DNA from: a virus
Strand: one strand, 5' to 3'
Length of the DNA: 40,716 nucleotides
Virus genome (UHGV): UHGV-0322864
Part shown: positions 1 to 40,716 of the stretch, piece by piece
How the letters are laid out: each line of letters starts with the position of its first letter
Numbering within the stretch: the stretch's first letter is position 1
Program-made: the position numbers and the translations under genes
Notes under the pieces: model-generated
What the model was told of the DNA's origin: nothing
The model's database searches: none
What the model saw: only the letters and a program-made list of their open reading frames with translations

Positions 1-247
1 CACCAATACCTTTAGCAAGGTTAGCAGAGATATTAGCACTGCCGGACTGAAGAGCATTTGACACACCTTGAGTAAACTCACCTATAGCACCACGTTCTTC
101 TTGTTGTGATTGTGCTACTGGCTGTTCCTCAGGAATAGAGCCACCTGCTGCCTTATATTGTTCTCTCATTCGAGCTTGTTGCTCCGGAGAGGCATTCAGA
201 TACGCAGGAGCTTTGGAAGCTTCTTCCCACGGTTTAATGTTAGCCAT
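1..247 (-). CDS. hypothetical virion protein, N-terminal part only (gene runs past window start)
   Basis: Minus-strand ATG near 245-247 preceded by AAAGGAG; frame open to position 1; begins MANIKPWEEASKAPAYLNASPEQQ; continues the structural operon. Confidence 0.45.
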   Translation of the reverse strand, partial: MANIKPWEEASKAPAYLNASPEQQARMREQYKAAGGSIPEEQPVAQSQQEERGAIGEFTQGVSNALQSGSANISANLAKGIG

Positions 248-260
248 AACGTCTCCTTTT

Positions 261-308
261 ATAAATAAAAATGTCCTACCCCCTATATACATTATAGAAG
301 GCAGGACT
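261..308 (-). terminator. terminator-like hairpin plus U-tract after the 549-aa gene
   Basis: Minus-strand stem GTCCTGCC/GGTAGGAC (one mismatch) followed by AUUUUUAUUUAU. Confidence 0.4.
285..293 (-). promoter_or_regulatory. TAATGTATA motif (candidate phage middle/late promoter element)
   Basis: Exact 9-mer on the minus strand ~38 nt upstream of the ATG at 247, inside the loop of a terminator-like hairpin. Confidence 0.4.
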
Positions 309-314
309 TAGGTC

Positions 315-1964
315 TTATTGAGTGAACCAGCTAGTGTCTTCGACAGCTGATAAAGCACCATTCAGTTTAGGATTGGTTGCTGCACCACCAACTGCTTCTT
401 CTGCTTGTTCAGAGAAAACACCTAGAGGGTCGTAGAAACCACCAGAAGGGATTGCACGGTTAACCAATGCAGTAGCTCTCTTCTTATCCATACCAGAACC
501 GATGTAAGCTTCAATCGTAGCTCTCTTAGCATCAGCAACACCTTTCATTGCAGAGGTGTGACCAACGTTAGCTTGCTTACGAGCATAAGCAAGAGCAGCA
601 TCAGTAGGACGCCATCCAGATTTCAGTGCAAACTTGTTGCCAACACGAACGAAGATTGATGGGTCTTCCGCAAAGTGCCCCAAGTCTTCTTCGGTAAGAG
701 AACGAGTAGCACCGATTTCAGCCCTTGCGGAGTTCATGATAGCCTGCATGTAAGCAGAACGAGCTGTCTGATAGTCTTTATCCTTAACAGCCTTATCAGC
801 CAAATCCAAGTCTTTGTTAGACTGGTTAAACAGGCCACCTTTCTCTGCCCACTGCTTAGCAACCGTACCTTCAGCTGTATTCTGAGCAAGACGAACTTCT
901 TTCGGGTTAAAGTTAAAACTCTGAGCAGCTTGTTCAGCACGTTCAGCCTTAACCTTATCACGATAGCCAATCAACTCTTTCTGACGTTCAAAGTTCATAT
1001 TAGCTCTTTCTTCAGCAGCACGACGAGTTTCATCAGCACGCTCACGCATAGTCTGCTCTTGAATCTGTTGACGTCTATCCCATTCAGCATTCTGTCGTTC
1101 TTCACGAGCAGCATACAGCGCTTCTTTCTGAGCAGGGTCTACAGCTCTCATCTTCAGTAGAGATGGGTCTCCGTTAGCAATAGCAGCTGCGATCGAGTCT
1201 TGAGAGAAGCCTTGTTCAATCAGAGCATCACGGTTAGCTTCCAGTTGCTTCTTAGTCTCATCTTGATTAGCCATTCCCTGACCAATCTGGAAAGCTTCAA
1301 TAGGAGACTTACCTGACATAATGGAAAGACCTACACCCATCAAACCTGTGTAGAAACTAGAGTTCTGATAGAATGGTTCTTTCTGTAGCTTGTTCCAAGC
1401 TTCCGAAGGGTCTTTAGCTTTCGCAACTTGCAAGATATCGTTGTTAACACGTTCCTGATCTTTAGCACGAGTAGCGGCAGTCATTCCATCACCAGCGTCT
1501 TGTCCTTGAGCAAGAGTATTAATCACACCTTGTGCCTGTTCCACCTGAGAAGGAGTAAACTCCATAGGACCAGCTTCTAACGGTTTAGTAGGAGGTGTTA
1601 CCGGAAGAGGTTCTGATTCTGGAGGAATAGAAGAAGGAGAAAGTCCAGCAGCTTGCATGGTTTCTTGATTCTCAAACTCAGGAAGAGTTACAGCCTGTTG
1701 TGCTTGAGGTTGTACATCATTTGGGATATCAGAAGGAAGACCATTACTCTGAACAGGATTCAACATATTCTGATAATCTACTGAAGTTTGACCTACAAGA
1801 GAGGAAAGCCCAGCAGGTATAGCAGGACGTTGATACATAGAAATATCTGCTGTCTGAGTTGGTCTAGCCATATAAGGAGAGGCCGAAGCCGCTCCCGGAT
1901 TAACACCATAGAAAGTATTTCTCGGGTCACGACTTCTGACCTGAGCGTAAGTTGTCTGTTGCAT
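315..1964 (-). CDS. hypothetical virion/internal protein (549 aa)
   Basis: Long ORF in the late operon; charged coiled-coil-like middle (ERQNAEWDRRQQIQEQTMRERADETRRAAEE); no recognisable catalytic motif. Confidence 0.6.
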   Translation of the reverse strand: MQQTTYAQVRSRDPRNTFYGVNPGAASASPYMARPTQTADISMYQRPAIPAGLSSLVGQTSVDYQNMLNPVQSNGLPSDIPNDVQPQAQQAVTLPEFENQETMQAAGLSPSSIPPESEPLPVTPPTKPLEAGPMEFTPSQVEQAQGVINTLAQGQDAGDGMTAATRAKDQERVNNDILQVAKAKDPSEAWNKLQKEPFYQNSSFYTGLMGVGLSIMSGKSPIEAFQIGQGMANQDETKKQLEANRDALIEQGFSQDSIAAAIANGDPSLLKMRAVDPAQKEALYAAREERQNAEWDRRQQIQEQTMRERADETRRAAEERANMNFERQKELIGYRDKVKAERAEQAAQSFNFNPKEVRLAQNTAEGTVAKQWAEKGGLFNQSNKDLDLADKAVKDKDYQTARSAYMQAIMNSARAEIGATRSLTEEDLGHFAEDPSIFVRVGNKFALKSGWRPTDAALAYARKQANVGHTSAMKGVADAKRATIEAYIGSGMDKKRATALVNRAIPSGGFYDPLGVFSEQAEEAVGGAATNPKLNGALSAVEDTSWFTQ

Positions 1965-1977
1965 ATTTGTCTCCTAA

Positions 1978-2946
1978 TTAAGTACTAGCCAACCCACCGA
2001 TTACACCCCCAGCTAATGCACCCCAAGGTCCAAAGGAAGAGCCTGCTGCTGCACCACTCATACCCCCTCCTAAGAAGCCACCCCTACCTCCAGATGTTTT
2101 AGTAGTTGTAGTTTGTCCGAGAGCACCGTTAAGTACACCTGCTGCACCGAGTTGGTTATTGATATCTTGCCATCCCCAATTAGCTGCGTTCTGAGCATTC
2201 TGGTAGGCATTATCATATTCATTCTGTTGTTGCTGTTGTTGCTGCAATCCTGCATTCCATTGATTCATTATTTGCTGTTGAGACAAATTAGCACCCTGCT
2301 GACCTAGGTTAGAAAGGTTAGAACCAATATTAGAAAGACCTGAGAGAGCAGCTGCTTGATTCTGTCTATTACCAGAGAGGATGCTTTCAGCTTGGCTAAT
2401 AGCCGAGTTATAGGCACTGTTGGTAATATCTGTTGCTTGGCCTTGCATCTGATTCAGAGCATCACCTTGGGCAAAAGATTTAGCCATACGAGCACCTGAA
2501 CCTTGCTGACCAGCAAACTGTTGAGCTAATTGAGGAAGAGCATTACGTGCCAAGTTCTGTTGAACCTGTTCATTATTAGCGGTAATGGCTGCTTGCACAG
2601 CATCATCGTCATACAGTTGACCAGCGAGAGCACCAATCTGTTCTCCAGTAATCCCACCTTGTCCAGAGAGGCTCTGGTAGCCTTTATAGGCATTATCCAG
2701 ATAACCCAACCCTTGACCTGCTGCATCCATATATTGCTGCGAGAGAGTCCCTAAAGCACCGGATTGAGCCAAATTATTAAGGGCTTCTGTCTGGTTGTTA
2801 TTAAATCCTACGTTGTCACGATAGACATAATCCCCTGAACTAGTATTACCAATCTGCTGGTTAAGCTGGTCAATATACTGTTGAATATATTCAGGGCGAA
2901 TCATTTGGGAAGTAGTTTTACTACCCCCTCCTCCGAAAAGTCCCAT
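1978..2946 (-). CDS. Q/N/G-rich low-complexity protein with glycine-zipper C-terminus (candidate ejection protein), paralog 1
   Basis: 322-aa ORF starting MGLFGGGGSKTT; Q/N/A/G-rich throughout; C-terminal GGFLGGGMSGAAAGSSFGPWGALAGGVIGGLAST. Confidence 0.6.
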   Translation of the reverse strand: MGLFGGGGSKTTSQMIRPEYIQQYIDQLNQQIGNTSSGDYVYRDNVGFNNNQTEALNNLAQSGALGTLSQQYMDAAGQGLGYLDNAYKGYQSLSGQGGITGEQIGALAGQLYDDDAVQAAITANNEQVQQNLARNALPQLAQQFAGQQGSGARMAKSFAQGDALNQMQGQATDITNSAYNSAISQAESILSGNRQNQAAALSGLSNIGSNLSNLGQQGANLSQQQIMNQWNAGLQQQQQQQNEYDNAYQNAQNAANWGWQDINNQLGAAGVLNGALGQTTTTKTSGGRGGFLGGGMSGAAAGSSFGPWGALAGGVIGGLAST

Positions 2947-2958
2947 ATCAAATCTCCT

Positions 2959-4011
2959 TTAGTTTGCTCCAAATGCCCCTAAGACACCACCTAAGATATT
3001 ACTACCTGCTGTGGATAACCAGTTAGACTGACCTCTCTGTTGAGAAAGATTAGAACCTCCAATCATAGGTCCAGCCATTCCAGATTGCCCACCTGAGTTG
3101 TTATAGGAACTCCAAGCATTCTGAGTCTGTTGGTTAGGAGAGAAAGCACCCATACGACCTGCAATACCTAAACCAGTGATACCAGCACCTAGGAGCTGTT
3201 GTCCAGTATTGACTCCCGGAGCAGCATTCTTAATCGTGTACCCAGCCATTGGACTTACACTGTTTAATACATTAAGCTGATTGTTAAGCTGATTCCACCC
3301 ATACTGCTGAGAGCCAATAGCGTTCTGCCAATTAATATCAGCTTGAGCTTGAGCTTGTTGCTGTTGAAGATTACCAGCCATCAGCTGATTCTGAATAGCT
3401 TGTTGAGTTGCCTGAACACCTTGAGCACCAAGATTGAGATTCTGTCCAGCCAATCCTGACTGAGCGCCAAGTAAGCCTCTCTGGAAGTTTTGATCTTGTT
3501 GAAGAGCGCTGATTCCCATATTCTTGCCACTGATAGTACGAGCTAAGTTTGTATTAGCACTGTTCAGAGCAGCACCTTGAGCAGCAGCTCTACGGAGAGA
3601 GCCTGAATCAGAACCATTTCCGAGAGATACATTGGAAGCTGCCTTACTAGTCGCTTGAGCAAGAGCTGAGTTATTCAAACCTTTACTAAAGTTATTAACC
3701 CCTTCAGCCGTTACTCCACCGCCATTAACAATATTCTGATACTGTTGAGCAAGGGAGTTGAGTTGGTCCAAACCTTGCTGTGTACGAGGTGTGTACATAT
3801 CAGCCAATTGCTTTTGAGTTGTAGAAGCTGCTAAGTTATTCAGAGCACCTTGTTGGTTGCCATTAAACCCAGCCAGCTGTTGGGAGATGAATCCCGGATC
3901 GTTGTTCTGCATATTCTGAGCATTAGCAACAATCTGCTTCAGCAGGGCATCAACCTGAGAGGAAGGGGCCACTGTGGTTTTGCTAGAAGCTGATTTTCCA
4001 AATAAAGACAT
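2959..4011 (-). CDS. Q/N/G-rich low-complexity protein with glycine-zipper C-terminus, paralog 2
   Basis: 350-aa ORF starting MSLFGKSASSKTT; same composition and C-terminal glycine-rich hydrophobic tail (ILGGVLGAFGAN) as the neighbouring ORF. Confidence 0.6.
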   Translation of the reverse strand: MSLFGKSASSKTTVAPSSQVDALLKQIVANAQNMQNNDPGFISQQLAGFNGNQQGALNNLAASTTQKQLADMYTPRTQQGLDQLNSLAQQYQNIVNGGGVTAEGVNNFSKGLNNSALAQATSKAASNVSLGNGSDSGSLRRAAAQGAALNSANTNLARTISGKNMGISALQQDQNFQRGLLGAQSGLAGQNLNLGAQGVQATQQAIQNQLMAGNLQQQQAQAQADINWQNAIGSQQYGWNQLNNQLNVLNSVSPMAGYTIKNAAPGVNTGQQLLGAGITGLGIAGRMGAFSPNQQTQNAWSSYNNSGGQSGMAGPMIGGSNLSQQRGQSNWLSTAGSNILGGVLGAFGAN

Positions 4012-4030
4012 AAGTCCTCCTTAAAGATTA

Positions 4031-4813
4031 TTACTTTACACCAATGCTAGCTAAACGTCTGAGCACTGCTTGTGTTTGTGGACTGTACTGAGAACCTGCT
4101 GCATGTGGTGCACTTGCCCTCTGAACTGTTTGAGAAGTAGGAGGTTTACCGGCAAGCATAGCAGCTACCCCTAATACTGCATTACCAAAGTTCTGTTGAG
4201 GCTTCTGGTTTTTACCTTCCTGCACTTCATCAGAGTAAAACTCTACTGGATTTCCGCCTAAAGCACCTGTCTTAGAAGCAGCAATCTCTGCCTGAGTTGG
4301 CGCTTGTGCGGCCTTCTCTCTATCTAACAAGTCAGGACTAAACTGATTGACTGGTTGAACAGCTTGCAAAGCTCCAACAGGGTTCGCAATCTGAGAAGCT
4401 GCATCACCATAGAAAGGAAGAAAGTGTTTATTGTTCATGGAGTCAAGAGCTTGTGGAGTAAACCCCTTTTTACCAGCGAACATTTGCTTAGCACCACCGA
4501 TACCCTCTGAGTAACCAACCATTGCTTTCTTGACATCACCATTAAAAGCCTTTAAGTTATCTCTAATATAACGAGCACCCATATCAATATTCTTTGCTGG
4601 GTCAAGTCTGTCTTCTAGTTTGTAACCGTAGTCTTTAGCCAATCCTTTACTGATCTGCATTAAACCTACAGGACCAGTTCCAGAAGCCGCTGTAGGACGA
4701 CCACTAGACTCTCTTTGGATTACAGCATGAATCAAAGCAGCAGGAATCCTATACTTCTTTGAAGCCTGTTGAACCATTGGGTCTAGTTCTTCAATACCCA
4801 TTTTAATTGCCAT
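4031..4813 (-). CDS. soluble lytic transglycosylase (SLT) domain protein, likely virion-associated
   Basis: N-terminal motif AALIHAVIQRESSGRPTAASGTGPVGLMQISKGLAKDYGY matches the SLT catalytic-Glu signature (ExxxQRESS...GLMQ); sits among structural genes. Confidence 0.8.
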   Translation of the reverse strand: MAIKMGIEELDPMVQQASKKYRIPAALIHAVIQRESSGRPTAASGTGPVGLMQISKGLAKDYGYKLEDRLDPAKNIDMGARYIRDNLKAFNGDVKKAMVGYSEGIGGAKQMFAGKKGFTPQALDSMNNKHFLPFYGDAASQIANPVGALQAVQPVNQFSPDLLDREKAAQAPTQAEIAASKTGALGGNPVEFYSDEVQEGKNQKPQQNFGNAVLGVAAMLAGKPPTSQTVQRASAPHAAGSQYSPQTQAVLRRLASIGVK

Positions 4814-4825
4814 AATATCTCCTTG

Positions 4826-5857
4826 TTATAGTCCAGCAAAAACTTTAGCTGCATTAATTACAGGCATAGATAAATTGACCACAGTATCAGATCCCAAGTC
4901 GTAATTCTGATCCCATTGGAAAAGATATCTCCCATAACCAGTCCCTACACTAGAACCAGCCATTGTGTGAGATCTCATCTGTTGATATCTCCAACCACTT
5001 CCTCGACCTTTTATAGCCCCTATACCAGAGGACAGAGGTATCATAGGGTAAGCCATTCCTGTGTTACCTCCACCCGAACCTATAAAGTTATCAATAGTAA
5101 AAGGTGTTCTATTTGTTGAGAATACACATTGTGTAGTTCCCGGTGAGTAGATATTCAAACCACCATTGTGCTCAGGAACTCCAGCACCATTGCAAAATAC
5201 TGCAACCCTAGCAAATACGGAACCACCTTCGTTGGTGTTTCCATTAACGTATGGACGGTTTTGATAAACCCGTATAACCCTGTCACCAGAAGTATAAGAT
5301 AACCCTAAACCTCCATCAGACCAGTTAGCAAAAACTACAGCATTGGGCATATAGAATCCACCTATATCTGGAATCTGTAGAGCATTATTTATTGTTCCTT
5401 GCCAAGCCCAAATACACTGACCAACAACCCCAGCATCTGATATAGAGAAATAATCAGCTGTATTAGAAAAAGTTATGCCGTAGTTCCTATCAGCTCTAGG
5501 CCAGATTTGATAAACATTAAAACCACAATCAAAAAGAGGATTACTTCCGGGGTTCTGATTTAGGTTGACACGGAAAGATGTGTTATTTTCTACATAAATA
5601 CTACTTACACAATAAACATCTGGAACGAGGTTTGGTGGAACCTCCCATTGCCAACAAAGAGATCCTGTTGGGACAATAACAATCTGACCAGAACCATCCC
5701 ACCCACTAATAGGGAAGGATCTTCCACCACCGTTGAAGTTGAAACTACCGCTTATGGTGTTCTTTATCTGAGGGAAGGTGCTCCCACTATCAATAAAAAG
5801 AGGAGCAGGGGAAGCTGGCCCCGGCCCTACTGGTTGTGCCCAAATTCCATATGCCAT
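4826..5857 (-). CDS. hypothetical structural protein (possible receptor-binding tip protein)
   Basis: 343-aa G/S/N-rich ORF, predicted beta-rich, translationally coupled to the upstream fibre-like gene. Confidence 0.5.
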   Translation of the reverse strand: MAYGIWAQPVGPGPASPAPLFIDSGSTFPQIKNTISGSFNFNGGGRSFPISGWDGSGQIVIVPTGSLCWQWEVPPNLVPDVYCVSSIYVENNTSFRVNLNQNPGSNPLFDCGFNVYQIWPRADRNYGITFSNTADYFSISDAGVVGQCIWAWQGTINNALQIPDIGGFYMPNAVVFANWSDGGLGLSYTSGDRVIRVYQNRPYVNGNTNEGGSVFARVAVFCNGAGVPEHNGGLNIYSPGTTQCVFSTNRTPFTIDNFIGSGGGNTGMAYPMIPLSSGIGAIKGRGSGWRYQQMRSHTMAGSSVGTGYGRYLFQWDQNYDLGSDTVVNLSMPVINAAKVFAGL

Positions 5858-5858
5858 A

Positions 5859-6830
5859 TTACCAACTCCCTATTCTGATTCTCAAAGCACCGCTTCCATC
5901 ATAGAAATCAATCCTGTTTCCATTCATCCAGAGTTGTGCCCCACCTGTACCGCCCATAACAAAGTCACCACCAACAGTGAGCCTCCAGTTAGAACCCCAC
6001 ATAGAACCAGCAGTGATTTTATCCGCTGACAAGTTCTGAATCTGGGCGTTGGAGATGGATACGTTATCAATCTGTGCCCATTGAATTCTAGCGTTAGCAA
6101 TCTGAGCTGTTGTGATATTGACGTTCTTTATATCAGCGAATTCCATCCTAGCTCGCCCACCTTCAAACACGAAGGGAGTGTTACCAGAGTTGCCATCACC
6201 AACAATAAATTTGTTAGCTGTTACTTGGAATTGACTGTTTGTTCCGTTGTTAGTTAATTTGACCCCAGCATATCTTCCGTTGACTGTTGAGTTGACTCCC
6301 CATGTAGCTTCATATTCAGAAAGCTTCATATACTGAGAGAGGCTTCCATTAATATTTTGAATCTCTGTCTGAACTAAAGCAATCTCTTGACCTTGGTCGT
6401 TAACAATCCCTTCTACCGTTTGAATCTTAGTTGTATTGCCTTCAATACTTGTTTTAAAGCCAGATACAGTACTTTCTAATTTTACAGGAGGTTGAACAGA
6501 ATTATCCCAAATATCTTCAGTGGAGAGATTCCCCATCTGTGTTTGGATATCGGCAATAGCTGTCTCTATCTCTGTAGTAATTCTATTCTCAAGCTCATCG
6601 AATTGTAAGTTCATCGCATGAAGAGCTTTGATACGAACATCAATCTCGTCGTGAATCTCGTCAATAGCTTGGAACATTTGGTTAGTAGCTGTACTGACTT
6701 TTTGTAATTCATCATACACGGCTACGTTATATGTTTCTGTGTCCTGTACATTATTGAGAAACCCAACGTTGTACGGGAGTGTGGTGTTGTTACGACCTGT
6801 ATTCTTTCTAAATCCTCCAGCACCCATTCC
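5859..6830 (-). CDS. tail fibre-like protein
   Basis: ORF track gives 5859..6875; the first Met preceded by an SD (AAGGAGG, 9 nt spacing) is MGAGGFRKNTGR near 6830; coiled-coil segment then repetitive NITTAQIANARIQWAQIDNVSISNAQIQNLSADKI typical of fibre shafts. Confidence 0.55.
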   Translation of the reverse strand, partial: GMGAGGFRKNTGRNNTTLPYNVGFLNNVQDTETYNVAVYDELQKVSTATNQMFQAIDEIHDEIDVRIKALHAMNLQFDELENRITTEIETAIADIQTQMGNLSTEDIWDNSVQPPVKLESTVSGFKTSIEGNTTKIQTVEGIVNDQGQEIALVQTEIQNINGSLSQYMKLSEYEATWGVNSTVNGRYAGVKLTNNGTNSQFQVTANKFIVGDGNSGNTPFVFEGGRARMEFADIKNVNITTAQIANARIQWAQIDNVSISNAQIQNLSADKITAGSMWGSNWRLTVGGDFVMGGTGGAQLWMNGNRIDFYDGSGALRIRIGSW

Positions 6831-6855
6831 ATAATCCCTCCTTGCTAGATAATCT

Positions 6856-6885
6856 AAAAACAATAAAAGGGGCACGAAGCCCCTT
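6856..6885 (-). terminator. intrinsic terminator after the 1005-aa gene
   Basis: Minus-strand GGGGC-UUCGU-GCCCC followed by UUUUAUUGUUUUU. Confidence 0.6.
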
Positions 6886-6889
6886 GTTA

Positions 6890-9800
6890 TTATCTTCGTC
6901 CGCCAACAGCAAACTCTATCGTTAACCCATTGATAGCAGCATTACTGTTAACATCATTATCTATAACATTATAGAAAAGGTATGGATGGTTCAGTCTCAC
7001 AGAGACATGCCTGTCAACACCGATCGTGTATGTCTTAGATGTGTGTGGGTGTCCATATTCATTTGAGAATTGACTACCACCAGCTTCAAATATGTAAGTA
7101 CCTGAACCAGTTGTCTGAGGTCTGAACCTGTTGATATGTTTCTGATTCCATTCGTTAGTGATGTTATCAAAATCCATACCAGTTCTTTCTAACCTCATCT
7201 CCAGTGGTTTTTCTATAACCTTATCATTAAGCCTATCATAGAAGTAATCCAAAGCACCAACATCCACTTGATAGAATCCCCTCAAGAATGAACCTACTAT
7301 CGTAACCCTCTGTCTAAAGTTTGTTGCATCCTTTCTCCAAACAAGTTCTTTGATAGATGGGTCATCCCAAGTGATCTCTTGGAAGTCAGACCAGATTGGA
7401 CCTCTCTCTAAAACAGGAGGGTCAACCAGACCGATACACTGAGCATAAGGGATAGTACGGAAAGACCAAGTATCAAACTCATAATTCCATACAGCAGCTT
7501 TAGTGCAAGCGAAGCTTTCTTTCGGCTCTCCCGGACCTACATAGAGAACCCAAACTTCTTTCTTATCCTGATGCAAGTGTACTCGAGTAGCTAGAGGGTT
7601 AACCAGACAAACCTCGTTAATCAGCATGTTCTTAACACGGTTAGATGCAATTGACTTCTTGGTTGCACCATTGTGTAAGATCACATCGTTCTGAGTAACT
7701 ACGAAATGACTACCTTCTACTTCAACCACACACTCAGGAGCAAGGATACCAGAGTCATTAAAGAGTTTCTTGAACATCAGAGGTTGGTATGTGTTATTAG
7801 TTGGAGAACCAATATACGTTTCAAACTCTGTATAAACGAACAAGTAGTCTTTAAGAGGCAGGATATCAATCAAGCTACCATTAGAATCGGCTAGGTCAAT
7901 GTAACCAGCATACCCATTCTCTAGAGCCTGAGTCTGCCCTACGATGTTAGAAGCTAAGTCCGAAGACACAACTCGATCATAGGCAAAGTCATCCCACAGT
8001 GTAGGAGCCTTGTTCTCATTGGCAAAGTTAGACCAACGAAGACGAAGCGGATAGTTAGTGGTAACACCAGAAGCATTAGCCTCTCTCATATTCAGAGCAA
8101 AAAGACGGTTGTTAAAAGATCTCACTCTCTCACATTTCCAGTTAAACTTCTTGACTGAAGGGTTTCCATCATTATCAACAACTGTTTGCTCACCCCACCC
8201 CGGGAGGTCTACAAAGTATTCTGATTCGAATTCTTTTACCTGAGGAGTTTCATAGTGAGTTGTAGCAACTGCACAGTTAGAGATAACAGCGTGATACCAA
8301 GGGTAGTCATCAAAAGCATCATAATCTTTCTGAGTCATCTGGCTGACAGTACATGTTACGTTAATCTCTCCTTTACGAAGAGCAACCAGTTTGATAGATT
8401 TACCAGTAACTGAAGTTGTAGAAACATAACCAGTTTTATCAACAGACCACTGATAAGAGTACTCACCTTCTGGAGAAGCTGTGGCTGTAATGACAATCTC
8501 TTCACCAACATCAAGGGAGGCGCTGACAATATCTAAGGTTACAGACGACAAAGGGGTTGCCAGTAAAGAAGCTCTTGCAAAACCTTCAATGTCATTCACG
8601 TTAGAGTAGTCGTAGAAGTTGTTACCTTCATACATCCCTGACGTATCAATACCGGATGTAGGCTCAGCAAAATAAACCGTCTCTTCACTTTCAGGAGGAG
8701 TTACTACTTCTTCCTCTTGAGTTTCTACTGACTCTGACACAGGAGCGGCAAATGCCATAGCACTTGTTCTCATTGTCCTTCCAGCTAAATCCACACGTAC
8801 AGTACAGACAGCAACTCTGTTACCTTCTTCAGTGGTAGCTGTAATCTCAGTAAAACCAGCAAGCAGAGCGTTGATCGTCCCTTGTGTGCTAGTCCCTGAT
8901 ACTGTTGCAATATTTGGGTTAGAAGAGGTCCAAGTAATATTTTGATTAGGGGCGTTAGCAGGAGAAAGGGTGGCAGTTAAAATATACTGAGAACCTCTAC
9001 TCACAGTAACATCTGACTGGCTTAAAGAGATACTATCAATCTGAGGGATAGAAACAATCTCACAAGAAGCAGTCTTAGTCCCGTTATCAGCAGTGATTGT
9101 TACATTACCTTCTCCATTCGCTGTAATGACAGCAGTTAAAGAGTTGGCGTTAGGGGTTACAGATACAATAGAAGCGTTATTGCTGGACCAAGTTACAGGG
9201 GTTTTGCCAGTAACAGCCGTGAGGGTAGTAGTCCCTCCTTTACGAATTGTAACAGTATCTTGACTCAAGAAGATGCCTGAATCACCATCGATGATATTAA
9301 CAGCAATCTGAGCCACTACGGATTCATTGGCAGTAGAGATAGTTACTACAAGATTACCCTCTTTCTCAAAAGATGTTAGAGTAGCAAGTTTAGAGTCACT
9401 AGGGTCTACCGTAATACTTCCATAGGATGAGTTACTAACCTCCCAAATAAGATCGGTATTGTTAGCATCAGCAGGGAGAAGAGAAACCTCTAGATTCTTG
9501 GTCTGATTGAAGTTCATTGAGATAGTTGATTCTTTAGGAACGATCTGAGAAACAACTGGATAAATCTTAATTGAGGCAGAAGCCTTCTTAGTGACTGTAG
9601 CAACCTTACGGCTAATATCAGTCAAGCTTTCATCTGTCAGTTTATATAACTTCTTATCAGTACCTACAACAAGAAAGCTATTACCTGCGCTATAATAATC
9701 GAAAGGCATAGAAACGAAAGACAGAGGGGTTAAATCCTTATCTTCATCTACATAAGAAAGAGGGGCATTGCCCCCCGTCTTAAATACTCTCTGCTCAACA

Positions 9801-9907
9801 AATCGAGCATTTATAGCATTAGTGAAAGCATTAGGAGCTAAGTCTGTCGGAGCCTGATCAGCGATAACGCCTACAGCACCTAGTGACTTTATTGGATACA
9901 GCGCCAT
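6890..9907 (-). CDS. large virion structural protein with tandem Ig-like (Big_2-type) domains
   Basis: 1005-aa ORF; three consecutive ~90-aa segments with Big_2-like pattern (e.g. VTVSRGSQYILTATLSPANAPNQNITWTSSNPNIATV...TATTEEGNRVAVCTVRV). Confidence 0.7.
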   Translation of the reverse strand: MALYPIKSLGAVGVIADQAPTDLAPNAFTNAINARFVEQRVFKTGGNAPLSYVDEDKDLTPLSFVSMPFDYYSAGNSFLVVGTDKKLYKLTDESLTDISRKVATVTKKASASIKIYPVVSQIVPKESTISMNFNQTKNLEVSLLPADANNTDLIWEVSNSSYGSITVDPSDSKLATLTSFEKEGNLVVTISTANESVVAQIAVNIIDGDSGIFLSQDTVTIRKGGTTTLTAVTGKTPVTWSSNNASIVSVTPNANSLTAVITANGEGNVTITADNGTKTASCEIVSIPQIDSISLSQSDVTVSRGSQYILTATLSPANAPNQNITWTSSNPNIATVSGTSTQGTINALLAGFTEITATTEEGNRVAVCTVRVDLAGRTMRTSAMAFAAPVSESVETQEEEVVTPPESEETVYFAEPTSGIDTSGMYEGNNFYDYSNVNDIEGFARASLLATPLSSVTLDIVSASLDVGEEIVITATASPEGEYSYQWSVDKTGYVSTTSVTGKSIKLVALRKGEINVTCTVSQMTQKDYDAFDDYPWYHAVISNCAVATTHYETPQVKEFESEYFVDLPGWGEQTVVDNDGNPSVKKFNWKCERVRSFNNRLFALNMREANASGVTTNYPLRLRWSNFANENKAPTLWDDFAYDRVVSSDLASNIVGQTQALENGYAGYIDLADSNGSLIDILPLKDYLFVYTEFETYIGSPTNNTYQPLMFKKLFNDSGILAPECVVEVEGSHFVVTQNDVILHNGATKKSIASNRVKNMLINEVCLVNPLATRVHLHQDKKEVWVLYVGPGEPKESFACTKAAVWNYEFDTWSFRTIPYAQCIGLVDPPVLERGPIWSDFQEITWDDPSIKELVWRKDATNFRQRVTIVGSFLRGFYQVDVGALDYFYDRLNDKVIEKPLEMRLERTGMDFDNITNEWNQKHINRFRPQTTGSGTYIFEAGGSQFSNEYGHPHTSKTYTIGVDRHVSVRLNHPYLFYNVIDNDVNSNAAINGLTIEFAVGGRR

Positions 9908-9916
9908 AATTCCTCC

Positions 9917-10720
9917 TTAGCTAATACGTCTCCAAATGTGAGCTGCTCTGAATGGTGGCAAAGTGTTAATAGGTTGACGAGAGATATCATCACGACCAAG
10001 ACTTACACTACCAGAGATTGTATGAGTATGTGTGTCATTATCAGTTCTCTGACTATAACCACCACCCGGACTATACCAGTTTGGCGAGCTGTTATGACCA
10101 CTAGCATCTCCACGACCAAATACCATATTGTGGCTGTGAGTATTACTGGATAGAGAGAAGCTGGAGCCATTAACTGTCATCAAAGGTACGTTCTCAGTTC
10201 GAATAGTATTGAAGACACGACCACCAGTACCACCTGCTTGGAACTCAACTCTCTGAGCATTAGGAACAGAGCCATCAGGGTTTACTACACCAGTACCCAT
10301 AATGACACCAGTCACTTTAGCCCAAGAACCAAACCCTAAGGAGATTGAATCACCGGGGTTAATGTCTTCTTCAGTGATGTAGTAAGAACCAATTCGATAG
10401 AGCTTATTCTCCATCCAGTTCTTCATGAACGCTTCCATCTGGCCTTTAGTAACAACATCCTTGTCACCAGTTCCCGGAGTAACGTTCTTAATCATTAGAC
10501 CGCCAACATCCATTGCATCACCAGTAAACTTAAGCTTCTCTGACATAATCTTAAAAGTGTCAGAATCAATATCAACTGGTTCTGTGACATTGGGGAATGT
10601 GTTCTGTAGTGTTTGTTTAATGAGGCGGATTTGAGCCGCCCCTTCGTAAATGTAATCCCTGTCTCTAGGATAGAGTGGGTTTAAGTCGGTAATAACTACC
10701 GCATTAGTTTCGATAGCCAA
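9917..10720 (-). CDS. tail fibre/receptor-binding-like protein
   Basis: 267-aa ORF; G/S/T/N-rich beta-type sequence; translationally coupled to the 1005-aa gene. Confidence 0.5.
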   Translation of the reverse strand: MAIETNAVVITDLNPLYPRDRDYIYEGAAQIRLIKQTLQNTFPNVTEPVDIDSDTFKIMSEKLKFTGDAMDVGGLMIKNVTPGTGDKDVVTKGQMEAFMKNWMENKLYRIGSYYITEEDINPGDSISLGFGSWAKVTGVIMGTGVVNPDGSVPNAQRVEFQAGGTGGRVFNTIRTENVPLMTVNGSSFSLSSNTHSHNMVFGRGDASGHNSSPNWYSPGGGYSQRTDNDTHTHTISGSVSLGRDDISRQPINTLPPFRAAHIWRRIS

Positions 10721-10732
10721 AAGGCACCTCCA

Positions 10733-11224
10733 TTAATATTTACCTTCGGTGTAAAGATTAGCTTCTGCAACTCTTCTATTATGAAGACCCTGACTTCTCT
10801 GCTTCTCTCCCTTGACCGTTATTTTATCCCAACGAAGAAATTCGGAATAAACATCCCCCTTAACATCTCCATTGATAACCTTCCTTAACTTAGATGTGCT
10901 CAAAGCACCACTGCCAACATTGAAGTTGAAAGAAGTGAGTGCATCAAACTCATGAACTAGTAAAGGAACCTTTATGTTCTTCTGAGTAGCACGAACAGAG
11001 TCTTGTGTGTCTCTATCTAGCAGAGCTAGACAATCCTCTATAGAATACGTTAATCCTTGTCTAACCGGATAACCATTCATATCGCGCGTAGCCCCTACAC
11101 ATATAGTCCATATACCTGCGGAATCTTTATAAGCCTTGGTTCTCATACCCTCATGCTTCATGATGAATTCCATTCCAGCTGGGCTTAAGTTTAATTGTAC
11201 AGGTGGCAATGCGACGTTATCCAT
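10733..11224 (-). CDS. GH24 (T4-type) lysozyme
   Basis: KHEGMRTKAYKDSAGIWTICVG carries the T4-lysozyme catalytic spacing E-(9)-D-(6)-T; 163 aa. Confidence 0.85.
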   Translation of the reverse strand: MDNVALPPVQLNLSPAGMEFIMKHEGMRTKAYKDSAGIWTICVGATRDMNGYPVRQGLTYSIEDCLALLDRDTQDSVRATQKNIKVPLLVHEFDALTSFNFNVGSGALSTSKLRKVINGDVKGDVYSEFLRWDKITVKGEKQRSQGLHNRRVAEANLYTEGKY

Positions 11225-11253
11225 TTCTAACCTCCTTTTGTAGTCCCTTTAAA

Positions 11254-11472
11254 TTAAGGTAGTATCTTTCTCAGAGCGTTAGATTCAGCATCAGGGCAAA
11301 TAACAACTAAGTTATTTTGAATTGTTCTCTGCTTACATTGAGAGCTGAGTTTCTCTACTGGAGCAGGATCAGTTACTAATGGATGAACTGCGCCTACAGG
11401 GACTGCGGTCGATACCACAACACCTGCACCTAAACAGATTAAACCATATGCAGCTTGTTTCATCATTTTCAT
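11254..11472 (-). CDS. small secreted/membrane protein next to the lysozyme (lysis-associated candidate)
   Basis: 72 aa; N-terminal hydrophobic segment MKMMKQAAYGLICLGAGVVVSTAVPVGA, two Cys in the remainder; SD AGGAGA before the ATG. Confidence 0.45.
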   Translation of the reverse strand: MKMMKQAAYGLICLGAGVVVSTAVPVGAVHPLVTDPAPVEKLSSQCKQRTIQNNLVVICPDAESNALRKILP

Positions 11473-11564
11473 TTGAGTGTCTCCTATATATTAACCTCTT
11501 GGGATATATTAGTTTCATTACTTACTAAGGGTACTTACTACTAAAGCCCCCGAAGGGGCTTATC

Positions 11565-13673
11565 TCACTTGTTAGATTTGAGTTCAGCAATCTCTGCTTT
11601 AAGGGTGTCGATTTGTTCCATCAAAGCCAGAATAGCTTCGTGGTGAAGACCAATCGCAATACCAGTAGAATCTGGAGATAGGACACCTTTGACAACTGTT
11701 CCATCAGGGAGGGTTCTGTCTGGGCCTGTATAGACCAACTCTGGATAGATATCCTGAACTTCTTGAGCAATGAACCCAATACCAAACTGGCCCCCGTCTA
11801 AGCGTCGCCAAGTGTACCCATGTAGTTTCTTCATCTTCTCAAGAGGTTCTTCTATCTTAGCAATATCCTTTTTAATTCGGATATCCGAATTACTCACCCA
11901 GTTAGCAGGAGCTATGGCACTACCAAACTGGTTAAACAGCCAGTCCACATTCACCCCTGCTCCTGAGAATCTAAGTATGCCAAAGCTATCAACACCCACG
12001 TTCTCCGCCATAGACATGGAGAAAACAGCACCCGGTGTTCCGGGATTACCCACTCTGCCTGTTAGCTCACAAATAAACGCCGGGGATGTTGTAGGCCACT
12101 GACCATCAGACCCTAACTTAGAAGCTGCAATGAAACCTGACCCCACACCTCTAGTGTATGTTGGGATTGTTAGCTCCCCACCAAGGTCGAATCGAATCTC
12201 GGAACTTTTACCTTGATAGTCTTCAATTCTCCATACACCACCTCCACGTTGACCATAATTACCATCAGCACGCATAGAAGATCTTATGTGCATAGAGTCT
12301 CCAATATTATAGTCAGAGCGAACCTCACCACCCTTTATAGCCGTCCCTGTTCCAGGAGCAGCGGAATCTCCATTAATAACAGACCAAGAAGTATTAGCTG
12401 CAATAAATGCTCCGTTGGCACGAACTACCCATACGCCAGATACTTTGTTTGGAACGATCTCTGCTGAGTTGTTGCGTCCGTAGACGGCGCTGGAACGGGA
12501 GGCATCGAAGGTGATTCGCCCGTATGCGTCCCCAGAAGCTGCCAACGCGGTGAGGTTCGTGGCTGGCGTAACAGTTCCCCCAGCAAACGCCCCGCTGGGA
12601 CTGAAGTATATCCCACGTGTTCCGGCGTATGTGTTGTCTAAAGAGGCTGTGATATTAGGAGCGCTATTCAACGCGACAGTCATATCAGAAGCAGAAGTTT
12701 TTCCACCTCGGAAAAACAAACCTTCTATAGAGCCATCCTGAACACCGTTCCAATCTGGTACACGGAAAGTAGTTGTACCATTACCTAAAGAATATTTGCC
12801 ACGCTGAGATGGGTCTGCTAACCAATCAGAATCGTCAATAGGGGTTAGCATTTGAGCAAACACCCATAGTTCTGGATATTTAGCTCGTTCTAATAGCTGC
12901 CCATCTAAAGTCACGTCATATGGGTGTATAAGTGCTCGGCTTGCAGCCATATGAGGAGTACCAATTCCGTAGTTCATAATACCGTTCATTGTGGCTCCAC
13001 CTGAACCGCCACTATTTCGGAGCTGTCTCAAAGTAACCGCATCATAATCACCTACAGCATCAGGTACAGTTACCGGTTGAGTAAAAGTAACTTTCTGTGT
13101 GAGCTGTTTGATATCAGAGTTAATCCCTGTACGAGTAACACCAATAGTCCGACCTTTGGAATCTTTAACATAAGAACCAATCGCAGCGAAAGGTAAATCC
13201 TCGATCTCAGGGCGGTATCGTTTAGAATAAACAGGGTACTTAGTTTCTACCCCAGAGTCATTCTGGTCAACAACCTGAAGACGACCAGCAGAGTGAATTT
13301 CTACACCTTGAACTGAGGAAGCATAACTACCAATCTTAATTGAGTTATCAGTGGTGACTTTCATCATATCCACAGACTCTACACCATTAGCCCCAGCAGA
13401 ACGGAAAGGGATGTTATTATCTACAAAAGGGTCTGCTTTGAACAAAGCACCTTCCATGATAGGTTGAATTGAATCTAATACATAATCTTTAGATGCACCT
13501 TCTGTTTTAGTTTGATAAATATCAGCTGCATCTGTTTTCTGTAGATATTTACCTGTTAAATCTACTGCACCAGCTACTCCGTCTACAGTAGAAACCCCAA
13601 CAACTGCTGCATCTCTATTGATTACAACATGTGGCATCATTATCCCAGATTTGGGCATTAATTCTCTAGCCAT
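11565..13673 (-). CDS. tail fibre with phage tail-collar-like module and C-terminal intramolecular chaperone (peptidase S74-like) domain
   Basis: Collar-like DGQLLERAKYPELW...GKYSLGNGTTTFRVPDWNGVQ; C-terminal SDIRIKKDIAKIEEPLEKMKKLHGYTWRRL...GLHHEAILALMEQIDTLKAEIAELK matches the auto-cleaving chaperone pattern. Confidence 0.8.
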   Translation of the reverse strand: MARELMPKSGIMMPHVVINRDAAVVGVSTVDGVAGAVDLTGKYLQKTDAADIYQTKTEGASKDYVLDSIQPIMEGALFKADPFVDNNIPFRSAGANGVESVDMMKVTTDNSIKIGSYASSVQGVEIHSAGRLQVVDQNDSGVETKYPVYSKRYRPEIEDLPFAAIGSYVKDSKGRTIGVTRTGINSDIKQLTQKVTFTQPVTVPDAVGDYDAVTLRQLRNSGGSGGATMNGIMNYGIGTPHMAASRALIHPYDVTLDGQLLERAKYPELWVFAQMLTPIDDSDWLADPSQRGKYSLGNGTTTFRVPDWNGVQDGSIEGLFFRGGKTSASDMTVALNSAPNITASLDNTYAGTRGIYFSPSGAFAGGTVTPATNLTALAASGDAYGRITFDASRSSAVYGRNNSAEIVPNKVSGVWVVRANGAFIAANTSWSVINGDSAAPGTGTAIKGGEVRSDYNIGDSMHIRSSMRADGNYGQRGGGVWRIEDYQGKSSEIRFDLGGELTIPTYTRGVGSGFIAASKLGSDGQWPTTSPAFICELTGRVGNPGTPGAVFSMSMAENVGVDSFGILRFSGAGVNVDWLFNQFGSAIAPANWVSNSDIRIKKDIAKIEEPLEKMKKLHGYTWRRLDGGQFGIGFIAQEVQDIYPELVYTGPDRTLPDGTVVKGVLSPDSTGIAIGLHHEAILALMEQIDTLKAEIAELKSNK

Positions 13674-13685
13674 TAAATCCTCCTA

Positions 13686-13708
13686 AAAAGCTCCCCGAAG
13701 GGAGCTGT
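13686..13708 (-). terminator. intrinsic terminator between the two tail-fibre genes
   Basis: Minus-strand AGCUCCC-UUCG-GGGAGCU followed by UUUUU, then the SD of the next gene. Confidence 0.6.
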
Positions 13709-13713
13709 GTTAA

Positions 13714-16700
13714 TTAACGAGCTTTCAGTACAGCTACTTCATTCTCCAGAGCTTCAATCTTGTCCAAGAGAACAAGAAGGGCTTCATGATGAAGAGCGGC
13801 TGCTACACCATAGGTGTCAACAGATTTAACATCCTTCACAATTGTTCCATCTTTCAACTCCGTGTCAGAGAATTTAGTAACTTTGACGGCATCCGGAAAA
13901 ACCTTCTCAACATCTTGAGCTAAGAAACCAATACCATTAGGTTTAGAGAGTTTATCCAACCGCTCCCATGTTACACCCTTAATAGCTTTAAGTTTCTCTA
14001 TAGGGTTTTCAATCCGTTTGATATTTGTCTTAAGTCTCTCATCGGAAGTGCTTGCCCAATTCCCTGCTTGTGCCGTTCCATCAGGAAAGAACTTGAAGTC
14101 AGCAGCTGTTCCAGTACCACCATTCACAGAAATCTGAGCGTGCATCAACTCTGTTCCACCACCACGAACACCACCAAAAGTGTAACTGCCATCATACCAG
14201 TCACCAGAGAAATAGGAAACATACCCCGGAGTACTTTGGTTGAAATTGATCATCCTGATAGCGTTCTTCTCACTTGGTGCTACACCAACAGAATTGTTAG
14301 CCCTGACCAGCACGTCAGTAGGTCTTAAGTATGCATCAATTGTTAGTGCCCCGTCAGCCCTCTCTGTTCCAATCTGGGTGATAGCATTGGGAAATACCAG
14401 AGTACCAGCATTATTGAATTTCCATTCCTGGTTTCCATTAAGAATCTTAGCACCAGACTTATTAGAAGCCCCATCTATCTCTCCATAAGCAGACATAGTT
14501 GCTGAGTAGGTTAAATCTGTTCCTATCTTATATTCTGAACGAACCAGACCACCAGATACAGTAAACCCAGCCGATGGTTTAACATCATCGCTATTAATAA
14601 CACTCCAAGAAGTATTAGCAGCAGTAAAGCCACCATTAGCACGAATCACCCAGACACCTATGAAGCTGTTGGTGCGGACTTCGGTCGTGTTGTCGCGACC
14701 ATAAGAGGCGTTTGATAGGCCCGCTCGAAAGCCGACGGAAAGCGCTGGTGTGGTTCCTGCGCCTAACGGAATATTAAGTGCTGGATCAGCCGCAAACATC
14801 GCCCCCGTAGGATCTCCATATACGCTCCATATGTTCGCACCAACGGAGCCTGTAATATCAGGCGCGGCGTTCTGCTGAACAGTACCGTCGTTGGCGCTGT
14901 TACCACCGTCACCGCGAGCATACAGACCAGAGATAGAACCGGTTTGAACGCCATTTCTATCAGGAACGCGGAAAGTAGTAGAACCATCACCTAAAGAGTA
15001 TTTACCTCTTTTCTGAGGATCAGCCAGCCAGTCAGCATCTGTGATAGGGCTTAAGGCTTGAGCATAAGCCCATAAATCTGGATATGAAGTACGAGACAAA
15101 AGTTGTCCATCAGAAGGTACATCATTAGAGTGAATTAAAGCACGACTATCAATTAAACGGAAATCACCTATGTTGAAGTTGGACACTCCGTTTAAGCTTG
15201 CACCACTTCCACCACCTCCTTGGTTGCGTAATTGACGAAGGGTAACTGCATCTGAATCACTAACCGCATCACCACCTAAACGAGTGGGACCAATCAATCC
15301 TTCCAGTTTCGTAATATCTGAGTTAACCCCAGAAGAGTTGATAGCAGCAGCACCAATAGCAGCAGGAGTAGGTTTGTTACCTTCAGTGTAAAACTTATTC
15401 TCACCGCTAGGACCAACATGCACAGGAACCGAAGCAGACAGCACTTTTGTGTTACTTGTATCGTTGCCAACCAAGACAGTACCGTCAGAACCAGAGGTGA
15501 TCAAATTAACAGCAACACCATTACTAGAAGTGCCTGTTAATACAATACCTGTTCCTAGATTTAAGTGTCCTGTCATTTTACCACCAGAAGTAGGAAGAGC
15601 ACCTAAATCAGAAGAGGTCAAAGCAACATTACCTGTTACCTCGTCAGGAACTTTTCCATTAACTGCAACAACATATGGAACTTGAGCAAGAGGCTTACCA
15701 TCATACTGAGCATCACTGGTAAGATTTGGAGATCGAATTGCTTCCCCTCCTGTCCAATCAGGCAGACGGATGTTGATGTAGTTTGTAGAATCCGCATCAG
15801 TGATACCGTCAGCAAGTTTACCCCAAGAATAGTATTGCTTTGAACCAGCCTGCCACTCTGTCTCAGAAACTACCGGAAGCTGACCGTTGACCAAAGAAGC
15901 TCCTAAATCTGATGCAGTGTCTTTGGAAACCAAACGACCATCAGCAGGCAAAATACCCGGGTAAGAAACAGGACGAGATGGGTCATATGGAAACATCAAC
16001 AATTCACCAAGATACAGAGATGGGTTCCCTGTCGGGATGGTGATATCAATATTACCAGTTGAGTCAGGAATACGAGAGTTTACTGTTATTACCCTATTCT
16101 CTGTCTTAACTGGGGTTAATGTTTTGTTCGAAGCTACAGTATAAAATTCATATTTGTAATCTTCCCAAACCAGAACGTTCTCACCAGTTTTTCTGTTAAC
16201 AGCATCGGCATCAGCCGCAGCTTTTGTTCTGTATGTTTTAACATAACCATCCACTTTCCCATCAACCTGAGATGTACTGTAAGATGCAACGTTTACGACA
16301 TTATTTAAACCAACTGAAGTTTTATCTAAGACTAGATTAACATCACCGGTAGCTGGAGATCCTCCGTTCACTGCAACTGAACGAACAGATGGGATTAAGT
16401 TAGCGATATCCTCTAAGGTTGTTTTATGTACGGTATTATCGTCCTTATCAACATAGAATCCTAAATCACCAAGCTCAGGAATACCTGTAGGTGCTGTATC
16501 CAAGTCTTTAACAGAACCATCTTTTCCGGGTTCGCCTTCTGGGATACCTAAAGAGATTACACCAGTGTTAGGGTTAAAAGAACCAGTAGCTTGACTCCCC
16601 GGAGGAAGGGTAGTTACATCAACAGACATTCCCAACAGGATATCAAGCTGTCTCTGAACTTCGATTAGTTTCTGGTTAATGAGAGCAACGGCATTATTAG

Positions 16701-17001
16701 CATCCGACACTGCTGCGTTAGTCTGAGCAATAAGTGTCATCAAACGAGCATCTTGATCTTTAAAGTCCTGTTTAAGATCTTCGATATCTTGCTTCATTAA
16801 AACACCTTGTTGATACAGACGTTCTACTTCAGTGATCAAGTCATCAATTGTACCAAACTTAGACTCCGCTAGCAGTGCCCAATATTTGGAGTCAGCTGCA
16901 TATTCTGCTGCTTGCTTGTAAGCTCCGATAGAGCCTTCCTTAGCACCAAACTGCCCAACATCATTCACTGCATCAGGTGCTTGGCTATTATAAACGATCA
17001 T
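13714..17001 (-). CDS. long tail fibre with collar-like module and C-terminal intramolecular chaperone domain
   Basis: 1095 aa; N-terminal coiled coil; shares a ~200-aa module with the 702-aa fibre (DAVTLRQLRN...GKYSLGDGSTTFRVPDRNGVQ...TSWSVIN); C-terminal SDERLKTNIKRIENPIEKLK...ALHHEALLVLLDKIEALENEVAVLK. Confidence 0.8.
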   Translation of the reverse strand: MIVYNSQAPDAVNDVGQFGAKEGSIGAYKQAAEYAADSKYWALLAESKFGTIDDLITEVERLYQQGVLMKQDIEDLKQDFKDQDARLMTLIAQTNAAVSDANNAVALINQKLIEVQRQLDILLGMSVDVTTLPPGSQATGSFNPNTGVISLGIPEGEPGKDGSVKDLDTAPTGIPELGDLGFYVDKDDNTVHKTTLEDIANLIPSVRSVAVNGGSPATGDVNLVLDKTSVGLNNVVNVASYSTSQVDGKVDGYVKTYRTKAAADADAVNRKTGENVLVWEDYKYEFYTVASNKTLTPVKTENRVITVNSRIPDSTGNIDITIPTGNPSLYLGELLMFPYDPSRPVSYPGILPADGRLVSKDTASDLGASLVNGQLPVVSETEWQAGSKQYYSWGKLADGITDADSTNYINIRLPDWTGGEAIRSPNLTSDAQYDGKPLAQVPYVVAVNGKVPDEVTGNVALTSSDLGALPTSGGKMTGHLNLGTGIVLTGTSSNGVAVNLITSGSDGTVLVGNDTSNTKVLSASVPVHVGPSGENKFYTEGNKPTPAAIGAAAINSSGVNSDITKLEGLIGPTRLGGDAVSDSDAVTLRQLRNQGGGGSGASLNGVSNFNIGDFRLIDSRALIHSNDVPSDGQLLSRTSYPDLWAYAQALSPITDADWLADPQKRGKYSLGDGSTTFRVPDRNGVQTGSISGLYARGDGGNSANDGTVQQNAAPDITGSVGANIWSVYGDPTGAMFAADPALNIPLGAGTTPALSVGFRAGLSNASYGRDNTTEVRTNSFIGVWVIRANGGFTAANTSWSVINSDDVKPSAGFTVSGGLVRSEYKIGTDLTYSATMSAYGEIDGASNKSGAKILNGNQEWKFNNAGTLVFPNAITQIGTERADGALTIDAYLRPTDVLVRANNSVGVAPSEKNAIRMINFNQSTPGYVSYFSGDWYDGSYTFGGVRGGGTELMHAQISVNGGTGTAADFKFFPDGTAQAGNWASTSDERLKTNIKRIENPIEKLKAIKGVTWERLDKLSKPNGIGFLAQDVEKVFPDAVKVTKFSDTELKDGTIVKDVKSVDTYGVAAALHHEALLVLLDKIEALENEVAVLKAR

Positions 17002-17010
17002 ATTATCTCC

Positions 17011-17763
17011 TTATACACGAGAAGTACGAATACCATAAATATCAGGCAAGCTGCTCTGAAGTCGAGTCATGTTATTCGGAATTGCGATAGGTGAACCTGA
17101 GTACTCTTGTTTCTTATGCTGCTCTACTATTTCATCAAGGATAGCTTTTCCTAATGCAGACCATTTCTGAACTCCATTATCATCTTGAACAAATAAGCAA
17201 GCGTGACGTAGAGTGAAATACAGAAGAAGCTCTGGTGCAATAGTGAGGATAGCACTGGTATCTGTATCTTCATGGAATTCCGGTGGGTCCGCATAATAGC
17301 TAAGAATCACTGAGTTTTCTGCTGGAATCAAAGGGCTTCCATCATCAGGATAAACAGGAGTATCTGCTTCAATACTAGGATAGAAAATGAAACGACTCCC
17401 GAAACGAGCAAAGTTAACAGGCTGGTTGTTCCAGTGGGATGGGTTAATTGTTCCATGCTGTCTACGATAGCTAATCTCTTCCGGAGATGTTACTTGGAAG
17501 ATTGTACCATCTTTGGCTCTCATCATCCATTGAGCTTCTAAGTAATCAGGAGGAATATAAGCTACTCCATCTTTAATATCTAAATAGACTTCTTTTTCCA
17601 GAGGAGGAATACGTAAGTTACGATAGATCTCTTTCTCTGCAAAGTTAATAAAGTTTGGAATTTGATTAACAAATTCATCATCGTCTCGATCGGCCCACAA
17701 GGCAACAGCTTTCTTAAGCCAGCCATACGTGTTAATCGGGTTTTGCACTTCAGGCATCGCCAT
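17011..17763 (-). CDS. virion structural protein (head-tail adaptor/connector candidate)
   Basis: 250-aa ORF between the capsid and tail-fibre genes; SD AAGGAGG; coupled to the downstream fibre gene. Confidence 0.5.
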   Translation of the reverse strand: MAMPEVQNPINTYGWLKKAVALWADRDDDEFVNQIPNFINFAEKEIYRNLRIPPLEKEVYLDIKDGVAYIPPDYLEAQWMMRAKDGTIFQVTSPEEISYRRQHGTINPSHWNNQPVNFARFGSRFIFYPSIEADTPVYPDDGSPLIPAENSVILSYYADPPEFHEDTDTSAILTIAPELLLYFTLRHACLFVQDDNGVQKWSALGKAILDEIVEQHKKQEYSGSPIAIPNNMTRLQSSLPDIYGIRTSRV

Positions 17764-17796
17764 AGGTTGTCCTCCTTGTTATATGTAGACAAAGAA

Positions 17797-17805
17797 TATA
17801 CATTA
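17797..17805 (-). promoter_or_regulatory. TAATGTATA motif (candidate phage middle/late promoter element)
   Basis: Exact 9-mer on the minus strand ~33 nt upstream of the ATG at 17763, just downstream of a terminator. Confidence 0.4.
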
Positions 17806-17826
17806 CACACTAGCTTGTATAGGTCT

Positions 17827-17856
17827 TAAAACAAGAAAAGCCACCCGAAGGCGGCT
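17827..17856 (-). terminator. intrinsic terminator after the capsid/Ig-like genes
   Basis: Minus-strand AGCCGCC-UUCG-GGUGGCU (one G.U pair) followed by UUUUCUUGUUUU. Confidence 0.65.
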
Positions 17857-17892
17857 TTATTCTTATGCAATCTCTTTACTAGTTACTGTACC

Positions 17893-18849
17893 TTATACTG
17901 CTTTAGGAGTAGCAGGAATAGAACAAGTAGCTGTAACTGTAGTTTGAGATTTATGTGTTGCCTTAGCTGTAACAGTTTCAACACCCGGATCATCTGCAAG
18001 AGTGAGATTACCAGAGCTATCTACTGTACCAGCAGCAGTTGGGGTTACTTCATAGTTGAAGTTAGTTGCAGCAGTATTACTCGTAAACATATCAGCAAAA
18101 GGTATTACATCGCCACCAACTTTAGCCTCTACAGTTTTAGCTGTGATGGCAGCTTTAGGAACCACACCACTGATAGTCCCTGTAGCAGTAACACTTGTCT
18201 GCGTCTTGTGGGTAGCAGTAATAGTGATATCGCCTGTAGCATTATTCGCTAAAGTAACAAGACCAGTATCAGGGTTGATAGAGGTAGTCATTCCAGAAGG
18301 AGTAGCTACTAGGTTATAATTGGTTGCTGAAGAGTTAGTTGCTGTGAATAAGTTAGCAAACGTAACAGTATCACCACCAATTTTACCAGTGACAGTTTTT
18401 CCAGTAATAGCTGCTTTAGCAACAACACCTGTAAAGGTTACAGTGGCTTCCACACCTGACTGAGTTTTATGGGTAGCTTTAACAGTGACTGTACCTGTTG
18501 CATTGTTGCTTAGAGTTAAAACTCCTGCTGCGCTAACAGTTCCTGTTGATGATGGAGCTACGACAAAAGTATAATCTTCTGCTGAAGAGTTGGTTGCTGT
18601 GAACATTGTAGTAAAGGCTGTAGTGCTTCCACCCACTTTACCAGTAATGTTAGCTTTGGCTTCGATAGTAGCAGGTTCAAAAACAGATTGAACCGTAGCA
18701 GTGCCTTTCTTACCACCTTTAGTAGCCGTAATAGTTGCTGAGGTTTCTTGCGACGCACTCGGTGCAGTATATAGCCCAGAAACAGAAACAGCCCCACCGC
18801 CCTCAACGGACCAACTAAATCCGGTTGTGCTTGTGGAGCCGTCGCTCAT
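17893..18849 (-). CDS. Ig-like (three Big_2-type repeats) capsid decoration module, probably made as a -1 frameshift extension of the major capsid protein
   Basis: Three ~95-aa repeats each ending ...TVTAKATHK(S/T)QT...; no SD before the annotated ATG; frame open upstream into the capsid gene (see findings). Confidence 0.7.
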   Translation of the reverse strand: MSDGSTSTTGFSWSVEGGGAVSVSGLYTAPSASQETSATITATKGGKKGTATVQSVFEPATIEAKANITGKVGGSTTAFTTMFTATNSSAEDYTFVVAPSSTGTVSAAGVLTLSNNATGTVTVKATHKTQSGVEATVTFTGVVAKAAITGKTVTGKIGGDTVTFANLFTATNSSATNYNLVATPSGMTTSINPDTGLVTLANNATGDITITATHKTQTSVTATGTISGVVPKAAITAKTVEAKVGGDVIPFADMFTSNTAATNFNYEVTPTAAGTVDSSGNLTLADDPGVETVTAKATHKSQTTVTATCSIPATPKAV

Positions 18850-18932
18850 TTCTGCTGTAGCTGTAAACTGCTGAGTAGCCCCCGTCGGAAGGCTTGCAAC
18901 CGACGAAGGACTAACAGTTACGGAATCTACTG

Positions 18933-19994
18933 TTACGCCGCCGCTACCTTTCCCGCAGCAGTGAACAGAACGCCGGAAGCATACGGGTTGCGGTGACGCA
19001 GACCAACTTCCATTTCAATCATCCACTTCTCGTAAGAACCGTCTTTAGCCAGTTCAGTACGTTTCGGAGCACGCAGAACCATCTGGGTCCAGTCAGCGCT
19101 ACGGAAGAAGTAAACTGCATCGGTAGGCATCCAACGGTTAACGATGATTTTGTAGCTCTGGCCCAGCGGGTCAGTGATGCTGTTAACTTCGTAGATGAAC
19201 TGCTTGGTGTTCTCAAAGATACGCTTACGTGAACCCTGAGTATTTTCTTGCAGACCAGCGAAGATCTTAGCATGAGCCGGGTTAATCATGATGATGTCTG
19301 CTTCAGAACCAGCGGTGTACAGTTGCAGGGTCATATCAAAGATATCAGCTTCATCAAAACCAATGTTAGTGGTCGGGTTAGAAGCATTCTGTGCAACTTT
19401 AACAGTTACTGCACCAGTATCCGGGTCAGCAGGACCATTCTTGGTCTTGTCAACAACGCCACCAGCCAGACCACCGTGAGCACACAGGAACTGGAATGCA
19501 CCAGTCTTACGAGCTGCATGGGTGTCATTCAGACCAGCAACAGCAGGATCAGCTGCGGAGTTAGTCAGATACTGGTCAGCCAGAACATCGGTACGAGCCT
19601 GACCGGACAGAAGGATTTTCTCGAGGTCACGCTTGATCTCTTTACCTTTCTTCTCCAGCTGATACATCAGTTCACGACCACGACCGTAGTTAGCGGTGGT
19701 GTTAGCAGTATCAGAAACACGAACAACCTTACGCAGAATCTGAGTAACGTTAGATTTGATAACAGTCGGTTTCATTTCACCGTCTTCAGCACGAGAGCCT
19801 TCGACGTGTGCGTTATTACCGTCAACGCTTGCCAGTGCATCGGTCTGCCAGCTAAAGATAGTCTGGTTGATAGACTCTTTACCGGTCATAGATACGAACG
19901 GGGTATCCTGAGGGGACAGAACAGAAATCCAGTTAGCAAAAGAAAGTTTTTTACCATTCTGGTCATACGATACAAATAAAGTTGGATTAGCCAT
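18933..19994 (-). CDS. major capsid protein
   Basis: 353-aa ORF directly after the scaffold gene; strong SD (TAGGAGC); ends FTAAGKVAAA with a G_GGA_AAG slippery heptamer. Confidence 0.75.
   Translation of the reverse strand: MANPTLFVSYDQNGKKLSFANWISVLSPQDTPFVSMTGKESINQTIFSWQTDALASVDGNNAHVEGSRAEDGEMKPTVIKSNVTQILRKVVRVSDTANTTANYGRGRELMYQLEKKGKEIKRDLEKILLSGQARTDVLADQYLTNSAADPAVAGLNDTHAARKTGAFQFLCAHGGLAGGVVDKTKNGPADPDTGAVTVKVAQNASNPTTNIGFDEADIFDMTLQLYTAGSEADIIMINPAHAKIFAGLQENTQGSRKRIFENTKQFIYEVNSITDPLGQSYKIIVNRWMPTDAVYFFRSADWTQMVLRAPKRTELAKDGSYEKWMIEMEVGLRHRNPYASGVLFTAAGKVAAA
18948..18954 (-). other. candidate -1 ribosomal slippery heptamer G_GGA_AAG near the capsid gene 3' end
   Basis: Capsid frame reads GCG GGA AAG GTA GCG GCG GCG TAA; X_XXY_YYZ pattern; the -1 frame is open from here into the Ig-like ORF; hairpin TAACAGT/ACTGTTA 12 nt downstream. 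Confidence 0.6.
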
Positions 19995-20034
19995 GTTATG
20001 TTAGCTCCTATACTATTAATAATTAATTTGTCGA

Positions 20035-21111
20035 TTAATCTACGAGGAATTTGAATGCGTCTTCGTGACTAACGCGACCCTCTGCGAATGCCTTGGCAAC
20101 CTTAGCGTTGTCGGGCTTATTGGAAGTACGAGACTTTGCAGCATCAGACTTCACAACCTTGCGTGGAGCACCGGGACGTTTAATCTTAGCCATCACCTGT
20201 TGCTTACCTTTATCAAATTGGTATGCTTTATGGAGAGCTAGGAAAATAGACGGACGGTTTTCCTTCAATACTTCTTCTTCAGTAGCACCTAAGTCAATTG
20301 CGTATTGCATTAAGTTTTGATATAAGTTTTCATCCCAATTTGGAATCTCACGTTTCAGAATATTAACACATTCAATGCTCTTGGCTTGGAAAGCTTCCTG
20401 CTCTTTAGCTGCTGCTTCCTGCTTAATACGGACCTGAGCCTGTTCAAGCTGTTGACGGCGAGCTGTGTACTTCTCTAGGAAACGTTTGTTTTCAACATAT
20501 GCTTGAGGATCTTCTACTGCAAGCTTGTCCCAATCAAAACCGTTATAATCTTCAATTACTCGGTCTGCTTCTAAAGACGCCAGTTCTAATACATCCTTCA
20601 AACCTACTACACGTTCCTCAAATGCTTCCATATGACGCTGAAGAGTAGTTTCTCGTTCTGTCATATCAGCACCAGTAAGATAGCCATTAGAAAGTTCTTC
20701 AATAGTCATCTCACGTCCATCAGGAAGGGTGATAACGGTTTCGTAGTCTACATCAAAGACCTCACCTTCACCGTCAACAGAATCATCTTCATATTCTGCA
20801 TCGCTTGAATCTTCTTCCTCTTGTTCTTCTGCTTCAGAGGATTCATCTTCATCTTCTTCGACTTCGCCTTCCTCTTCACGATCTTCCCAACCATCTTCAT
20901 CTTCGAACTTAAGCTCATCGCTTTCACCGAGAAGGTCGGTATCAAAGTCGAAATCGTCACCGTCTTTTTCCGGGAACTCATCGTCAATGTCCACTTCTGG
21001 TTCTTGTTCAGATTCTAATCGACCGAGTTCTTCTTTGAAAGAACCTTTCAGGTCATCCAGTTGGAGGAAAGATTTAAAATCGTTCGGGTCAATATAATTA
21101 TCTTGTGGCAT
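20035..21111 (-). CDS. scaffolding protein
   Basis: Between portal and capsid genes; extremely acidic D/E tract (EDEDGWEDREEEGEVEEDEDESSEAEEQEEEDSSDAEYEDD), helical C-terminal half. Confidence 0.6.
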   Translation of the reverse strand: MPQDNYIDPNDFKSFLQLDDLKGSFKEELGRLESEQEPEVDIDDEFPEKDGDDFDFDTDLLGESDELKFEDEDGWEDREEEGEVEEDEDESSEAEEQEEEDSSDAEYEDDSVDGEGEVFDVDYETVITLPDGREMTIEELSNGYLTGADMTERETTLQRHMEAFEERVVGLKDVLELASLEADRVIEDYNGFDWDKLAVEDPQAYVENKRFLEKYTARRQQLEQAQVRIKQEAAAKEQEAFQAKSIECVNILKREIPNWDENLYQNLMQYAIDLGATEEEVLKENRPSIFLALHKAYQFDKGKQQVMAKIKRPGAPRKVVKSDAAKSRTSNKPDNAKVAKAFAEGRVSHEDAFKFLVD

Positions 21112-21347
21112 TATGAAACATCTCCTGCACTATTGATAGCAGCTTTTATGACCTCTTTTAAGCTACCAACCATTTTATACTTTTGATAACAATCTTCGCG
21201 TTTCTTATTCTCATGAGGTTCTGTTTGAACTATCTCTGTCATGAGTCTTTCTTTCAATGCCTCTAATGCTGCGTCAAGACTGCCGTTAAGATTGAGAGCC
21301 GCCAAAGCGGCGGCGTGCTCTTTATTGAATTGATGCCTAATGTTCAT
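21111..21347 (-). CDS. hypothetical small protein
   Basis: 78-aa ORF in the portal-scaffold gap, overlapping stop/start with the scaffold gene. Confidence 0.4.
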   Translation of the reverse strand: MNIRHQFNKEHAAALAALNLNGSLDAALEALKERLMTEIVQTEPHENKKREDCYQKYKMVGSLKEVIKAAINSAGDVS

Positions 21348-21356
21348 TCGACGTCC

Positions 21357-23600
21357 TTACTTTTTACTTCCAAGACGTTTGCCTGGAATCCGTGAATCTT
21401 TGAGAGAAGCTTGTTGCTCTTTCTTAGTTACATTAGCTTCTTTCTTTTGGAGTTCCAAAGTTTTGTCCTGAACACGAGCTTGCTGAACAATCTTCTCTTG
21501 GTCTACCTGATGAGACATAACCATCTGCAATTCTTTCAGTACAGATTCATACTGACGGACCTGCTGTTGCATAAGAGCTAACTTGTGCTTAGCTTGTTCC
21601 AGAGTAGCATTGTTATCTTCTTTACGGTTTTCCAGAGTCATTGCATCTGCTGCATTTTCTTGCTTGAATTGCAACTCTTCCTGACGCAGACTTAATTCAT
21701 CCGCAGCTTTCTGCTGTTCGAATGTAGTACGTTCACGTTGGTCGAATGCATCAGCAATCATCTTCTGAGAAGAAGCCTGTACGTTCTCAACCTGAGCTTT
21801 AGTCATCTCGAGCTGAAGGATTTCCATCGGAGAAGGTTCTGGAGGCTGATACTGTTCCAGAGGCAGAAGGTATTTATGTGTATCTTTAATACCCATCAAC
21901 TCAAAGATCTGTGCAGTCATGTAACGGTCTTGCTCCAAACCAAAGAGAGGTGCTAACTGTGCATCTGCTGCAATCAGCTGTTTCAAGCTAATCAGTTTCT
22001 GTGCACGTTCTGCTTTCTCATTAGGAGAGATAGCTACAACAACTTGAAGATTGTGACGAGCTGGTAGTTGTTTTGGATTTACCTGAATCATACCACGAGG
22101 GGTTTGTACCTCGATAGGAACTTCACCATTTTCTCTGATAAGATTGTAAATACCACGCATCAATTCAACCATACCATTATGAGCAATGTTACGACATACC
22201 ATACGGAGACGGTTCTGTGCAGCATTCATCATCAAGCCTACGGTTGCATAAGCATTATCGTTCTTAAACACATCAGGGTTGATACCCATGCCTAGTTTAG
22301 TTACACCCGTACGTGTCTCTTTAAGCTCCTCAGACATGCCTAGGAGGCCATCAATACCTTGAGGTAGGTTATGGTATGGGAACAGGTCAATAGCGTCCTG
22401 ACGTTCCATTTCAACCACTCCACCGGGACGGTTATCAAGCAGAGAGCGACGATCGTATGCACCAACAAGAGCTTTGTATCGACCATAGTTAGCATTGTTG
22501 ACGTTATCAATGTAACCACGAACTAGCGCGGTACGTAAATCTTGAATATCTTTCGTAATGTCATAGACCGATTGACCATAGAAGGAACCCGGAATCGGAT
22601 ACGGGCAGAAGGTTACAAACGGAATGTGAGTTACTTCTTCAGTGTGAAGGATATGCTCACCAGCTTGAATAACCTGATAGAGTTTAGACTCTTTATTCTT
22701 ATCTAGAACACCAGTACGAATGTAGTGCTCATAAACCCAAACCATAGAAGCAATATCTTCGGTATCTGTACCAATGTCAGCATCAATATCCTGACGCCAG
22801 TCAGTACGAGACCAAGCAACTGTAGATTGAGTGGTATCCATCGTGTCTGTCCAGTCGTTGAATGCTTCAATCTCATCTTTAGGGAAGCCCATAGCAACCA
22901 GATCTTCTTTAGAACGACGTACACGATGACAGAAATATTGTGCATCTGCAAAAGAGGTAGCATGTTCATCAACAAAGATTTGCTCTGAAGGAACATATTC
23001 AACTTTCACACGTTTAACAGTTTGTTCGTAAGTAACTTTAACATCGACTGTACCGTCTTCATTTTCTTCAGTGAAGACTTCCAGATTCTTGAGTCCACCA
23101 GCTTCTAATCCCTGAACATATGCAGCCAATGCTTCCGGTGGTACACCTTCAGCTTCTTCAGTTTGAGTAGAAGTTTGTTCATCCCAATAATACTTGATAA
23201 AAGAGTTACGAGTAACCAGACATTCTTGTGCAGCAGAAGAGATAATATTGTATCCCGGATTATCACGCAGAAGAATTTGGTTGACTAATTTAGTTGCTAC
23301 ATCAGCAGCATCAGAATCCTGTTGGTTGTCAGCTACGAAAGTAACTGCTTCATCACCAGAACAGAATACGTTAATAATATCTTGCAATGTACCGTTAACA
23401 GATTCCCAAACAGTACGATCTACCCAACTAGAGCTGCCAGCAGTTACTGGTGCAGGTAAGTTACCATAGAAATATTCCCAAGCTTCACGAGCATAGCCCT
23501 TAACAGCCATGTCAACGTAACCTTGAGCGTAATTAAAACGACGTTGAAGGTCAACACGTAACTCGTCCAACACCTCTTCACTATATTTTTGCTTAGCCAT
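21357..23600 (-). CDS. portal protein with long C-terminal coiled-coil extension
   Basis: 747 aa immediately downstream of TerL; size and position typical of a portal; C-terminal ~200 aa strongly helical/charged. Confidence 0.75.
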   Translation of the reverse strand: MAKQKYSEEVLDELRVDLQRRFNYAQGYVDMAVKGYAREAWEYFYGNLPAPVTAGSSSWVDRTVWESVNGTLQDIINVFCSGDEAVTFVADNQQDSDAADVATKLVNQILLRDNPGYNIISSAAQECLVTRNSFIKYYWDEQTSTQTEEAEGVPPEALAAYVQGLEAGGLKNLEVFTEENEDGTVDVKVTYEQTVKRVKVEYVPSEQIFVDEHATSFADAQYFCHRVRRSKEDLVAMGFPKDEIEAFNDWTDTMDTTQSTVAWSRTDWRQDIDADIGTDTEDIASMVWVYEHYIRTGVLDKNKESKLYQVIQAGEHILHTEEVTHIPFVTFCPYPIPGSFYGQSVYDITKDIQDLRTALVRGYIDNVNNANYGRYKALVGAYDRRSLLDNRPGGVVEMERQDAIDLFPYHNLPQGIDGLLGMSEELKETRTGVTKLGMGINPDVFKNDNAYATVGLMMNAAQNRLRMVCRNIAHNGMVELMRGIYNLIRENGEVPIEVQTPRGMIQVNPKQLPARHNLQVVVAISPNEKAERAQKLISLKQLIAADAQLAPLFGLEQDRYMTAQIFELMGIKDTHKYLLPLEQYQPPEPSPMEILQLEMTKAQVENVQASSQKMIADAFDQRERTTFEQQKAADELSLRQEELQFKQENAADAMTLENRKEDNNATLEQAKHKLALMQQQVRQYESVLKELQMVMSHQVDQEKIVQQARVQDKTLELQKKEANVTKKEQQASLKDSRIPGKRLGSKK

Positions 23601-23626
23601 CTATTCTCTCCCTCGGTTGATAGCTT

Positions 23627-23655
23627 AAATAAAAGAAGGGAGGACAAACCTCCCC
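23627..23655 (-). terminator. terminator-like hairpin between TerL and portal
   Basis: Minus-strand GGGGAGG-UUUGU-CCUCCC followed by UUCUUUUAUUU. Confidence 0.45.
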
Positions 23656-23660
23656 TTACT

Positions 23661-25202
23661 TTAGTAGCTCTGATTCCATCTGCTTACGTTTGCCTCATAC
23701 AAAGAAGCGCTTCCGAAGCTAACATCATGCTTAGAGCGACCACGATGTGTAACAGAGCACGCTGAATAGCGCATTGCATCCATTAAGTCATCATGTTCTT
23801 TAATAATCTTACCAACCTTACGGTGATATCTAGCTTTCTCTTCGAATAGCTTAGCGTTAGCGGCTGTGTTAAAGACTTTAAAGCGTCCACTCATCATTCT
23901 TTCTCGGATATCTGTGATTCCCGGTTCTACAAAGAAGTTCTTTTTACCATCCATTCCAATTTTGTTGTAGAAGGTCTCACTCTGTACGTTAACTCCTGCA
24001 TTCTTATAGAATTGAGCAACAGATGAACCACTACCTTTCTCAATATTGTCCGCATCGTGCGGTAGGATGACAGGAATCCACTGACCACGACCATTAATAG
24101 CTGGAGCATGATACACTGGAGTAAAGCCACCTTCTTTATATGAGTCGTAAACATAGATAGTATCCGTGTTTGCGTCATAAGCTGTCCAAACAGCAGCAGT
24201 TGGGTGATCAATACCAATATCAATTGCACAGACACGTTTCCACGTATCAGGGATTTCGAATGGTTCACATTTAATTGTGTCATCCGATACATCATAAATC
24301 AAACCACTTCCTAACAATGGCATACCTTTCGAACGCATCTCTAACTGCCACGCTGGAATACCTTCAGTCATATCTTTTATATCTTGGTCAGTGATGTGTC
24401 CACCTAGGTCTGCATGAGCATCCCACCAAGAAGCATTCTGGAAATATAGAGAACCTGTGTTCTCATCTCCTTCACCTTTCATAAATTTATCTACCAGTTC
24501 AGTTAAACCGTTCTCTGGTGTAGCTGTAATTGTAACTAGACCTTTAGTTGTGAGTGTACGTGTGACGCACTGTGCGAATATAGCCATAGACTCATATGGA
24601 TCTTCTTCGTCTAACCAAATGTAGTCAACTGTTGCACCCATCAATGTGTGTTCACCCTGTTGGGTTGAACGAAATTCTAATGTACTTAAACCGTCAAACT
24701 CTCCTCTTTCATTTTGATGTTTGATTTGTACGATTTGAAGTTTGTTACCATCTCGTTCTATCGTATCAATGACGATAGCATCACGAGGAATGACACCTGT
24801 CCCTAATAAGTTTGTATCCTTTCCGATAGGTGTACCAAACAACTCCTTTTGCAATACCTTCCTTGTGGAATCCCCTGTAATACCAACTGCCCATGCTAAG
24901 ATAGGTCTTTTAAATTTATATCCTGTCCACCAAGTTGGGTAGCGACCTGTGACATGACAAGCAAACTCGTATGCCTCGCTATAAGATTTACCAACACGGT
25001 TCGCTGCACACAAGAACCTAAAGCGATGCTTCAATCCTGCTGCATAAAATTTCTTTTGGAAGTCATACGCCTTGAAAGACAAAATCCTATTATACTTCCT
25101 CCATTGGTCACGCTCTTTCAACATATTCAATAGTGCTTTCTTCTCGTCTACACTAAGGTTGTTACCAGTTAGAGCTTCATAAATTTGTTTATCTAATGAC
25201 AT
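23661..25202 (-). CDS. terminase large subunit
   Basis: Walker A LCAANRVGKS, Walker B VDYIWLDEE, RNase-H-like nuclease motifs CAIDIGIDHPTAAVW and DDLMDAMRY; 513 aa. Confidence 0.9.
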   Translation of the reverse strand: MSLDKQIYEALTGNNLSVDEKKALLNMLKERDQWRKYNRILSFKAYDFQKKFYAAGLKHRFRFLCAANRVGKSYSEAYEFACHVTGRYPTWWTGYKFKRPILAWAVGITGDSTRKVLQKELFGTPIGKDTNLLGTGVIPRDAIVIDTIERDGNKLQIVQIKHQNERGEFDGLSTLEFRSTQQGEHTLMGATVDYIWLDEEDPYESMAIFAQCVTRTLTTKGLVTITATPENGLTELVDKFMKGEGDENTGSLYFQNASWWDAHADLGGHITDQDIKDMTEGIPAWQLEMRSKGMPLLGSGLIYDVSDDTIKCEPFEIPDTWKRVCAIDIGIDHPTAAVWTAYDANTDTIYVYDSYKEGGFTPVYHAPAINGRGQWIPVILPHDADNIEKGSGSSVAQFYKNAGVNVQSETFYNKIGMDGKKNFFVEPGITDIRERMMSGRFKVFNTAANAKLFEEKARYHRKVGKIIKEHDDLMDAMRYSACSVTHRGRSKHDVSFGSASLYEANVSRWNQSY

Positions 25203-25271
25203 ACTTCCTCCAGTTTAAAAATAGAAAAGGGAAAGTCCCTTCGTCAAAGAACCTCCCCTTCTTTCCTTTAC

Positions 25272-25745
25272 TTAACTCTCGTCCGCTTCCTCCCCCTTTT
25301 CAGCGTCCTCAGAGTTGTCTTCTTCTGGAGGCATAACATCGATACCAAGTGCTCCAGTCAAGAAGTCCTTGATTTGTGCATTCAATGATTCTTCGTTGAT
25401 TACATTCTCTTCCTCAATCTTAACTTCAACAGAGGCCGCCTTAGGATATACCAGATCTGCAACTTTTGATGCAGCCTTGAATCTAAGATCAGGTGGAATA
25501 TTAGGATCTTCGTAAATTTGAATTAACACTTCATCAGGAGACAAATGACTTGCAGCAACACGGTCCAACATTAATTGTGTCAGTTTACCTCTACTACCTC
25601 TGGGTCGTCCGAATTTATTTCCCTTTTGAAACTTCCCATTGCTTGGGTTCATACCACGGCCTTCAAGTTCTTCCGTTACTCCGGGTAATCTTCCTGTAAT
25701 CTCAGCTACCTGTGCAGGCGTGAGTTCTCCGTTTTCTCCAAACAT
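25272..25745 (-). CDS. putative terminase small subunit
   Basis: 157-aa ORF immediately upstream of TerL; basic N-terminal motif KGNKFGRPRGSRGK and acidic C-terminus. Confidence 0.5.
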   Translation of the reverse strand: MFGENGELTPAQVAEITGRLPGVTEELEGRGMNPSNGKFQKGNKFGRPRGSRGKLTQLMLDRVAASHLSPDEVLIQIYEDPNIPPDLRFKAASKVADLVYPKAASVEVKIEEENVINEESLNAQIKDFLTGALGIDVMPPEEDNSEDAEKGEEADES

Positions 25746-25774
25746 TTTATACTCCTTCTACATTATCAACAACA

Positions 25775-25795
25775 CAAAAAGCCTCCCAAGGGAGG
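25775..25795 (-). terminator. terminator-like hairpin upstream of the TerS gene
   Basis: Minus-strand GCCUCCC-UUG-GGAGGC followed by UUUUUGUGUUGUUG. Confidence 0.5.
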
Positions 25796-25801
25796 CAAAT
25801 A

Positions 25802-26437
25802 TTACTTACAATCACCAACGGACAGGTTAAACATCTTACCTAGAGCAATCGTCTCACCTTCCCACGGAAGTTCTGCACCCTTCTCTTCCTCTAAAAGAAT
25901 AGAGCCGTCGACCAAAAATTTTTCGTAGTCTCGCAGTGCGTCGTCTACTAGCTCACTCTTGTGAATCCACGTAATTGTTTCTGTACCATCCTCTTCGATT
26001 CGAACATCACGATGCCATTCATCTTTGGAGGTAATGTAATCATGGAGCATTTCATATTCAGCTTCTTCAATCATCTCAATCATTACACGAGCATAGTCAG
26101 GGAGGTGATCATGTTTGGTAGATTCATATTCAACTACTTCCAGAGTAGATGGTTGTGTTTTAGTTTTAGAATCAGGGCGAGTAGTATGAATCAAATCTAA
26201 CATGTTTTTGTTCTCCGTAATAGTTGGTTTAAGAATACTTCCACTATATAAATCTTGTACAGCTAGTCCTGAAATATTTCCCATAGTTTCTAAATGTTGC
26301 AAGCTACAACCAGAACGGCATAGCTGTGAATTATAATCGTTAAGGTCCATTGCTTTAATGTGGAAAGGAGAACCAGAAGGGAAACTACCTCCATCTCCAT
26401 AAACACCTTCCATGTTACGTGCGATTAAACTATTCAT
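25802..26437 (-). CDS. hypothetical protein (211 aa)
   Basis: ORF at the head of the late operon; no recognisable motif. Confidence 0.5.
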   Translation of the reverse strand: MNSLIARNMEGVYGDGGSFPSGSPFHIKAMDLNDYNSQLCRSGCSLQHLETMGNISGLAVQDLYSGSILKPTITENKNMLDLIHTTRPDSKTKTQPSTLEVVEYESTKHDHLPDYARVMIEMIEEAEYEMLHDYITSKDEWHRDVRIEEDGTETITWIHKSELVDDALRDYEKFLVDGSILLEEEKGAELPWEGETIALGKMFNLSVGDCK

Positions 26438-26684
26438 CTGTCTCTCCCTTACTGTAATCTTTATACGTTTCTACTTTGTAAGTGCGGAATGCTCTGAAGA
26501 AGAGCCAACCTAAGCTACTCACATCAATTGTAATATCGAAATCTGTTTCATCATCTAAATCAACAAGACGACCTAAGCATGTAGCTTCCATCCCTTCTTC
26601 AGAGTCACTATTGATTACGAAAGCGTATGTCTCTGTTCTAAACCGAGGCACCATCTCTGATAAAAAGTCTAATACTAAATTCAT
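26430..26684 (-). CDS. hypothetical protein (84 aa), first gene of the minus-strand operon
   Basis: ORF overlapping the next gene by 8 nt; SD GAGGAG upstream of ATG. Confidence 0.45.
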   Translation of the reverse strand: MNLVLDFLSEMVPRFRTETYAFVINSDSEEGMEATCLGRLVDLDDETDFDITIDVSSLGWLFFRAFRTYKVETYKDYSKGETDE

Positions 26685-27149
26685 AATTCTTCTCCTCTGA
26701 ATAAGAGTATAAAGGGCACATCATAAGACCTACCCGTAAAGGCCACCTCATACCAACAACCCGTGTACGCTGATAAAGGGAAGAGGTTTAAAGGGGACTT
26801 CATGTTAAGGCACCTTCATAAAGACCATGTCACGTTAAGGCCTATCCATCCATGTGCTGTGTTTAAGCTTACCACATTTACTACATCTCCAAGTGGACTT
26901 ATAAAGGGTGTGAACTCTTTCATCCCCGTAAGCTTTGCGTATCCGATAGTACTCATGATCACATTTGAATTGCTTAATGATTAACTTAATTTTCCACATA
27001 AGTTCTCTTTCAACCTTATATATAAGAGTTTAAAATTCTGATTTGACCGAGTGTGCCTAGCCGCTTCCCGCGCGTTTCCTAAAAAGGGGGAGTCCTCATT
27101 TAAAAAAGGGTTATTGGCAATGCCTTTACACCTCTCCCCAACGTTCCAA

Positions 27150-27650
27150 CCTTCCCCGTGCCTACTCCCCGTTATTCTTTCCCCGTGTATACTACCCAAT
27201 ACATTACCTACCCGTTTATTTAGTTCCCCTTTAAAGAGTGAGAGAAAGGCTAGACTCTGATAAGGCGTAGTCATAGTGACAATAAGAGAGCTAATAATAC
27301 CCATAAGTAATAGCCCACATCCCCCATAGTTTGATTGTAAATAGTTTCAATAGTAATGATTATGAGTGCAATAATGATGTATGTATTAATTAAGTGGAAA
27401 GATTATGTTTGATGTTTATTATTCTTTTAAGAATGATTGTTTTTATTTCTTTTAATACTTTCTTTTTCAGCGTACATGAGCGTAGCGAATGGTCTTTGAT
27501 GTTTGAGTTATACAATTATTTAAGTGGTATATTACTACCGCACTATCTGGCAGTGTTTCCCCGTGGTCTGTCCTGCGGTTGTGTGTTCCCCGTTTGTCCT
27601 GGTCTGTTGGTCTGCTACCCGTAGCGCCAGCGTAACACCCGTAGCGATAG
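27150..27650. repeat. clusters of short direct repeats in the divergent intergenic region
   Basis: Three TCCCCGT copies at 27152-27186; TTCCCCGT(G/T)...GTCCTG twice at 27557-27606; ACCCGTAGCG twice at 27617-27647. Confidence 0.5.
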
Positions 27651-27700
27651 TGTTATAAAGTAACAATAGCTAGTAAGCTGATTCTCTGAGTATGGAAAGT

Positions 27701-27722
27701 TTAACAAATTAAATTCCTTTAG
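27701..27722 (+). repeat. copy 1 of 22-nt motif TTAACAAATTAAATTCCTTTAG
   Basis: About 40 nt upstream of the early promoter at 27760. Confidence 0.5.
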
Positions 27723-27759
27723 TTTTCAGTGAGTTATAGGAAAGTTAGAAAATAAATGT

Positions 27760-27788
27760 TTGACAGTCTTTTCCTTTATTATATAGTT
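27760..27788 (+). promoter_or_regulatory. sigma70-type promoter for the first early operon
   Basis: TTGACA - 16 nt - TATAGT; a second TTGACA lies 30 nt downstream (27790-27795) without a good -10. Confidence 0.6.
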
Positions 27789-27825
27789 GTTGACAGTTAA
27801 TTGAATCTATCTAAGGAATAACGAA

Positions 27826-28317
27826 ATGGCTAAAGCAATGCAGGTAGTTAATCTGGCAAGTTATGCACTGGTTGCAGCTATCGGGGTTAGTGCACTGGTA
27901 ACTACTCTTTCTGATAAGGCTGTTGCTAGTCCTGCTCCTGCAACTGATGCCGCTAGTGTTTTCGTTAGTTCCATCAATAAGGGTTGGATGATTTGCAACG
28001 GTGCGGATAGTGACGGCAATACCATTGTCTTAAAAATGAAGTTTAGCAACGTAACAAATGAAGGCGTTCTCTTTCAGTCTAAAACGCTAGACAATCAGCC
28101 TAACAATGATCTAGTTCTCAAGCGTACCGATAATGATGCGGATATGGTGACATATGGCACTGTACAACGTTATGAAGACGTTAAGGCTGTAACCAATCTA
28201 GTGAGTTATGGTCCGGTTAATGAATCGATGATCGCCACTACCGTTTATAATAACGCTGATAATGCTGTTTATACTGTTCACGTTAATTTAGCCAACTGCA
28301 TTAAGGCTAGTAAGTAA
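27826..28317 (+). CDS. early secreted or membrane-anchored protein
   Basis: 163 aa; N-terminal hydrophobic segment LASYALVAAIGVSALVTTLS; SD AAGGAA; consensus sigma70 promoter ~60 nt upstream. Confidence 0.6.
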   Translation: MAKAMQVVNLASYALVAAIGVSALVTTLSDKAVASPAPATDAASVFVSSINKGWMICNGADSDGNTIVLKMKFSNVTNEGVLFQSKTLDNQPNNDLVLKRTDNDADMVTYGTVQRYEDVKAVTNLVSYGPVNESMIATTVYNNADNAVYTVHVNLANCIKASK

Positions 28318-28342
28318 ATAACCTATTTTCAGGAGTGTAAAA

Positions 28343-28594
28343 ATGGCTATCAAAGAAGTTAAGTTGTCTAATGGCTTTTCTTGTTTTGTTGGTGGGCAAT
28401 CTATCGAGTTTAATATGCGCGATGGTCAGATTATAGTTCCCGTTGTTGCTTTTTGTTCCATGAGCTTTAATGAGGCCAAAAAATGGCTTCAATTGGTGCG
28501 TATTGATATCAACCGCGATGATTTTCGATCAATCTATATTGACGGTGATTTGTCGCTTTCTGGCTTGCTTGAGATTGATTTACCTAAATGGTGA
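28343..28594 (+). CDS. hypothetical early protein (83 aa)
   Basis: ORF with SD AGGAG 8 nt before the ATG. Confidence 0.5.
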   Translation: MAIKEVKLSNGFSCFVGGQSIEFNMRDGQIIVPVVAFCSMSFNEAKKWLQLVRIDINRDDFRSIYIDGDLSLSGLLEIDLPKW

Positions 28595-28613
28595 TAAGAG
28601 GATTGGAAACGTT

Positions 28614-28877
28614 ATGGGGAATGAAACTATTGCGTTAATTGATACGCACAATTACGGTGGCGTTACTTTATCCTTTGATGAATCAATCGACGTTGGCTAT
28701 TTGTCCTTTCTTTCCAAAGGTGAGATACAAAATATCCGCTTTCCCGTTGTTTGTCTGGTGCAGGATTATATAACAGTTGGGAAGTATTTGGCGCAACGTG
28801 GGATTCTTCTGTCGCTGGAAGAAGTGGAACAGATCAGCGTAGCATTTTTTGGCGAGGGTATCAATGAAGAAGAATGA
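28614..28877 (+). CDS. hypothetical early protein (87 aa)
   Basis: Track ORF 28470..28877; the internal ATG at 28614 has SD AAGAGGA and follows the upstream stop, so start is placed there. Confidence 0.5.
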   Translation: MGNETIALIDTHNYGGVTLSFDESIDVGYLSFLSKGEIQNIRFPVVCLVQDYITVGKYLAQRGILLSLEEVEQISVAFFGEGINEEE

Positions 28878-28953
28878 TTATTTTTGGCGTTGCTTGTTCG
28901 TTGTTACAGTGGCGTTATTCGTCGCTGATATACTTTATTCTTACATTCTCTAA
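28864..28953 (+). CDS. possible 29-aa hydrophobic peptide
   Basis: ATG overlapping the upstream stop; MKKNDYFWRCLFVVTVALFVADILYSYIL; below the track size cutoff. Confidence 0.25.
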   Translation: MKKNDYFWRCLFVVTVALFVADILYSYIL

Positions 28954-28969
28954 CTAAAGGTTTATTGCT

Positions 28970-29335
28970 ATGTGGTTTATTAAATTCATCGTTAAAATGG
29001 TTGTAGGCTTCTTTCTGGTCGTTCTTCTGTTAGGTGTCCTGTTATCGGCTATGGGTAGCGTTAAGGCTGCAACGTTTTCCCCTGCTACGGTTGACGGGTT
29101 GCAATGTACCTATCTCGTAGAGAATTACGAAACTGGTAAAAAGTCACCTAAAGTTATTATTTTGCATGTAAATGATTTCGATCATGTACAATCATACGAT
29201 AAAACTATTCAACTGGTAAACGAATCCAATGGTAAACAAATCACGGTCGATCACTTGATGCGCTCATCGTTGACGCTCTTTGATGAGTCCATGAATGAAA
29301 TGGCATCCGGTAACGGTCAATGTGTAAATCCATAG
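28970..29335 (+). CDS. membrane or secreted protein (121 aa)
   Basis: N-terminal TM/signal MWFIKFIVKMVVGFFLVVLLLGVLLSAMG; followed by an intrinsic terminator. Confidence 0.5.
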   Translation: MWFIKFIVKMVVGFFLVVLLLGVLLSAMGSVKAATFSPATVDGLQCTYLVENYETGKKSPKVIILHVNDFDHVQSYDKTIQLVNESNGKQITVDHLMRSSLTLFDESMNEMASGNGQCVNP

Positions 29336-29411
29336 GACTAATCTTTCTCCTGTATTGTGCCGTGGTCATGCCTATGGTCATAATCTATCTGATGCTTTAA
29401 ATCCTTCCTGT

Positions 29412-29439
29412 AAGCCTCCTAGTGAGGCTTTTCTATTTT
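29412..29439 (+). terminator. intrinsic terminator closing the first early operon
   Basis: AAGCCTC-CTAGT-GAGGCTT followed by TTCTATTTT. Confidence 0.6.
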
Positions 29440-29596
29440 CTAAGGTGATTGTATCCCTTACTCCCTTTTAGCTCGTTATAGTGCGTTCTAGGCCGCTAAA
29501 TATCGCTTTACAAGCCATTTTCTATGATGTATCACGCGCTCCCGCTCTTTTATCTTCCCTATAGTGAAAAAGTTTAAAATAATTTGCTTTACCCTA

Positions 29597-29624
29597 TTGC
29601 ATAGCCATAAAACTGGCGTATACT
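29597..29624 (+). promoter_or_regulatory. weaker sigma70-like promoter (P0) of the tandem cluster
   Basis: TTGCAT - 16 nt - TATACT. Confidence 0.35.
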
Positions 29625-29722
29625 GATTTCTATCGGGTACGATGTAAAACATACAAGGCAAGGAAACTTGCCCCGCTCTTTAAAAATCAGGCTAGAAAGT
29701 GAAAATATTCTTAAAAAGAGTA

Positions 29723-29751
29723 TTGACACCAGAAAAAGCCTGATATATAGT
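29723..29751 (+). promoter_or_regulatory. consensus sigma70 promoter P1
   Basis: A-rich UP-like TTAAAAAGAG, then TTGACA - 17 nt - TATAGT. Confidence 0.7.
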
Positions 29752-29867
29752 GAGCATAAGTCAGCGATGACGTGAAATATCCCGCTCTTTAAAAACTTAT
29801 CATCTTGCCCTTTCGCATAGATTCAAGCGAGATAAGGGAACGGAATAAAAGAAGATGATAAAAAGAG

Positions 29868-29895
29868 TTGACAAGCTAACACGGTGTGTTAAGCT
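29868..29895 (+). promoter_or_regulatory. sigma70 promoter P2
   Basis: ATAAAAAGAG then TTGACA - 16 nt - TAAGCT. Confidence 0.5.
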
Positions 29896-30024
29896 ACAAA
29901 TGCAGTAACCGCTCTTTAAAAATATGAATCATAAGTTAAGCCTCACCGCTTAATCTTCAATCAAATATAGCTGATTGATATATCCTCCCAATAAGGGGAG
30001 CGACGAAAAAGATTAAAAAAGTGG

Positions 30025-30053
30025 TTGACAGCTAAAACAGCATGATTCATAAT
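30025..30053 (+). promoter_or_regulatory. sigma70 promoter P3
   Basis: ATTAAAAAAGTGG then TTGACA - 17 nt - CATAAT. Confidence 0.65.
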
Positions 30054-30975
30054 GAGCACTCACTAAGCAAATCATCGCGAAGTGAACAGCGTAACAACGG
30101 CTAACAGTTGCATAGTGTGAGAAAGCACACTGATAGATTTACCGCTCTTTAATAATTTAAACATTCTCCTATATCGGTTGAATATGCTTGATGATAATAA
30201 CCATCGGAAAGCATACCAGATAAAACGGTGTAAGATTCTCTAAACTATCAGAGAAAACAATCTTACAATCCCTTGCTGGAAACGTCACCACTGATAAACG
30301 GATTCATTGAGTGTACGCAAAGACTTAAGCTAATCGCCCACGGTTAAGGGTAGCGGCGGTCATCGCTAACAAGGCGCTACAGTGAAAGAAGTTAATCAGG
30401 GTAGGCAAGCCCGAAGAATTAACGCTCAATTGAGAGCGGCGGGGAGTGGTTAAAAAGTGGCAAATTGCTATTTAACAATAAGGTTTAGTGTGAACGTTTA
30501 CGATGTGAACGGCTTGAGATTCATCACAAGATGAAAGTACATAGTCGGTTTATGTAGTAAACTTGCCGAAAGATATAAAACGTCAGAACATTAGACGGTC
30601 AATGACTCTTTCACAATAGCATCCCGTTGTGGGCGATGGCTAGTGATTGAGAGTTGATACAAAAGGATAGGCGAGAGCGAAAGCAAAGTAGACGATATTG
30701 CCGACGGTTACAATAAACGTAACTAATTAGAGTCGGACGCACTGCCTTATTGTGATGATTGATCATCGCTATCAGGTCGGCTTCGTTTATAGCGACTAAT
30801 TAAAGATACCAGATGAAACATCACGGATAAGGGGGCGGCAAGGTTAACTCCTGATAAGACCGCCCCGCTTACCTATAACTACTTAACAACGAGTGGTTAT
30901 AGTTAAGTTAATAGTGACTTAAACAAGCTCATAGAGAGCGGGGCATAGTGCCCTAACAATTGAAAGGTGAATATC

Positions 30976-31875
30976 ATGGCTAAAGTTTTTAATCTGGTAA
31001 AAGAATCTGGTTTTAACGCACTGGCTAACAACATTCGTAGCAATAACGCGGCGATTAAGCAAGATGTTTCTAACTTCCTGTTAGGCCATTTGCAGCACTT
31101 TCGTAGCAACGGCAAGAAGTTAGATGTATTGCAGTCGGCGGTTGATTTTCTGTTAACCGAACGTTTTCGTGATATGGATGTGATCGCCACTGCAATTACT
31201 TTCTTAACTCCTATCAAGTTTAACACCGATGCGGCAAATGGTCGTAAAAAGTGGATTAATCTGGAAGGTGAGGCGAAAGCGAAAGAAGATGCGAAAGAAG
31301 CGCAAATTAAGGCCAAAATGGAACAAAACCGCGCTCGCTGGTCAAACGCTTTCGAAAACTTTGCTTTAGGTCGTGAAATTGAAGTCGATAACCCTAACTT
31401 TTACAAGGGTTGTAATGACAACGTGGCGGCACACCTGCAAATACCGGCGAAAAACAAGGAAGATTTTAATCAGGATATTTACGCTTTAGTTGAACGCTTG
31501 AATGCAATCCGTATTGAAGCCAAATTACTGGCTGATGAGCGCAACGGCGCAACTAGCGATAACACTATCGCCCTGAGTGAAGAAGTTGGGAAGGTTAAAA
31601 AGTCCTTTGATTCACTCATCAAGAAAGTCACGGCCTCAATGGTAGCGATCTCGGATGATTATCTGATGAACGCATCAAGCAAGGAATTAGAATCACTCGA
31701 TTCATACGCTGATGAAATGGAAAAGACTGTTGCAGCTATGCAGGAGAAGTTAGAAAGTCTGCGCGGTCGTATCTCTTCAACGGTTGCTACCCGTACCGAA
31801 CAAGCGGCGAAAGCAGAAGAGGAAGAAGTGTTGCGTAAAGCGGCTGAAATTATGGCGGCACGTCAAGCGGCATAA
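30976..31875 (+). CDS. hypothetical helical protein (299 aa), first gene after the promoter cluster
   Basis: Track begins at GTG 30967; ATG 30976 with SD AAAGGTGA is preferred; coiled-coil-like C-terminal half; followed by a strong terminator. Confidence 0.6.
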   Translation: MAKVFNLVKESGFNALANNIRSNNAAIKQDVSNFLLGHLQHFRSNGKKLDVLQSAVDFLLTERFRDMDVIATAITFLTPIKFNTDAANGRKKWINLEGEAKAKEDAKEAQIKAKMEQNRARWSNAFENFALGREIEVDNPNFYKGCNDNVAAHLQIPAKNKEDFNQDIYALVERLNAIRIEAKLLADERNGATSDNTIALSEEVGKVKKSFDSLIKKVTASMVAISDDYLMNASSKELESLDSYADEMEKTVAAMQEKLESLRGRISSTVATRTEQAAKAEEEEVLRKAAEIMAARQAA

Positions 31876-31897
31876 GTAAGACAATTTAAATAAACAT

Positions 31898-31932
31898 AAG
31901 GCGCTATCTTAACGGGTAGCGCCTTTTCTTTT
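31898..31932 (+). terminator. intrinsic terminator after the 299-aa gene
   Basis: AAGGCGCTA-TCTTAACGG-TAGCGCCTT followed by TTCTTTT. Confidence 0.7.
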
Positions 31933-31986
31933 ATCAGTGCATTGATTCAGTGCATTAATCAAAGAATCTAATCAAAGGTGACGATC

Positions 31987-32205
31987 ATGTTAATTACACA
32001 TACCACGATCTATAGGAATCTTGTCAACGGTCAACATTACCGCCTATCTAAAAAGTATGGCGTTGAATGTAAATGTGTTATTACCGGTGAATGGTATCCG
32101 TCACCAATGAAGATTGAAACGTTGGAACGTGAAGCGATCAGCTATATTATCACGCAAGAAACAACGTTAGGCCGTATCTTAAGAAAGTTGGGATTAAGAA
32201 AATGA
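31987..32205 (+). CDS. hypothetical small protein (72 aa)
   Basis: ATG 31987 with the same AAAGGTGA-N5-ATG initiation region as the 30976 gene. Confidence 0.45.
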   Translation: MLITHTTIYRNLVNGQHYRLSKKYGVECKCVITGEWYPSPMKIETLEREAISYIITQETTLGRILRKLGLRK

Positions 32206-32426
32206 TATTCAGTAGCAATTTTGGCAAGTGTCCTATTTGTGAGAAACATCGCAGCACGGGAAACCATCGCAAATGTAGTAAGATATTACAGCGCCAACGT
32301 GATAACAATCATTGGGATACTGTACACACTAACCAGCGTAAAGAAGAAGTTAGGAAAATGGCTGTTAAAGCGTCATTTGCTCAATCCACCCGTATTGAAC
32401 ATATTCAAAGGTATCAAGCATTATGA
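32202..32426 (+). CDS. small basic Zn-finger-like protein
   Basis: ATGA overlap with the upstream stop; CPICEKHRSTGNHRKC motif; 74 aa. Confidence 0.45.
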   Translation: MIFSSNFGKCPICEKHRSTGNHRKCSKILQRQRDNNHWDTVHTNQRKEEVRKMAVKASFAQSTRIEHIQRYQAL

Positions 32427-32632
32427 TCACTAACATTTCAGAATTTAAGAAAGCACCTTCCCGCTTGTTAGGCCGTCGTGTTGTATATCTTTATAGCAAT
32501 AAAGGTAAATGTACAACCGGACGAATTACAACGGTGAGTAGTGCTAACAAGAAGCTGTTAAAGTTATGCGTGGCTATGGATGATGGTACAATCCTGCTAC
32601 GCAGTTGGAAGTCATTTAGTTTACTCGATTAA
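32423..32632 (+). CDS. hypothetical small protein (69 aa)
   Basis: ATGA overlap with the upstream gene. Confidence 0.45.
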   Translation: MITNISEFKKAPSRLLGRRVVYLYSNKGKCTTGRITTVSSANKKLLKLCVAMDDGTILLRSWKSFSLLD

Positions 32633-32649
32633 GTTATTTGTTCAAGCCT

Positions 32650-32678
32650 GTCGCCTTGATGGGCTTGCCCGATATAAT
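32650..32678 (+). promoter_or_regulatory. possible promoter with perfect -10 TATAAT
   Basis: TATAAT at 32673-32678, 24 nt upstream of the GTG start at 32702; weak -35. Confidence 0.3.
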
Positions 32679-32701
32679 TTATCACTGAAAGGAATAAGAT
32701 T

Positions 32702-33145
32702 GTGGCTAAATCTAAAATCAGCATGAAGGGCGGGCGTTGTTTTGCTATCTCTGAACTAGAGAAAGAGAAATCGAAGGCAACTAATCACGTTAGTAAGCGT
32801 AGTTTAAAACGTCGTGCTGCAAAGGCTGAGGCTGAATCCCATGTTCCTTCCAGTGTGGCAAAACGTGTAGGCCATCGTGTCCATCGTGCTGATGCGTTAT
32901 TATTAGCCGATCATAAACGTTCTTTATTAAAGAGCGGGGGAGCTAAAACAGAAGAAGAGAAGAAGTTAGAAATCTTCTGTAATGGTCGCACCCGTGGTAA
33001 ACAGAAGTTTAAAGGTAGCACGAAAGACCCGCAGGCTTTCCCTAAGACAAGTCAGTGTGCGCCTGATGTTTTCTACGCAGACAGTAAACACAAGTGGGGA
33101 GTTGAAAAATACATTGACCCCATCAAAGAGGCAAGGGTTAAGTAG
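32702..33145 (+). CDS. highly basic K/R-rich protein (nucleic-acid-binding candidate)
   Basis: GTG start with SD GAAAGGAA; 147 aa, about 25 percent K+R. Confidence 0.5.
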   Translation: MAKSKISMKGGRCFAISELEKEKSKATNHVSKRSLKRRAAKAEAESHVPSSVAKRVGHRVHRADALLLADHKRSLLKSGGAKTEEEKKLEIFCNGRTRGKQKFKGSTKDPQAFPKTSQCAPDVFYADSKHKWGVEKYIDPIKEARVK

Positions 33146-33162
33146 TAGGAATATAACCCCCT

Positions 33163-33182
33163 CTTTTAGTACTATGACGCTC
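33163..33182 (+). repeat. copy 1 of 20-nt motif CTCTTTTAGTACTATGACGC
   Basis: Lies 18 nt after the stop of the basic-protein gene; 19/20 identical to the copy at the window end. Confidence 0.6.
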
Positions 33183-33310
33183 TTTCTGTCGCGTCGTGCC
33201 CTCTCCCCATTTGAAGCTTCCGCATAGCCGCCTTTGAGCGGCTTTTGTCGTTGCCGTAAGCGCATTTACGAGTGTTTTTACTGCAATAGTCATGTATTGC
33301 TTTCAGGTTT

Positions 33311-33340
33311 GCCCCGGCTACGGCTGGGGCTTTTTTATGC
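33311..33340 (+). terminator. strong intrinsic terminator
   Basis: GCCCCGGC-TACG-GCTGGGGC followed by TTTTTTAT. Confidence 0.75.
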
Positions 33341-33385
33341 CCGTAAAACAGGAGGTATCAAGTTCTGATAACAACGGCACAGCTA

Positions 33386-33775
33386 ATGTTGACATTGACT
33401 ATTTATTATGAGGCAGGGAATCAGCCAACCGCATGTAAGGCGTTAGTTGCGGATACCGTGATAAATAGAATGGCCCAACGAAAACTGACCGCTGAACAGG
33501 TGATAAGACAAAAGAACCAGTTTGAGTGGATTCCGGTACTATTAAAACAGGAGAAACCTTATAAACGTTATGTAAAGCTGATTCGTGATAAAAATCCGAT
33601 GACTAAGCAAGCCATTGGAGAAAGCGAGCGGCTGGCTAAACGTGCCCTTAAGAAGAATTATGTTCCGCTGTATAGTGGGACTTACTTTCAGAGTAAGAGC
33701 GAAGGGGTGCCAAAATGGTATGCCAATCCTATGTATTGTGGTGATTTAGTGTTCGATAATAGCTCTAGGGAATAA
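33386..33775 (+). CDS. SleB/CwlJ-like cell-wall hydrolase (Hydrolase_2-like) domain protein
   Basis: N-terminal YYEAGNQPTACKALVADTVINRMA resembles the conserved (Y)AEARGE...VA.VI.NR signature; 129 aa; preceded by a strong terminator. Confidence 0.55.
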   Translation: MLTLTIYYEAGNQPTACKALVADTVINRMAQRKLTAEQVIRQKNQFEWIPVLLKQEKPYKRYVKLIRDKNPMTKQAIGESERLAKRALKKNYVPLYSGTYFQSKSEGVPKWYANPMYCGDLVFDNSSRE

Positions 33776-33789
33776 TCACTAGTGCCAGA

Positions 33790-33812
33790 TTTGACAAACT
33801 AAATTCCTTTAT
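33790..33812 (+). repeat. copy 2 of the 22-nt motif (TTGACAAACTAAATTCCTTTAT)
   Basis: Immediately after the SleB-like gene stop, at the 5' edge of the next intergenic region; 19/22 identical to copy 1. Confidence 0.5.
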
Positions 33813-33974
33813 AAACCAACCACTTAGTAAATTTATTGAAAAAGATGGTAGTATTCTGGGACTATAGGTAATGCTCTGTATATAGACCCTTTGAAAATTT
33901 CTTAGAAAATAAGTTTACTAAATATAACTTACTTAAATAATATTACTTTTAATCTCTGATAAAGGGTAAATAAT

Positions 33975-34271
33975 ATGACTTTAGAAGTATATAAATTCCT
34001 TTTTGTAAGCTGTTTAACTATCAGCGTTCTAGGATTTATTGTTCTCAGAAACAAAGCAGCAGGCTGGGAGAGAATGTATAAATCCCTAGTCCGAGTGGAT
34101 AAGATGTATAATGAGAAAGTTAAAGTAACACTCAACGATCTTATTATGCAAGTTGAAGACAGAAACAAACGTCTTCAGAATCTCAATCATGAAGTGTTGC
34201 GCCTTGCTCGTGCTAATGAAGACTTGCGAGTGGCTATTGCTAAGCAGCAGGGGATTAATAGTGAAAGTTAA
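33975..34271 (+). CDS. N-terminal TM plus coiled-coil protein (i-spanin-like or membrane effector)
   Basis: TM FLFVSCLTISVLGFIVL then helical heptad-like NEKVKVTLNDLIMQVEDRNKRLQNLNHEVLRLARANEDLRVAIAK. Confidence 0.5.
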   Translation: MTLEVYKFLFVSCLTISVLGFIVLRNKAAGWERMYKSLVRVDKMYNEKVKVTLNDLIMQVEDRNKRLQNLNHEVLRLARANEDLRVAIAKQQGINSES

Positions 34272-34494
34272 TATTAAGCCTGATCATACTACACTCCGTT
34301 TAAATAACATGAGGCCGGGCGCTCTCTTTCATTTTAAAGGTTCTCTCTATATCAGAACCGGATTAACAACTGACTATCACGTCAATTGTGTTAACGTGGT
34401 TTCTGGAGAGCTTATTGTTATCAGCAAAAACGAAGTCTGCCAAGTGCGCAATGATCTCCACATAACTAACATAGAGGATAAAGATGAAGATTGA
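34261..34494 (+). CDS. small early protein, paralog family member a
   Basis: Track ORF 34153..34494 overlaps the upstream gene; GTG 34261 with SD AGGGGA is in frame and gives a 77-aa product with the family motifs (PGALF...LYIR...CVNVVSGEL). Confidence 0.45.
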   Translation: MKVNIKPDHTTLRLNNMRPGALFHFKGSLYIRTGLTTDYHVNCVNVVSGELIVISKNEVCQVRNDLHITNIEDKDED

Positions 34495-34741
34495 TCTTAA
34501 GGTAAATGAACCGTCATTGTGTGTCGGCGATCTTGTTCTCGGGGATGTATTCCAAATCAGAGAAACACGATCAGATTTCTACATGGTTGTTCAGTTGTTT
34601 TCGTCACAAATCAAGGAAGTTAAACCCTCTGATGGTGGGTGTGTTGTCCTAAGTCTGGCAAATAAAAAAGTCATTAAGCTCAACTCAAAAAGTAAAGTTA
34701 TCCTCGTCCCTGATGTAGTAATTACTAATAAAGGCAAGTAA
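34484..34741 (+). CDS. small early protein, paralog family member b
   Basis: SD AGAGGA; motifs LGDVF, FYMVV. Confidence 0.55.
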   Translation: MKIDLKVNEPSLCVGDLVLGDVFQIRETRSDFYMVVQLFSSQIKEVKPSDGGCVVLSLANKKVIKLNSKSKVILVPDVVITNKGK

Positions 34742-34960
34742 ATGGAAATTAAAGTAGTTGATTATCCTAAATATGCGAATGCAGAAGATGTTAAAGGTGG
34801 TGATGTTTTCTCTTACGATAAACGTTTCTGGCTGATGCTAGAAGATAAAACCCCTGATGGTTTGTGTAAGGCTGCTAACTTGAGCAGTGGTTATGTTGAA
34901 GTCTTCGGCCTATCAACCACTGTTATGCCACGTCCTGATCTTCATGTAACTCAAAAGTAA
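34742..34960 (+). CDS. small early protein, paralog family member c
   Basis: Motifs GGDVF, RFWLML, AANLSSGYV; 72 aa. Confidence 0.55.
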   Translation: MEIKVVDYPKYANAEDVKGGDVFSYDKRFWLMLEDKTPDGLCKAANLSSGYVEVFGLSTTVMPRPDLHVTQK

Positions 34961-34971
34961 GGTAAGTGATT

Positions 34972-35277
34972 ATGTCTGTTTCTTCTTTTGTGATATGTAA
35001 ACCTACTGTAACGATTCGTGCTCAAATGAAACACTGTTCTGGTGTCACTTATCTGGAGTTTAATCACAGTGAGAGCCGATACAACCCCGGATTTACAGTA
35101 GAGATTAAATCTCCGTGGTTTAATATGACATTGTTGCCGGAAGAAGTAGAGTCAGCATGTCGTGGCATTAAGACGGGGAGTTTGAGTCTTCTATCTTCTA
35201 GTTTGGGTGATGAGTTCCTGCCTTTGATTCAGAAAGGTGTGGCTAACGTTCGTAAAATGATGGAATCAGTTAAGTAA
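34972..35277 (+). CDS. hypothetical protein (101 aa)
   Basis: Track starts at GTG 34966; ATG 34972 has better SD spacing (AAGG N9). Confidence 0.5.
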   Translation: MSVSSFVICKPTVTIRAQMKHCSGVTYLEFNHSESRYNPGFTVEIKSPWFNMTLLPEEVESACRGIKTGSLSLLSSSLGDEFLPLIQKGVANVRKMMESVK

Positions 35278-35635
35278 CATCGACTTATAGCCCTTGTGTT
35301 TATCAGAGGGCTATGTGAGGGTGTTCCTCATTAACTTATTAATTCAGGCATATGCCACACCGCTAGGGAGAGCTTGCTCGAACATCCGGTGTTAGACTAA
35401 AACCTGTTAATTTTCGAAAGACTTTCCGATATGTAGGGGTACGTATTGGTTTGGGATTCAGGAGACTTCCTAGGGGTAGGGAGTCTTCACCAGTTGGAAT
35501 AAGAGATAGCTCTAGAACCTGAACTCTTAGGCAGAGAGGGTCGTCAATGAGTACGCGGTCAGAATCAGTCTACTGACTAGGGCTATCCCTTATATCAACT
35601 GGCAATAATGCCTCCACTAACAAAGAGAGATAGGT

Positions 35636-35776
35636 ATGAAAGTATCAACCAAACGTATGAACCGCCCTGAACGTATGGATGCAGTAGCAAATGGTGCTCT
35701 GAAACTGGAAGGCTTCTGGGTTCATGCAATGTCAGCAATCCGTAACAAGCAAGGTAATTGGACCTATGCCGGTTAA
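35636..35776 (+). CDS. possible small protein (46 aa)
   Basis: ATG with SD-like GAGAGATAGG; overlaps the next start; below the track cutoff. Confidence 0.3.
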   Translation: MKVSTKRMNRPERMDAVANGALKLEGFWVHAMSAIRNKQGNWTYAG

Positions 35777-35975
35777 GACAACCCATGTGATAGGTATGCG
35801 AGAGATCATTCGCATTGCCTTGATGGAACACACTGATCGCAACATGCAACTAACTCAAATCTCTAAGTGTCTTAATTGCTCAAGAGATACGGCTAAGGAG
35901 TTAATGTTCGCATTCCTTTATAATGCAGAAGATGAGTTTTTACAAAACCGTCTGCTTGGTTTAAAACAGAAATGA
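35766..35975 (+). CDS. small helix-turn-helix-like protein
   Basis: Internal Met of track ORF 35724..35975; REIIRIALMEHTDRNMQLTQISKCLNCSRDTAKELMF resembles an HTH. Confidence 0.4.
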   Translation: MPVKTTHVIGMREIIRIALMEHTDRNMQLTQISKCLNCSRDTAKELMFAFLYNAEDEFLQNRLLGLKQK

Positions 35976-36055
35976 ATAAAAGGCTGCCCAATCGGGTGGC
36001 CTTTGTTGTTTTAATTAAGGGACAGCTCTTACTTAAACTAACAAGAGGTGCTTAT

Positions 36056-36400
36056 ATGAGACGCATGGTTAAAGATTGGGTAACTAAATCAGGTCTTCGT
36101 GCTGTGATTATGCACATGAACGACTCCCATTTTTGTGGATATGTAGAGCTACCAGACAGCTTAAAACATAAAAACTTCACCGGATATAACGGGAAGGAAG
36201 AAGTTTGTTATGTAAGTGTTCATGGTGGTGTCACATGGCAAGACACCCTTGAAGAGATGGGTGGTTTAAATACAATCGGATTTGATTGTGCCCATGCATG
36301 TGATAAGACACGGTTCAACCCTAACGGGATACCAAGAACAGAAGAGTTCTGCATCAACGAATGCGAACAAATGGCTGAACAACTGAGAGATCTTGAATAA
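36056..36400 (+). CDS. hypothetical protein with His/Cys motifs (114 aa)
   Basis: ATG 36056 with SD AAGAGGTG (track began upstream at 35972); motifs HMNDSHFCGY, VHGGVTW, GFDCAHACD; function not recognised. Confidence 0.5.
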   Translation: MRRMVKDWVTKSGLRAVIMHMNDSHFCGYVELPDSLKHKNFTGYNGKEEVCYVSVHGGVTWQDTLEEMGGLNTIGFDCAHACDKTRFNPNGIPRTEEFCINECEQMAEQLRDLE

Positions 36401-36401
36401 A

Positions 36402-36578
36402 ATGTCTAAGCAAACAATCAAGAATACGCAAGCTGGTTACTCTTATGTCAACTCTCCTTGCTGTGGTGCTCGTGTCAATCTGGTTAAGGAAGAGGTTCGT
36501 ATCGTTCAGCGTGGCGCTACTGTTGTTCGTTCATGCTGTGTCTGTGGTAATGATATTTTTATCAAAGGTAAAGTATGA
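36402..36578 (+). CDS. small Zn-ribbon protein
   Basis: SPCCGARVN ... RSCCVCGNDIF gives a four-Cys ribbon-like arrangement; 58 aa from ATG 36402. Confidence 0.45.
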   Translation: MSKQTIKNTQAGYSYVNSPCCGARVNLVKEEVRIVQRGATVVRSCCVCGNDIFIKGKV

Positions 36579-36826
36579 AAAACTTTCAAGCTGCACCAAT
36601 AACTAAAGTGATTGAAGTTGATGGTGTGATGATGACTGTTCCTCTGAACACTCGTTACATTGCAATTGACAAGATGGGTTATGTATGGGCTTGGAAGATT
36701 AAGCCTAGCTATAACGCACTGTTCGACGAGTTTGTTTGTACTGGTACGTATAGCCCTACATTCTTGGGTTTGTTTGGAGAGTTTGAAGGTAAGTATAAAA
36801 TCATCACTCTCCCTGCTTGTGCTTGA
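36575..36826 (+). CDS. hypothetical small protein (83 aa)
   Basis: ATGA overlap with the upstream gene. Confidence 0.5.
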   Translation: MKNFQAAPITKVIEVDGVMMTVPLNTRYIAIDKMGYVWAWKIKPSYNALFDEFVCTGTYSPTFLGLFGEFEGKYKIITLPACA

Positions 36827-36850
36827 GGTTAATGTGATTTAAACCAGCTT

Positions 36851-36958
36851 TAACGAGAACTCTTAATGAGGATGTATCTTCCCCGCCTTCTAAGCGGTCG
36901 TTAAAGAAGTAATTGGAGTATGCAGGTTCGAGGCCTGTCATCCTCGCTAAGAGTTCTT
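36851..36958 (+). repeat. long imperfect inverted repeat upstream of the HNH gene
   Basis: AACTCTTAATGAGGATG pairs with CATCCTCGCTAAGAGTT (15/17), about 60 nt apart. Confidence 0.5.
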
Positions 36959-36966
36959 GAGGTATT

Positions 36967-37506
36967 ATGAAGCTAGATTTAAGTAAAGCAGTTGTTGATA
37001 AAGGTGTTGGCTATTTGTATGTGTACCAACCAACACACCCTATGGCTAATAAAGCTGGAAAGGTGTATGTTCATAGGTATGTTGCTCAAAATTTCTATGG
37101 TGTCGAACTGAACTCTGACCTAGTGGTTCATCACAAGGATGAGAATAAGTTAAACAATGAGCCATCTAATTTAGAGATCATGACTTATGAGGAGCATAGC
37201 AGGCATCATCATGGGGCTGTTATGGAAGAAAGGTTATGTTCTTTTTGTGGAGAGATTTACCTTGTTTCAGAGAATAGCAACCAAAGGCTTTGCTCACAGG
37301 TTTGCGCCCAATTGGATAGTAGGAGATTTGAGATAACAAAAGAATCTCTTCAATCACTGATAGATACATACCCTGTATATGTAGTAGGACGTCTGTTAGG
37401 TGTTAGTGATGTAGCCATTCACAAAAGATGCAGAAGGCTTGGAGTTGTTAAAAAGCCCCAAGGATTCTGGTTAACCGGAGAAAGACTGAATGAAAAAATT
37501 AAGTGA
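36967..37506 (+). CDS. HNH homing-type endonuclease
   Basis: HNH signature VVHHKDENKLNNEPSNLEIMTYEEHSRHHH, then Cys pairs CSFCGE...CSQVC; 179 aa. Confidence 0.85.
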   Translation: MKLDLSKAVVDKGVGYLYVYQPTHPMANKAGKVYVHRYVAQNFYGVELNSDLVVHHKDENKLNNEPSNLEIMTYEEHSRHHHGAVMEERLCSFCGEIYLVSENSNQRLCSQVCAQLDSRRFEITKESLQSLIDTYPVYVVGRLLGVSDVAIHKRCRRLGVVKKPQGFWLTGERLNEKIK

Positions 37507-37816
37507 TGATGCCATTCAGATGTTAAATGATAGGGCAGAGGAAAGAAAAGATCTTGCTAAGGCTGTTCCGTATTTAGCACCTATTTTATTATTTGTATCC
37601 AGCTTTTACTTTCCAGTTCTTTGGTTTATCACTGGACCTTTGATACTATTTGCTGTGGTTTGGTGTACGTGCAAGTTCACCAAATTTTTATACACAAAAA
37701 GTGTAAAGGTCTATGCAAACGCTAAGAGAGATGGGGAGTTAGATACTCTTGTAGCTGTGATTCTGCTTCTTTCTTTTGTGGCATATCTACTACTAAGCAA
37801 GTGGGGTGTGTTATGA
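37490..37816 (+). CDS. two-TM membrane protein
   Basis: Hydrophobic segments LAPILLFVSSFYFPVLWFITGPLILFAVVWC and LVAVILLLSFVAYLLL; overlaps the upstream stop. Confidence 0.5.
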   Translation: MKKLSDDAIQMLNDRAEERKDLAKAVPYLAPILLFVSSFYFPVLWFITGPLILFAVVWCTCKFTKFLYTKSVKVYANAKRDGELDTLVAVILLLSFVAYLLLSKWGVL

Positions 37817-38109
37817 GTTGGGGTGGTGTAATATCCTTAATCTGTATCTTCATCGTCTGTGTGGCCCTTACAGGCTGCGTACAGAGCCGTCCTGATGGGT
37901 GGTGTGCAGTAGCAGTAAATGGTGCATGTCTATCTACCATTAAAAATGGTAAACCTGTAGCCTCTGGTGATGTTGATATGAGATATGCAGGTATTAAATG
38001 TGTGACTGGATGGAACAGTAAAGAGTGTTCTGGTTCAGTTGAAACTACGGTCAGAGAGTGGGATTATCCTTCAGAGGATAACTCTTCATCTAACGTGAGT
38101 ATTTACTGA
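37813..38109 (+). CDS. Cys-rich lipoprotein (superinfection-exclusion candidate)
   Basis: Signal peptide with lipobox ALTGC (MSWGGVISLICIFIVCVALTGC); five further Cys in the mature part; track start was GTG 37801. Confidence 0.55.
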   Translation: MSWGGVISLICIFIVCVALTGCVQSRPDGWCAVAVNGACLSTIKNGKPVASGDVDMRYAGIKCVTGWNSKECSGSVETTVREWDYPSEDNSSSNVSIY

Positions 38110-38118
38110 GGCGGTAGT

Positions 38119-38361
38119 ATGACAACTCACTACTGGAACACCAAGAAACTTCTGGAAGAAATGAACAGCCAGAGCCATAATCAAATGGTTTCTATGCTTC
38201 GAATGGATGCCAGAGCCTTGCGCTTTCGTATCAAGTGTAAGAAGTTTGACACTGGCGAGTATTACATTCTGAAAGAACGTGTACAGAAAACATTCTTCCT
38301 CCTTTATGGTAGGAAGTTAGGCGTTAATTACGAACATTGGAACACGGATTATGATTATTGA
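38119..38361 (+). CDS. hypothetical small protein (80 aa)
   Basis: SD GAGG upstream of ATG. Confidence 0.5.
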   Translation: MTTHYWNTKKLLEEMNSQSHNQMVSMLRMDARALRFRIKCKKFDTGEYYILKERVQKTFFLLYGRKLGVNYEHWNTDYDY

Positions 38362-38572
38362 TGCAAAAAATGGTGACACTACAGTTGAGATGTCCACCCT
38401 CAAAGATGGGTCTGTATTCAAATGGAACAACGGGTTTTGGGTAAAGACTTCCACTATCTCTTCTGGCTTTCACAAAGCAGTAAACCTACATAACGGTGAG
38501 ATGGATGGGTTTGGACCAACATCCCAAGTGGTCCATATGCCCGAAGCTACACTGACTGGTGTTAATTATTAA
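38351..38572 (+). CDS. small early protein, paralog family member d
   Basis: Motifs DGSVF, GFWVK, AVNLHNGEM; closest to member c. Confidence 0.55.
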   Translation: MIIDAKNGDTTVEMSTLKDGSVFKWNNGFWVKTSTISSGFHKAVNLHNGEMDGFGPTSQVVHMPEATLTGVNY

Positions 38573-38584
38573 TCAGAGGTTGTT

Positions 38585-38719
38585 ATGAAAGTCAAACGTA
38601 TGCTCTTTAGACAGGGGATGTACACCCTCAATGAATACCCAAAAGGTGACACAACCAAGTGGAGTGTTGGGGATTGGATTTCATACATAGACGAGCATGG
38701 TGTCTGGCTTGTGAGTTAA
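38585..38719 (+). CDS. possible small protein (44 aa)
   Basis: ATG with SD GAGG; tightly packed between neighbours; below the track cutoff. Confidence 0.3.
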   Translation: MKVKRMLFRQGMYTLNEYPKGDTTKWSVGDWISYIDEHGVWLVS

Positions 38720-38731
38720 CAAGGAGTTCAT

Positions 38732-38905
38732 ATGAGCTGTTATGGTGGTGGAGAAGTGTATGATGACGATGACATGGAATCCAATGGTACATGTCCTGAT
38801 TGTGGGTGTGAAACTTTTGATGGTGTGTCAGTATACCCTGCCTGTAGTTACTCACCAGTGATCTGTAAAACATGTGGTGATCAGCCATGTGACCAGTCTT
38901 GCTAA
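38732..38905 (+). CDS. possible Cys-rich metal-binding small protein (57 aa)
   Basis: SD AAGGAG; eleven Cys including CPDCGC and CKTCGDQPCDQSC. Confidence 0.35.
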   Translation: MSCYGGGEVYDDDDMESNGTCPDCGCETFDGVSVYPACSYSPVICKTCGDQPCDQSC

Positions 38906-38914
38906 GAGAATATT

Positions 38915-39046
38915 ATGACTGAAGAATTTTTAAAGTGGTTTGGTGATACCTTCAAAGAGTATCTATTCTCTCCAGAAGACCTTGAAGAACTGAAAACCTA
39001 CACTTGGTTGGCTTGGAGAGATAGCCGACGAGAGATGAATAAGTAA
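38915..39046 (+). CDS. possible small protein (43 aa)
   Basis: ATG 10 nt after the upstream stop. Confidence 0.3.
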   Translation: MTEEFLKWFGDTFKEYLFSPEDLEELKTYTWLAWRDSRREMNK

Positions 39047-39057
39047 GAGACGATTAA

Positions 39058-39315
39058 ATGGATTTACTTGATATTTTTATCTCAGTTTACTTTATTGGAG
39101 TATTCCTTTCTGTTTTAGTGCTGAAACTGCTATACAAGAAGGGTTTATTAAAAGGGGTCATTACAACAGGGTCTACCAGCTCTGAACCTGATGAGATGAT
39201 GGTTGTGCTCTTAATTGTGTTGTGGCCTATCTCAATACTGGCAGGAGTTTTTTATCCAATAGGTTGGCTTCTGTTTAAAGCATATGATGCAGTTATGCAT
39301 TTTATCTTTAAGTAA
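39058..39315 (+). CDS. two-TM small membrane protein
   Basis: LDIFISVYFIGVFLSVLVLKLL and MMVVLLIVLWPISILAGVFYPIGWLLF. Confidence 0.5.
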   Translation: MDLLDIFISVYFIGVFLSVLVLKLLYKKGLLKGVITTGSTSSEPDEMMVVLLIVLWPISILAGVFYPIGWLLFKAYDAVMHFIFK

Positions 39316-39733
39316 TATCGTGAAGGATTCTTACGAGAGTCCTTTGAGATAGGACTTCAGATCTCCTATCAAACTAACATTCATGTAACTAGCCCATAAG
39401 GGCGTTACCCTTTAATAACCCAGCCCACTAAGGGGGCGGGAGTTTAGTGCTGGATTAGCATAACGCTTATTCCTACAAAGGCAACCGATTGTTAGATCTT
39501 ACATGCAATATTAATTAATAGGATATGGGAGGGTTCGTCCCCTCCCCCTATTTATAAATTACAGGTATAGCTTATGAGGCTAATTAATGCAGAGCCTACG
39601 GTAAAGCAGTCGCCCGTGGTCGAATGACCGTATGCCCATTGGATGCATTCCTTTGGTGATGGCTAGGGAGTCCGAGCGTAGGTCCGAACCCTACACCTGT
39701 AACCAAATCGAATAACATCTAATTGGAGGATGT

Positions 39734-40045
39734 ATGAAAGCTCGAAGAACTATATGGACTCCGATACAGATTGAAAATCTTCGGAGATTAATCAAAGAGT
39801 ACTCTGTTCAAGAGGTTGCTAAGATTATGAATGTAACGGAGAATGCAGTTAATACAGCTTGCACTAAGTTCGGTATCTCTAGAGCTGTAATCCGAGTTAA
39901 GTGGTCTAAAGAAGAAGACCAGTTCCTTATCCGTAATGCTGGGTTCATGTCTATTCAGAGAATGGCTGACATGCTCGGTAGAAGTTATGCTGCTGTGCAG
40001 AATAGGGCATGTATGCACCTTAACATTAGCCTAAAACTTAAATAG
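39734..40045 (+). CDS. tandem HTH (Myb/SANT-like) DNA-binding protein, putative regulator
   Basis: Two ~45-aa repeats each starting with Trp and carrying an HTH-like core (WTPIQIENLRRLIKEYSVQEVAKIMNVTENAV; WSKEEDQFLIRNAGFMSIQRMADMLGRSYAAVQNR); SD GGAGGA. Confidence 0.55.
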   Translation: MKARRTIWTPIQIENLRRLIKEYSVQEVAKIMNVTENAVNTACTKFGISRAVIRVKWSKEEDQFLIRNAGFMSIQRMADMLGRSYAAVQNRACMHLNISLKLK

Positions 40046-40053
40046 GAATCAAT

Positions 40054-40299
40054 ATGAAGATCATCCCAAAGATTAAAGATAACACTGTTTCACTGGCTAC
40101 AATTATTCCCGGAAACCCTTTCGTAGTTCAGAGAGGAACAGCATCTCCTCAGTATTACATCCGTGTCAGTAACGTGTCCAACAAAATCTCTGTAGAAGAG
40201 GGTTGGATTACGACAGTAAATCTACTGACTGGTGTACTGGGTGTTATGAAAAGTGATGCCCCAGTTGAAGTGATTCGTATGTCTGTGGTTCAGGAGTAA
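40054..40299 (+). CDS. small early protein, paralog family member e
   Basis: Motifs PGNPF, QYYIRV, TVNLLTGVL. Confidence 0.5.
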   Translation: MKIIPKIKDNTVSLATIIPGNPFVVQRGTASPQYYIRVSNVSNKISVEEGWITTVNLLTGVLGVMKSDAPVEVIRMSVVQE

Positions 40300-40306
40300 C
40301 AAGTAG

Positions 40307-40555
40307 ATGAGCACCATTAATATTAAAGTTAAGCATAAGAAAGAGAACATCCTCAGGGTTATGGATTTATTCAGAGCCGACGTCTTTACTTTAAAACAGT
40401 GTCCAACTTCCCATACCTACATGCTAACGAACCCGAGCAATGGTCTTAAGCCCGCTGGGGCGGTTAATCTGGGAACTGGAGAACTTCGGACAATTGCTGG
40501 TGATATGGTTGTTGATGAGAAGTTTAGTAAAGTCGAAATGATCTTAACTCCTTAG
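40307..40555 (+). CDS. small early protein, paralog family member f
   Basis: Motifs ADVFTL, TYML, AVNLGTGEL. Confidence 0.5.
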   Translation: MSTINIKVKHKKENILRVMDLFRADVFTLKQCPTSHTYMLTNPSNGLKPAGAVNLGTGELRTIAGDMVVDEKFSKVEMILTP

Positions 40556-40563
40556 GAAAACAA

Positions 40564-40680
40564 ATGAGACTTAAAGCATATTCTTATGACGATATGATTA
40601 ACCAAAAAGGCTTCGGTCAACGACAGCCTGACGGTTCAATTATCTGGTTCGTAAACGGACAGAAAAAGGTAGCTAAATAA
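40564..40680 (+). CDS. possible small protein (38 aa)
   Basis: ATG 8 nt after the upstream stop; below the track cutoff. Confidence 0.25.
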   Translation: MRLKAYSYDDMINQKGFGQRQPDGSIIWFVNGQKKVAK

Positions 40681-40696
40681 GCCCTCTTCTCTCCTC

Positions 40697-40716
40697 CTTT
40701 TAGTACTATGACGCCT
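40697..40716 (+). repeat. copy 2 of 20-nt motif (TCCTTTTAGTACTATGACGC)
   Basis: Lies ~17 nt after the stop at 40680; preceded by a pyrimidine tract like copy 1. Confidence 0.6.

What the first reader, a model, noticed from the sequence alone, without database searches (positions are those of the whole stretch)
285..25765. TAATGTATA motif upstream of late genes, resembling a phage-sigma-dependent middle/late promoter
Seen in sequence: exact TAATGTATA occurs twice on the minus strand (~285-293 and ~17797-17805), both in intergenic DNA and both 33-38 nt upstream of a late-gene ATG. About 0.3 occurrences of a given 9-mer are expected by chance in this window. One-mismatch variants directly abut the SD of other late genes (TAATATATAGGAG before 11472; TAATGTAGAAGGAG before 25745). 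Established knowledge, from memory and unchecked: phiEco32-like phages (Kuravirus) use TAATGTATA as a middle/late promoter element read by a phage-encoded sigma factor. Inference: this phage may use the same strategy, with the sigma gene outside the window.
Basis: partly seen in the sequence, partly recalled or inferred. Interest (0 to 1): 0.6.

Follow-up and report, generated by a model that had tools for sequence, protein, structure and literature searches.

The report
Known Kuravirus late promoters P26/P13/P6
The repeated TAATGTATA motif marks three already characterised late promoters (P26, P13, P6) of a phiEco32-like coliphage, read by the phage's own sigma factor gp36, so the finding is real and correctly interpreted but ordinary for this phage group.

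Summary
The window is a phiEco32-like phage (Kuravirus): 93-97% DNA identity to SU10, NJ01, SGF2 and phiEco32, and colinear with phiEco32. Exact TAATGTATA lies at 286-294(-) and 17797-17805(-), and TAATGTAGA at 25757-25765(-). These are the orthologues of phiEco32 promoters P26, P13 and P6. Those three are the late members of six promoters mapped experimentally for RNA polymerase carrying phage sigma gp36 (element tAATGTAtA, start 6-8 bp downstream). The same sequences are already tabulated for SU10 and five other relatives.

Count alone is weak: 2 exact copies against 0.49 expected, and 10 of 100 shuffles reach 2. Position is decisive. All three sites sit on the sense strand in the 2.9% of the late block that is non-coding, and they are the top three PWM hits in the window.

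The fourth site, TAATATATAGGAG before the holin gene, is not conserved and lacks the contacted G at -11, so I reject it.

All close relatives carry gp36 (99.5-100% identical in those listed).

Side observations, not tested experimentally:
- P26 lies inside a conserved terminator-like hairpin.
- P13 and P26 share an AAGACCTA box at -37..-30.
- A weak gp36-like candidate promoter precedes the holin gene.

Novelty: already known.

The parts
286..294 (-). P26 promoter element TAATGTATA (AATGTA = -14..-9). It drives gene 26, whose first 247 nt lie at the window's left edge.
   Evidence: Exact match. Identical to the SU10 late promoter 'ttctataatgtatatagggggtagg' and to phiEco32 26015. P26 was transcribed in vitro by the gp36 holoenzyme and stimulated 4-fold by gp79. 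Top PWM hit in the window.
278..280 (-). Predicted transcription start of P26 (G at 279). This is an inference.
   Evidence: AATGTA is centred at -11.5 and starts lie 6-8 bp downstream of the element. Not measured for this genome.
309..316 (-). AAGACCTA box at -37..-30 of P26, overlapping the gp25 stop codon.
   Evidence: Same 8-mer at the same distance (N15) as in P13, with an unrelated spacer. Conserved in all seven genomes compared at this site, although the gp25 stop codon moves relative to it. gp36 CTD contacts -37 and -34 on P68.
263..307 (-). 15-bp hairpin (273-307) plus AUUUUUAUUU (263-272), terminator-like. Bases -13..-9 of P26 form its loop.
   Evidence: -22.8 kcal/mol, z = -5.3, 0 of 200 shuffles fold as well; the 4E8/ECBP2/E20-1 version differs at 5 pairs and every one still pairs.
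17797..17805 (-). P13 promoter element TAATGTATA. It drives gene 13 (17011-17763) and downstream tail genes. Predicted start G at 17790.
   Evidence: Exact match. Identical to the SU10 late promoter 'gtgtgtaatgtatattctttgtc' and to phiEco32 9102. Conserved in the ten genomes compared at this site. Second PWM hit.
17820..17827 (-). AAGACCTA box at -37..-30 of P13.
   Evidence: E20-1 has AAGACCCT at the same distance.
17837..17858 (-). Intrinsic terminator hairpin after gene 12, directly upstream of P13.
   Evidence: and (-16.8 kcal/mol, z = -5.25). The SU10 paper lists the equivalent terminator.
25757..25765 (-). P6 promoter element TAATGTAGA. Predicted start near 25750, only 5 nt before the gene 6 ATG at 25745.
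   Evidence: Supplementary Table S3 of PMC8948821 lists TAATGTAgA as P6. SU10 lists 'gttgataatgtagaaggagtataaaatg'. Conserved in 6 genomes while the 11 nt upstream change. Third PWM hit.
25781..25796 (-). Terminator hairpin after gene 5, directly upstream of P6.
   Evidence: (-11.1 kcal/mol, z = -3.07), followed by UUUUU.
11485..11493 (-). Judged not to be a promoter.
   Evidence: A replaces G at -11, and G-11 is bound by gp36 E79/H80. Not conserved: ES17 has TAATACATA, 4E8 and ECBP2 have gaatacaca, E20-1 has gaaaacgaa. Not among the six mapped promoters.
11514..11542 (-). Candidate extra gp36-type promoter ('P16'). AGTAGTAA (11535-11542) at -37..-30, N15, AATGAA (11514-11519) at -14..-9. Predicted start near 11505. 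A hairpin at 11544-11561 lies just upstream. Weak evidence.
   Evidence: Both blocks are conserved in 11 genomes while the spacer and leader diverge. The box resembles the P68 box GGTAGTAG at the same spacing. A-14, A-13, T-12, G-11, a purine at -37 and A-34 are all retained. No sigma70-like match in the gap. Against: the -10 region scores -0.4 bits, rank 1038.

Best explanation
The sites at 286-294(-), 17797-17805(-) and 25757-25765(-) are the late promoters P26, P13 and P6 of a phiEco32-like phage (Kuravirus).

Established for phiEco32:
- Late in infection, E. coli core RNA polymerase carries the phage sigma factor gp36.
- The gp36 N-terminal domain reads A-14, A-13, T-12 and G-11 of AATGTA and opens the DNA from -11.
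- The gp36 C-terminal domain touches the -37 and -34 region.
- The small phage protein gp79 displaces host sigma70 region 4 and stabilises gp36.
- Transcription starts 6-8 bp downstream of the element.

Inferred for this window:
- Starts lie near 279, 17790 and 25750.
- The transcripts cover gene 26, genes 13 onward (tail, lysis and ejection genes), and genes 6/7 onward (packaging and head genes).
- Both gp36 and gp79 are encoded outside the window.

Shown here: the sequence, the orthology and the conservation. Taken from the literature on phiEco32: promoter activity and mechanism. Inferred: that they operate identically in this particular genome.
For: Identity of the phage:
- 93-97% DNA identity to SU10, NJ01, SGF2 and phiEco32.
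- The window is colinear with phiEco32 26307->1 and then 77554->63058.

Orthology of the sites:
- The three sites are base-for-base identical to the three late promoters tabulated for SU10.
- They sit before the orthologues of phiEco32 genes 26, 13 and 6.

Experimental basis in phiEco32:
- Six gp36-dependent promoters were mapped upstream of genes 6, 13, 26, 40, 58 and 68, with element tAATGTAtA and starts 6-8 bp downstream.
- Table S3 gives P6 = TAATGTAgA and P13 = P26 = TAATGTATA, for six phages.
- P26 is transcribed in vitro by the gp36 holoenzyme and activated 4-fold by gp79. Cryo-EM contacts are at -14, -13, -12, -11, -37 and -34.

Statistics in this window:
- Expected 0.010 sense-strand copies in the late gaps against 2 observed.
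- The three sites are the top three PWM hits.

Conservation:
- AATGTA is kept at all three positions in Kuravirus and Suseptimavirus genomes while the flanks change.

The sigma factor:
- gp36 is found in 101 phage records, all of the same host range as this group (E. coli, Shigella and one Salmonella phage). It is 99.5-100% identical in the listed close relatives SGF2, SU10, NJ01 and phiEc_1.
- All ten DNA-contacting residues are invariant in sigma factors down to 81% identity.
- P13 and P26 have a purine at -37 and A at -34, as P68 does.
Against: - No transcript data exist for this genome.
- The sigma and gp79 genes are not in the window, so their presence is inferred from relatives.
- The count of exact matches alone is not significant (10 of 100 shuffles).
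- P6 lacks the -37/-34 bases.
- The predicted P6 start lies downstream of the gene 6 Shine-Dalgarno sequence, so its role for gene 6 itself is unclear.
- The primary paper (Pavlova 2012, PMC3275717) could not be read. Its content is taken from three later papers that cite it.
Confidence: 0.93

Rival explanations
1. Chance occurrences of an A+T-rich 9-mer with no function.
For: 2 matches against 0.49 expected, with 10 of 100 shuffles reaching 2. One-mismatch matches are not enriched, 11 against 13.9.
Against: Both copies lie on the sense strand of the 2.9% of the late block that is non-coding, where 0.010 are expected. They are orthologous to mapped promoters, conserved across genera, and the top PWM hits.
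Confidence: 0.02
2. They are host sigma70 promoters. P26 contains a perfect TATAAT hexamer (cTATAATgt), so they may not be phage-sigma promoters, or may be both.
For: TATAAT overlaps the element at 291-296. The SU10 authors suggest dual use of some promoters of this type.
Against: No acceptable -35 hexamer: the consensus scan of 1-20000 reports no sigma70-like site at P26 or P13. In phiEco32 these genes are late class, their promoters are gp36-dependent, and gp79 shuts off sigma70 transcription.
Confidence: 0.05
3. The 286-294 copy is also (not instead) the loop of an intrinsic terminator that ends the gene 13-25 transcript. Gene 26 would then be expressed only from P26, whose start lies in the 3' arm and therefore escapes termination.
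For: A 15-bp hairpin plus a U-run on the sense strand. -22.8 kcal/mol, z = -5.3. Five substitutions in the 4E8/ECBP2/E20-1 version all keep pairing. G.U pairs work only on this strand. P13 and P6 are likewise immediately preceded by terminator hairpins.
Against: No double-sided compensatory change, and only two sequence versions are available. The 4E8 annotation lists predicted terminators but none at this position, and the SU10 terminator list has none here. The SU7 annotation of this region marks terminators only after gene 26. The inverted repeat could instead be a protein-binding or DNA-level feature.
Confidence: 0.5
4. The holin gap holds a fourth late promoter. Two versions: (a) the reader's TAATATATA at 11485-11493, or (b) the conserved AGTAGTAA-N15-AATGAA at 11514-11542.
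For: For (b): both blocks are conserved in 11 genomes while the spacer and leader diverge. The box resembles the P68 -35 box, and all contacted bases are retained. A hairpin lies just upstream, as at P13 and P6. A sister clade carries AATGAA at the P6 and P13 positions. 7-11 has a late promoter one gene upstream of its gene 18 homologue.
Against: For (a): A at -11 and no conservation. For (b): T-10 is invariant in the six mapped promoters. The -10 region scores -0.4 bits, rank 1038. The site is not among the six mapped promoters. The loose pattern also hits coding DNA at the portal/gp9 junction.
Confidence: 0.2

Closest known systems
phi32_gp36-dependent late promoters P6, P13 and P26 of phage phiEco32 (Pavlova et al. 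2012, as cited in PMC8948821, PMC4331800 and PMC12276001)
   Same: Same element (TAATGTATA twice, TAATGTAGA once). Same genes downstream, same distance to the start codon, and the same phage genus. The sequence is identical to phiEco32 from the AAGACCTA box (P26, P13) or the terminator hairpin (P6) through to the ATG, except for one spacer base in P13.
   Different: Nothing substantive. This genome is a different isolate (about 94% identity to phiEco32 in these regions), and its sigma gene is not in the window.
Predicted late promoters of SU10, NJ01, ECBP2, KBNP1711 and 172-1 (SU10 paper Table S2; PMC8948821 Table S3)
   Same: The three SU10 late promoter sequences listed in Table S2 are reproduced exactly in the window.
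   Different: None. The window adds one more genome to a published table.
SaPh711_gp47-dependent late promoters of Salmonella phage 7-11 (bipartite GTAAtg-N16-aCTA)
   Same: A phage-encoded sigma70-family factor reads a few strong promoters placed at similar genome positions in front of late operons.
   Different: Different consensus. The sigma is only about 15% identical and was probably acquired independently. There is no gp79 and no host shut-off.
T4 sigma appropriation (AsiA/MotA) and T4 late promoters read by gp55 (the gp55 part is from my own knowledge)
   Same: The phage redirects host core polymerase. gp79 resembles AsiA in removing sigma70 region 4 and co-activating phage promoters. 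As at T4 late promoters, a short -10-like element carries most of the specificity.
   Different: gp36 is a complete two-domain sigma that also touches the -35 region. The proteins are unrelated.

Membership tests
phiEco32-type gp36-dependent middle/late promoters | Element tAATGTAtA with invariant AATGTA | tested here: met
   286-294 and 17797-17805 match exactly. 25757-25765 is TAATGTAGA, the published P6 form. 11485-11493 fails because the core reads AATATA.
phiEco32-type gp36-dependent middle/late promoters | Location on the sense strand, in the gap directly upstream of the orthologues of phiEco32 genes 6, 13 and 26 | tested here: met
   Colinearity map, upstream alignments and SU10 Table S2.
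phiEco32-type gp36-dependent middle/late promoters | Bases contacted by gp36: A-14, A-13, T-12 and G-11, plus a purine at -37 and A at -34 | tested here: met
   All -10 contacts are present in the three sites. -37A and -34A are present in P13 and P26 but not in P6 (-37C, -34G).
phiEco32-type gp36-dependent middle/late promoters | Genome encodes the sigma factor gp36 and the co-factor gp79 | not testable with these tools
   Neither gene is in the window (tblastn), and by synteny they lie outside it. gp36 was found in 101 phage records, all of this group's host range, at 99.5-100% identity in the listed close relatives. The contact residues are invariant.
phiEco32-type gp36-dependent middle/late promoters | Transcripts start 6-8 bp downstream of the element, appear at middle or late times, and depend on gp36 | not testable with these tools
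   This needs RNA 5'-end mapping or in vitro transcription. It has been shown for the identical P26 core sequence of phiEco32.
Kuravirus (phiEco32-like phages) | Nucleotide similarity and gene order of the structural and early regions | tested here: met
   91 records cover at least 80% of an 8-kb query, and 69 of the 127 matching records fall in the 95-99% identity band. The window is colinear with phiEco32 across 40.7 kb.
sigma70-type host promoter | TTGACA-like and TATAAT-like hexamers 16-18 bp apart | tested here: not met
   No such site at P26, P13 or the holin gap. The P6 region was not scanned.

The most novel reading that the evidence does not exclude
The late gp36 promoters may be more than a single -10-like element. 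Four readings remain open.
- P13 and P26 share a second conserved box (AAGACCTA at -37..-30). This is exactly where the gp36 C-terminal domain touches DNA on P68, but the sequence differs from the GGTAGTAG box of the middle promoter P68. The box could therefore be what sets late timing apart from middle timing.
- Bases -13..-9 of P26 sit in the loop of a conserved terminator hairpin, which would insulate gene 26 from upstream transcription.
- An unlisted gp36-like promoter with an AATGAA variant and a P68-type box may drive the lysis cassette.
- Published descriptions up to 2022 call these promoters single-element. I found no mention of these features in the papers I could read.
Probability: 0.3. 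Interest if true: 0.4.

Novelty: already known. Interest (0 to 1): 0.15.

Why it matters
The main result does not change knowledge. It confirms that a motif-based read of raw sequence can recover the regulatory logic of a phage and correctly predict an unseen sigma factor. It also allows the window's late operons to be annotated with promoters and terminators.

The side observations would matter modestly to people working on the gp36/gp79 system, which was recently solved by cryo-EM. They offer a testable sequence basis for the unexplained difference between middle and late gp36 promoters. They also provide a compact promoter-inside-terminator module of possible use in synthetic circuits.

Tried and rejected
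- Count-based significance of the 9-mer and of its one-mismatch neighbours: not significant. Replaced by position-aware statistics and a PWM.
- Search for gp36 and gp79 in the window: nothing found.
- Primary papers (Pavlova 2012 PMC3275717, Savalia 2008 PMC2587145): not held. I relied on later papers and their supplements.
- Holin-proximal TAATATATA as a promoter: rejected.
- Sigma70 promoter in the holin gap: none found.
- The conserved ATG inside the AATGAA block as the start of an upstream ORF: it reads out of frame into the holin gene with no Shine-Dalgarno sequence. Dropped.
- Known RNA families in the window: none.
- Sister-clade contigs were used to test whether P26 and the holin-gap candidate are older than Kuravirus. 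Those phages have no gap at either place. Their sigma gene was not reached, so the AATGAA idea stays indirect.
- Literature search for AAGACCTA, and for Kuravirus start-site mapping beyond the 7-11 paper: nothing relevant.
- The loose pattern RGNAGTNN-N14-16-AATGNA also hits the portal/gp9 junction, where the ATG is a start codon. I treated that hit as chance.
Full report
**What the window is.** An 8-kb piece of the window (17000-25000) matches 127 phage records. 91 of them cover at least 80% of the query, mostly at 95-99% identity. They include SGF2, SU10, NJ01, 172-1 and Paul, which are phiEco32-like coliphages. The other end of the window behaves the same way.

A blastn map against phiEco32 (NC_010324) shows that window 1-27251 equals phiEco32 26307->1 in reverse orientation. 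Window 27059-27789 equals phiEco32 77554->76859, and the window then continues through the early genes to about phiEco32 63058. The 193-bp overlap (27059-27251) shows that the window runs across the joined genome ends. The minus-strand genes from 1 to about 26.7 kb are therefore phiEco32 genes 26 to 1, the late structural and lysis genes. The plus-strand genes beyond 27.4 kb are early genes.

**The observation.** Exact TAATGTATA occurs at 286-294(-) and 17797-17805(-). Reading the sequence shows that 38 and 33 nt separate the motif from the ATGs at 247 and 17763. The variants TAATATATA (11485-11493) and TAATGTAGA (25757-25765) are also present.

Count statistics are unimpressive. The expectation is 0.49 copies, and 10 of 100 shuffles reach two. 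One-mismatch hits number 11 against 13.9 expected.

Position changes the picture. The late block has only 775 non-coding bases (2.9%). The expected number of sense-strand TAATGTATA in those gaps is 0.010 against 2 observed, and for the AATGTA core 0.42 against 3. A PWM built from the six phiEco32 promoters puts 283-296, 17794-17807 and 25754-25767 first, second and third among 81,406 positions. These are the only high scorers in late-block gaps.

**What the sites are.** Three papers that cite the primary study state the following. Six promoters recognised by the holoenzyme containing phage sigma gp36 were mapped experimentally upstream of phiEco32 genes 6, 13, 26 (late) and 40, 58, 68 (middle). 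They share the single element tAATGTAtA, and transcription starts 6-8 bp downstream.

Supplementary Table S3 of PMC8948821 gives P6 = TAATGTAgA and P13 = P26 = TAATGTATA, and tabulates the same promoters in NJ01, ECBP2, KBNP1711, SU10 and 172-1. The SU10 paper prints its three late promoters, and all three strings are reproduced exactly in the window. Alignment of the regions upstream of genes 6, 13 and 26 confirms orthology. It also shows that AATGTA is invariant in window, phiEco32, ES17, 4E8, E20-1 and ECBP2 while nearby bases vary. Further genomes agree.

**Mechanism (from the literature, applied by homology).** The 2025 cryo-EM study shows the following.
- The gp36 N-terminal domain hydrogen-bonds A-14, A-13, the partner of T-12, and G-11, and stacks on the fork junction. 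The bubble runs from -11 to +2.
- The C-terminal domain contacts -37G and the partner of -34A on P68.
- gp79 displaces sigma70 region 4 and stabilises the gp36 C-terminal domain. It stimulates P26 4-fold and P68 3-fold in vitro.

The window's P26 core is identical to that of phiEco32. With AATGTA at -14..-9, I infer starts at G279, G17790 and A25750.

**The sigma gene.** tblastn with gp36 and gp79 finds nothing in the window. By synteny, gp36 lies about 8 kb and gp79 about 26 kb beyond the window's left edge. gp36 homologues occur in 101 phage records, all from phages of E. coli, Shigella or (once) Salmonella. It is 99.5-100% identical in the listed close relatives SGF2, SU10, NJ01 and phiEc_1. 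It is reported as part of the group's core proteome. All ten DNA-contacting residues (E79, H80, Y83, R84, W90, S91, S94, N95, Y186, R187) are invariant in sigma factors down to 81% identity. This fits the conserved motif.

**The rejected site.** TAATATATAGGAG before the holin gene has A at the position of the contacted G-11. It is not among the six mapped promoters. It also drifts in relatives: TAATACATA in ES17, gaatacaca in 4E8 and ECBP2, gaaaacgaa in E20-1.

**Additional features (unproven).**
- **Shared upstream box.** P13 and P26 share AAGACCTA at -37..-30. It is separated from AATGTA by 15 nt, and the two spacers match at only 3 of 15 positions. My estimate for an 8-mer shared in register between two 45-nt upstream regions is about 1e-3. 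The box keeps its distance from AATGTA even where the gp25 stop codon moves. P68 has a different box, GGTAGTAG, at the same position. All promoters except P6 have a purine at -37 and A at -34.
- **P26 inside a hairpin.** P26 lies in a 15-bp hairpin (273-307) followed by AUUUUUAUUU. Its energy is -22.8 kcal/mol, z = -5.3. Five substitutions in the 4E8/ECBP2/E20-1 version all preserve pairing. The loop is -13..-9, and the inferred start lies in the 3' arm. Upstream transcripts could therefore terminate there, while P26 transcripts would not form the hairpin.
- **Hairpins at the other promoters.** Terminator-like hairpins also directly precede P13 and P6.
- **Holin-gap candidate.** The gap contains a conserved bipartite block, AG(T/G)AGT(A/G)A-N15-AATGAAACTA, at 11514-11542, also just after a hairpin. 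It is conserved in 11 genomes while the spacer and leader diverge. It keeps all the contacted bases, and its box resembles that of P68. However, T-10 is replaced, and its -10 region scores poorly (rank 1038). I give it about 20%.
- **Sister clade.** Three metagenomic contigs have 53-68% protein identity to the window. They carry AATGAA at the positions equivalent to P6 and P13. They have no gaps equivalent to P26 or the holin site.

**Verdict.** The feature is already described in the literature for this phage group, so novelty is nil and interest is low. The side observations are cheap to test and slightly extend the published single-element description.

Noticed in passing
window 263-307 (-): The P26 -10 element sits in the loop of a conserved 15-bp hairpin followed by a U-run (-22.8 kcal/mol, z = -5.3), a terminator-like structure nested with a promoter. 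No terminator is listed or annotated at this position for SU10, 4E8 or SU7.
   Followed up: partly
window 309-316 (-) and 17820-17827 (-): P13 and P26 share AAGACCTA at -37..-30 with an unrelated 15-nt spacer. The box is conserved across Kuravirus and Suseptimavirus. AAGACCTA occurs 6 times in the window against 1.5 expected, but the other four copies lie in coding DNA with no AATGTA downstream.
   Followed up: partly
window 11514-11561 (-): A hairpin followed by the conserved block AGTAGTAA-N15-AATGAAACTAATATATC lies between the tail-fibre gene 15 and the holin gene. It may be an unlisted gp36-type promoter with a P68-like -35 box, but its -10 score is poor.
   Followed up: partly
window 25745-25765 (-): The inferred P6 start (about 25750) lies downstream of the gene 6 Shine-Dalgarno sequence (GGAG at 25752-25755). 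P6 transcripts would then carry only a 5-nt leader for gene 6, so P6 may mainly serve the terminase gene and the genes downstream of it.
   Followed up: no
window 27059-27251, with 27198-27206 (-): This 193-bp stretch matches both ends of phiEco32, so it appears to be the terminal repeat and the window spans the joined genome ends. Inside it the window has TAATGTATT where phiEco32, ES17 and NJ01 have TAATGAATA and ECBP2 has no such motif. A GGGA lies at -37..-34.
   Followed up: partly
window 27760-27787, 29723-29751, 30025-30053 (+): Three sigma70-type promoters, each with a perfect TTGACA and 11 of 12 consensus matches. They lie at the head of the early genes and in the gene-poor stretch 29.3-30.9 kb. 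They resemble the early promoters listed for SU10.
   Followed up: no
window 36837-37811 (+): No tRNA gene is found anywhere in the window. Where phiEco32 has tRNA-Arg, the window carries about 1 kb of non-homologous DNA. It encodes an HNH endonuclease (36967-37506, Pfam HNH_3, E = 1.8e-12).
   Followed up: partly
window 11461-11472 (-): The holin gene starts ATG AAA ATG ATG (MKMM). This resembles the dual-start motif of lambda S (the comparison is from memory).
   Followed up: no
window 11570-15626 and 17870-18473: The tail-fibre genes 14 and 15 are much more diverged from phiEco32 (67-78% identity or not alignable) than the rest of the late block (about 94%). The Ig-like protein gp12 is 318 aa here against 170 aa in phiEco32.
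   Followed up: no
window 34072-34080 (+): GAATGTATA lies on the sense strand inside an early ORF and is also present in phiEco32 (68920, minus strand). A at -37 and A at -34 are present. Coding constraint cannot be separated from promoter function.
   Followed up: no
L001:36682-36712 (+) (phiEco32); 4E8 35958-35988; ECBP2 35989-36019; L030:17687-17717 (-) (EK010): Outside the window. A conserved GGTAGTAGATA-N11-AATGTATATAT lies in the gene 40/41 gap. It is divergent from P40 and points antisense to the middle genes. It has the same box and spacing as P68 but is not among the six listed promoters.
   Followed up: partly
L013, L014, L015 (IMG/VR contigs of 82-90 kb), about 2771 and 9961 in L013: This is a sister clade with 53-68% protein identity to the window. 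It carries AATGAA instead of AATGTA at the positions equivalent to P6 and P13, with conserved flanks (AATGAATATAAACTAGAC). That suggests a shifted sigma specificity. Its sigma gene was not retrieved.
   Followed up: partly

What the first reader, a model, noticed from the sequence alone, without database searches (positions are those of the whole stretch)
1978..4813. Candidate ejection module: SLT transglycosylase next to two tandem Q/N-rich paralogs with glycine-zipper tails
Seen in sequence: the ORFs at 1978-2946 and 2959-4011 start with M(G/S)LFG and are more than 40 percent Q/N/G/A/S. Both end in a glycine-rich hydrophobic segment (GPWGALAGGVIGGLAST; ILGGVLGAFGAN), and they sit directly downstream of an SLT-domain protein (4031-4813). 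Established knowledge: podoviruses such as T7 eject internal core proteins, one with a lytic transglycosylase domain, to build a trans-envelope channel. Inference: these are ejected channel-forming proteins; the composition is unusual and prion-like.
Basis: partly seen in the sequence, partly recalled or inferred. Interest (0 to 1): 0.55.

Follow-up and report, generated by a model that had tools for sequence, protein, structure and literature searches.

The report
Known Kuravirus DNA-ejection protein genes
These are the ejection-protein genes of a phiEco32/SU10-like E. coli phage (a cell-wall-cutting enzyme followed by two duplicated glutamine/asparagine-rich helical proteins); near-identical proteins in phage SU10 were already shown to sit in the virion and to leave it with the DNA, so the finding is correct but ordinary.

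Summary
On the minus strand, three tightly packed genes encode an SLT lytic transglycosylase (4031-4813), then two paralogs (2959-4011 and 1978-2946; 31% identity, E=6e-14). Both paralogs start M(S/G)LFG, are 25-27% Q/N and 62-63% Q/N/G/A/S, and end in glycine-rich segments. The window is a Kuravirus, about 93% nucleotide identity to phiEco32 and SU10. The three proteins are 96.5-99.4% identical to SU10 gp20, gp21 and gp22. Published work shows gp20-24 in SU10 virions and absent after genome release. Databases already label the paralogs "DNA ejection protein" (phrog_4287). Channel formation remains an inference, here and in the literature.

The "prion-like" reading is not supported. The Q/N-rich stretch is the best-conserved, most confidently helical part. 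The "glycine zipper" is statistically clear only in gp22. No segment reaches classical transmembrane hydrophobicity.

Modest additions:
- The family is linked to Bruynoghevirus LUZ24 gp53/Pa223 gp56, a proposed outer-membrane channel.
- It shows no detectable homology to T7 gp14 or P22 gp7/gp20.
- In distant relatives the domain heads 900-1600 aa proteins, some carrying Peptidase_S74 or peptidoglycan hydrolase domains, with a motif shared with gp23.
- The SLT, paralog, paralog, gp23 order persists in relatives at about 43% identity.

The parts
4031..4813 (-). Ejection protein with an N-terminal family-1 lytic transglycosylase (SLT) domain in residues 13-116. It is the ortholog of SU10 gp20 / phiEco32 gp22. 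The Glu35-Ser36 catalytic motif has its Glu codon at 4709-4711. GLMQ is at residues 50-53 and GYSEG at 100-104. The C-terminal half (about 120-260) has no known domain and contains a small hydrophobic stretch, NAVLGVAAMLAGKPP, at 211-225.
   Evidence: Pfam SLT E=4e-24. phrog_12507 full length, E=4.5e-174. Aligns to the T7 gp16 transglycosylase with ES over ES (E=3e-8). 98.1% identical to SU10 gp20. SU10 gp20 is in the virion and is lost on genome release.
2959..4011 (-). Q/N-rich helical ejection protein, paralog A (350 aa). It is the ortholog of SU10 gp21 / phiEco32 gp23.
   Evidence: phrog_4287 'DNA ejection protein' E=7e-118, full length. 97.7% identical to SU10 gp21. AlphaFold2 with 77 sequences gives residues 10-260 as confident, helices 18-37, 51-96, 102-124 and 137-255, and a small sheet formed by 10-13 with 259-262.
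3139..3216 (-). Conserved glycine-rich, mildly hydrophobic segment of paralog A (residues 266-291, ...QQLLGAGITGLGIAGRMGAF). Candidate membrane-inserting element.
   Evidence: Invariant G275 and G288, nearly invariant Q272, G277, G282 and G285 in 17 family members. A glycine-dense 25-aa window (8 or more G) is present in 56 of 77 relatives, in most of them around residues 260-320.
2962..3021 (-).
   Evidence: Conserved only among close relatives. Glycine-zipper pattern count is not above shuffles (P=0.49). pLDDT below 50.
1978..2946 (-). Q/N-rich helical ejection protein, paralog B (322 aa). It is the ortholog of SU10 gp22 / phiEco32 gp24 'putative DNA injection protein'.
   Evidence: phrog_4287 E=3e-109. 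31% identity and E=6e-14 to paralog A. 99.4% identical to SU10 gp22. 49% sequence coverage in the SU10 virion proteome.
1981..2094 (-). Glycine-zipper array at the C-terminus of paralog B (residues 285-322, SGGRGGFLGGGMSGAAAGSSFGPWGALAGGVIGGLAST).
   Evidence: 10 overlapping (G/A/S)xxxGxxxG-type matches against 3.2 in shuffles, P=0.001. The same FGPWGA...GGVIG signature occurs in distant relatives P0064, P0067 and P0085.
315..1964 (-). Next ejection protein (549 aa), ortholog of SU10 gp23. It belongs to the same module. It carries the motif FYTGLMGVGLSIMSGKSPIEAFQIGQG at residues 204-230 (nt 1275-1355).
   Evidence: phrog_12130 full length. 87% identical to SU10 gp23. SU10 gp23 is in the virion and is lost on genome release. 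A motif HMM built from 48 long relatives of the Q/N domain hits only this ORF among 383 six-frame ORFs, E=4.9e-4.
1..247 (-). First 82 codons of the giant ejection protein (SU10 gp24, 1473 aa). The gene runs off the left end of the window.
   Evidence: The translation matches the SU10 gp24 N-terminus almost residue for residue. Annotation.

Best explanation
This is the DNA-ejection (internal virion protein) module of a Kuravirus, a phiEco32/SU10-like podovirus with a prolate head. The five genes gp20-gp24 are co-transcribed on the minus strand, and their products are packaged in the virion.

After the tail nozzle forms and the needle gp18 drops off, these proteins leave the particle ahead of or with the DNA. 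This is shown for SU10.

The following steps are inferred:
- The 260-aa SLT protein cuts peptidoglycan locally, using Glu35.
- The two paralogous proteins have a long, uncharged alpha-helical body of about 250 residues, rich in Q and N. This body oligomerises, possibly as a hetero-oligomer or as two stacked rings.
- Their glycine-rich C-terminal segments insert into the host envelope, so that they form the membrane-proximal part of the conduit that extends the nozzle. This probably corresponds to the outer-membrane channel proposed for the homologous Bruynoghevirus gp56.
- gp23 and gp24 then supply the periplasmic and inner-membrane parts.
For: **Identity of the locus**
- About 93% nucleotide identity over 9 kb to 90 Kuravirus genomes.
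- gp20, gp21 and gp22 are 96.5-99.4% identical at the protein level to SU10 and phiEco32.
- Both paralogs hit phrog_4287 'DNA ejection protein'.

**Experimental evidence in SU10**
- gp20-24 are detected in virions by mass spectrometry.
- They are absent from genome-release intermediates.

**Enzyme**
- Pfam SLT match, with the ES, GLMQ and GYSEG motifs aligned to T7 gp16.

**Family links**
- LUZ24 gp53 has the same length and gene position as Pa223 gp56, which was proposed as a gp14-like outer-membrane channel with transmembrane helices in its Gly-rich tail. LUZ24 gp53 hits phrog_4287 at E=2e-10.
- P0085 bridges both PHROGs.

**Functional linkage through fusions**
- In 48 long relatives the domain sits at the N-terminus.
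- 7 of them carry peptidoglycan hydrolase domains and 13 carry Peptidase_S74.
- They contain a motif shared with gp23.
- One such protein lies in a locus with a SU10-type adaptor gene.

**Retention of both copies**
- The order SLT, paralog, paralog, gp23 is kept in loci L009-L011 at about 43% identity.

**Structure**
- AlphaFold2 gives a confident helical body, with the Gly-rich tail flexible.
Against: - No direct evidence exists, here or in the literature, that gp21/gp22 insert into membranes or line a channel. The SU10 cryo-EM maps show no density attributable to them.
- The Gly-rich segments are not hydrophobic enough for classical transmembrane helices: KD19 maxima are 0.94-1.16, no better than shuffles.
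- There is no detectable sequence homology to T7 gp14 or P22 gp7/gp20.
- The direct profile comparison of the Kuravirus alignment with LUZ24 gp53 was negative, so that link rests on the PHROG profile.
- The SU10 assay cannot distinguish 'inside the head' from 'attached to the needle that falls off'.
Confidence: 0.8

Rival explanations
1. gp21/gp22 are ejected, but they are not channel subunits. They act as internal core, cargo or plug proteins. Examples would be organising the DNA end at the portal barrel, setting packaging density, or acting in the cytoplasm or periplasm after entry. On this view the conduit is made by the nozzle plus gp23/gp24.
For: - No density has been assigned to them, and the channel extension is only 'putative'.
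- Their hydrophobicity is too low for classical transmembrane helices.
- The fold search gives only generic coiled-coil hairpins such as ESCRT-III and prefoldin.
- The SU10 portal barrel holds unassigned density described as 'DNA end or ejection proteins'.
Against: - The conserved Gly-rich hydrophobic segment is a family-wide trait.
- The related Bruynoghevirus protein is predicted to be a membrane channel.
- Fusion to peptidoglycan hydrolases in relatives places the domain at the envelope rather than in the cytoplasm.
- A very low charge (6.6-8.7%) argues against electrostatic DNA binding.
Confidence: 0.12
2. gp21/gp22 are external, trimeric coiled-coil fibre components associated with the tail needle or tip. 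They are lost on genome release because the needle falls off, not because they are ejected from the head.
For: - 13 of 48 long relatives carry a Peptidase_S74 intramolecular-chaperone domain, typical of trimeric phage fibres and spikes, directly after the domain. BFVD fold hits include S74 and 'tail fiber domain' proteins.
- The body is predicted as a very long helix, 137-255.
- The SU10 assay shows loss together with the needle gp18.
- The needle map is only 10 A resolution.
Against: - The SU10 tail was modelled completely with portal, adaptor, nozzle, needle and fibres, with no unexplained fibre density.
- The gene position is among internal-protein genes, downstream of the needle and SLT genes.
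- The relatives fused to SLT and other hydrolases resemble internal virion proteins such as T7 gp16.
Confidence: 0.05
3. The Q/N-rich regions are prion-like, amyloid-forming domains whose aggregation is part of their function.
For: Both proteins pass the simple criterion of at least 30 Q/N in 80 residues, with 34 and 35. Sequence entropy is low, at 3.64-3.67 bits.
Against: - The Q/N-richest stretch (residues about 171-250 and 195-274) is predicted as alpha-helix at pLDDT 88-96.
- It holds the invariant and near-invariant columns N208, G213, Q217, N230, W239 and N244.
- So it is a folded, position-specific domain, not a disordered low-complexity one.
- Q/N content of 25-27% is well below that of typical yeast prion domains (own knowledge).
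Confidence: 0.03

Closest known systems
SU10 gp20-gp24 / phiEco32 gp22-gp26 ejection proteins (Kuravirus; Siborova et al. 2022, PMC9509320; Mirzaei et al. 2014, PMC4281155)
   Same: Orthologs with the same lengths (260, 350, 322 aa), 96.5-99.4% identity, and the same gene order and strand. The family is phrog_4287, 'DNA ejection protein'.
   Different: Nothing of substance differs. This window is another isolate or contig of the genus, at about 93-94% nucleotide identity. gp23 is more divergent, at 87%.
Bruynoghevirus LUZ24 gp53 / Pa223 gp56, putative outer-membrane channel of the ejectosome (bioRxiv 10.1101/2025.06.11.659172)
   Same: - Similar size (313 aa).
- An N-terminal K-T-T-S-x-x-x-P stretch, a Q/N-rich helical middle, and a Gly-rich hydrophobic C-tail in which transmembrane helices were predicted.
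- It is a virion protein not seen by cryo-EM.
- It lies upstream of a protein of about 500 aa and one of 1000 aa or more.
- It hits phrog_4287 at E=2e-10.
   Different: - It is single-copy there and duplicated here.
- There is no adjacent SLT gene in LUZ24.
- The direct hhalign of the Kuravirus alignment against LUZ24 gp53 was negative.
- The channel role is itself only predicted, from an AlphaFold3 nonamer.
T7 internal core / ejectosome (gp14 outer-membrane pore, gp15 periplasmic tunnel, gp16 with N-terminal lytic transglycosylase)
   Same: - Podovirus proteins packaged in the head and ejected to span the envelope.
- The SLT domain aligns to the T7 gp16 N-terminus (E=3e-8).
- There is a small, medium, giant size series.
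   Different: - The SLT is a separate 260-aa protein, not the head of the giant protein.
- There are five proteins rather than three, with a duplicated small subunit about twice the size of gp14.
- No sequence similarity to gp14 was found, and the proteins fall in different PHROGs.
- No ordered core stack is seen on the portal in SU10.
P22/Sf6 ejection proteins gp7, gp20, gp16
   Same: They are ejected head proteins that are invisible in virion reconstructions, in a phage with a portal barrel and a tail needle plug.
   Different: No detectable homology (hhalign probability below 1%). They fall in different PHROGs. P22 has no SLT domain detected by Pfam in this set.
phiX174 DNA pilot protein H
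   Same: This is an analogy only. H is an alpha-helical protein with a glycine-rich membrane segment. It oligomerises into a wall-spanning tube whose lumen is lined by amide (Gln/Asn) and guanidinium side chains (PMC7354561 abstract).
   Different: It comes from an unrelated virus family, and no homology was tested or claimed. The H tube is a decamer of single long helices. The oligomeric state here is unknown.

Membership tests
Kuravirus ejection proteins gp21/gp22 (phrog_4287 'DNA ejection protein') | Full-length sequence match to the family profile | tested here: met
   E=7e-118 (residues 1-350) and 3e-109 (residues 1-310). 97.7-99.4% identity to SU10 gp21/gp22.
Kuravirus ejection proteins gp21/gp22 (phrog_4287 'DNA ejection protein') | Synteny: needle, gp19, SLT, paralog, paralog, gp23, gp24 | tested here: met
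   The order is also kept in divergent loci L007 and L009-L011.
Kuravirus ejection proteins gp21/gp22 (phrog_4287 'DNA ejection protein') | Present in virions and released on genome ejection | not testable with these tools
   Shown experimentally for the SU10 orthologs (PMC9509320 Supplementary Table 1 and Fig. 4C; PMC4281155). Not shown for this exact sequence.
Family-1 lytic transglycosylase (Pfam SLT, PF01464) | Profile match above the gathering score | tested here: met
   84.8 bits against a cutoff of 21.3, residues 13-116.
Family-1 lytic transglycosylase (Pfam SLT, PF01464) | Catalytic Glu-Ser motif plus the GLMQ and AYNxG-type motifs | tested here: met
   E35-S36 aligns with the ES of T7 gp16. 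GLMQ is at 50-53 and G-Y-S-E-G at 100-104 (alignment; sequence).
Family-1 lytic transglycosylase (Pfam SLT, PF01464) | Muralytic activity | not testable with these tools
   Needs a zymogram or muropeptide analysis.
T7-type internal core proteins (gp14/gp15/gp16) | Sequence homology of the small subunit to gp14 | tested here: not met
   hhalign probability 0.1%. T7 gp14 falls in phrog_805, not phrog_4287.
T7-type internal core proteins (gp14/gp15/gp16) | Transglycosylase domain at the N-terminus of the giant subunit | tested here: not met
   The SLT is a free-standing 260-aa protein, although the domain itself aligns to gp16 (E=3e-8).
P22-type ejection proteins (gp7, gp20, gp16) | Sequence homology | tested here: not met
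   hhalign probability 0.14-0.15%. They fall in different PHROGs.
Bruynoghevirus gp56/LUZ24 gp53 putative outer-membrane channel (phrog_7477) | Sequence homology | tested here: inconclusive
   LUZ24 gp53 hits phrog_4287 at E=2e-10, and P0085 hits both PHROGs. However, hhalign of the 17-sequence Kuravirus alignment against LUZ24 gp53 gives probability 0.4%.
Bruynoghevirus gp56/LUZ24 gp53 putative outer-membrane channel (phrog_7477) | Gly-rich hydrophobic C-terminal tail, and a position upstream of a roughly 500-aa and a 1000-aa-or-larger virion protein | tested here: met
   LUZ24 gp53 tail ...GGGGGGGLGSALGALGGASLGALFGG.... Gene order.
Transmembrane glycine zipper ((G/A/S)xxxGxxxG or GxxxGxxx(G/S/T)) | Pattern present more often than composition predicts | tested here: inconclusive
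   gp22 homolog: 10 matches against 3.2 in shuffles, P=0.001. gp21 homolog: 2 against 1.6, P=0.49.
Transmembrane glycine zipper ((G/A/S)xxxGxxxG or GxxxGxxx(G/S/T)) | Segment hydrophobic enough to span a bilayer | tested here: not met
   Maximum KD19 is 0.94 and 1.16, below 1.6 and no higher than shuffles. No dedicated transmembrane predictor was available.
Prion-like Q/N-rich domain | At least 30 Q/N in an 80-residue window | tested here: met
   34 and 35.
Prion-like Q/N-rich domain | Intrinsically disordered and poorly conserved at the position level | tested here: not met
   The region is predicted helical at pLDDT 88-96 and holds the invariant columns.

The most novel reading that the evidence does not exclude
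The Q/N-rich helical domain plus its Gly-rich tail (phrog_4287) may be a widespread but structurally uncharacterised 'envelope-penetration module' of SU10/LUZ24-lineage podoviruses. At least 382 clusters at 50% identity match it.

The module occurs in several forms:
- free;
- tandemly duplicated;
- as the N-terminal head of 900-1600 aa polyproteins that also carry an autoproteolytic S74 chaperone, a peptidoglycan hydrolase and a gp23-like motif.

On this reading Kuravirus gp20-gp23 are the split form of one large ejection protein. The S74 association would imply assembly in multiples of three. The uncharged, amide-rich helices would line the DNA conduit, much as in the phiX174 H tube.
Probability: 0.25. 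Interest if true: 0.5.

Novelty: already known. Interest (0 to 1): 0.2.

Why it matters
How short-tailed phages cross the Gram-negative envelope is solved structurally only for T7 and partly for P22, DEV and N4. The Kuravirus and Bruynoghevirus ejection proteins have no solved structure, and these phages are used in therapy cocktails.

For this window the practical outcome is modest. The genes can be annotated with confidence as ejection proteins gp20-gp24.

The useful leads for specialists are these:
- gp21 and gp22 are ancient paralogs.
- They belong to the same superfamily as the proposed outer-membrane channel of LUZ24-like phages.
- Natural fusions tie the domain to peptidoglycan hydrolases and S74 auto-processing.

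These leads suggest which constructs to express for structural work.

Tried and rejected
- **PDB sequence searches.** Single sequences and the family profile found nothing relevant.
- **First AlphaFold2 run.** With 17 close sequences it gave pLDDT 41 and was unusable. A 77-sequence alignment raised this to 70.5.
- **Fold searches of that model.**
  - Foldseek against the PDB gave a best E of 0.24 (chemoreceptor, XaxAB, Tc-toxin helices).
  - BFVD gave one significant hit, to an uncharacterised protein.
- **Profile comparisons.** hhalign of the family against T7 gp14, P22 gp7, P22 gp20 and LUZ24 gp53 was negative in every case.
- **Pairwise BLASTP.**
  - gp23 against LUZ24 gp51: not significant.
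  - gp23 against P0106: not significant.
  - SU10 gp24 against the 1190-aa gene downstream of P0106: not significant.
- **SLT C-terminal stretch.** The hydrophobic stretch in the SLT protein looked similar by eye to the gp23 motif, but the motif HMM did not hit it, so no claim is made.
- **Related loci.** The search for related loci in viral contigs returned only 8 loci. The word-indexed protein search saturated on low-complexity words and gave only 52 hits.
- **RNA searches.** tRNA and Rfam scans of the window were empty.
- **Prion-like reading.** Considered and rejected, as explained under the rival explanations.


Full report
**1. What is in the sequence**

All genes of the finding lie on the minus strand.

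| Window coordinates | Product |
|---|---|
| 4031-4813 | 260 aa |
| 2959-4011 | 350 aa, starts MSLFGKSA |
| 1978-2946 | 322 aa, starts MGLFGGGG |
| 315-1964 | 549 aa |

- Each gene starts 12-19 nt after the previous stop and has an AGGAG-type ribosome-binding site, so they look co-transcribed.
- Window bases 1-247 encode the first 82 residues of a further gene that runs off the window.

The 260-aa protein matches Pfam SLT over residues 13-116 (E=4e-24, 84.8 bits against a cutoff of 21.3).
- It aligns to the N-terminal transglycosylase of T7 gp16 (E=3e-8) and to MltC, Slt70 and EmtA.
- Glu35-Ser36 sits over the catalytic ES. GLMQ is at 50-53 and GYSEG at 100-104.

**2. Is the composition unusual, and are the two proteins paralogs?**

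Yes to both.
- Q+N is 25.2% and 26.6%. Q/N/G/A/S is 61.8% and 62.9%, against 26-43% for 15 other proteins of the window.
- Charged residues are only 8.7% and 6.6%.
- BLASTP with compositional adjustment aligns the two proteins over about 300 residues at 31% identity, E=6e-14.
- Both hit a single PHROG family, phrog_4287 'DNA ejection protein', at E=3e-109 and 7e-118.

- The last 70 residues of the 322-aa protein contain 10 overlapping glycine-zipper pattern matches, against 3.2 expected from shuffling (P=0.001).
- The 350-aa protein has 2 against 1.6 (P=0.49).
- Neither protein has a 19-residue window whose Kyte-Doolittle hydropathy (0.94 and 1.16) exceeds that of shuffled sequences or approaches 1.6.
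- In a 17-member alignment, the conserved glycine-rich segment of the 350-aa protein is QQLLGAGITGLGIAGRMGAF at 271-290. It aligns with the start of the Gly-zipper array of the 322-aa protein. The extreme C-tail is conserved only in close relatives.

**3. What the locus is**

- The first 9 kb of the window match 99 phage records. All are Escherichia or Shigella phages of the Kuravirus / Gordonclarkvirinae group (phiEco32, SU10, NJ01, KBNP1711 and others). The listed genomes of the phiEco32/SU10 cluster match at about 91-94% nucleotide identity.
- GenBank annotation of SU10 and phiEco32 maps the genes one to one:

| Window gene | SU10 / phiEco32 product |
|---|---|
| SLT | gp20 / gp22, 'internal virion protein' |
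| 350 aa | gp21 / gp23 |
| 322 aa | gp22 / gp24, 'putative DNA injection protein' |
| 549 aa | gp23 / gp25 |
| truncated gene | gp24 / gp26, 1473 aa |

- Protein identities to SU10 are 98.1%, 97.7%, 99.4% and 86.9%.
- The 350-aa protein is 99.4% identical to proteins already labelled 'DNA ejection protein' in recent isolates.

**4. What is experimentally known**

- Mirzaei et al. 2014 (PMC4281155) detected gp20, 21, 22, 23 and 24 in purified SU10 virions by LC-MS/MS, with 39.6-73% coverage.
- Siborova et al. 2022 (PMC9509320) list the same proteins, with lengths of 260, 350 and 322 aa, as virion components (Supplementary Table 1).
- They show by SDS-PAGE and mass spectrometry that particles induced to release their genome lack gp20-24 and the needle gp18 (Supplementary Fig. 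4C). They conclude these are ejection proteins.
- They saw no density for these proteins in the head. They describe the channel beyond the nozzle as putative, and they assign peptidoglycan degradation to gp20.
- The YF01 Kuravirus paper repeats this assignment.

The refutation condition, absence from virions, is not met.

**5. What I could add**

*(a) Deeper family.* A profile of the 17-member alignment, searched against 1.84 billion representative proteins, found 382 proteins at E≤1e-3.
- Many are proteins of 300-430 aa.
- Many others are 900-1600 aa, with the domain at residues about 1-300.
- All ten proteins checked, seven of them longer than 500 aa, hit phrog_4287.
- Of 48 long members, 13 carry Peptidase_S74 (the intramolecular chaperone and autoprotease of phage fibres), usually directly after the domain.
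- 7 carry peptidoglycan-degrading domains: SLT 3, Hydrolase_2 2, Peptidase_M15_4 1 and GH108 1.
- One such protein, P0106 (1309 aa, SLT at 635-725), lies in a 60-kb contig downstream of a gene with the SU10_adaptor Pfam domain.

*(b) Shared motif.* Nearly all long members share the motif ...W..L..AGLGMMAG.SP.AG.NIG.GGL....
- An HMM of it hits exactly one of the 383 six-frame ORFs of the window: the gp23 homolog at residues 201-232, E=4.9e-4.
- A pairwise BLASTP of gp23 against P0101 gives E=5e-4 on the same stretch.
- Kuravirus gp20, gp21/22 and gp23 therefore look like separately encoded counterparts of pieces that are fused elsewhere. This is independent, purely computational support for a shared function at the cell wall.

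*(c) Link to Bruynoghevirus.*
- LUZ24 gp53 (313 aa) has the same length and gene position as Pa223 gp56. It hits phrog_4287 at E=2e-10.
- P0085 hits both phrog_4287 and the LUZ24 gp53 family, phrog_7477.
- The Pa223 preprint proposes gp56 as a gp14-like outer-membrane channel. It reports predicted transmembrane helices in the Gly-rich C-terminus and an AlphaFold3 nonameric ring, and finds the protein in virions by mass spectrometry but not in the maps.
- A direct hhalign of my Kuravirus alignment against LUZ24 gp53 was negative, so I rate this link as probable, not proven.

*(d) Age of the duplication.* Uncultivated relatives at about 43% identity (L009-L011, contigs of 82-90 kb) keep the order SLT, paralog, paralog, gp23-like. 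The duplication is therefore old, and both copies are retained.

*(e) Family-wide traits.* Across 77 relatives the median Q/N is 21% and Q/N/G/A/S is 54%. 56 of the 77 have at least 8 Gly in a 25-aa window, mostly at residues 260-320. Composition and the Gly-rich segment are family traits, not an oddity of this phage.

*(f) Structure.* With the 77-sequence alignment, AlphaFold2 gives mean pLDDT 70.5.
- Residues 10-260 are confident.
- There are helices at 18-37, 51-96 and 102-124, and a very long one at 137-255.
- A two-stranded sheet joins the conserved N-terminal TTV.P stretch to the conserved MAGYT stretch.
- Residues 266-350 fall below 50.
- Fold searches gave no specific relative.

**6. 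Mechanism: shown and inferred**

Shown, for near-identical orthologs:
- The proteins are packaged.
- They leave the particle when the needle is lost and DNA is released.

Shown here:
- The intact transglycosylase motifs.
- Paralogy of gp21 and gp22.
- The helical prediction and the conserved Gly-rich segment.
- Fusion and synteny links to peptidoglycan hydrolases, to gp23 and to the Bruynoghevirus protein.

Inferred:
- gp20 opens the peptidoglycan.
- gp21/gp22 oligomerise through their uncharged Q/N-rich helices and anchor in a host membrane through the Gly-rich tails, forming the membrane-proximal section of the conduit.
- gp23 and gp24 complete the conduit.
- The amide-rich, almost charge-free surface could serve two needs: passage through the narrow tail in an extended state, and a polar, non-sticky lumen for DNA. 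The phiX174 H-protein tube, lined by amide and guanidinium side chains (PMC7354561), is a functional precedent only.
- The S74 association in relatives hints at assembly in multiples of three.

**7. What does not hold**

- The 'prion-like' label rests on composition. Both proteins pass the 30-in-80 Q/N count. But that very stretch is the most confidently helical one (pLDDT 88-96) and holds the invariant columns N208, G213, Q217, N230, W239 and N244.
- Membership in the T7 gp14 or P22 gp7/gp20 families was tested and not met. The resemblance to T7 is functional, plus the shared SLT domain.

**8. Verdict**

Novelty is 'already known'.

Residual interest lies in the unsolved structure and role of the gp21/gp22 family, and in the fusion, S74 and Bruynoghevirus links found here. 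Interest 0.2.

Noticed in passing
window 5859-6875 (-): The mechanical ORF call starts at a GTG and gives 338 aa. The ATG at 6827 gives 322 aa, which is 98.8% identical to the SU10 gp18 tail needle. The PHROG match also begins at residue 17. The true start is probably 6827.
   Followed up: yes
window 4826-5857 (-): This is a DUF6453 protein (phrog_1265, labelled 'membrane protein'), the homolog of SU10 gp19. It sits between the needle gene and the ejection genes, yet it was not detected in SU10 virions (PMC9509320 Supplementary Table 1). It is also more divergent, at 91.5%, than its neighbours. Its role is unknown.
   Followed up: partly
window 315-1964 (-): The gp23 homolog is only 87% identical to SU10 and phiEco32, while gp20-22 are 96.5-99.4% identical. 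It shares a short motif (FYTGLMGVGLSIMSGKSPIEAFQIGQG, residues 204-230) with the middle of 900-1600 aa relatives of the Q/N domain.
   Followed up: partly
related proteins P0073, P0101 and 11 others (alignment A2); locus L003 10001-13930: In distant relatives the Q/N-rich domain is followed directly by a Peptidase_S74 auto-processing chaperone domain. In some it is followed by SLT, Hydrolase_2, M15_4 or GH108 domains. This suggests polyprotein-like ejection proteins that may cleave themselves.
   Followed up: partly
window 6890-9907 (-): This 1005-aa protein with Big_2 Ig-like domains is the SU10 gp17 nozzle protein. Many GenBank records still call it 'bacterial surface protein' or 'tail fiber; host specificity'.
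   Followed up: no
window about 27300-27830: There is a strand switch here. Long ORFs are on the minus strand to the left (late and structural genes) and on the plus strand to the right. GC skew changes sign at the same place. No tRNA genes and no Rfam matches occur anywhere in the window.
   Followed up: no

What the first reader, a model, noticed from the sequence alone, without database searches (positions are those of the whole stretch)
10733..11472. Lysozyme and small membrane protein embedded between tail-fibre genes
Seen in sequence: a GH24 lysozyme with the E-9-D-6-T catalytic spacing and an upstream 72-aa protein with an N-terminal hydrophobic segment sit inside the tail-fibre cluster rather than in a terminal lysis cassette. 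The region is bracketed by a UUCG hairpin upstream and translational coupling downstream. Inference: either a lysis cassette co-transcribed with tail genes, or a virion-associated lysozyme used during entry.
Basis: partly seen in the sequence, partly recalled or inferred. Interest (0 to 1): 0.45.

Follow-up and report, generated by a model that had tools for sequence, protein, structure and literature searches.

The report
Known Kuravirus lysis cassette among tail genes
The two genes are the already-annotated "holin" and endolysin of a phiEco32/SU10-type E. coli phage, which sit between the long and short tail-fibre genes in every relative; this is an ordinary cell-bursting cassette, not a lysozyme carried in the virus particle.

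Summary
On the - strand, 11254-11472 encodes a 72-aa protein with one N-terminal hydrophobic segment. 10733-11224 encodes a 163-aa GH24 lysozyme (Pfam E 3.7e-32; E25-x8-D34-x5-T40). They lie between the distal long-tail-fibre gene and the short-tail-fibre gene, after a UUCG hairpin.

It is not new. The window is a Kuravirus, and the two proteins are 98-99% identical to phiEco32 gp16/gp17 and SU10 gp14/gp15. Those are annotated "putative holin / lysis protein", and three papers note their position among the morphogenesis genes.

The virion-lysozyme reading is disfavoured:
- SU10 proteomics detected 17 late-gene products but not gp14 or gp15.
- The SU10 papers read here assign neither to the tail.
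- A separate SLT ejection protein (window 4031-4813) is credited with cell-wall digestion at entry.

The lysozyme has no SAR or signal segment, so it needs a holin. The spanins lie about 20 kb away, outside the window.

Two points remain open. The 72-aa "holin" is labelled by position only: its tail (CKQRTIQNNLVVICPD, two invariant Cys), predicted periplasmic, is far more conserved than its membrane segment, and it carries a signal-peptidase-like P-V-x-A motif. An invariant GTAATGAA element after the hairpin looks like an unreported gp36-type promoter.

The parts
11544..11561 (-). UUCG-tetraloop hairpin (AAGCCCC UUCG GGGGCUU) 3 nt after the stop of the distal long-tail-fibre gene, followed by only UUU. 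Probably a leaky terminator or RNA-stability hairpin.
   Evidence: Hairpins with different stem sequences occupy the same place in L005, L010 and L014. The default terminator scan did not flag it because the U-run is short.
11512..11521 (-). GTAATGAAAC, an island of invariant sequence (GTAATGAA). Candidate variant of the gp36 sigma-factor promoter element tAATGTAtA. The predicted transcription start is about 11504-11506.
   Evidence: Invariant in 9 of 9 diverse loci while the flanks drift (A2). In L014/L015 it reads GTAATGAATGTACAT, which contains an exact AATGTA core. The layout matches validated P13: hairpin, spacer, element, 34-40 nt, ATG. No conserved RNA structure is present. It is not among the published promoters.
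11254..11472 (-). 72-aa protein, orthologue of phiEco32 gp16 / SU10 gp14 'putative holin'. One N-terminal hydrophobic segment (about 7-29) and a conserved hydrophilic C-terminal part with invariant C46 and C59.
   Evidence: phrog_11161 'holin' E 4.5e-50. No Pfam or NCBIfam family. Topology. Family alignment A1. 98.6% identical to SU10 gp14.
10733..11224 (-). 163-aa soluble GH24 (T4/P22-type) lysozyme, the endolysin. Orthologue of phiEco32 gp17 / SU10 gp15.
   Evidence: PF00959 E 3.7e-32. E25/D34/T40 present. Best solved relatives are chains named Endolysin or Lysozyme, E 1e-27 to 4e-12. No hydrophobic N-terminus: best 19-residue window 0.95.
10718..10735 (-). Junction: lysozyme stop TAA, then GGAGG, then the TTG start of the short-tail-fibre gene (12-nt gap). 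Close-coupled translation.
9917..10720 (-). Short tail fibre (Gp10_C domain), 100% identical to SU10 gp16. Downstream neighbour in the same transcription unit.
11565..13673 (-). Distal long-tail-fibre protein with a Peptidase_S74 chaperone end. Upstream neighbour, hypervariable (52.6% identical to SU10 gp13).
17797..17808 (-). GTGTAATGTATA, counterpart of the experimentally mapped phiEco32 late promoter P13. Nearest established promoter upstream of the cassette.
4031..4813 (-). SLT-domain ejection protein, orthologue of SU10 gp20 / phiEco32 gp22. This is the virion-borne peptidoglycan hydrolase that already fills the 'entry enzyme' role.
   Evidence: PF01464 E 4.2e-24. phrog_12507 transglycosylase. 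98.1% identical to SU10 gp20. Detected in SU10 virion preparations. Role stated in PMC9509320.

Best explanation
This is the holin-endolysin part of the lysis system of a Kuravirus (phiEco32/SU10-like podophage). It sits at a fixed, family-wide position in the late operon, between the variable long-tail-fibre genes and the conserved short-tail-fibre and nozzle genes.

Proposed mechanism. Late in infection the phage sigma factor gp36 drives transcription from the promoter in front of the adaptor gene (window 17797-17808). RNA polymerase reads through the leaky UUCG hairpins after each fibre gene. A second, weaker gp36-type promoter (GTAATGAA, 11521-11514) may add transcripts just upstream of the cassette. 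The 72-aa protein inserts in the inner membrane N-in/C-out. The 163-aa lysozyme has no export signal, so it accumulates folded and active in the cytoplasm. When the membrane protein triggers, the lysozyme reaches the wall and cuts the glycan strands through its Glu25/Asp34/Thr40 centre. The separately encoded i- and o-spanin pair, in the middle-gene cluster outside the window, then disrupts the outer membrane. Cell-wall digestion at entry is done by a different protein, the SLT ejection protein.

What is shown: gene identities, synteny, catalytic motif, absence of a signal or SAR segment, hairpins and motif conservation. What comes from the literature: SU10 gp14/gp15 were not detected in the proteomics; the SU10 structural paper never mentions them; the gp36 promoter set. 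What is inferred: that the 72-aa protein is the hole-former (I rate this about 0.55-0.6), its topology, read-through of the hairpins, and the extra promoter (about 0.4).
For: Identity with the family:
- Megablast finds 101 E. coli, Shigella and Salmonella phage records with the same region, annotated tail fiber / holin / endolysin / tail protein.
- Gene order and lengths (72 aa, 163 aa) are identical in Bas90, SU10 and phiEco32.
- Identities to SU10 are 98.6% (72-aa protein), 98.2% (lysozyme) and 100% (short tail fibre).

Synteny:
- Fibre or tailspike, then small protein, then PF00959 lysozyme, then Gp10_C. This order holds in every relative found, down to the most distant profile hits. It holds even where the upstream receptor-binding genes are replaced by different ones.

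Lysozyme:
- Pfam and PHROG hits, solved endolysin relatives, and the catalytic triad conserved in 9 of 9.
- No hydrophobic N-terminus.

Literature:
[quoted passage not shown] - SU10 genome paper (PMC4281155).

Not virion-borne:
- SU10 proteomics table, the cryo-EM paper's description of the tail, and the SLT ejection protein in the window.

The 72-aa ORF is the only membrane-protein gene among the late genes in the window. The spanin pair is found elsewhere in the genome.
Against: No experiment on holin function of this family turned up in the papers searched. The 'holin' label rests on position plus one hydrophobic segment. There is no Pfam or NCBIfam holin family hit.

The conservation pattern is unlike what I recall of typical holins. 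The membrane segment drifts, while the hydrophilic C-terminal CKQRTIQNNLVVICPD is invariant under synonymous change. Invariant P25-V26-x-A28 resembles a signal-peptidase I site. If it is cleaved, the protein could not form membrane holes.

A 59-aa protein with two transmembrane segments exists in the middle genes of the related phage Bas90 and could be the real holin.

Absence from proteomics is negative evidence, from one relative, on an unpurified preparation passed over a 10-kDa filter.
Confidence: 0.85

Rival explanations
1. The lysozyme is a virion-associated enzyme, carried on the tail or inside the head, that digests peptidoglycan during genome delivery.
For: It lies between tail-fibre genes and is close-coupled to the short-tail-fibre gene. 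I recall that some phages carry lysozyme-type domains on the virion, such as T4 gp5; this was not checked here.
Against: The SU10 orthologue (98.2% identical) was not detected in a preparation where 17 late products were found, and even terminase and DNA polymerase were seen. The SU10 cryo-EM paper describes the tail without gp14 or gp15 and never mentions a lysozyme. The entry enzyme is already assigned to the SLT ejection protein gp20, which is present in the window. The protein is a bare 163-aa catalytic domain with no attachment domain. It is paired with a small membrane protein, as lysis cassettes are.
Confidence: 0.04
2. The 72-aa protein is not the holin. It is exported through Sec and either cleaved after A28 or released like a SAR domain. 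This yields a periplasmic mini-protein of about 44 aa with a C46-C59 disulfide-stapled beta-hairpin that binds a specific partner. It could be a lysis-timing regulator or antiholin of the T4 RI type, a spanin or endolysin partner, or an exclusion factor. The true holin would be encoded elsewhere.
For: The invariant positions fit a signal-peptidase site: P25 (-4), V26 (-3), A28 (-1), with a variable -2. A small residue at -1 and V or T at -3 is kept in the distant homologues P0024 and P0025. The segment is 48% Gly/Ala/Ser/Thr by my count, as I recall is typical of SAR domains. The hydrophilic part is the most conserved region, with two invariant Cys and plentiful synonymous change: 24 of 35 columns are invariant, at 2.4 codons per invariant column. 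AF2 places C46 and C59 at the base of a beta-hairpin, but confidence is low (pLDDT 53). Bas90 has an alternative candidate with two transmembrane segments.
Against: The hydrophobic stretch is 23 residues, long enough for a stable anchor and long for a Sec signal peptide. P0025 has no basic n-region. The endolysin has no export signal, so a holin is required, and this is the only membrane-protein gene next to it in every relative. As I recall, the T4 holin T also has one TMD and a disulfide-containing periplasmic domain, so these features are compatible with a holin. No signal-peptide predictor or experiment was available.
Confidence: 0.25
3. The cassette and the downstream short-fibre and nozzle genes form their own transcription unit. 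The hairpin at 11561-11544 terminates fibre-gene transcription and the GTAATGAA element is a gp36-dependent promoter. Lysis-gene dosage would then be set independently of fibre-gene dosage.
For: The 8-mer is invariant in 9 of 9 loci amid drifting flanks. An exact AATGTA core overlaps it in L014/L015. The hairpin-element-ATG geometry matches validated P13. No conserved RNA fold explains the conservation. Phage 7-11 has a validated late promoter (P16) at the analogous place, ahead of its short-fibre homologue.
Against: The element matches only 6 of 9 consensus positions and mismatches the highly conserved core (AATGaA). Published work lists six experimentally identified gp36 promoters in phiEco32, before genes 6, 13, 26, 40, 58 and 68. 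It reports consensus-like sequences only at 'expected locations' in relatives. The SU10 paper lists three late promoters and none here. L013 has no intergenic space or motif at all. The hairpin has only a 3-U tail.
Confidence: 0.4

Closest known systems
phiEco32 gp16/gp17 and SU10 gp14/gp15 ('putative holin' / 'lysis protein'), genus Kuravirus, Gordonclarkvirinae
   Same: Same genes. Identities are 98.6% and 98.2-98.8%. Lengths are the same (72 and 163 aa). Neighbours are the same, as are the hairpin and intergenic sequence.
   Different: One substitution in the 72-aa protein (D35 in place of V35) and 2-3 in the lysozyme. The upstream long-fibre genes are only 43-53% identical to those of SU10.
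Soluble GH24 phage endolysins (T4 E / P22 gp19 type; PDB 8app, 7m5i, 2anv)
   Same: PF00959 domain, the Glu-x8-Asp-x5-Thr triad, a single-domain protein of about 160 aa, and no export signal.
   Different: It has a conserved leader of about 17 residues (MDNVALPPVQLNLSPAG) before the catalytic domain. 8app aligns across part of this leader (query residues 6-17) with little identity.
SAR endolysins (P21 R, PDB 3hde), the label one GenBank record (MN03) gives this protein
   Same: Homologous catalytic domain (E 3.5e-15 to 3hde).
   Different: No N-terminal signal-anchor-release segment. The best 19-residue hydropathy window is 0.95 and the alignment to 3hde starts at chain residue 35. It is not a SAR endolysin.
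T4 holin T (class III) and T4 antiholin RI (from my own knowledge, not retrieved)
   Same: One N-terminal TMD, N-in/C-out, with a sequence-specific periplasmic domain that contains cysteines.
   Different: No detectable homology. The protein is 72 aa against 218 (T) or 97 (RI). No Pfam hit to any holin family.
Lysis genes embedded in late morphogenesis operons: T7 gene 17.5 holin directly after tail-fibre gene 17, and the P2 Y-K-lysABC genes between head and tail genes (from my own knowledge)
   Same: Holin and/or endolysin genes sit inside structural-gene operons and are co-transcribed late, with other lysis genes elsewhere in the genome.
   Different: No sequence relationship. In Kuravirus the spanins are in the middle-gene cluster on the opposite strand.
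Virion-borne peptidoglycan hydrolases of podophages: SU10 gp20 SLT ejection protein, and the T7 gp16 type
   Same: Both attack the cell wall.
   Different: Those are SLT lytic transglycosylase domains within ejection proteins found in virions. The window has its own copy at 4031-4813. The GH24 protein was not detected in the SU10 virion preparation.

Membership tests
GH24 phage lysozyme (Pfam PF00959) | Profile match above the curated threshold over the whole domain | tested here: met
   111.7 bits against a cut-off of 22.3, E 3.7e-32, profile positions 2-125 of 125.
GH24 phage lysozyme (Pfam PF00959) | Catalytic Glu-x8-Asp/Cys-x5-Thr triad | tested here: met
   E25, D34 and T40 are present and conserved in 9 of 9 relatives. 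They align to EG...D...T in PDB 8app and 7m5i.
GH24 phage lysozyme (Pfam PF00959) | Muramidase activity on peptidoglycan | not testable with these tools
   Needs an enzyme assay.
SAR endolysin | N-terminal weakly hydrophobic signal-anchor-release transmembrane segment | tested here: not met
   Best 19-residue Kyte-Doolittle window is 0.95, below the 1.6 threshold I set. The N-terminus is MDNVALPPVQLNLSPAG.
Holin-endolysin lysis cassette | Small membrane-protein gene immediately adjacent to and co-oriented with the endolysin gene, conserved as a pair | tested here: met
   The 29-nt gap has its own SD. The pair is kept in all relatives examined.
Holin-endolysin lysis cassette | The small protein forms lethal inner-membrane lesions that release the endolysin | not testable with these tools
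   No experimental report was found in the papers searched. Needs genetics or physiology.
Curated holin families (Pfam / NCBIfam) | Significant profile match to a described holin family | tested here: not met
   No Pfam hit at E up to 10 other than a chance kinase fragment. No NCBIfam hit at E up to 1. The only match is PHROG 11161, which is this family itself, labelled 'holin'.
Class III (T4 T-like) holin topology | Single TMD, N-in/C-out, functional periplasmic domain | tested here: inconclusive
   One hydrophobic segment at 7-29. K2 and K5 favour N-in. The C-terminal domain is conserved with two invariant Cys. Cleavage or release cannot be excluded, and there is no homology to T.
Virion-associated lysin | Presence of the protein in purified virions | not testable with these tools
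   Published data for the 98%-identical SU10 orthologue: it was not among the 34 proteins detected, and the cryo-EM paper never mentions it.
Virion-associated lysin | Lytic domain fused to, or accompanied by, a structural or attachment domain | tested here: not met
   The 163 aa are covered almost end to end by the lysozyme domain (residues 23-154), and no other domain is found.
Spanin (o-spanin or u-spanin) as the identity of the 72-aa protein | Lipoprotein signal with a lipobox Cys | tested here: not met
   Read by eye: the residues before C13 are G-L-I, not a lipobox. The genuine overlapped i- and o-spanin pair, with lipobox MSAC, is in the middle genes of Bas90 and its counterparts.
gp36-dependent (phiEco32 sigma) promoter | Single element tAATGTAtA, with the transcription start 6-8 bp downstream | tested here: inconclusive
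   TAATGAAAC matches 6 of 9 positions, with a mismatch in the AATGTA core. However, it is invariant across relatives and positioned like P13. No start-site data exist.
Intrinsic terminator | GC-rich stem-loop followed by a U-tract | tested here: inconclusive
   Stem of 7 bp with 5 GC pairs at -12.6 kcal/mol is met. The U-tract is only UUU (UUUU in some relatives), so the scan did not flag it.

The most novel reading that the evidence does not exclude
The protein annotated as 'holin' across this family may not be a conventional hole-former. It may be a Sec-exported mini-protein, either signal-peptidase-cleaved or SAR-released, whose invariant disulfide-stapled periplasmic hairpin (CKQRTIQNNLVVICPD) binds a specific partner to time or license lysis. 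The cassette may be driven by a previously unlisted variant gp36 promoter (GTAATGAA). If so, the true holin of Kuraviruses is still unidentified.
Probability: 0.2. Interest if true: 0.4.

Novelty: already known. Interest (0 to 1): 0.12.

Why it matters
It matters little as a discovery. The gene pair and its placement have been annotated in the phiEco32 and SU10 GenBank records and are noted in several later genome papers.

The practical value is in correct annotation. The lysozyme is a soluble endolysin, not a SAR endolysin as one GenBank record states, and not a virion enzyme. The entry enzyme is the SLT ejection protein.

Two small leads could interest lysis and transcription specialists who work on this therapeutic phage group:
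- The 'holin' has never been tested and has an atypical conservation pattern.
- A strictly conserved promoter-like element sits just upstream. It also marks the boundary where receptor-binding genes are swapped.

Tried and rejected
- SAR-endolysin reading (the GenBank label for MN03): rejected, because there is no hydrophobic N-terminus.
- Virion lysozyme: rejected on SU10 proteomics, the cryo-EM paper's account of the tail, and the presence of an SLT ejection protein.
- The 72-aa protein as a spanin or lipoprotein: no lipobox, and the real spanin pair is elsewhere.
- An embedded or overlapping gene explaining the conserved C-terminus: rejected, because invariant residues carry abundant synonymous variation.
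- A conserved RNA structure in the 5' leader explaining the GTAATGAA island: RNAalifold finds only the terminator stem.
- Sigma-70 promoters: 15 found against 23 expected by chance, so there is no signal.
- Structure of the 72-aa protein: the AF2 model has pLDDT 53, too poor for fold search, and is used only as a weak hint.
- Remote homology: a word-index search and a full profile search of 1.84 billion representatives found only family members in the same synteny, plus low-complexity or chance hits. No characterised relative was found.
- The primary papers Savalia 2008 and Pavlova 2012 were not held. Their content is cited only through later open papers.
Full report
**What is there**

All genes from 315 to 27304 are on the - strand. 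In the direction of transcription the order is:
- terminase, portal, scaffold, major capsid protein and an Ig-domain protein
- SU10-type adaptor (17011-17763)
- a 1095-aa fibre (13714-17001) and a 702-aa fibre (11565-13673), both with Peptidase_S74 chaperone ends
- the 72-aa ORF (11254-11472)
- the 163-aa lysozyme (10733-11224)
- a 267-aa Gp10_C protein (9917-10720)
- a 1005-aa Big_2 protein (6890-9907)
- needle and ejection proteins, including an SLT transglycosylase (4031-4813)

The lysozyme hits PF00959 at E 3.7e-32 and carries E25-x8-D34-x5-T40. Its closest solved relatives are chains named Endolysin or Lysozyme: 8app at 1.2e-27, 7m5i at 4.3e-25, P21 R 3hde at 3.5e-15 and P22 2anv at 5.2e-15. 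It has no hydrophobic N-terminus.

The 72-aa protein has one hydrophobic segment at about residues 7-29, preceded by K2 and K5 and followed by 43 hydrophilic residues.

The UUCG hairpin, all three Shine-Dalgarno sites and the stop-GGAGG-TTG junction were checked base by base. The one correction is that the downstream 'coupling' is a 12-nt gap with an SD that begins one base after the stop codon, not an overlap.

**What it belongs to**

Megablast of 9900-13700 finds 101 phage records, almost all from E. coli phages. They are annotated tail fiber / holin / endolysin / tail protein over the match.

The annotated records of Bas90, SU10 and phiEco32 show the identical order and identical ORF lengths. 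In phiEco32 the genes are phi32_16 'putative holin' and phi32_17 'lysis protein'. In SU10 they are SU10_014 and SU10_015.

Protein identities to SU10:

| Protein | Identity to SU10 |
|---|---|
| 72-aa protein | 98.6% |
| Lysozyme | 98.2% |
| Short tail fibre | 100% |
| Nozzle | 99.4% |
| SLT protein | 98.1% |
| Proximal long fibre | 42.9% |
| Distal long fibre | 52.6% |

The window is thus a Kuravirus. The cassette sits exactly at the boundary between the hypervariable receptor-binding genes and the conserved tail core.

**The arrangement is already described**

[quoted passage not shown] **Lysis cassette or virion enzyme?**

The SU10 cryo-EM study assigns gp11 as adaptor, gp12 and gp13 as the long fibre, gp16 as the short fibre, gp17 as the nozzle and gp18 as the needle. 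It never mentions gp14, gp15 or a lysozyme. [quoted passage not shown]

The SU10 proteomics was run on a crude PEG preparation. It was sensitive enough to pick up terminase and DNA polymerase from 1-2 peptides. It lists late CDS 3, 5, 6, 8, 9, 9+10, 11, 12, 13, 16, 17, 18, 20, 21, 22, 23 and 24, but not 14 or 15.

The lysozyme is a bare catalytic domain. The entry enzyme exists separately in the window. I therefore rate the virion-enzyme reading at about 0.04. The caveat is that this is negative evidence from a relative.

**Rest of the lysis system**

Kongari et al. list phiEco32 among phages with two-component spanins (PMC6139136). In Bas90 an 'Rz-like spanin' lies about 20 kb away, in the middle-gene cluster next to the sigma-factor gene.

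Translating that region shows an i-spanin with an N-terminal TMD. It also shows an overlapping o-spanin whose true start, with lipobox M-S-A-C, lies upstream of the annotated one. This region is outside the window. The lysis genes of this family are therefore split between two clusters. As I recall, T7 likewise splits its lysis genes between separate sites.

**Transcription context**

The phiEco32 sigma factor gp36 recognises a single element, tAATGTAtA, with the start site 6-8 bp downstream. Six promoters were mapped, before genes 6, 13, 26, 40, 58 and 68 (PMC8948821 and PMC12276001).

Exact TAATGTAT occurs four times on the - strand. Three sites lie where late promoters were predicted in SU10: 287-294, 17798-17805 and 27199-27206. 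The 17798-17805 site is the counterpart of mapped P13. The fourth, 3267-3274, lies inside a gene. The nearest established promoter for the cassette is therefore P13, in front of the adaptor gene.

Transcripts from P13 must cross two UUCG hairpins, at 13706-13689 and 11561-11544. Together with the one at 17858-17837, these are the only three such hairpins in the 40.7-kb window, and all are intergenic. Their U-tails are short, which fits leaky termination or RNA stabilisation.

**A conserved element not in the published promoter lists**

The 8-mer GTAATGAA (11521-11514) lies 22 nt after the hairpin and 39 nt before the ATG. It is invariant in 9 of 9 loci whose flanks have diverged strongly (A2). 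In the more distant loci L014 and L015 the element reads GTAATGAATGTACAT, with an exact AATGTA core.

The hairpin-spacer-element-leader geometry copies that of P13. RNAalifold finds no structure that would explain the conservation. Phage 7-11 has a validated late promoter, P16, at the corresponding place.

Against a promoter, the window's element mismatches the conserved core. One relative (L013) has no intergenic space at all. I rate an additional gp36-type promoter at about 0.4.

**The '72-aa holin'**

It has no Pfam or NCBIfam family. PHROG 11161 is the family itself.

A word-index search found 23 clusters, all from Kuravirus-like contigs. A full profile search of 1.84 billion representatives added only two more distant members. 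Both lie in the same fibre / small protein / lysozyme / Gp10_C synteny.

In the alignment the membrane segment drifts while remaining hydrophobic. C46-K-Q-R-T-I-Q-N-N-L-V-V-I-C59-P-D is invariant. In the two most distant homologues, C, R-T-I, N-L, V-I-C-P are kept. Invariant columns carry on average 2.4 different codons, so the constraint acts on the protein.

P25-V26-x-A28 is invariant with a variable -2 position. A small -1 residue and V or T at -3 persist in the distant homologues. This is the pattern of a signal-peptidase I site. The segment is also 48% Gly/Ala/Ser/Thr, as I recall is typical of SAR domains.

AF2 gives only pLDDT 53. It places C46 and C59 at the base of a beta-hairpin.

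These features fit a T4-T-like single-TMD holin with a functional periplasmic domain. They equally fit an exported regulator. Three facts make me keep 'holin' as the most likely role, at about 0.55-0.6, though it is untested:
- The endolysin has no export signal.
- This is the only membrane-protein gene among the late genes in the window.
- The pair is never separated.

A 59-aa protein with two transmembrane segments in the middle genes of Bas90 is a possible alternative holin.

**Verdict**

The feature is already known and annotated. Interest is low, at 0.12. The residual leads are the atypical, untested 'holin' and the conserved promoter-like element.

Noticed in passing
window 11512-11521 (- strand): GTAATGAA is invariant in 9 of 9 diverse Kuravirus-like loci, 22 nt after the hairpin and 39 nt before the 72-aa ORF. 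It has the same geometry as the mapped gp36 promoter P13 but is absent from the published promoter lists. In L014/L015 it overlaps an exact AATGTA core.
   Followed up: partly
window 11254-11472 (- strand), residues 25-28 and 46-61: The 72-aa protein has an invariant P-V-x-A motif that resembles a signal-peptidase site. Its C-terminal CKQRTIQNNLVVICPD is invariant under synonymous change, while the membrane segment drifts. This is unusual for a holin.
   Followed up: partly
window 17858-17837, 13706-13689 and 11561-11544 (- strand): These are the only three UUCG-tetraloop hairpins (stem at least 5 bp) in the 40.7-kb window. All are intergenic in the late operon, one after the Ig-domain gene and one after each long-fibre gene. 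A fourth hairpin with a 5-nt loop follows the nozzle gene at 6885-6867.
   Followed up: partly
window 11565-17001 compared with 315-11472: The two long-tail-fibre proteins are only 43% and 53% identical to those of SU10, while neighbouring proteins on both sides are mostly 98-100% identical. In other relatives the same slot holds one fibre, a pectate-lyase tailspike or Gp53-like proteins. The hairpin and cassette mark the 3' boundary of a swappable receptor-binding module.
   Followed up: partly
window about 27304-27826: The window appears to span the junction of the genome ends. Late genes run on the - strand up to 27304 and early-type genes start on the + strand at 27826. The sequence would then be a permuted or concatemeric assembly, and the roughly 190-bp terminal repeat reported for the group may lie here.
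   Followed up: no
window 37490-37816, 37801-38109 and 39058-39315 (+ strand): The early region encodes a 108-aa protein with three hydrophobic segments. It overlaps by 16 nt a 102-aa predicted lipoprotein (lipobox L-T-G-C, phrog_4281, unknown function). An 85-aa protein with two TMDs lies nearby. I speculate these could be exclusion or takeover factors.
   Followed up: no
L004 (Bas90) 4527-5022 and 15945-16124: The o-spanin of Bas90 seems to start upstream of its annotated start (MRKLNQFFIMSALVMSMSAC..., lipobox MSAC) and overlaps the i-spanin. A 59-aa protein with two TMDs (Bas90_0063) in the middle genes is an unannotated holin-like candidate.
   Followed up: partly
window 17893-18849 (- strand): The ORF after the major capsid gene is listed at 318 aa, against 170 aa in phiEco32 and 132 aa in SU10. 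This suggests extra Ig repeats in the frameshift-extended capsid decoration.
   Followed up: no
window 10718-10720 (- strand): The short-tail-fibre gene starts with TTG, 6 nt after a GGAGG that begins one base after the lysozyme stop codon. The divergent relative L005 has ATG at the same position, which confirms the start site.
   Followed up: yes
GenBank MT129653 (phage MN03), hit H21: That record labels the orthologous lysozyme 'SAR-endolysin'. The sequence has no SAR segment, so the label appears wrong.
   Followed up: yes

What the first reader, a model, noticed from the sequence alone, without database searches (positions are those of the whole stretch)
11565..17001. Two tail fibres share a collar-like module and a self-cleaving C-terminal chaperone domain
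Seen in sequence: the 1095-aa and 702-aa fibres share a ~200-aa internal module (DAVTLRQLRN...GKYSLG(D/N)G(S/T)TTFRVPD(R/W)NGVQ...TSWSVIN), differ in the segment after it, and both end in a ~110-aa domain beginning SD(E/I)R(L/I)K and ending HHEA(L/I)L.L...I..L..E(V/I)A.LK. Established knowledge: endosialidases and T5-type L-shaped fibres carry a C-terminal intramolecular chaperone (peptidase S74) that cleaves itself at a conserved Ser after trimerisation. Inference: two receptor specificities built on a shared scaffold, with the chaperone region as a likely recombination hotspot.
Basis: partly seen in the sequence, partly recalled or inferred. Interest (0 to 1): 0.55.

Follow-up and report, generated by a model that had tools for sequence, protein, structure and literature searches.

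The report
Branched coliphage tail fibre, two subunits
The two genes encode the inner and outer subunits of the branched long tail fibre of a phiEco32/SU10-type E. coli phage; each ends in a swappable receptor-binding cassette and a self-removing folding domain, which is a known design seen here in one of its less common versions.

Summary
Window 13714-17001(-) and 11565-13673(-) encode 1095-aa (pA) and 702-aa (pB) fibre proteins of a Kuravirus-type coliphage. Their C-terminal ~540 aa are 43% identical (E=5e-115). That region holds a collar/T4-gp12-like module, a divergent tip domain and a Peptidase_S74 intramolecular chaperone (Pfam E~1e-14 in both). The Ser/Lys pair aligns with the cleavage site mapped by mass spectrometry in the homologue EP335 gp13.

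The interpretation needs correcting in two places.
- These are not two parallel fibres. pA is the adaptor-bound proximal subunit (SU10 gp12-like). pB is the distal subunit (gp13-like) that docks on pA. This is the branched LtfA/LtfB design shown genetically in T5-like phage DT57C and described as "T-shaped fibres" in the BASEL collection.
- The chaperone is not the main recombination site. Breakpoints lie at conserved motifs flanking a ~70-aa hypervariable loop inside the collar-like module, and at the gene ends. That loop is replaced in both genes relative to the nearest relative. The chaperone is inherited with the tip domain.

A full receptor-binding cassette on the proximal subunit is the minority form in this subfamily (also in LAMP, PAS59, pEC-N1203-2Af.1). 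Verdict: new member of a known kind, low-to-moderate interest.

The parts
13714..17001 (-). pA: proximal long-tail-fibre subunit, 1095 aa (SU10 gp12 / phiEco32 gp14 / DT57C LtfA type)
   Evidence: ORF. PDB 7z47_D, SU10 'putative tail fiber', E=3e-249 over aa 1-573; 8hqz_d, DT57C LtfA, E=3e-122 over aa 235-889. phrog_10305 tail fiber.
16612..17001 (-). pA aa 1-130: adaptor-binding N-terminus and coiled coil
   Evidence: About 95% identical to SU10-type proximal fibres. In SU10 the first 90 residues are resolved bound to the adaptor (PMC9509320). The adaptor gene (Pfam SU10_adaptor) lies directly upstream at 17011-17763.
15592..16299 (-). pA aa 235-470: conserved region inferred to dock the distal subunit; contains a degenerate collar-like motif at aa 342-418
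   Evidence: Conserved in all 120 proximal-fibre homologues whatever their C-terminus. Homologous to DT57C LtfA 226-~450, the region Golomidova et al. proposed as the LtfB contact. The RBD1 profile hits LtfA 345-465 at 37 bits but pA 342-418 only weakly.
14512..15294 (-). pA aa 570-830: collar/gp12-like module (RBD1)
   Evidence: 50-80% identical to pB 195-460. Pfam Collar 21 bits, below cut-off. The family-wide profile scores 401 bits.
14659..14877 (-). pA aa 709-781: hypervariable loop HV1 inside RBD1
   Evidence: The only stretch with no DNA match to the nearest relative L004, between flanks of 98.6% and 95.3%. Aa 741-765 are at most 28% identical to all nine closest relatives. No protein in the 5.8-billion index shares three 5-mers with its 65-aa core.
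14044..14511 (-). pA aa 831-986: divergent tip domain (RBD2), ending at the predicted cleavage Ser986 (codon 14044-14046)
   Evidence: About 20% identical to pB. Hypervariable among homologues. Ser986 aligns with EP335 gp13 Ser621.
13717..14043 (-). pA aa 987-1095: released part of the Peptidase_S74 intramolecular chaperone (109 aa, 12.1 kDa); Lys991
   Evidence: PF13884 E=1e-14 over aa 986-1040. dN/dS 0.025 against L004. Masses.
13689..13706 (-). Conserved UUCG-loop hairpin in the 40-nt spacer between the two fibre genes, directly upstream of the pB ribosome-binding site
   Evidence: The sequence shows AGCTCCC-TTCG-GGGAGCT followed by TTTTT and AGGAGG. Conserved in pEC-N1203-2Af.1, LAMP, EP335, L004. 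An analogous GGGGC-TTCG-GCCCC hairpin sits in the DT57C and DT571/2 ltfA-ltfB spacers. Homology with EK5 and EP335 resumes at nt 13705. Fold -18 kcal/mol, z=-1.95.
11565..13673 (-). pB: distal long-tail-fibre subunit, 702 aa (SU10 gp13 / phiEco32 gp15 / EP335 gp13 / DT57C LtfB type)
   Evidence: ORF. phrog_6921, E=4e-248, full length. 53% identical to EP335 gp13.
13101..13673 (-). pB aa 1-191: conserved N-terminal part that attaches to the proximal subunit
   Evidence: 91.6% identical to SU10 gp13 and 91.1% to phiEco32 gp15. The first 45-70 aa are 55-73% identical to LtfB-type fibres of T5-like phages (E about 1e-12).
12294..13091 (-). pB aa 195-460: collar/gp12-like module (RBD1)
12464..12646 (-). 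pB aa 343-404: hypervariable loop HV1 inside RBD1
   Evidence: No DNA match to L004 between flanks of 95.3% and about 94%. Column entropy above 2 bits across 116 homologues.
11886..12293 (-). pB aa 461-596: divergent tip domain (RBD2), ending at the predicted cleavage Ser596 (codon 11886-11888)
11568..11885 (-). pB aa 597-702: released part of the Peptidase_S74 intramolecular chaperone (106 aa, 11.8 kDa); Lys601

Best explanation
The two genes encode the two subunits of one branched long tail fibre of a Gordonclarkvirinae (phiEco32/SU10-like) E. coli podophage.

Steps shown by homology to solved or tested systems:
- pA trimers bind the portal-adaptor ring through their N-termini.
- pB is the distal subunit.
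- Both proteins end in a Peptidase_S74 intramolecular chaperone with an intact Ser/Lys pair.

Inferred steps:
- pB trimers dock through their first ~45-190 residues onto the conserved pA region at about aa 235-470. The C-terminal 620 aa of pA are then free as a second branch.
- Each branch ends in the same three-part cassette: a collar/gp12-like domain (RBD1) carrying a ~70-aa hypervariable loop, a hypervariable tip domain (RBD2), and the chaperone.
- After trimerisation the chaperone cuts itself off after Ser986 (pA) and Ser596 (pB). This leaves mature proteins of 103.2 and 63.0 kDa.
- The two branches most likely recognise different surface glycans, probably O-antigens, which gives the phage a wider or more robust first attachment.

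Host range evolves by cassette exchange. Conserved motifs act as homology arms: the G(K/R)YSLG.G.TTFRVPD.NGV and VWV.RA.G.F.AANTSWSVIN motifs around the hypervariable loop, the docking region, the intergenic hairpin together with the conserved start of pB, and the last chaperone codons together with the downstream holin region.
For: Identity of the phage and the subunits:
- The rest of the window is about 94% identical to Kuravirus genomes.
- The gene order is adaptor, pA, pB, holin, lysozyme, short tail fibre, nozzle, as in SU10, EP335 and LAMP.
- pA aa 1-573 matches the SU10 gp12 chain 7z47_D at E=3e-249. SU10 cryo-EM puts the gp12 N-terminus on the adaptor, with gp13 as the distal subunit.

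Docking:
- pB aa 1-191 is about 91% identical to SU10 gp13.
- pA shares nothing with SU10 gp12 after about aa 470. The partner site must therefore lie in pA aa 1-470.
- That region and the pB N-terminus are the two pieces shared with DT57C LtfA and LtfB.

Chaperone:
- Pfam scores are above the cut-off in both proteins.
- Ser and Lys are invariant in 91 sequences.
- Both align to the proven EP335 gp13 cleavage site.
- The fold matches known chaperone domains.
- dN/dS is 0.025 and 0.054, which indicates strong purifying selection.

Receptor binding:
- EP335 gp13 binds O157 and O26 cells.
- DT57C LtfA and LtfB recognise different O-antigens, and swapping the region after LtfA aa 663-677 switches host range.
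- The BASEL kuraviruses depend on O16 antigen.

Cassette exchange:
- Against the nearest relative, only the hypervariable loop of each gene is replaced.
- Breakpoints against EK5, EP335, LAMP and pEC-N1203-2Af.1 are mapped.
- Entropy profiles are, and pairwise segment statistics.
- The RBD1 module occurs in 173 clusters at 50% identity with E<=1e-30, in many different protein contexts.
Against: - No direct evidence exists for this phage. There is no virion proteomics, no receptor data, and the host is unknown.
- The SU10 paper describes the fibre as proximal plus distal segments with one elbow, not explicitly as branched. The statement that phiEco32 fibres are branched rests on a personal communication cited by Golomidova et al..
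- My model of the docking region failed (pLDDT 46.9), so the contact could not be examined.
- EP335 gp12, a proximal subunit with a different C-terminus, bound no cells.
Confidence: 0.82

Rival explanations
1. The two proteins form two separate, parallel sets of fibres, each attached to the tail on its own.
For: Both proteins have complete receptor-binding cassettes and chaperones. Some podophages do carry two independently anchored receptor-binding proteins (general knowledge).
Against: pB has no similarity to the adaptor-binding N-terminus of pA; BLASTP similarity starts only at pA 554 / pB 179. In SU10 only gp12 N-termini occupy the six adaptor sites. The pB N-terminus is the LtfB/gp15-type module that always occurs next to an LtfA/gp14-type partner.
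Confidence: 0.06
2. The fibre is linear, joined end to end. pB attaches to the C-terminal end of pA, and the pA C-terminal cassette serves as a joint rather than as a second receptor-binding branch.
For: SU10 micrographs show one elbow dividing the fibre into 300- and 400-Angstrom segments, and the paper names the proteins proximal and distal. EP335 gp12 bound no cells.
Against: The pA C-terminus is polymorphic across the subfamily: Phage_tail_C_2, S74 cassettes with or without a collar module, or a Gly-rich domain. Meanwhile the pB N-terminus stays about 83-94% identical. A joint made by the C-terminus would have to co-vary with its partner. After chaperone cleavage the pA tip has the same architecture as the proven receptor-binding tips of EP335 gp13 and DT57C LtfA. 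The pA cassette is under strong purifying selection yet carries a loop that is swapped between close relatives, which is the pattern expected of a receptor-binding domain.
Confidence: 0.09
3. The pA C-terminal cassette or its chaperone is an inactive remnant of a past recombination, and only pB is functional.
For: Most kuraviruses do without it; about 70 of the 120 listed proximal-fibre clusters end in Phage_tail_C_2.
Against: dN/dS is 0.027 over pA aa 783-1095 against the nearest relative. The Ser/Lys pair is intact. The same architecture is kept in 33 clusters at 90% identity across at least two genera: LAMP and pEC-N1203-2Af.1 in Kuravirus, PAS59 in Suseptimavirus.
Confidence: 0.03

Closest known systems
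LtfA/LtfB branched L-shaped tail fibres of T5-like siphophages DT57C and DT571/2 (Golomidova et al. 2016, PMC4728585; structure PMC10713586, PDB 8hqz)
   Same: Two adjacent genes. The first subunit carries the docking region (pA 235-470 ~ LtfA 226-~450). The second has the conserved ~45-aa N-terminus. Both end in a collar-like module, a divergent tip and a pfam13884 chaperone. A UUCG hairpin lies in the spacer between the genes. pA aa 235-889 matches LtfA at E=3e-122.
   Different: The anchor differs: a T5 LtfC collar on a siphovirus tail versus the SU10-type adaptor of a podovirus (N-terminal 230 aa unrelated). In DT57C the two genes share long near-identical DNA repeats that cause fusing deletions. 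Here the longest shared exact match is 15 nt.
Kuravirus long tail fibre, SU10 gp12 + gp13 (Siborova et al. 2022, PMC9509320; PDB 7z47)
   Same: Same virion position and gene order. The pA N-terminus and docking region are 76-95% identical to SU10-type proximal fibres (P0047). pB aa 1-191 is 91.6% identical to gp13. The distal subunit has an S74 chaperone.
   Different: SU10 gp12 is 786 aa and SU10-type proximal fibres (P0047, 786 aa) end in a Phage_tail_C_2 domain (PF25670), with no collar module or chaperone. pA instead carries a 620-aa shaft plus RBD1, RBD2 and chaperone.
EP335 gp13 (Witte et al. 2021, PMC8217332)
   Same: Orthologue of pB, 53% identical. It has a central gp12-like segment (HHpred) and a C-terminal chaperone whose self-cleavage after Ser621 was shown by ESI-MS. 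The site motif STS|DERIK aligns with pA STS|DERLK and pB SNS|DIRIK. It binds O157 and O26 cells.
   Different: The hypervariable loop, tip domain and chaperone are different alleles. EP335's proximal subunit gp12 (926 aa) lacks the cassette.
'T-shaped tail fibres' (Gp12-like RBD1 + T5-like RBD2 + IMC) of Gordonclarkvirinae, Wifcevirus and Tequintavirus in the completed BASEL collection (Humolli et al. 2025, PMC11990801)
   Same: The same three-part cassette, with the same conclusion that the domains are exchanged horizontally between phage families. Outside kuraviruses, the pA cassette is closest to Wifcevirus myophage fibres at 62-65% identity.
   Different: That paper describes the cassette on the distal fibre of kuraviruses, attached to a proximal fibre without it. 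Here both subunits carry one.
Intramolecular chaperone (Peptidase S74) of K1F endosialidase, T5 pb1, GA-1 gp12, S16 gp37, and the eukaryotic MyRF ICA domain
   Different: The passenger domain is a fibre tip rather than a sialidase beta-helix. Cleavage has not been tested for this phage.
T4 gp12 short tail fibre receptor-binding domain (Pfam Collar PF07484; PDB 1H6W/5LYE)
   Different: Below the Pfam cut-off in both window proteins. No HxH zinc site. Only 13% identity over 92 aligned residues. The module sits mid-protein rather than at the tip.

Membership tests
Peptidase S74 / intramolecular chaperone auto-processing domain | Match to Pfam PF13884 above the gathering score | tested here: met
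   pA 55 bits and pB 53.8 bits against a cut-off of 22; model positions 1-58 of 58 covered.
Peptidase S74 / intramolecular chaperone auto-processing domain | Catalytic Ser at the cleavage site with Lys five residues downstream (Ser911/Lys916 in endoNF, from my own knowledge of Schulz et al. 2010) | tested here: met
   pA S986/K991 and pB S596/K601. Both columns are invariant in the 91-sequence alignment A1. They align with the EP335 gp13 S621|D622 site.
Peptidase S74 / intramolecular chaperone auto-processing domain | C-terminal position, about 110 aa, chaperone fold ending in a long helix | tested here: met
Peptidase S74 / intramolecular chaperone auto-processing domain | Autoproteolytic release after trimerisation, so the domain is absent from virions | not testable with these tools
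   Shown only for the homologue EP335 gp13, by ESI-MS (PMC8217332).
Phage tail collar / T4 gp12-like receptor-binding domain | Match to Pfam Collar PF07484 above the gathering score | tested here: not met
   pA 21 bits and pB 16.2 bits (20.7 for the isolated module) against a cut-off of 24. Only model positions 38-54 align. All 14 related modules give hits at E<=0.1, best 8e-9, so the wider module family is Collar-related.
Phage tail collar / T4 gp12-like receptor-binding domain | Fold similarity to the T4 gp12 tip | tested here: inconclusive
Phage tail collar / T4 gp12-like receptor-binding domain | HxH metal-binding site of the gp12 head domain | tested here: not met
   There is no HxH motif anywhere in pA or pB.
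Branched two-subunit fibre of LtfA/LtfB (DT57C) and gp14/gp15 (phiEco32) type | First subunit carries the conserved docking region (LtfA 223-471 / gp14 239-508) | tested here: met
   pA aa 235-470 aligns with 8hqz_d from residue 226. The region is conserved in all 120 proximal homologues.
Branched two-subunit fibre of LtfA/LtfB (DT57C) and gp14/gp15 (phiEco32) type | Second subunit starts with the conserved ~45-aa LtfB/gp15 N-terminus and is encoded directly downstream | tested here: met
   pB aa 1-45/70 is 55-73% identical to LtfB-type fibres of T5-like phages, and aa 1-191 is 91% identical to phiEco32 gp15. The spacer is 40 nt.
Branched two-subunit fibre of LtfA/LtfB (DT57C) and gp14/gp15 (phiEco32) type | Both subunits carry their own receptor-binding region and chaperone | tested here: met
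Branched two-subunit fibre of LtfA/LtfB (DT57C) and gp14/gp15 (phiEco32) type | Physical branching, with the second subunit attached to the side of the first | not testable with these tools
   Inferred from conservation patterns only. The docking-region model failed (pLDDT 46.9).
T-shaped tail fibre cassette (Gp12-like RBD1 + T5-like RBD2 + IMC; Humolli et al. 2025) | Tip domain (RBD2) with the fold of the T5 pb1 receptor-binding tip | tested here: inconclusive

The most novel reading that the evidence does not exclude
[quoted passage not shown] Host range would be re-tuned by swapping only a ~70-aa loop inside the collar-like domain. That loop has been replaced in both subunits relative to the nearest relative, and the pA allele has no detectable relative in 5.8 billion protein clusters. 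The collar-domain loop, not the fibre tip, would then be the main specificity determinant, and this phage would recognise a receptor pair not yet represented among known phages.
Probability: 0.3. Interest if true: 0.45.

Novelty: new member of a known kind. Interest (0 to 1): 0.27.

Why it matters
[quoted passage not shown] The predicted mature ends are Ser986 and Ser596.

For host-range prediction and phage engineering, three points are useful:
- About a third of the listed proximal-fibre clusters (41 of 120) end in an S74 chaperone, so those kuraviruses probably carry a second receptor-binding branch that is currently ignored.
- The smallest naturally exchanged unit is a ~70-aa loop flanked by near-invariant motifs inside the collar-like domain. 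This gives ready-made junctions for chimeras.
- The chaperone is inherited with the tip domain and should be moved together with it.

None of this changes how such fibres are understood. It extends a documented design to another genome.

Tried and rejected
- AlphaFold2 model of the pA docking region (aa 225-475, 55-sequence alignment) gave mean pLDDT 46.9. It was unusable, so no fold search was run on it.
- Foldseek against the PDB with the pB 190-702 model recovered only the chaperone domain, not gp12 or T5 pb1.
- Sequence profile of 14 RBD1 modules against PDB sequences found only DT57C LtfA, not T4 gp12.
- The single chaperone sequence against the PDB found only S16 gp37 (6f45_A).
- I considered a recent tandem duplication of the cassette and rejected it. 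DNA similarity between the two genes is limited to two patches of 74-80%, with a longest exact match of 15 nt.
- I considered the chaperone as the main breakpoint. It is only partly supported. RBD2 at >=90% identity never pairs with a chaperone below 60% (0 of 141 and 0 of 36 pairs). A chaperone at >=90% pairs with RBD2 below 60% in 45 of 369 and 43 of 133 pairs.
- I tried to separate the hypervariable loop from the tip domain as the specificity determinant using the DT57C host-switch experiment. The primers place the cloned fragment at LtfA aa ~486 to the end, and DT57C and DT571/2 diverge everywhere after aa ~677, so the published experiment cannot separate them.
- The dN/dS value for pB aa 1-340 is invalid because of an indel frame offset, and I did not use it.


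Full report
WHAT IS THERE. The coordinates in the finding match two adjacent ORFs on the minus strand. I call them pA (13714..17001, 1095 aa) and pB (11565..13673, 702 aa). BLASTP between them gives 43% identity over 560 columns (pA 554-1094, pB 179-700), E=5e-115.

A sliding comparison resolves three zones:
- A shared module at pA ~570-830 / pB ~195-460, 50-80% identical. It is about 260 aa rather than 200, and it has a poorly conserved patch in the middle.
- A segment that barely aligns, at pA 831-972 / pB 461-580, about 20% identical.
- A C-terminal domain at pA 973-1095 / pB 582-702, about 45-55% identical.

At the DNA level the two genes share only two short patches of 74-80% identity, with a longest exact match of 15 nt. 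This is not a recent duplication.

GENOMIC CONTEXT. The rest of the window is about 94% identical to Kuravirus genomes of the Gordonclarkvirinae, the phiEco32/SU10 group. The neighbouring genes are:
- the SU10-type adaptor (17011-17763, Pfam SU10_adaptor);
- a holin-sized ORF (11254-11472);
- a lysozyme (10733-11224);
- the short tail fibre (9917-10720, Gp10_C);
- the nozzle protein with Big_2 domains (6890-9907).

pA aa 1-573 matches the SU10 long-tail-fibre proximal protein gp12 (PDB 7z47_D) at E=3e-249. pA aa 235-889 matches DT57C LtfA (PDB 8hqz_d) at E=3e-122. pB is a full-length member of phrog_6921. Its first 191 aa are 91.6% identical to SU10 gp13 and 91.1% to phiEco32 gp15.

In SU10, six fibres are each built from a gp12 trimer bound by its N-termini to the adaptor and a gp13 trimer as the distal part (PMC9509320). 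pA and pB are therefore the proximal and distal subunits of one fibre. They are not two parallel fibres.

THE CHAPERONE DOMAIN. Pfam Peptidase_S74 (PF13884) scores 55 and 53.8 bits against a cut-off of 22 and covers the whole model, at pA 986-1040 and pB 596-648. In a 91-sequence alignment of proximal and distal cassettes, the Ser and the Lys five residues downstream are both invariant.

Self-cleavage between Ser621 and Asp622 was demonstrated for EP335 gp13 by ESI-MS (PMC8217332). EP335 gp13 is 53% identical to pB. Its site RSTS|DERIK aligns with pA ASTS|DERLK (S986|D987) and pB VSNS|DIRIK (S596|D597). Predicted products are 103.2 + 12.1 kDa for pA and 63.0 + 11.8 kDa for pB.

An AlphaFold2 model of pB 190-702 (pLDDT 72.8) has a C-terminal domain that matches known chaperone domains:

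Against the nearest relative, dN/dS is 0.025 for the pA chaperone and 0.054 for the pB chaperone. Both domains are under strong purifying selection. Actual cleavage in this phage remains an inference.

THE SHARED 'COLLAR-LIKE' MODULE. Pfam Collar (PF07484) is below its cut-off in both proteins (21 and 16 bits vs 24) and aligns only the G.G.TTFRVPD.NG motif. I aligned 14 such modules from kuraviruses and DT57C-type phages. All 14 give Collar hits, the best at 8e-9.

Published HHpred and InterPro analyses of orthologues reach the same 'Gp12-like' assignment. I therefore treat 'collar/gp12-like' as reasonable but not as a met membership test. The module is common and occurs in many contexts. An exhaustive HMMER search found 173 clusters at 50% identity with E<=1e-30, and 635 at <=1e-10, in proteins of many lengths and positions.

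HOW THE FIBRE IS PROBABLY BUILT. Golomidova et al. (PMC4728585) showed genetically that DT57C and DT571/2 have a branched fibre:
- LtfA attaches to the tail and LtfB attaches through LtfA.
- Both end in pfam13884 domains, and they recognise different O-antigens.
- LtfA 223-471 is related to phiEco32 gp14, and the first 45 aa of LtfB are related to gp15.

This window has both hallmarks. It also has the DT57C feature that most kuraviruses lack, a full cassette on the first subunit.

A conservation argument places the docking site. pB aa 1-191 stays 83-94% identical across kuraviruses. The proximal subunit downstream of about aa 470 is polymorphic among the 120 listed clusters at 90% identity:
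- about 70 clusters end in Phage_tail_C_2 (PF25670), as in SU10-type fibres such as P0047 and in EcoN5;
- 33 clusters of 1067-1104 aa have collar module, tip and S74, including this phage, LAMP gp14, PAS59 and pEC-N1203-2Af.1;
- 8 are shorter S74 forms such as IMEP8;
- one has a Gly-rich domain (PF21722, P0071); O18-011, listed without a precomputed Pfam hit, also scans as Gly_rich_2, and a few others have no Pfam hit.

The partner surface for pB must therefore lie in pA aa 1-470, which leaves the pA C-terminal 620 aa as a free second branch. I could not test this structurally, because the docking-region model failed (pLDDT 46.9).

WHERE RECOMBINATION ACTUALLY FALLS. The nearest relative is a Logan contig from SRR31481196 (L004). 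It is 98.6%, 95.3% and about 91-94% identical across the locus, except for two unalignable patches:
- window 14659-14877, which is pA aa 709-781;
- window 12464-12646, which is pB aa 343-404.

These are the equivalent positions of the two genes, a hypervariable loop (HV1) inside the collar-like module. The loop is flanked by the near-invariant motifs G(K/R)YSLG.G.TTFRVPD.NGV and VWV.RA.G.F.AANTSWSVIN.

Entropy profiles over 116 distal and 33 proximal homologues show two hypervariable zones, HV1 and the tip domain RBD2. The chaperone is intermediate. pA aa 741-765 are at most 28% identical to all nine closest relatives. No protein in the 5.8-billion-cluster index shares three 5-mers with the 65-aa HV1 core.

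Against the backbone relative EK5, DNA homology behaves as follows:
- it ends after about pA aa 425;
- it resumes at nt 13705, in the intergenic hairpin, and runs to pB aa 316;
- it is then lost, and resumes two bases after the pB stop codon at 97.5%.

Against EP335 and LAMP, homology resumes inside the last 10-25 chaperone codons, at pB 677 and 692.

Pairwise segment statistics give the following:
- RBD2 and the chaperone are the most tightly coupled segments in the distal-fibre set (Spearman 0.55); in the proximal-fibre set the value is 0.62, but scaffold-RBD2, N-terminus-scaffold, N-terminus-RBD2 and scaffold-chaperone are higher.
- RBD2 at >=90% identity is never paired with a chaperone below 60% (0 of 141 and 0 of 36 pairs).
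- A chaperone at >=90% is paired with RBD2 below 60% in 45 of 369 and 43 of 133 pairs.
- RBD2 at >=90% goes with HV1 below 60% in 111 of 141 and 31 of 36 pairs.

The most mobile unit is therefore the loop inside the collar-like module. The chaperone travels with its tip domain. Only its conserved 3' end, together with the downstream DNA, serves as a homology arm. These statistics rest on cluster representatives and on rough alignments of hypervariable regions, so they show tendencies, not rates.

ORIGIN OF THE CASSETTES. Over its full length the pA cassette (aa 560-1095) is closest to pEC-N1203-2Af.1 at 80%. Next come fibres of Wifcevirus myophages from O157 hosts: Ro157lw at 64.6% and FEC19 at 62%. 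These are ahead of kuravirus distal fibres (about 53%) and DT571/2 LtfA (44%). This agrees with the cross-family exchange reported in the BASEL study.

COMPARISON WITH WHAT IS KNOWN, AND NOVELTY. Every element has been described before:
- the chaperone and its cleavage in a kuravirus distal fibre;
- the RBD1 + RBD2 + chaperone 'T-shaped' cassette;
- the branched two-subunit design with cassettes on both subunits, in DT57C.

Deposited kuraviruses with the same double-cassette layout exist: LAMP, PAS59 and pEC-N1203-2Af.1. The papers I read do not discuss that layout for kuraviruses.

What is specific to this window is a new pair of hypervariable-loop alleles and the clean demonstration that the loop is exchanged on its own. 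I rate this as a new member of a known kind, with low-to-moderate interest.

LIMITS. Host, receptor, virion composition and cleavage are all untested for this phage. The branching geometry is inferred. The gp12-like and T5-like fold assignments were only weakly reproduced here.

Noticed in passing
window 13689-13706 (- strand), spacer between pA and pB: A 7-bp GC-rich hairpin with a UUCG loop, followed by U5 and the pB Shine-Dalgarno sequence. It is conserved in every kuravirus locus fetched (EP335, LAMP, pEC-N1203-2Af.1, L004). An analogous GGGGC-UUCG-GCCCC hairpin sits in the ltfA-ltfB spacer of the T5-like phages DT57C and DT571/2. DNA homology with distant relatives resumes exactly here. 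It could be an attenuating terminator, an RNA stabiliser or a recombination arm. Fold energy is -18 kcal/mol, z=-1.95.
   Followed up: partly
window ~18947-18953 (- strand), end of the major capsid gene 18933..19994: The slippery heptamer G_GGA_AAG lies 5 codons before the capsid stop codon. The -1 frame runs without a stop into the Ig-like ORF 17893..18849. This matches the programmed -1 frameshift that gives an extended capsid isoform in phage YF01 (PMC9965538).
   Followed up: partly
window 15748-15978 (pA aa 342-418): The inferred docking region of the proximal subunit contains a degenerate second copy of the collar motif (ADGRL...W...RLPDWTGG). The RBD1 profile hits the equivalent part of DT57C LtfA (aa 345-465) at 37 bits, E=2e-8. 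On pA itself it scores only 1.1 bits, and BLASTP gives E=0.015. The branch point may be an old, diverged collar domain.
   Followed up: partly
window 14727-14801 (pA aa 741-765) within HV1: This stretch is at most 28% identical to all nine closest relatives. The 65-aa HV1 core has no word-sharing relative among 5.8 billion protein clusters. It is a new allele of the probable specificity loop.
   Followed up: yes
window 13717-15324 (pA aa 560-1095): Outside kuraviruses, the whole cassette is closest (62-65% identity over 98% of its length) to tail fibres of Wifcevirus myophages isolated on E. coli O157 (Ro157lw, FEC19, EC150). This points to exchange across phage families and hints at the kind of host glycan recognised.
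   Followed up: partly
whole window, 1-40716: ARAGORN finds no tRNA gene. Several close relatives list a tRNA-Arg in the region that aligns with window 17002-40716. The tRNA may lie in the ~17% of the query that did not align, or it may be absent from this phage.
   Followed up: no
window 9917-10720 (- strand): By the mechanical ORF call, the short tail fibre gene (267 aa, Gp10_C, phrog_6465) starts with TTG, 10 nt downstream of the nozzle... upstream neighbour boundary; the 267-aa length agrees with the length reported for all Gordonclarkvirinae short fibres.
   Followed up: no

What the first reader, a model, noticed from the sequence alone, without database searches (positions are those of the whole stretch)
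17893..19994. Major capsid protein appears to gain an Ig-like (Big_2) decoration domain by -1 programmed frameshifting
Seen in sequence: the 318-aa Ig-like ORF (17893-18849) has no SD before its first ATG, yet its frame stays open about 55 codons further upstream, through the 83-nt apparent intergenic gap and into the last ~27 codons of the capsid gene in the -1 frame. The capsid frame ends GCG GGA AAG GTA GCG GCG GCG TAA, and G_GGA_AAG (~18948-18954, minus strand) is a canonical X_XXY_YYZ slippery heptamer. A 7-bp hairpin (TAACAGT...ACTGTTA, ~18912-18935) starts 12 nt downstream at the 0-frame stop. Shifted reading gives ...FTAAGK-GSGGVTVDSVTVSPSSVASLPTGATQQFTATAEMSDGSTSTTGFSWSVEGG..., and the residues encoded by the supposed gap supply the missing N-terminal strands of a Big_2-type domain. 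Established knowledge: T7 gene 10 makes 10A and 10B by a -1 shift near the 3' end. Inference: virions carry a ~700-aa capsid-Ig fusion alongside the 353-aa capsid protein.
Basis: partly seen in the sequence, partly recalled or inferred. Interest (0 to 1): 0.8.

Follow-up and report, generated by a model that had tools for sequence, protein, structure and literature searches.

The report
Known Kuravirus capsid–Ig frameshift fusion
The capsid gene of this phiEco32/SU10-like coliphage almost certainly makes a second, longer capsid protein carrying Ig-like domains by a -1 ribosomal frameshift at GGGAAAG, but this same frameshift is already published for the phage group, so the finding is correct and not new.

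Summary
The major capsid protein gene (MCP, 18933-19994, minus strand) ends GCG GGA AAG GUA GCG GCG GCG UAA. G_GGA_AAG (18954-18948) is in the slippery phase. The -1 frame is open from 19014 to the stop at 17893-17895, giving a 700-aa, 72.9-kDa fusion.

- Pfam Big_2 starts at extension residue 7, which is 27 residues upstream of the miscalled Met.
- That ATG is the only start codon in the frame, has no Shine-Dalgarno (SD) sequence, and is AAA, CTA or AAG in other clades.
- The heptamer is invariant in 20 related phages.
- The -1 ORF is an extreme outlier: 351 codons, against at most 36 after the other 16 in-phase heptamers in the window.

It is not new. The same GGGAAAG shift is published or annotated for phiEco32, SU10, Paul, YF01 and Privateer. 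Frameshift-appended Ig-like domains on phage coat proteins are a reviewed category.

A longer hairpin (18866-18919, -23.3 kcal/mol) overlaps it and shows covariation (G-C, U-A, A-U). This may be undescribed, and its role is unknown. Interest is low.

The parts
18933..19994 (-). Major capsid protein gene, 0 frame (353 aa, 38.7 kDa), HK97-fold SU10_MCP family
   Evidence: ORF. Pfam PF17236 SU10_MCP, E=1e-76. Residues 1-349 are 100% identical to the solved SU10 MCP, PDB 7Z45.
20005..20009 (-). Shine-Dalgarno AGGAG serving both the MCP and the fusion
   Evidence: Read directly. Anti-SD pairing -6.5 kcal/mol.
18948..18954 (-). Slippery heptamer G_GGA_AAG in X_XXY_YYZ phase, 4 codons before the 0-frame stop
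   Evidence: Invariant and in phase in 20 related phages. Same heptamer annotated in phage Paul and described for SU10, YF01 and Privateer.
18933..18935 (-). 0-frame stop codon TAA of the MCP; it is also the first 3 nt of the small proximal hairpin
17893..18948 (-). -1 frame extension read after the shift (351 codons plus stop TAA at 17893-17895). With MCP codons 1-349 it gives a 700-aa, 72.9-kDa fusion: join(19994..18948, 18948..17893).
   Evidence: YF01's annotated 892-aa fusion is 79% identical over 99% of this product.
18697..18930 (-). Big_2 (PF02368) Ig-like domain, extension residues 7-84; it spans the 'intergenic gap' and the miscalled start
   Evidence: 35.1 bits, profile positions 2-75 of 79.
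18847..18849 (-). ATG that gene callers take as the start of a separate 318-aa 'Ig domain protein'. It is internal Met 34 of the extension, not a real start.
   Evidence: No SD. The codon is AAA, CTA or AAG in other clades. Relatives' records use three different starts.
17908..18678 (-). Three tandem ~86-aa Ig-like repeats (extension residues 91-175, 176-262, 263-347)
   Evidence: Repeat HMM scores 132-136 bits each. AlphaFold pLDDT 94-97. Foldseek hits to tandem Ig arrays. Copy number is 1-4 in relatives.
18912..18935 (-).
   Evidence: -4.3 kcal/mol. Invariant, so there is no covariation information.
18866..18919 (-). Long interrupted hairpin (18 consensus pairs), mutually exclusive with the proximal hairpin; it starts 29 nt after the heptamer
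   Evidence: -23.3 kcal/mol, z=-3.4. It is the RNAalifold consensus. 99.1% of cells are paired, against 29-48% when the partner is slid. One pair occurs as G-C x8, U-A x7 and A-U x3.
17837..17858 (-). Intrinsic terminator after the extension; none lies between the MCP and the extension
   Evidence: Terminators are annotated at the same place in Paul and SU10.

Best explanation
This is the capsid gene of a Kuravirus (phiEco32/SU10-like prolate podophage). Most ribosomes read it to the TAA stop and make the 353-aa major capsid protein. A minority slip back one nucleotide on G_GGA_AAG. The P-site Gly-tRNA re-pairs GGA to GGG and the A-site Lys-tRNA re-pairs AAG to AAA. Those ribosomes continue in the -1 frame for 351 more codons.

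The result is a 700-aa capsid protein whose C-terminus carries a GSGG linker, a Big_2 domain and three further Ig-like repeats. The fusion would co-assemble through its capsid part as a minor species and display the Ig array on the head surface.

Shown here: the sequence anatomy, its conservation, and domain continuity across the junction. Inferred here: the slippage itself, its efficiency, incorporation into virions and surface display. These rest on published protein data for relatives and on established knowledge that A_AAG heptamers are shift-prone in E. coli, as in the lambda G-T gene.
For: - Phase and position of the heptamer, and the open -1 frame.
- Big_2 begins 27 residues upstream of the only candidate start.
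- That ATG has no SD, while all 16 module genes do. It is not conserved.
- Annotated 'starts' for the Ig ORF differ among relatives: 12, 33 or 84 nt after the stop.
- The heptamer is invariant in 20 Gordonclarkvirinae. In all but SU10, -1 ORFs run 172-540 codons past the stop and the +1 frame is closed.
- Outlier test: 351 codons against at most 36 for 16 other in-phase heptamers.
- There is no promoter or terminator in the gap, and a terminator follows the extension.
- Many members of the same MCP family carry Big_2 or Big_1 fused in frame.
- Literature: the Paul GenBank note 'Frameshift at GGGAAAG... PhiEco32 as well (PMID 18294652)'; SU10 (PMC4281155); Privateer, with SDS-PAGE bands and MS (PMC7881722); YF01 and group-wide (PMC9965538); review (PMC5009743).
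Against: - There are no protein data for this phage.
- In SU10, whose MCP is identical through K349, cryo-EM and SDS-PAGE showed no long isoform (PMC9509320; PMC9965538). The SU10 genome has a 1-nt insertion that truncates the -1 product. So the extension is dispensable, and the 2014 MS evidence for SU10 is ambiguous.
- No strong stimulatory structure sits at the canonical 5-9 nt spacing. The proximal hairpin is weak and the strong one starts 29 nt downstream.
- GGGAAAG as a bare motif is not enriched in the window.
Confidence: 0.9

Rival explanations
1. Two separate genes: the Ig-like protein is translated independently from ATG 18849 as a 318-aa free decoration or accessory protein. Most GenBank records of relatives annotate it this way.
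For: Relatives are annotated as 'major head protein' plus 'Ig domain containing protein'. The SU10 cryo-EM paper treats gp10 as a separate protein. PHROG 13745 starts at this Met.
Against: - There is no SD, and no other start codon in the frame.
- The ATG is replaced by AAA, CTA or AAG in other clades.
- It cuts a Big_2 domain after its first strands, and the truncated ORF falls below the Pfam cutoff.
- Annotators chose three different starts.
- The frame is kept open through the gap and into the MCP in 19 of 20 relatives; SU10 is the exception.
Confidence: 0.04
2. The extension is a non-expressed or decaying remnant. The frameshift signal is vestigial in this phage, as the truncated SU10 version suggests, and only the 353-aa MCP is made.
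For: SU10 lacks the long isoform yet is viable. No canonical stimulator sits at 5-9 nt.
Against: - The 351-codon frame is intact.
- Its domains are conserved at protein level across clades while synonymous sites vary.
- Repeat number varies but the frame is always kept.
- The heptamer is invariant, including its wobble positions.
Confidence: 0.03
3. The fusion is made, but by another recoding route: RNA-polymerase slippage at GGGAAAG that produces -1 mRNAs, or termination-reinitiation at the TAA.
For: Sequence alone cannot distinguish ribosomal slippage from transcriptional slippage.
Against: Established knowledge is that transcriptional slippage needs long homopolymer runs, typically at least 6-9 bases. 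Here the runs are 3 G and 3 A. Reinitiation needs a start codon near the stop, and there is none for 28 codons. The X_XXY_YYZ phase is conserved, which matters only for tandem tRNA slippage.
Confidence: 0.02

Closest known systems
phiEco32 / SU10 / Paul / YF01 (Kuravirus and allies) MCP -1 frameshift at GGGAAAG
   Same: Same MCP family (identical to the SU10 MCP through K349). Same heptamer, same position 3-4 codons before the stop, and the same Big_2-led Ig-like extension. The YF01 fusion is 79% identical over 99% of the product.
   Different: Only the extension length differs. This phage has three ~86-aa repeats, like SGF2, giving 700 aa in total. That compares with about 527 aa for phiEco32-like phages and 892-894 aa for YF01 and Paul. 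The spacer from heptamer to proximal hairpin is 12 nt here and 9 nt in other clades.
Proteus phage Privateer MCP frameshift (Grimontviridae)
   Same: GGGAAAG, a -1 shift, and a longer minor capsid protein detected by SDS-PAGE and MS.
   Different: The heptamer abuts the stop (GGA AAG TAA). A hairpin starts 6 nt downstream. The MCP is only distantly related.
T7 gene 10A/10B and T3 gene 10
   Same: A -1 frameshift near the 3' end of a podophage MCP gene yields a minor longer capsid protein. In T3 the extension is Ig-like (PMC5009743; PMC9965538).
   Different: The slippery sequence and MCP family are different. The T7 extension is short and not Ig-like. The extension here is 351 aa with four domains.
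Lambda G/GT tail assembly chaperone frameshift
   Same: Identical heptamer G_GGA_AAG, called the 'classical lambda frameshifting site' in PMC3496638. Low-percent -1 slippage sets a fixed ratio of two products.
   Different: The protein pair is different (tail chaperones, not capsid), and no Ig domain is added.
In-frame MCP-Ig fusions and tandem MCP paralogs (Salmonella phage 7-11, SeKF_80, Cronobacter A24, Aeromonas BUCT695)
   Same: Same SU10_MCP family with C-terminal Big_2-type domains. They likewise give a plain MCP plus an MCP-Ig species.
   Different: They achieve this with a second full-length MCP gene fused in frame to the Ig domain, with no recoding.

Membership tests
Kuravirus-type MCP -1 programmed frameshift (phiEco32/SU10/Paul/YF01) | Upstream gene is an SU10_MCP-family (HK97-fold) major capsid protein | tested here: met
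   PF17236, E=1e-76. 100% identical to PDB 7Z45 over residues 1-349.
Kuravirus-type MCP -1 programmed frameshift (phiEco32/SU10/Paul/YF01) | GGGAAAG in X_XXY_YYZ phase a few codons before the MCP stop | tested here: met
   18954-18948, 4 codons before TAA. Invariant in 20 relatives.
Kuravirus-type MCP -1 programmed frameshift (phiEco32/SU10/Paul/YF01) | Long -1 ORF overlapping the MCP 3' end and lacking its own functional start | tested here: met
   The frame is open from 19014 to 17896. The only start codon is ATG 18849, which has no SD and is not conserved.
Kuravirus-type MCP -1 programmed frameshift (phiEco32/SU10/Paul/YF01) | Extension encodes Ig-like (Big_2) domain(s) continuous across the junction | tested here: met
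   Big_2 at extension residues 7-84. Three further Ig-like repeats.
Kuravirus-type MCP -1 programmed frameshift (phiEco32/SU10/Paul/YF01) | Both short and long capsid proteins present in virions | not testable with these tools
   Only literature on relatives is available. It is positive for phiEco32 (as cited), Privateer and SU10 2014, and negative for SU10 2022.
Canonical bacterial -1 PRF signal (slippery heptamer plus nearby stimulator) | Stable hairpin or pseudoknot 5-9 nt downstream, or an SD-like element upstream | tested here: inconclusive
   A weak 7-bp hairpin lies at 12 nt (-4.3 kcal/mol). A strong, covarying hairpin lies at 29 nt. No SD-like motif was seen on reading the upstream sequence. 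Lambda G-T uses the same heptamer.
T7 10A/10B-type capsid frameshift | -1 shift near the 3' end of a podophage MCP gene giving a minor C-terminally extended MCP | tested here: met
   The architecture matches. The MCP family and heptamer differ, so this is an analogue and not a homologue.

The most novel reading that the evidence does not exclude
The covariation-supported long hairpin (18866-18919) and the small proximal hairpin (18912-18935) compete for the same ACUGUUA segment. The proximal hairpin contains the 0-frame stop codon. They could form a conserved two-state RNA element that tunes the ratio of plain to Ig-bearing capsid protein from an unusual distance of 26-29 nt. Alternatively the long hairpin could act on shifted ribosomes or on mRNA stability. 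No such element is mentioned in the papers I could read.
Probability: 0.2. Interest if true: 0.4.

Novelty: already known. Interest (0 to 1): 0.15.

Why it matters
The value is mainly in annotation. About a hundred public Kuravirus-like genomes, and the PHROG family built from them, list the extension as a separate 'Ig domain protein' with arbitrary starts, although the group's literature describes a frameshift fusion. This window should be annotated join(19994..18948, 18948..17893).

Biologically, a variable array of 1-4+ Ig-like repeats displayed on a prolate head may mediate weak adhesion to cell surfaces or mucus. That could matter for kuraviruses, some of which have been evaluated against pathogenic E. 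coli. The function of the array is still unknown, and SU10 shows it is dispensable in the laboratory.

Tried and rejected
- Savalia 2008 (PMID 18294652, and a guessed PMC id) is not held. The phiEco32 evidence is therefore second-hand, through the Paul GenBank note and three citing papers.
- My first viral contigs DNA pattern had one G too many. Its single hit, L015, is unrelated.
- The corrected pattern on metagenome contigs returned 120 loci, of which only 4 are real Kuravirus junctions (L060, L068, L108, L131). All belong to clades already sampled, so they add no covariation power.
- The stem-loop proposed in the SU10 paper, which encloses the slip site (CUGCUGC/GCGGCGG, -10.7 kcal/mol here), keeps 5-7 of 7 pairs in relatives. 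Its 5' arm is inside the ribosome during slippage, so I rejected it as a classical stimulator.
- The 105-nt region downstream of the heptamer is not significantly more stable than shuffles as a whole (z=-1.41). Only the long hairpin taken alone is (z=-3.4).
- The synonymous-site test shows 62-78% of codon columns varying over the first ~30 extension codons, against ~100% further on. This is suggestive only.
- Self-BLAST of the extension did not report the repeats. A repeat HMM did.
- No tRNAs were found in the window.

Full report
**Observation.**
- The 353-aa capsid ORF (18933-19994) ends GCG GGA AAG GTA GCG GCG GCG TAA.
- G_GGA_AAG occupies 18954-18948 in X_XXY_YYZ phase.
- The 318-aa 'Ig' ORF starts at ATG 18849, after an 83-nt gap.
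- Translating that frame upstream shows it is open from 19014, just after TGA 19017. That is through the gap and 26 codons into the capsid gene.
- A shift after K349 gives 349 + 351 = 700 aa (72.9 kDa), against 38.7 kDa for the unshifted protein.
- The 7-bp hairpin UAACAGU/ACUGUUA is at 18935-18912, 12 nt after the heptamer.

**Is it more than chance?** The bare motif is not enriched: there are 6 copies in the window against 4.8 expected. Context is what matters. Among 17 in-phase X_XXY_YYZ heptamers in 9,954 codons of the window's ORFs, only this one is followed by a long -1 ORF (351 codons, next longest 36). It is also the only one next to a stop and the only one of the A_AAG type.

**What it is.** The window is a Kuravirus-like (phiEco32/SU10-like, Gordonclarkvirinae) coliphage. 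It is distinct from any record in the collection; the best matches are 92-94% identical over 83-87% of 25 kb. The upstream gene is an SU10_MCP-family capsid protein (PF17236, E=1e-76). It is identical to the solved SU10 capsid protein (PDB 7Z45) over residues 1-349, which is exactly up to the shift site.

The extension is modular:
- a GSGG linker;
- a Big_2 domain (residues 7-84; 35.1 bits against a cutoff of 22.8);
- three tandem ~86-aa repeats (132-136 bits each against their own HMM).

The repeats model with pLDDT 94-97 and match tandem Ig-domain arrays in the PDB.

**Fusion versus separate gene.**
- The Big_2 match begins 27 residues upstream of the annotated Met. The ATG-started ORF loses that domain, and its remaining Big_2 signal falls below the cutoff.
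- No ATG, GTG or TTG exists in the frame between 19014 and 18849. ATG 18849 has no anti-SD complementarity (0 kcal/mol), whereas all 16 genes of the structural module have SDs of -6.5 to -12.2 kcal/mol.
- In the 18-sequence junction alignment that ATG is AAA, CTA or AAG in other clades. Annotators of relatives picked three different 'starts', at 12, 33 or 84 nt after the stop.
- No promoter-like or terminator-like site lies in the gap. A strong terminator follows the extension at 17858-17837, as annotated in Paul and SU10.
- In 20 Gordonclarkvirinae sequences the heptamer is invariant and in phase. The -1 frame continues 172-540 codons past the stop and the +1 frame is closed. SU10 is the sole exception.
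- The big protein database holds YF01's annotated 892-aa fusion, 79% identical over 99% of my 700-aa product. It also holds many SU10_MCP proteins with Big_2, Big_1 or other Ig-type domains fused in frame. This is independent evidence that the Ig module belongs on the capsid protein's C-terminus.

**Mechanism.** Tandem -1 slippage on G_GGA_AAG is the best explanation. This heptamer is the 'classical lambda frameshifting site' (PMC3496638), which shifts at a few percent (PMC9965538). The slippage itself, its rate and virion incorporation are inferred for this phage.

On stimulators:
It never varies, so it carries no covariation information.
- RNAalifold instead predicts a long interrupted hairpin at 18866-18919, of -23.3 kcal/mol and z=-3.4. 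In it 99.1% of cells are paired, against 29-48% when partners are slid. One pair occurs as G-C (8), U-A (7) and A-U (3) without exception. There a Ser wobble base co-varies with the middle base of a Pro/Gln/Glu/Leu codon.
- The long hairpin shares the ACUGUUA segment with the small one, so the two are mutually exclusive. It starts 29 nt after the heptamer (26 nt in other clades), which is too far for a canonical stimulator. Its role is open.
- Only 3-4 clades are sampled, so at least two independent double changes underlie this covariation. That is moderate evidence, not proof.

**Comparison with what is known.** This is not new.
- The SU10 genome paper describes the GGGAAAG slippage fusing gp9 to the Ig-like gp10 'as in phage phiEco32', and lists 38.5 and 55.4 kDa forms by MS (PMC4281155).
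- The Privateer paper shows both bands and calls the feature conserved among phiEco32-like phages (PMC7881722).
- The YF01 paper describes it for the whole group, including size variation of the long isoform (PMC9965538).
- The Atkins et al. review lists frameshift-made C-terminal Ig-like extensions of phage coat proteins (T3, A2, A118/A500, PSA) as an established category. It also notes that in-frame and frameshifted versions coexist (PMC5009743).

**Caveat from SU10.** The SU10 capsid protein is identical to this one through K349. Even so, cryo-EM found no extra capsid density (PMC9509320), and a long-isoform band was reported absent on SDS-PAGE (PMC9965538). I confirmed the reason given by the YF01 authors. 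A 1-nt insertion (alignment column 42) stops the SU10 -1 product after 11 codons. It also puts the Ig ORF in the MCP's own frame behind two stops (arithmetic; sequence). The extension is therefore dispensable in the laboratory, and the 2014 MS claim for SU10 is ambiguous.

**Verdict.** Novelty is nil, because it is already known for this genus with the same heptamer. The practical value is correcting the split annotation. The only possibly new element is the covarying long hairpin.

Noticed in passing
window 18866-18919 (-); alignment A1 columns 43-96: A long interrupted hairpin inside the first Big_2 coding region. It has a pair seen as G-C, U-A and A-U across clades. It is mutually exclusive with the small hairpin that contains the MCP stop codon. 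None of the papers I read mentions it.
   Followed up: partly
L009-L012, L028 (MCP relatives at 57-66% identity, including Aeromonas phage LAh_6); junction ...CTG AAG GTA AAG GCG/CCC TAA: These lack GGGAAAG but keep a -1 ORF encoding Big_2 (119 bits) or Ig_3/I-set domains directly after the MCP. The likely slip site is the non-canonical G_GUA_AAG (A_AAG), with a GC-rich hairpin 6 nt downstream in L009-L011. The LAh_6 record shown here annotates the downstream ORF as a separate 'putative tail protein'.
   Followed up: partly
L014 (55% identity MCP relative), junction GTA AAA AAG GCG TAA: A dnaX-type A_AAA_AAG heptamer sits one codon before the MCP stop. Its -1 extension is only 42 aa, rich in Pro, Val and Lys, with no Pfam domain.
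   Followed up: no
L026 (Salmonella phage 7-11), L029 (Cronobacter A24), L033 (Aeromonas BUCT695), L013: These phages have two tandem MCP genes: a short one followed by a second copy. In 7-11, A24 and BUCT695 the second copy is annotated and longer. In BUCT695 and the 7-11-like SeKF_80 the long copy carries Big_2 in frame. This is a duplication route to the same plain-plus-decorated capsid pair that kuraviruses obtain by frameshifting.
   Followed up: partly
L002 (SU10, KM044272) about 30 nt after the heptamer; alignment A1 column 42: A 1-nt insertion (GTCTACTG instead of GT-AACTG) ends the -1 product after 11 codons. It puts the still-intact Ig ORF in the MCP's 0 frame behind TAA and TAG. This is either a recent mutation in the laboratory stock or a sequencing error.
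   Followed up: partly
window 17908-18678 (-) and relatives L001, L016-L022: The copy number of the ~86-aa Ig-like repeat varies from 1 (phiEco32-like) to 2 (Ptacy1479), 3 (window, SGF2) and 4 (Paul). Some phages (Paul, EP335, Bas86-88) carry extension sequence beyond the last recognised repeat, possibly further domains. The module appears to expand and contract quickly.
   Followed up: partly
PHROG phrog_13745 against window extension residues 34-178: The PHROG 'Ig domain containing protein' profile starts exactly at the miscalled Met. The family model itself therefore inherits the truncated annotation.
   Followed up: no
window 13714-17001 (-), 1095-aa ORF: A long tail fibre-like protein whose C-terminal end resembles, from memory, an intramolecular chaperone domain (...SDERLKTNI...). 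I did not test this with any profile.
   Followed up: no

What the first reader, a model, noticed from the sequence alone, without database searches (positions are those of the whole stretch)
26685..27825. Divergent 1.1-kb non-coding region with pyrimidine-rich direct repeats
Seen in sequence: between the divergent late and early blocks there is no convincing gene (track ORFs here are low-complexity and lack SDs). The region holds three TCCCCGT copies within 35 nt (27152-27186), two copies of TTCCCCGT(G/T)...GTCCTG (27557-27606), two copies of ACCCGTAGCG 20 nt apart (27617-27647), repeated GTTAAGGC (~26803, ~26831) and an AT-rich block at 27300-27480. Inference: candidate origin of replication, packaging or terminal-repeat region, or regulatory hub for both operons.
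Basis: partly seen in the sequence, partly recalled or inferred. Interest (0 to 1): 0.5.

Follow-up and report, generated by a model that had tools for sequence, protein, structure and literature searches.

The report
Phage genome ends joined by assembly
This stretch is where the two physical ends of a phiEco32-like coliphage genome were joined by assembly: a known 193-bp terminal repeat, flanked by an early promoter, one small overlooked gene and a same-direction array of short CCCGT repeats resembling those at the ends of phage T7.

Summary
The window is a Kuravirus (phiEco32-like) coliphage. They are copies of one motif, (T/A)CCCGT: 11 copies in 26733-27642, all on the + strand, against 0.43 expected.

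Window 27059-27251 is the homolog of the 193-bp direct terminal repeat (DTR) determined for phiEco32, SU10, Paul and YF01. It aligns to positions 1-193 of those linear records. So the "intergenic region" is the genome-end junction, with the DTR collapsed to one copy by assembly.

- **Motif layout:** four copies lie inside the DTR, four to its right and three to its left. Positions and orientation are kept in 15 relatives. A more divergent lineage uses CCCAT in the same layout.
- **T7 parallel:** T7's junction shows the same architecture with CCTAAAG.
- **Other features:** a conserved sigma-70 early promoter sits at 27760-27787. A conserved 54-aa Cys/His gene sits at 26835-26999 (-), so the region is not gene-free.
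- **AT-rich stretch:** conserved blocks at 27335-27556 remain unexplained.

The terminal-repeat reading is supported by homology. A packaging or maturation role for the array is inferred. A replication origin is untested. The DTR is known biology; the oriented array is a modest descriptive addition.

The parts
26685..26834 (+). Left-end short-repeat spacer between gene 1 and the phi32_4 homolog. It holds ACCCGT at 26732-26737 and 26759-26764, TAAAGG(G) at 26710, 26737, 26774 and 26789, GTTAAGGC at 26804 and 26834, and a 27-bp tandem unit at 26710-26764.
   Evidence: The sequence varies in length among relatives, but CCC(G/A)T and TAAAGG/TTAAGG units recur in all of them, including Bas88 and TH34.
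26835..26999 (-). Gene 1, a 54-aa protein (MWKIKLIIKQFKCDHEYY...WRCSKCGKLKHSTWMDRP) with a CxH...CxxC motif. It is the first gene inside the left genome end. One TCCCCGT copy (26923-26929) lies within its conserved YGDE codons.
   Evidence: The ORF is open in all 15 relatives, while the frame annotated as phi32_1 has stops in divergent relatives. Variable columns by codon position are 20/17/36. It matches phrog_7696 at E=6e-17. The SU10 CDS1 start context matches.
27000..27058 (-). Nearly invariant upstream region of gene 1, abutting the terminal repeat. It holds a weak Shine-Dalgarno (GAAAGAG) and a candidate weak sigma-70 promoter (GTCAAA-17-TATATA read on the - strand).
   Evidence: Conservation profile. 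The SU10 authors list the homologous sequence as a potential sigma-70 promoter upstream of CDS1. It falls below the threshold of the promoter scan.
27059..27251 (-). Homolog of the Kuravirus 193-bp direct terminal repeat, present once because the assembly collapsed the two copies. Both boundaries carry a conserved G(G/C)CT|AG.
   Evidence: 89% identity over the full 193 bp of the exact phiEco32 repeat. It aligns to record positions 1-193 of YF01, Paul, SU10, phiEco32 and CHD5UKE1. Boundaries are conserved in 15 relatives, and conservation collapses just outside 27251. Literature.
27153..27215 (+). Array inside the repeat: TCCCCGT x3 (27153, 27166, 27180) plus TACCCGT (27209). Start-to-start spacing is 13, 14 and 29 bp.
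   Evidence: The offsets (+96, +109, +123, +152 from the repeat boundary) are the same to within 1-2 bp in all 15 relatives. 4E8 has five copies in its 206-bp repeat.
27080..27110 (-). Internal repeat CCCTTTTTTA - 10 nt - CCCCCTTTTTA, in the most conserved part of the terminal repeat.
   Evidence: Read directly. The same element was described in SU10, where the T-run length varied between reads. The YF01 paper notes a highly conserved stretch at repeat positions ~130-170.
27252..27334 (.). Poorly conserved spacer just outside the right-end copy of the repeat.
   Evidence: Conservation falls to 0-30% immediately after 27251, with indels.
27335..27556 (+). AT-rich stretch (75% AT to 27535) with three nearly invariant blocks: A at 27321-27397, B (TTTTTCAGCGT) at 27462-27472, and C at 27513-27556. 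These bracket a hypervariable T-rich spacer at 27400-27455. The direct repeat ATTA(A/T)TTAAGTGG occurs at 27385 and 27515. Block C holds a candidate extended -10 promoter (TG at 27525-27526, TATATT at 27528-27533).
   Evidence: The function was not established. The promoter call comes from reading the sequence only and is not kept in Bas88.
27557..27646 (+). Right-end array: TTCCCCGT at 27557 and 27586, ACCCGTAGCG at 27617 and 27637. Spacing is 29, 29 and 20 bp. The fourth copy is a 20-bp duplication shared only with SGF2.
   Evidence: Among the CCCGT-type relatives, 12 of 15 have three or four copies 27-30 bp apart at this position; Bas94 has two and Bas92 one. 4E8 has four copies spaced 15-30 bp; Bas88 has five and TH34 four here, as mixed CCCGT/CCCAT copies spaced 13-30 bp.
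27760..27787 (+). Sigma-70 early promoter (TTGACA-16-TATAGT) for the rightward early operon. It is followed by SD AAGGA (27813-27817) and the ATG at 27826.
   Evidence: 11 of 12 consensus positions. It is homologous to the SU10 early promoter upstream of CDS125 and to the promoter annotated in 4E8.

Best explanation
The region is the junction of the two physical ends of a phiEco32-like (Kuravirus) podophage genome, closed into one stretch by assembly.

**What the parts are**
- Window 27059-27251 is the 193-bp direct terminal repeat (DTR). In the virion it would sit at both ends of the linear DNA.
- To its left lies the left-end unique sequence. It holds a candidate promoter, the 54-aa gene 1 and a short-repeat spacer.
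- To its right lies the right-end unique sequence. It holds conserved AT-rich blocks, a second short-repeat array and the sigma-70 early promoter that launches the rightward early operon.

**Proposed mechanism (inferred, not shown)**
- As in T7, replication yields head-to-tail concatemers joined through one copy of the repeat.
- The maturation and packaging machinery finds this junction through the oriented array. The candidate small terminase is the phi32_6 homolog at 25272-25745 (-), working with the large terminase at 23661-25202 (-).
- Cutting occurs at the conserved G(G/C)CT|AG on each side of the repeat, and the repeat is duplicated by repair synthesis.

How sure: about 0.9 that this is the DTR junction, and about 0.4-0.45 that the array serves packaging or maturation.
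For: **Identity**
- The region matches about 96 Kuravirus records.
- The exact 193-bp repeat of phiEco32 maps to 27059-27251 at 89% identity.
- That interval aligns to positions 1-193 of YF01 and Paul, both annotated as DTR, and of SU10, phiEco32 and CHD5UKE1. Matches to the whole region stop exactly at those two window positions in the linear records.
- Termini were determined experimentally in phiEco32, SU10, Paul and YF01.
- G(G/C)CT|AG is conserved at both boundaries in 15 relatives, and conservation drops sharply outside 27251.

**Array**
- There are 11 CCCGT copies on one strand against 0.43 expected.
- The four DTR copies sit at the same offsets, within 1-2 bp, in all 15 relatives. Flank arrays recur at matching positions (12 of 15 have three or four right-flank copies), and no copy lies on the other strand. 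One IMG/VR contig shows the same pattern.
- Bas88 and TH34 keep the layout with CCCAT. 4E8, whose 206-bp repeat I verified as exact, has five copies in the repeat and four on the right.
- T7's junction has 13 CCTAAAG copies in one orientation: 2 before, 3 inside and 8 after its 160-bp repeat.

**Promoter**
-.
Against: - No reads are available, so the termini of this particular phage are inferred by homology only.
- Some linear records had their ends set by homology rather than by experiment, for example WFI101126.
- Nothing shows which protein binds the motif.
  - The candidate small terminase is 91-98% identical across phages that use CCCGT and CCCAT. Its few N-terminal differences do not track the motif.
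  - Its identity as a small terminase rests on an HHpred statement in the literature. Sequence searches here gave only a faint DUF5681 hint.
- One motif copy (26923-26929) lies in conserved codons and may be there for coding reasons.
- Two other short-repeat or related phages have no comparable single-motif array: LUZ24 and 7-11. The architecture is therefore not general.
- The role of T7's own arrays has, to my knowledge, never been established. The analogy therefore transfers a pattern, not a proven function.
Confidence: 0.85

Rival explanations
1. The arrays are iterons of a replication origin. An initiator would bind the CCC(G/A)T copies on either side of the AT-rich stretch (27335-27535) and melt it to start replication near the genome end.
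For: - The 75% AT stretch lies between the DTR array (27153-27215) and the right array (27557-27646).
- It contains nearly invariant blocks and a conserved direct repeat, ATTA(A/T)TTAAGTGG, 130 bp apart.
- The cumulative GC skew has its minimum here.
- From my own knowledge, T7 has secondary origins near both ends (phiOL and phiOR). One search lists phiOL and phiOR as promoters at those positions.
Against: - The conserved core is only 5-8 bp with irregular spacing (13-29 bp), whereas classical iterons are 17-22 bp.
- Copies extend over 900 bp, into the left-end spacer and into gene 1.
- No initiator-like gene lies nearby.
- The GC-skew minimum coincides with the switch in transcription direction, so it says nothing specific.
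- The most AT-rich part (27400-27455) is hypervariable, with indels.
Confidence: 0.15
2. The repeats are operator-like sites for a transcription regulator, phage or host. It would control the end-proximal early promoters, for example early shut-off or the timing of gene 1 and the rightward operon.
For: - The right array lies 115-230 bp upstream of the sigma-70 promoter at 27760-27787. It lies just downstream of a candidate extended -10 promoter at 27525-27533.
- Gene 1 encodes a small Cys/His protein that could bind DNA.
- phiEco32 is known to shut off sigma-70 transcription.
Against: - Known shut-off in phiEco32 works through gp79 binding RNA polymerase, not through operators.
- Most copies are far from any promoter. 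Four lie inside the terminal repeat.
- The gene 1 protein type does not track the motif variant. The window type and the NJ01 type both go with CCCGT.
Confidence: 0.1
3. The repeats have no function of their own. They would be leftovers of local tandem duplication and slippage in a non-coding, compositionally skewed region.
For: - A 27-bp tandem unit is detectable at 26710-26764.
- The fourth right-hand copy is a recent 20-bp duplication shared only with SGF2.
- The left spacer varies in length among relatives.
Against: - The motif core, strand and positions are kept across lineages whose flanks have diverged to about 70-75% identity.
- There are no copies at all on the opposite strand in 17 phages.
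- The motif persists while the sequence between copies changes.
Confidence: 0.1

Closest known systems
Direct terminal repeat of phiEco32-like phages (Kuravirus: phiEco32, SU10, Paul, YF01)
   Same: It is homologous over the full 193 bp, with the same boundaries. It sits in the same place, between the right-end early operon and left-end gene 1. It carries the same internal CCCTTTTTTA-type repeat.
   Different: This phage's repeat is only 88-97% identical to the published ones. Its own termini were not measured. The oriented CCC(G/A)T array in and around the repeat is not mentioned in any of the papers I could read. The two original phiEco32 papers were not available.
Phage T7 concatemer junction: 160-bp terminal repeat with flanking arrays of CCTAAAG short repeats
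   Same: - Both have a short exact terminal repeat.
- In both, one short motif in a single orientation is spread over the repeat and both flanks. T7 has 2 + 3 + 8 copies. The window has 4 (right-end unique) + 4 (repeat) + 3 (left-end unique).
- Both have host-polymerase early promoters close to one end.
- TAAAG-containing units also recur in the Kuravirus left spacer.
   Different: - There is no sequence homology and the motif differs.
- According to the SU10 paper, Kuraviruses lack a phage RNA polymerase, so T7's polymerase-linked maturation cannot apply.
- T7's largest array is at the early-promoter (left) end. The Kuravirus flank arrays are about equal in size (4 at the early-promoter right end, 3 at the left end).
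- The function of the T7 arrays is itself not established, to my knowledge.
Small-terminase recognition repeats at lambda cosB (R1-R3) and SPP1 pacL/pacR
   Same: Both have several short repeated elements next to the terminase cutting site, and a small terminase gene lies nearby (background; the rest is from my own knowledge).
   Different: Binding was not tested here. No IHF site was found. Those phages make cohesive or headful ends, not short direct terminal repeats.
Iteron-type replication origins (lambda ori, iteron plasmids)
   Same: Direct repeats lie next to an AT-rich stretch.
   Different: The core is much shorter, the spacing is irregular, no adjacent initiator gene was found, and the copies are spread over 900 bp, including inside the terminal repeat.

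Membership tests
Kuravirus 192-193-bp direct terminal repeat | Full-length sequence homology to an experimentally determined repeat | tested here: met
   89% identity over 193/193 bp to phiEco32; 88-97% to about 60 records.
Kuravirus 192-193-bp direct terminal repeat | Boundaries coincide with mapped genome ends | tested here: met
   Window 27059 and 27251 align with record positions 193 and 1 of YF01, Paul, SU10 and phiEco32. G(G/C)CT|AG is conserved at both boundaries.
Kuravirus 192-193-bp direct terminal repeat | The sequence is present at both ends of this phage's virion DNA | not testable with these tools
   No reads or virion DNA are available. The window holds one copy, as expected for a collapsed assembly.
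Kuravirus 192-193-bp direct terminal repeat | Position between the right-end early operon and the left-end genes upstream of terminase | tested here: met
   Synteny with phiEco32, MN03, SGF2, Bas91 and 4E8.
T7-type concatemer junction with short-repeat arrays | One short motif, in one orientation, inside the repeat and in both flanks | tested here: met
   Window: 11 CCCGT copies on one strand only. T7: 13 CCTAAAG copies on one strand only.
T7-type concatemer junction with short-repeat arrays | Sequence homology to T7-group junctions | tested here: not met
   All matches to the region or the repeat in the phage collection are Escherichia or Shigella Kuravirus-like records. The motif is also different.
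T7-type concatemer junction with short-repeat arrays | Maturation coupled to a phage RNA polymerase and its promoter near the right end | not tested
   The literature states that phiEco32-like phages have no RNA polymerase of their own. I did not search the window for one.
Terminase small-subunit recognition site (cosB/pac-like) | Repeated elements adjacent to the cleavage sites | tested here: met
   The nearest copies lie about 40 bp inside the 27251 boundary and about 95 bp inside the 27059 boundary.
Terminase small-subunit recognition site (cosB/pac-like) | The motif co-varies with the DNA-binding part of the small terminase | tested here: inconclusive
   The candidate TerS is 91-98% identical across CCCGT-type and CCCAT-type phages, and its differences do not track the motif. 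Only two motif classes were available.
Terminase small-subunit recognition site (cosB/pac-like) | Specific binding by the small terminase | not testable with these tools
   This needs EMSA or footprinting. Even the TerS assignment rests on the literature and a faint DUF5681 hit.
Iteron-type replication origin | Regularly spaced direct repeats of about 17-22 bp | tested here: not met
   The conserved core is 5-8 bp and the spacing is 13, 14, 20, 27 or 29 bp.
Iteron-type replication origin | Adjacent AT-rich unwinding region | tested here: met
   27335-27535 is 75% AT, against 58% for the whole window.
Iteron-type replication origin | Cognate initiator gene nearby; replication starts here | tested here: inconclusive
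   No initiator family was found among eight neighbouring proteins. Initiation itself cannot be tested with these tools.
Sigma-70 early promoter of phiEco32-like phages | TTGACA / TATAAT-like hexamers with 16-18 bp spacing upstream of the first right-end gene, conserved in relatives | tested here: met
   TTGACA-16-TATAGT scores 11/12. It is homologous to the SU10 early promoter upstream of CDS125. No transcript mapping was done for this phage.

The most novel reading that the evidence does not exclude
The oriented CCC(G/A)T arrays, together with the conserved G(G/C)CT|AG at both repeat boundaries, could be the complete cis-acting signal by which a phage without its own RNA polymerase recognises and resolves a T7-style concatemer junction. 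The 13-14 bp sub-spacing (and multiples of 27-29 bp) would reflect DNA wrapped around a ring-shaped small terminase. If so, Kuraviruses would be a tractable model for how short direct terminal repeats are made without the T7 polymerase-dependent pathway.
Probability: 0.3. Interest if true: 0.5.

Novelty: new member of a known kind. Interest (0 to 1): 0.28.

Why it matters
**Practical consequences**
- The record this window comes from is circularly permuted. Its true ends should be set at 27251 (left end) and 27059 (right end), with the 193-bp repeat duplicated.
- ORFs called across that interval should be removed. Two GenBank relatives annotate such an ORF.
- Gene 1 should be called in the 54-aa frame.

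**Biological interest**
How short direct terminal repeats are recognised, cut and duplicated is understood only in outline, even for T7, and not at all for phages lacking a T7-type RNA polymerase. A conserved, oriented, co-varying motif array around the repeat gives a concrete, mutable candidate signal for transduction and packaging assays. It could also help in building packageable phagemids for this phage group.

Tried and rejected
1. **Rfam and tRNA scans of the window** found nothing.
2. **gp36 (phage sigma) promoters in the region.**
   - The only near match to TAATGTATA is at 27198-27206 (-), inside the repeat.
   - It is not conserved: phiEco32 has AATGAA there.
   - Mapped gp36 promoters lie upstream of genes 6, 13, 26, 40, 58 and 68. 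This reading was rejected.
3. **IHF site search** found none in the region.
4. **Hairpin at the repeat.** Single-stranded DNA folding of the repeat gives less structure than shuffled sequence (z = +1.9).
5. **Long-range inverted repeat 26764-26778 / 27462-27476**. The right arm is universal, but the left arm is present in only 10 of 16 phages. It is not treated as a feature.
6. **Covariation of the motif with the candidate small terminase or the gene 1 protein.** No correlation was found.
7. **Generality of the architecture.** Salmonella phage 7-11 (2.8-kb non-coding junction) and Pseudomonas phage LUZ24 (184-bp repeat) show no comparable single-motif oriented array.
9. **Sequence-only confirmation of the small terminase.** PDB, Pfam and NCBIfam gave no significant hit.
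10. **The original phiEco32 papers** (Savalia 2008, Pavlova 2012) are not held. Their content is cited only through later papers.
Full report
**What the window is**

The region and its flanks match about 96 records of phiEco32-like coliphages (genus Kuravirus, subfamily Gordonclarkvirinae) at 83-94% identity. Gene order is the same as in phiEco32, MN03, SGF2 and Bas91. On the - strand lie portal, large terminase (23661-25202), the phi32_6 homolog (25272-25745), the phi32_5 homolog (25802-26437) and the phi32_4 homolog (26430-26684). From 27826 onward, on the + strand, lies the early operon that starts with the phi32_128 family.

**The observation**

They are not independent. They share the core (T/A)CCCGT.

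- CCCGT occurs 40 times on both strands of the 40.7-kb window. Eleven of these lie within 26733-27642, all on the + strand.
- Against the rest of the window the expectation is 0.43, giving a Bonferroni-corrected p of about 1e-9. TCCCCGT is 6 observed against 0.02 expected.
- No other 1141-nt stretch has more than three copies on one strand.
- TAAAGGG is also enriched on the left side, at 4 against 0.06. A 27-bp tandem unit is detectable at 26710-26764.
- The AT-rich block is real but is best placed at 27335-27535, at 75% AT. Pyrimidine richness is confined to the terminal-repeat part.

**What it is**

- phiEco32 is a linear genome whose first and last 193 bp are identical, which I verified on the record.
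- That repeat aligns to window 27059-27251 on the - strand at 89% identity over its whole length, and it occurs only once in the window.
- Used as a query, this interval aligns to positions 1-193 of YF01 and Paul (annotated as direct terminal repeats), SU10, phiEco32 and CHD5UKE1.
- In a search with the whole region, the matches to linear records stop exactly at the window positions that correspond to 27059 and 27251.
- The termini of this group were determined by several methods:
  - restriction mapping, primer walking and sub-cloning in phiEco32;
  - read drop-off in SU10;
  - PhageTerm in Paul;
  - full-length nanopore reads in YF01.
- Some records, such as WFI101126, had their ends set by homology and are not independent.
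- In an alignment of 15 phages, both boundaries carry a conserved G(G/C)CT|AG, and conservation collapses immediately outside 27251.

The 1.1-kb "intergenic region" is therefore the junction of the two genome ends, with the repeat collapsed to one copy by assembly.

**Anatomy of the motif array**

- Four copies lie inside the repeat (27155, 27168, 27182, 27211). Four lie 306-390 bp to its right (27560, 27589, 27618, 27638). Three lie to its left (26733, 26760, 26925).
- In 14 relatives plus phiEco32, the four copies inside the repeat sit at the same offsets to within 1-2 bp. Twelve of the 15 have three or four copies 27-30 bp apart on the right (Bas94 has two, Bas92 one), one to five copies lie on the left, and none lies on the other strand. 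A further IMG/VR Kuravirus contig shows the same pattern.
- Phage 4E8 has a 206-bp repeat that is exact in its record. It carries five copies in the repeat and four on the right.
- The more divergent Bas88 and TH34 keep the same layout but mostly use CCCAT (10 and 9 ACCCAT copies on one strand only). The consensus is therefore CCC(G/A)T. The architecture is conserved while the sequence between copies is not.
- The fourth right-hand copy in the window is a 20-bp duplication shared only with SGF2.

**Other features in the region**

1. *A real gene.* The 54-aa ORF at 26835-26999 (-) has a CxH...CxxC motif.
   - It is open in all 15 relatives despite many substitutions, whereas the frame annotated as phi32_1 acquires stops.
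   - Variable alignment columns fall 20/17/36 by codon position.
   - It matches phrog_7696 at E=6e-17.
   - Its start context equals that of SU10 CDS1.
   - One motif copy (26923-26929) lies in its conserved YGDE codons.
2. *Upstream of gene 1.* An almost invariant 59 bp lies between that gene and the repeat. The SU10 authors list the homologous sequence as a possible sigma-70 promoter.
3. *Early promoter.* TTGACA-16-TATAGT at 27760-27787 scores 11 of 12 and is homologous to the SU10 early promoter upstream of CDS125.
4. *Conserved AT-rich blocks.* Three nearly invariant non-coding blocks (27321-27397, 27462-27472, 27513-27556) bracket a hypervariable T-rich spacer. They include a 13-bp direct repeat, ATTA(A/T)TTAAGTGG, and a candidate extended -10 promoter, TGGTATATT. 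Their role is unknown.
5. *A spurious ORF.* The 107-aa ORF across the repeat (26981-27304, -) is annotated as a CDS in EK5 and 1-6bf. It is not preserved in relatives and would be cut in two by the genome ends.

No gp36-type late promoter lies in the region. The mapped ones are upstream of genes 6, 13, 26, 40, 58 and 68. The gene 6 promoter corresponds to window 25757-25765.

**How it most likely works**

*Shown or strongly supported:* the repeat, its boundaries, the promoter homology, and the conservation and strand bias of the array.

*Inferred:* the group is thought to replicate like T7, through concatemers joined by one repeat copy. I verified that T7's own junction has the same architecture. 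It has 13 CCTAAAG copies, all in one orientation: two before, three inside and eight after the 160-bp repeat. By position, orientation and conservation, the Kuravirus array is best read as part of the cis-acting signal that lets the maturation and packaging machinery find and orient itself on the junction. Cuts would fall at the conserved CT|AG on each side.

The 13-14 bp sub-spacing and its multiples would suit DNA wrapped around a ring-shaped small terminase. That is speculation from general knowledge of such rings.

**Tests that did not help**

- The candidate small terminase (assigned in the YF01 paper by HHpred) is 91-98% identical across motif variants, and its differences do not track the motif.
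- Sequence searches did not confirm its family.
- No IHF site is present.
- The repeat is poor in secondary structure.

**Rivals**

- An iteron-type origin is suggested by the AT-rich stretch between two arrays. But the core is very short, the spacing is irregular, no initiator gene was found, and the GC-skew minimum merely coincides with the switch in transcription direction.
- Operator sites for a regulator are possible for the right-hand array only.
- Functionless duplication debris is hard to reconcile with conservation of core, strand and position across lineages whose flanks are about 70-75% identical.

**Comparison with known systems, and novelty**

- The repeat is a member of the known Kuravirus DTR family. 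Three of four defining features are met, and the fourth needs reads.
- The junction works like, but is not homologous to, the T7 concatemer junction. According to the literature these phages lack a phage RNA polymerase, so T7's polymerase-linked maturation cannot apply.
- The architecture is not universal. LUZ24 and 7-11 lack a comparable array.
- None of the papers I could read mention the oriented CCC(G/A)T array. SU10 describes only the CCCTTTTTTA pair, and YF01 a conserved stretch at positions ~130-170.

**Verdict**

The finding is real, and its terminal-repeat reading is right. The central element is already known for this genus. The added value is a clear description of a conserved, oriented motif array as a candidate maturation signal, plus some annotation corrections. 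Interest is modest.

Noticed in passing
window 26835-26999 (-); L004 296-744: The conserved 54-aa Cys/His gene is not the frame annotated in the phiEco32 RefSeq record. The phi32_1 frame (296-496) has stops in divergent relatives. phi32_2 and phi32_3 lie in the variable short-repeat spacer and are probably not genes.
   Followed up: partly
window 26981-27304 (-); L006 879-1202; L008 894-1193: An ORF spanning the whole terminal repeat is annotated as a hypothetical protein in EK5 and 1-6bf. It crosses both physical genome ends and is broken in other relatives, so it is almost certainly spurious.
   Followed up: yes
window 27057-27060 and 27250-27253: Both boundaries of the terminal repeat read G(G/C)CT|AG, with CTAG invariant in 15 relatives apart from single substitutions at the 27251 boundary in MN03 (CCAG) and Bas91 (CTAT). 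Most relatives have the 8-bp palindrome GGCTAGCC, or GGCTAGGC, at the left boundary. GGCTAG itself is not rare in the window (11 sites), so it cannot be the whole signal.
   Followed up: partly
L016 and L017 (Bas88, TH34), junction regions: A divergent Kuravirus-like lineage replaces most CCCGT copies by CCCAT (ACCCAT 10 and 9 times, on one strand only). It keeps the three-part layout. In its left spacer it often pairs the motif with AAAGGCC (ACCCATAAAGGC).
   Followed up: partly
window 27385-27397 and 27515-27527: A 13-bp direct repeat, ATTA(A/T)TTAAGTGG, lies 130 bp apart. Both copies are nearly invariant in 15 phages, and they bracket a hypervariable T-rich spacer with many indels. The second copy runs into a candidate extended -10 promoter (TGGTATATT).
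   Followed up: partly
window 26764-26778 and 27462-27476: A 15-nt inverted repeat (14/15 complementary) straddles the terminal repeat. The right arm (TTTTTCAGCGT) is present in all 16 phages examined, the left arm in only 10.
   Followed up: yes
window 25757-25765 (-), 286-294 (-), 17797-17805 (-): These are matches to the phage sigma (gp36) promoter motif TAATGTATA. The one at 25757 (TAATGTAGA) sits just upstream of the phi32_6 homolog, as in SU10 and phiEco32. The two perfect matches lie upstream of other late genes.
   Followed up: partly
window 25802-26437 (-), 28343-28594 (+), 28970-29335 (+): The names 'ABC transporter', 'polymerase' and 'terminase' carried by these small proteins in many GenBank relatives come from PHROG labels. 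Pfam finds no such domains (E > 0.001 for everything), so they look like propagated mis-annotations.
   Followed up: partly
window 27826-28317 (+): The first right-end gene (163 aa) corresponds to residues 129-290 of the 290-aa phi32_128 family (phrog_36409). Relatives carry either the long or the short form, and some have an extra small ORF between the right array and this gene.
   Followed up: no
L021/L022 (Salmonella phage 7-11 record ends): 7-11 has about 2.8 kb without annotated genes between gp151 and gp001 across its record ends. The record has no exact terminal repeat and no single dominant oriented short motif.
   Followed up: partly
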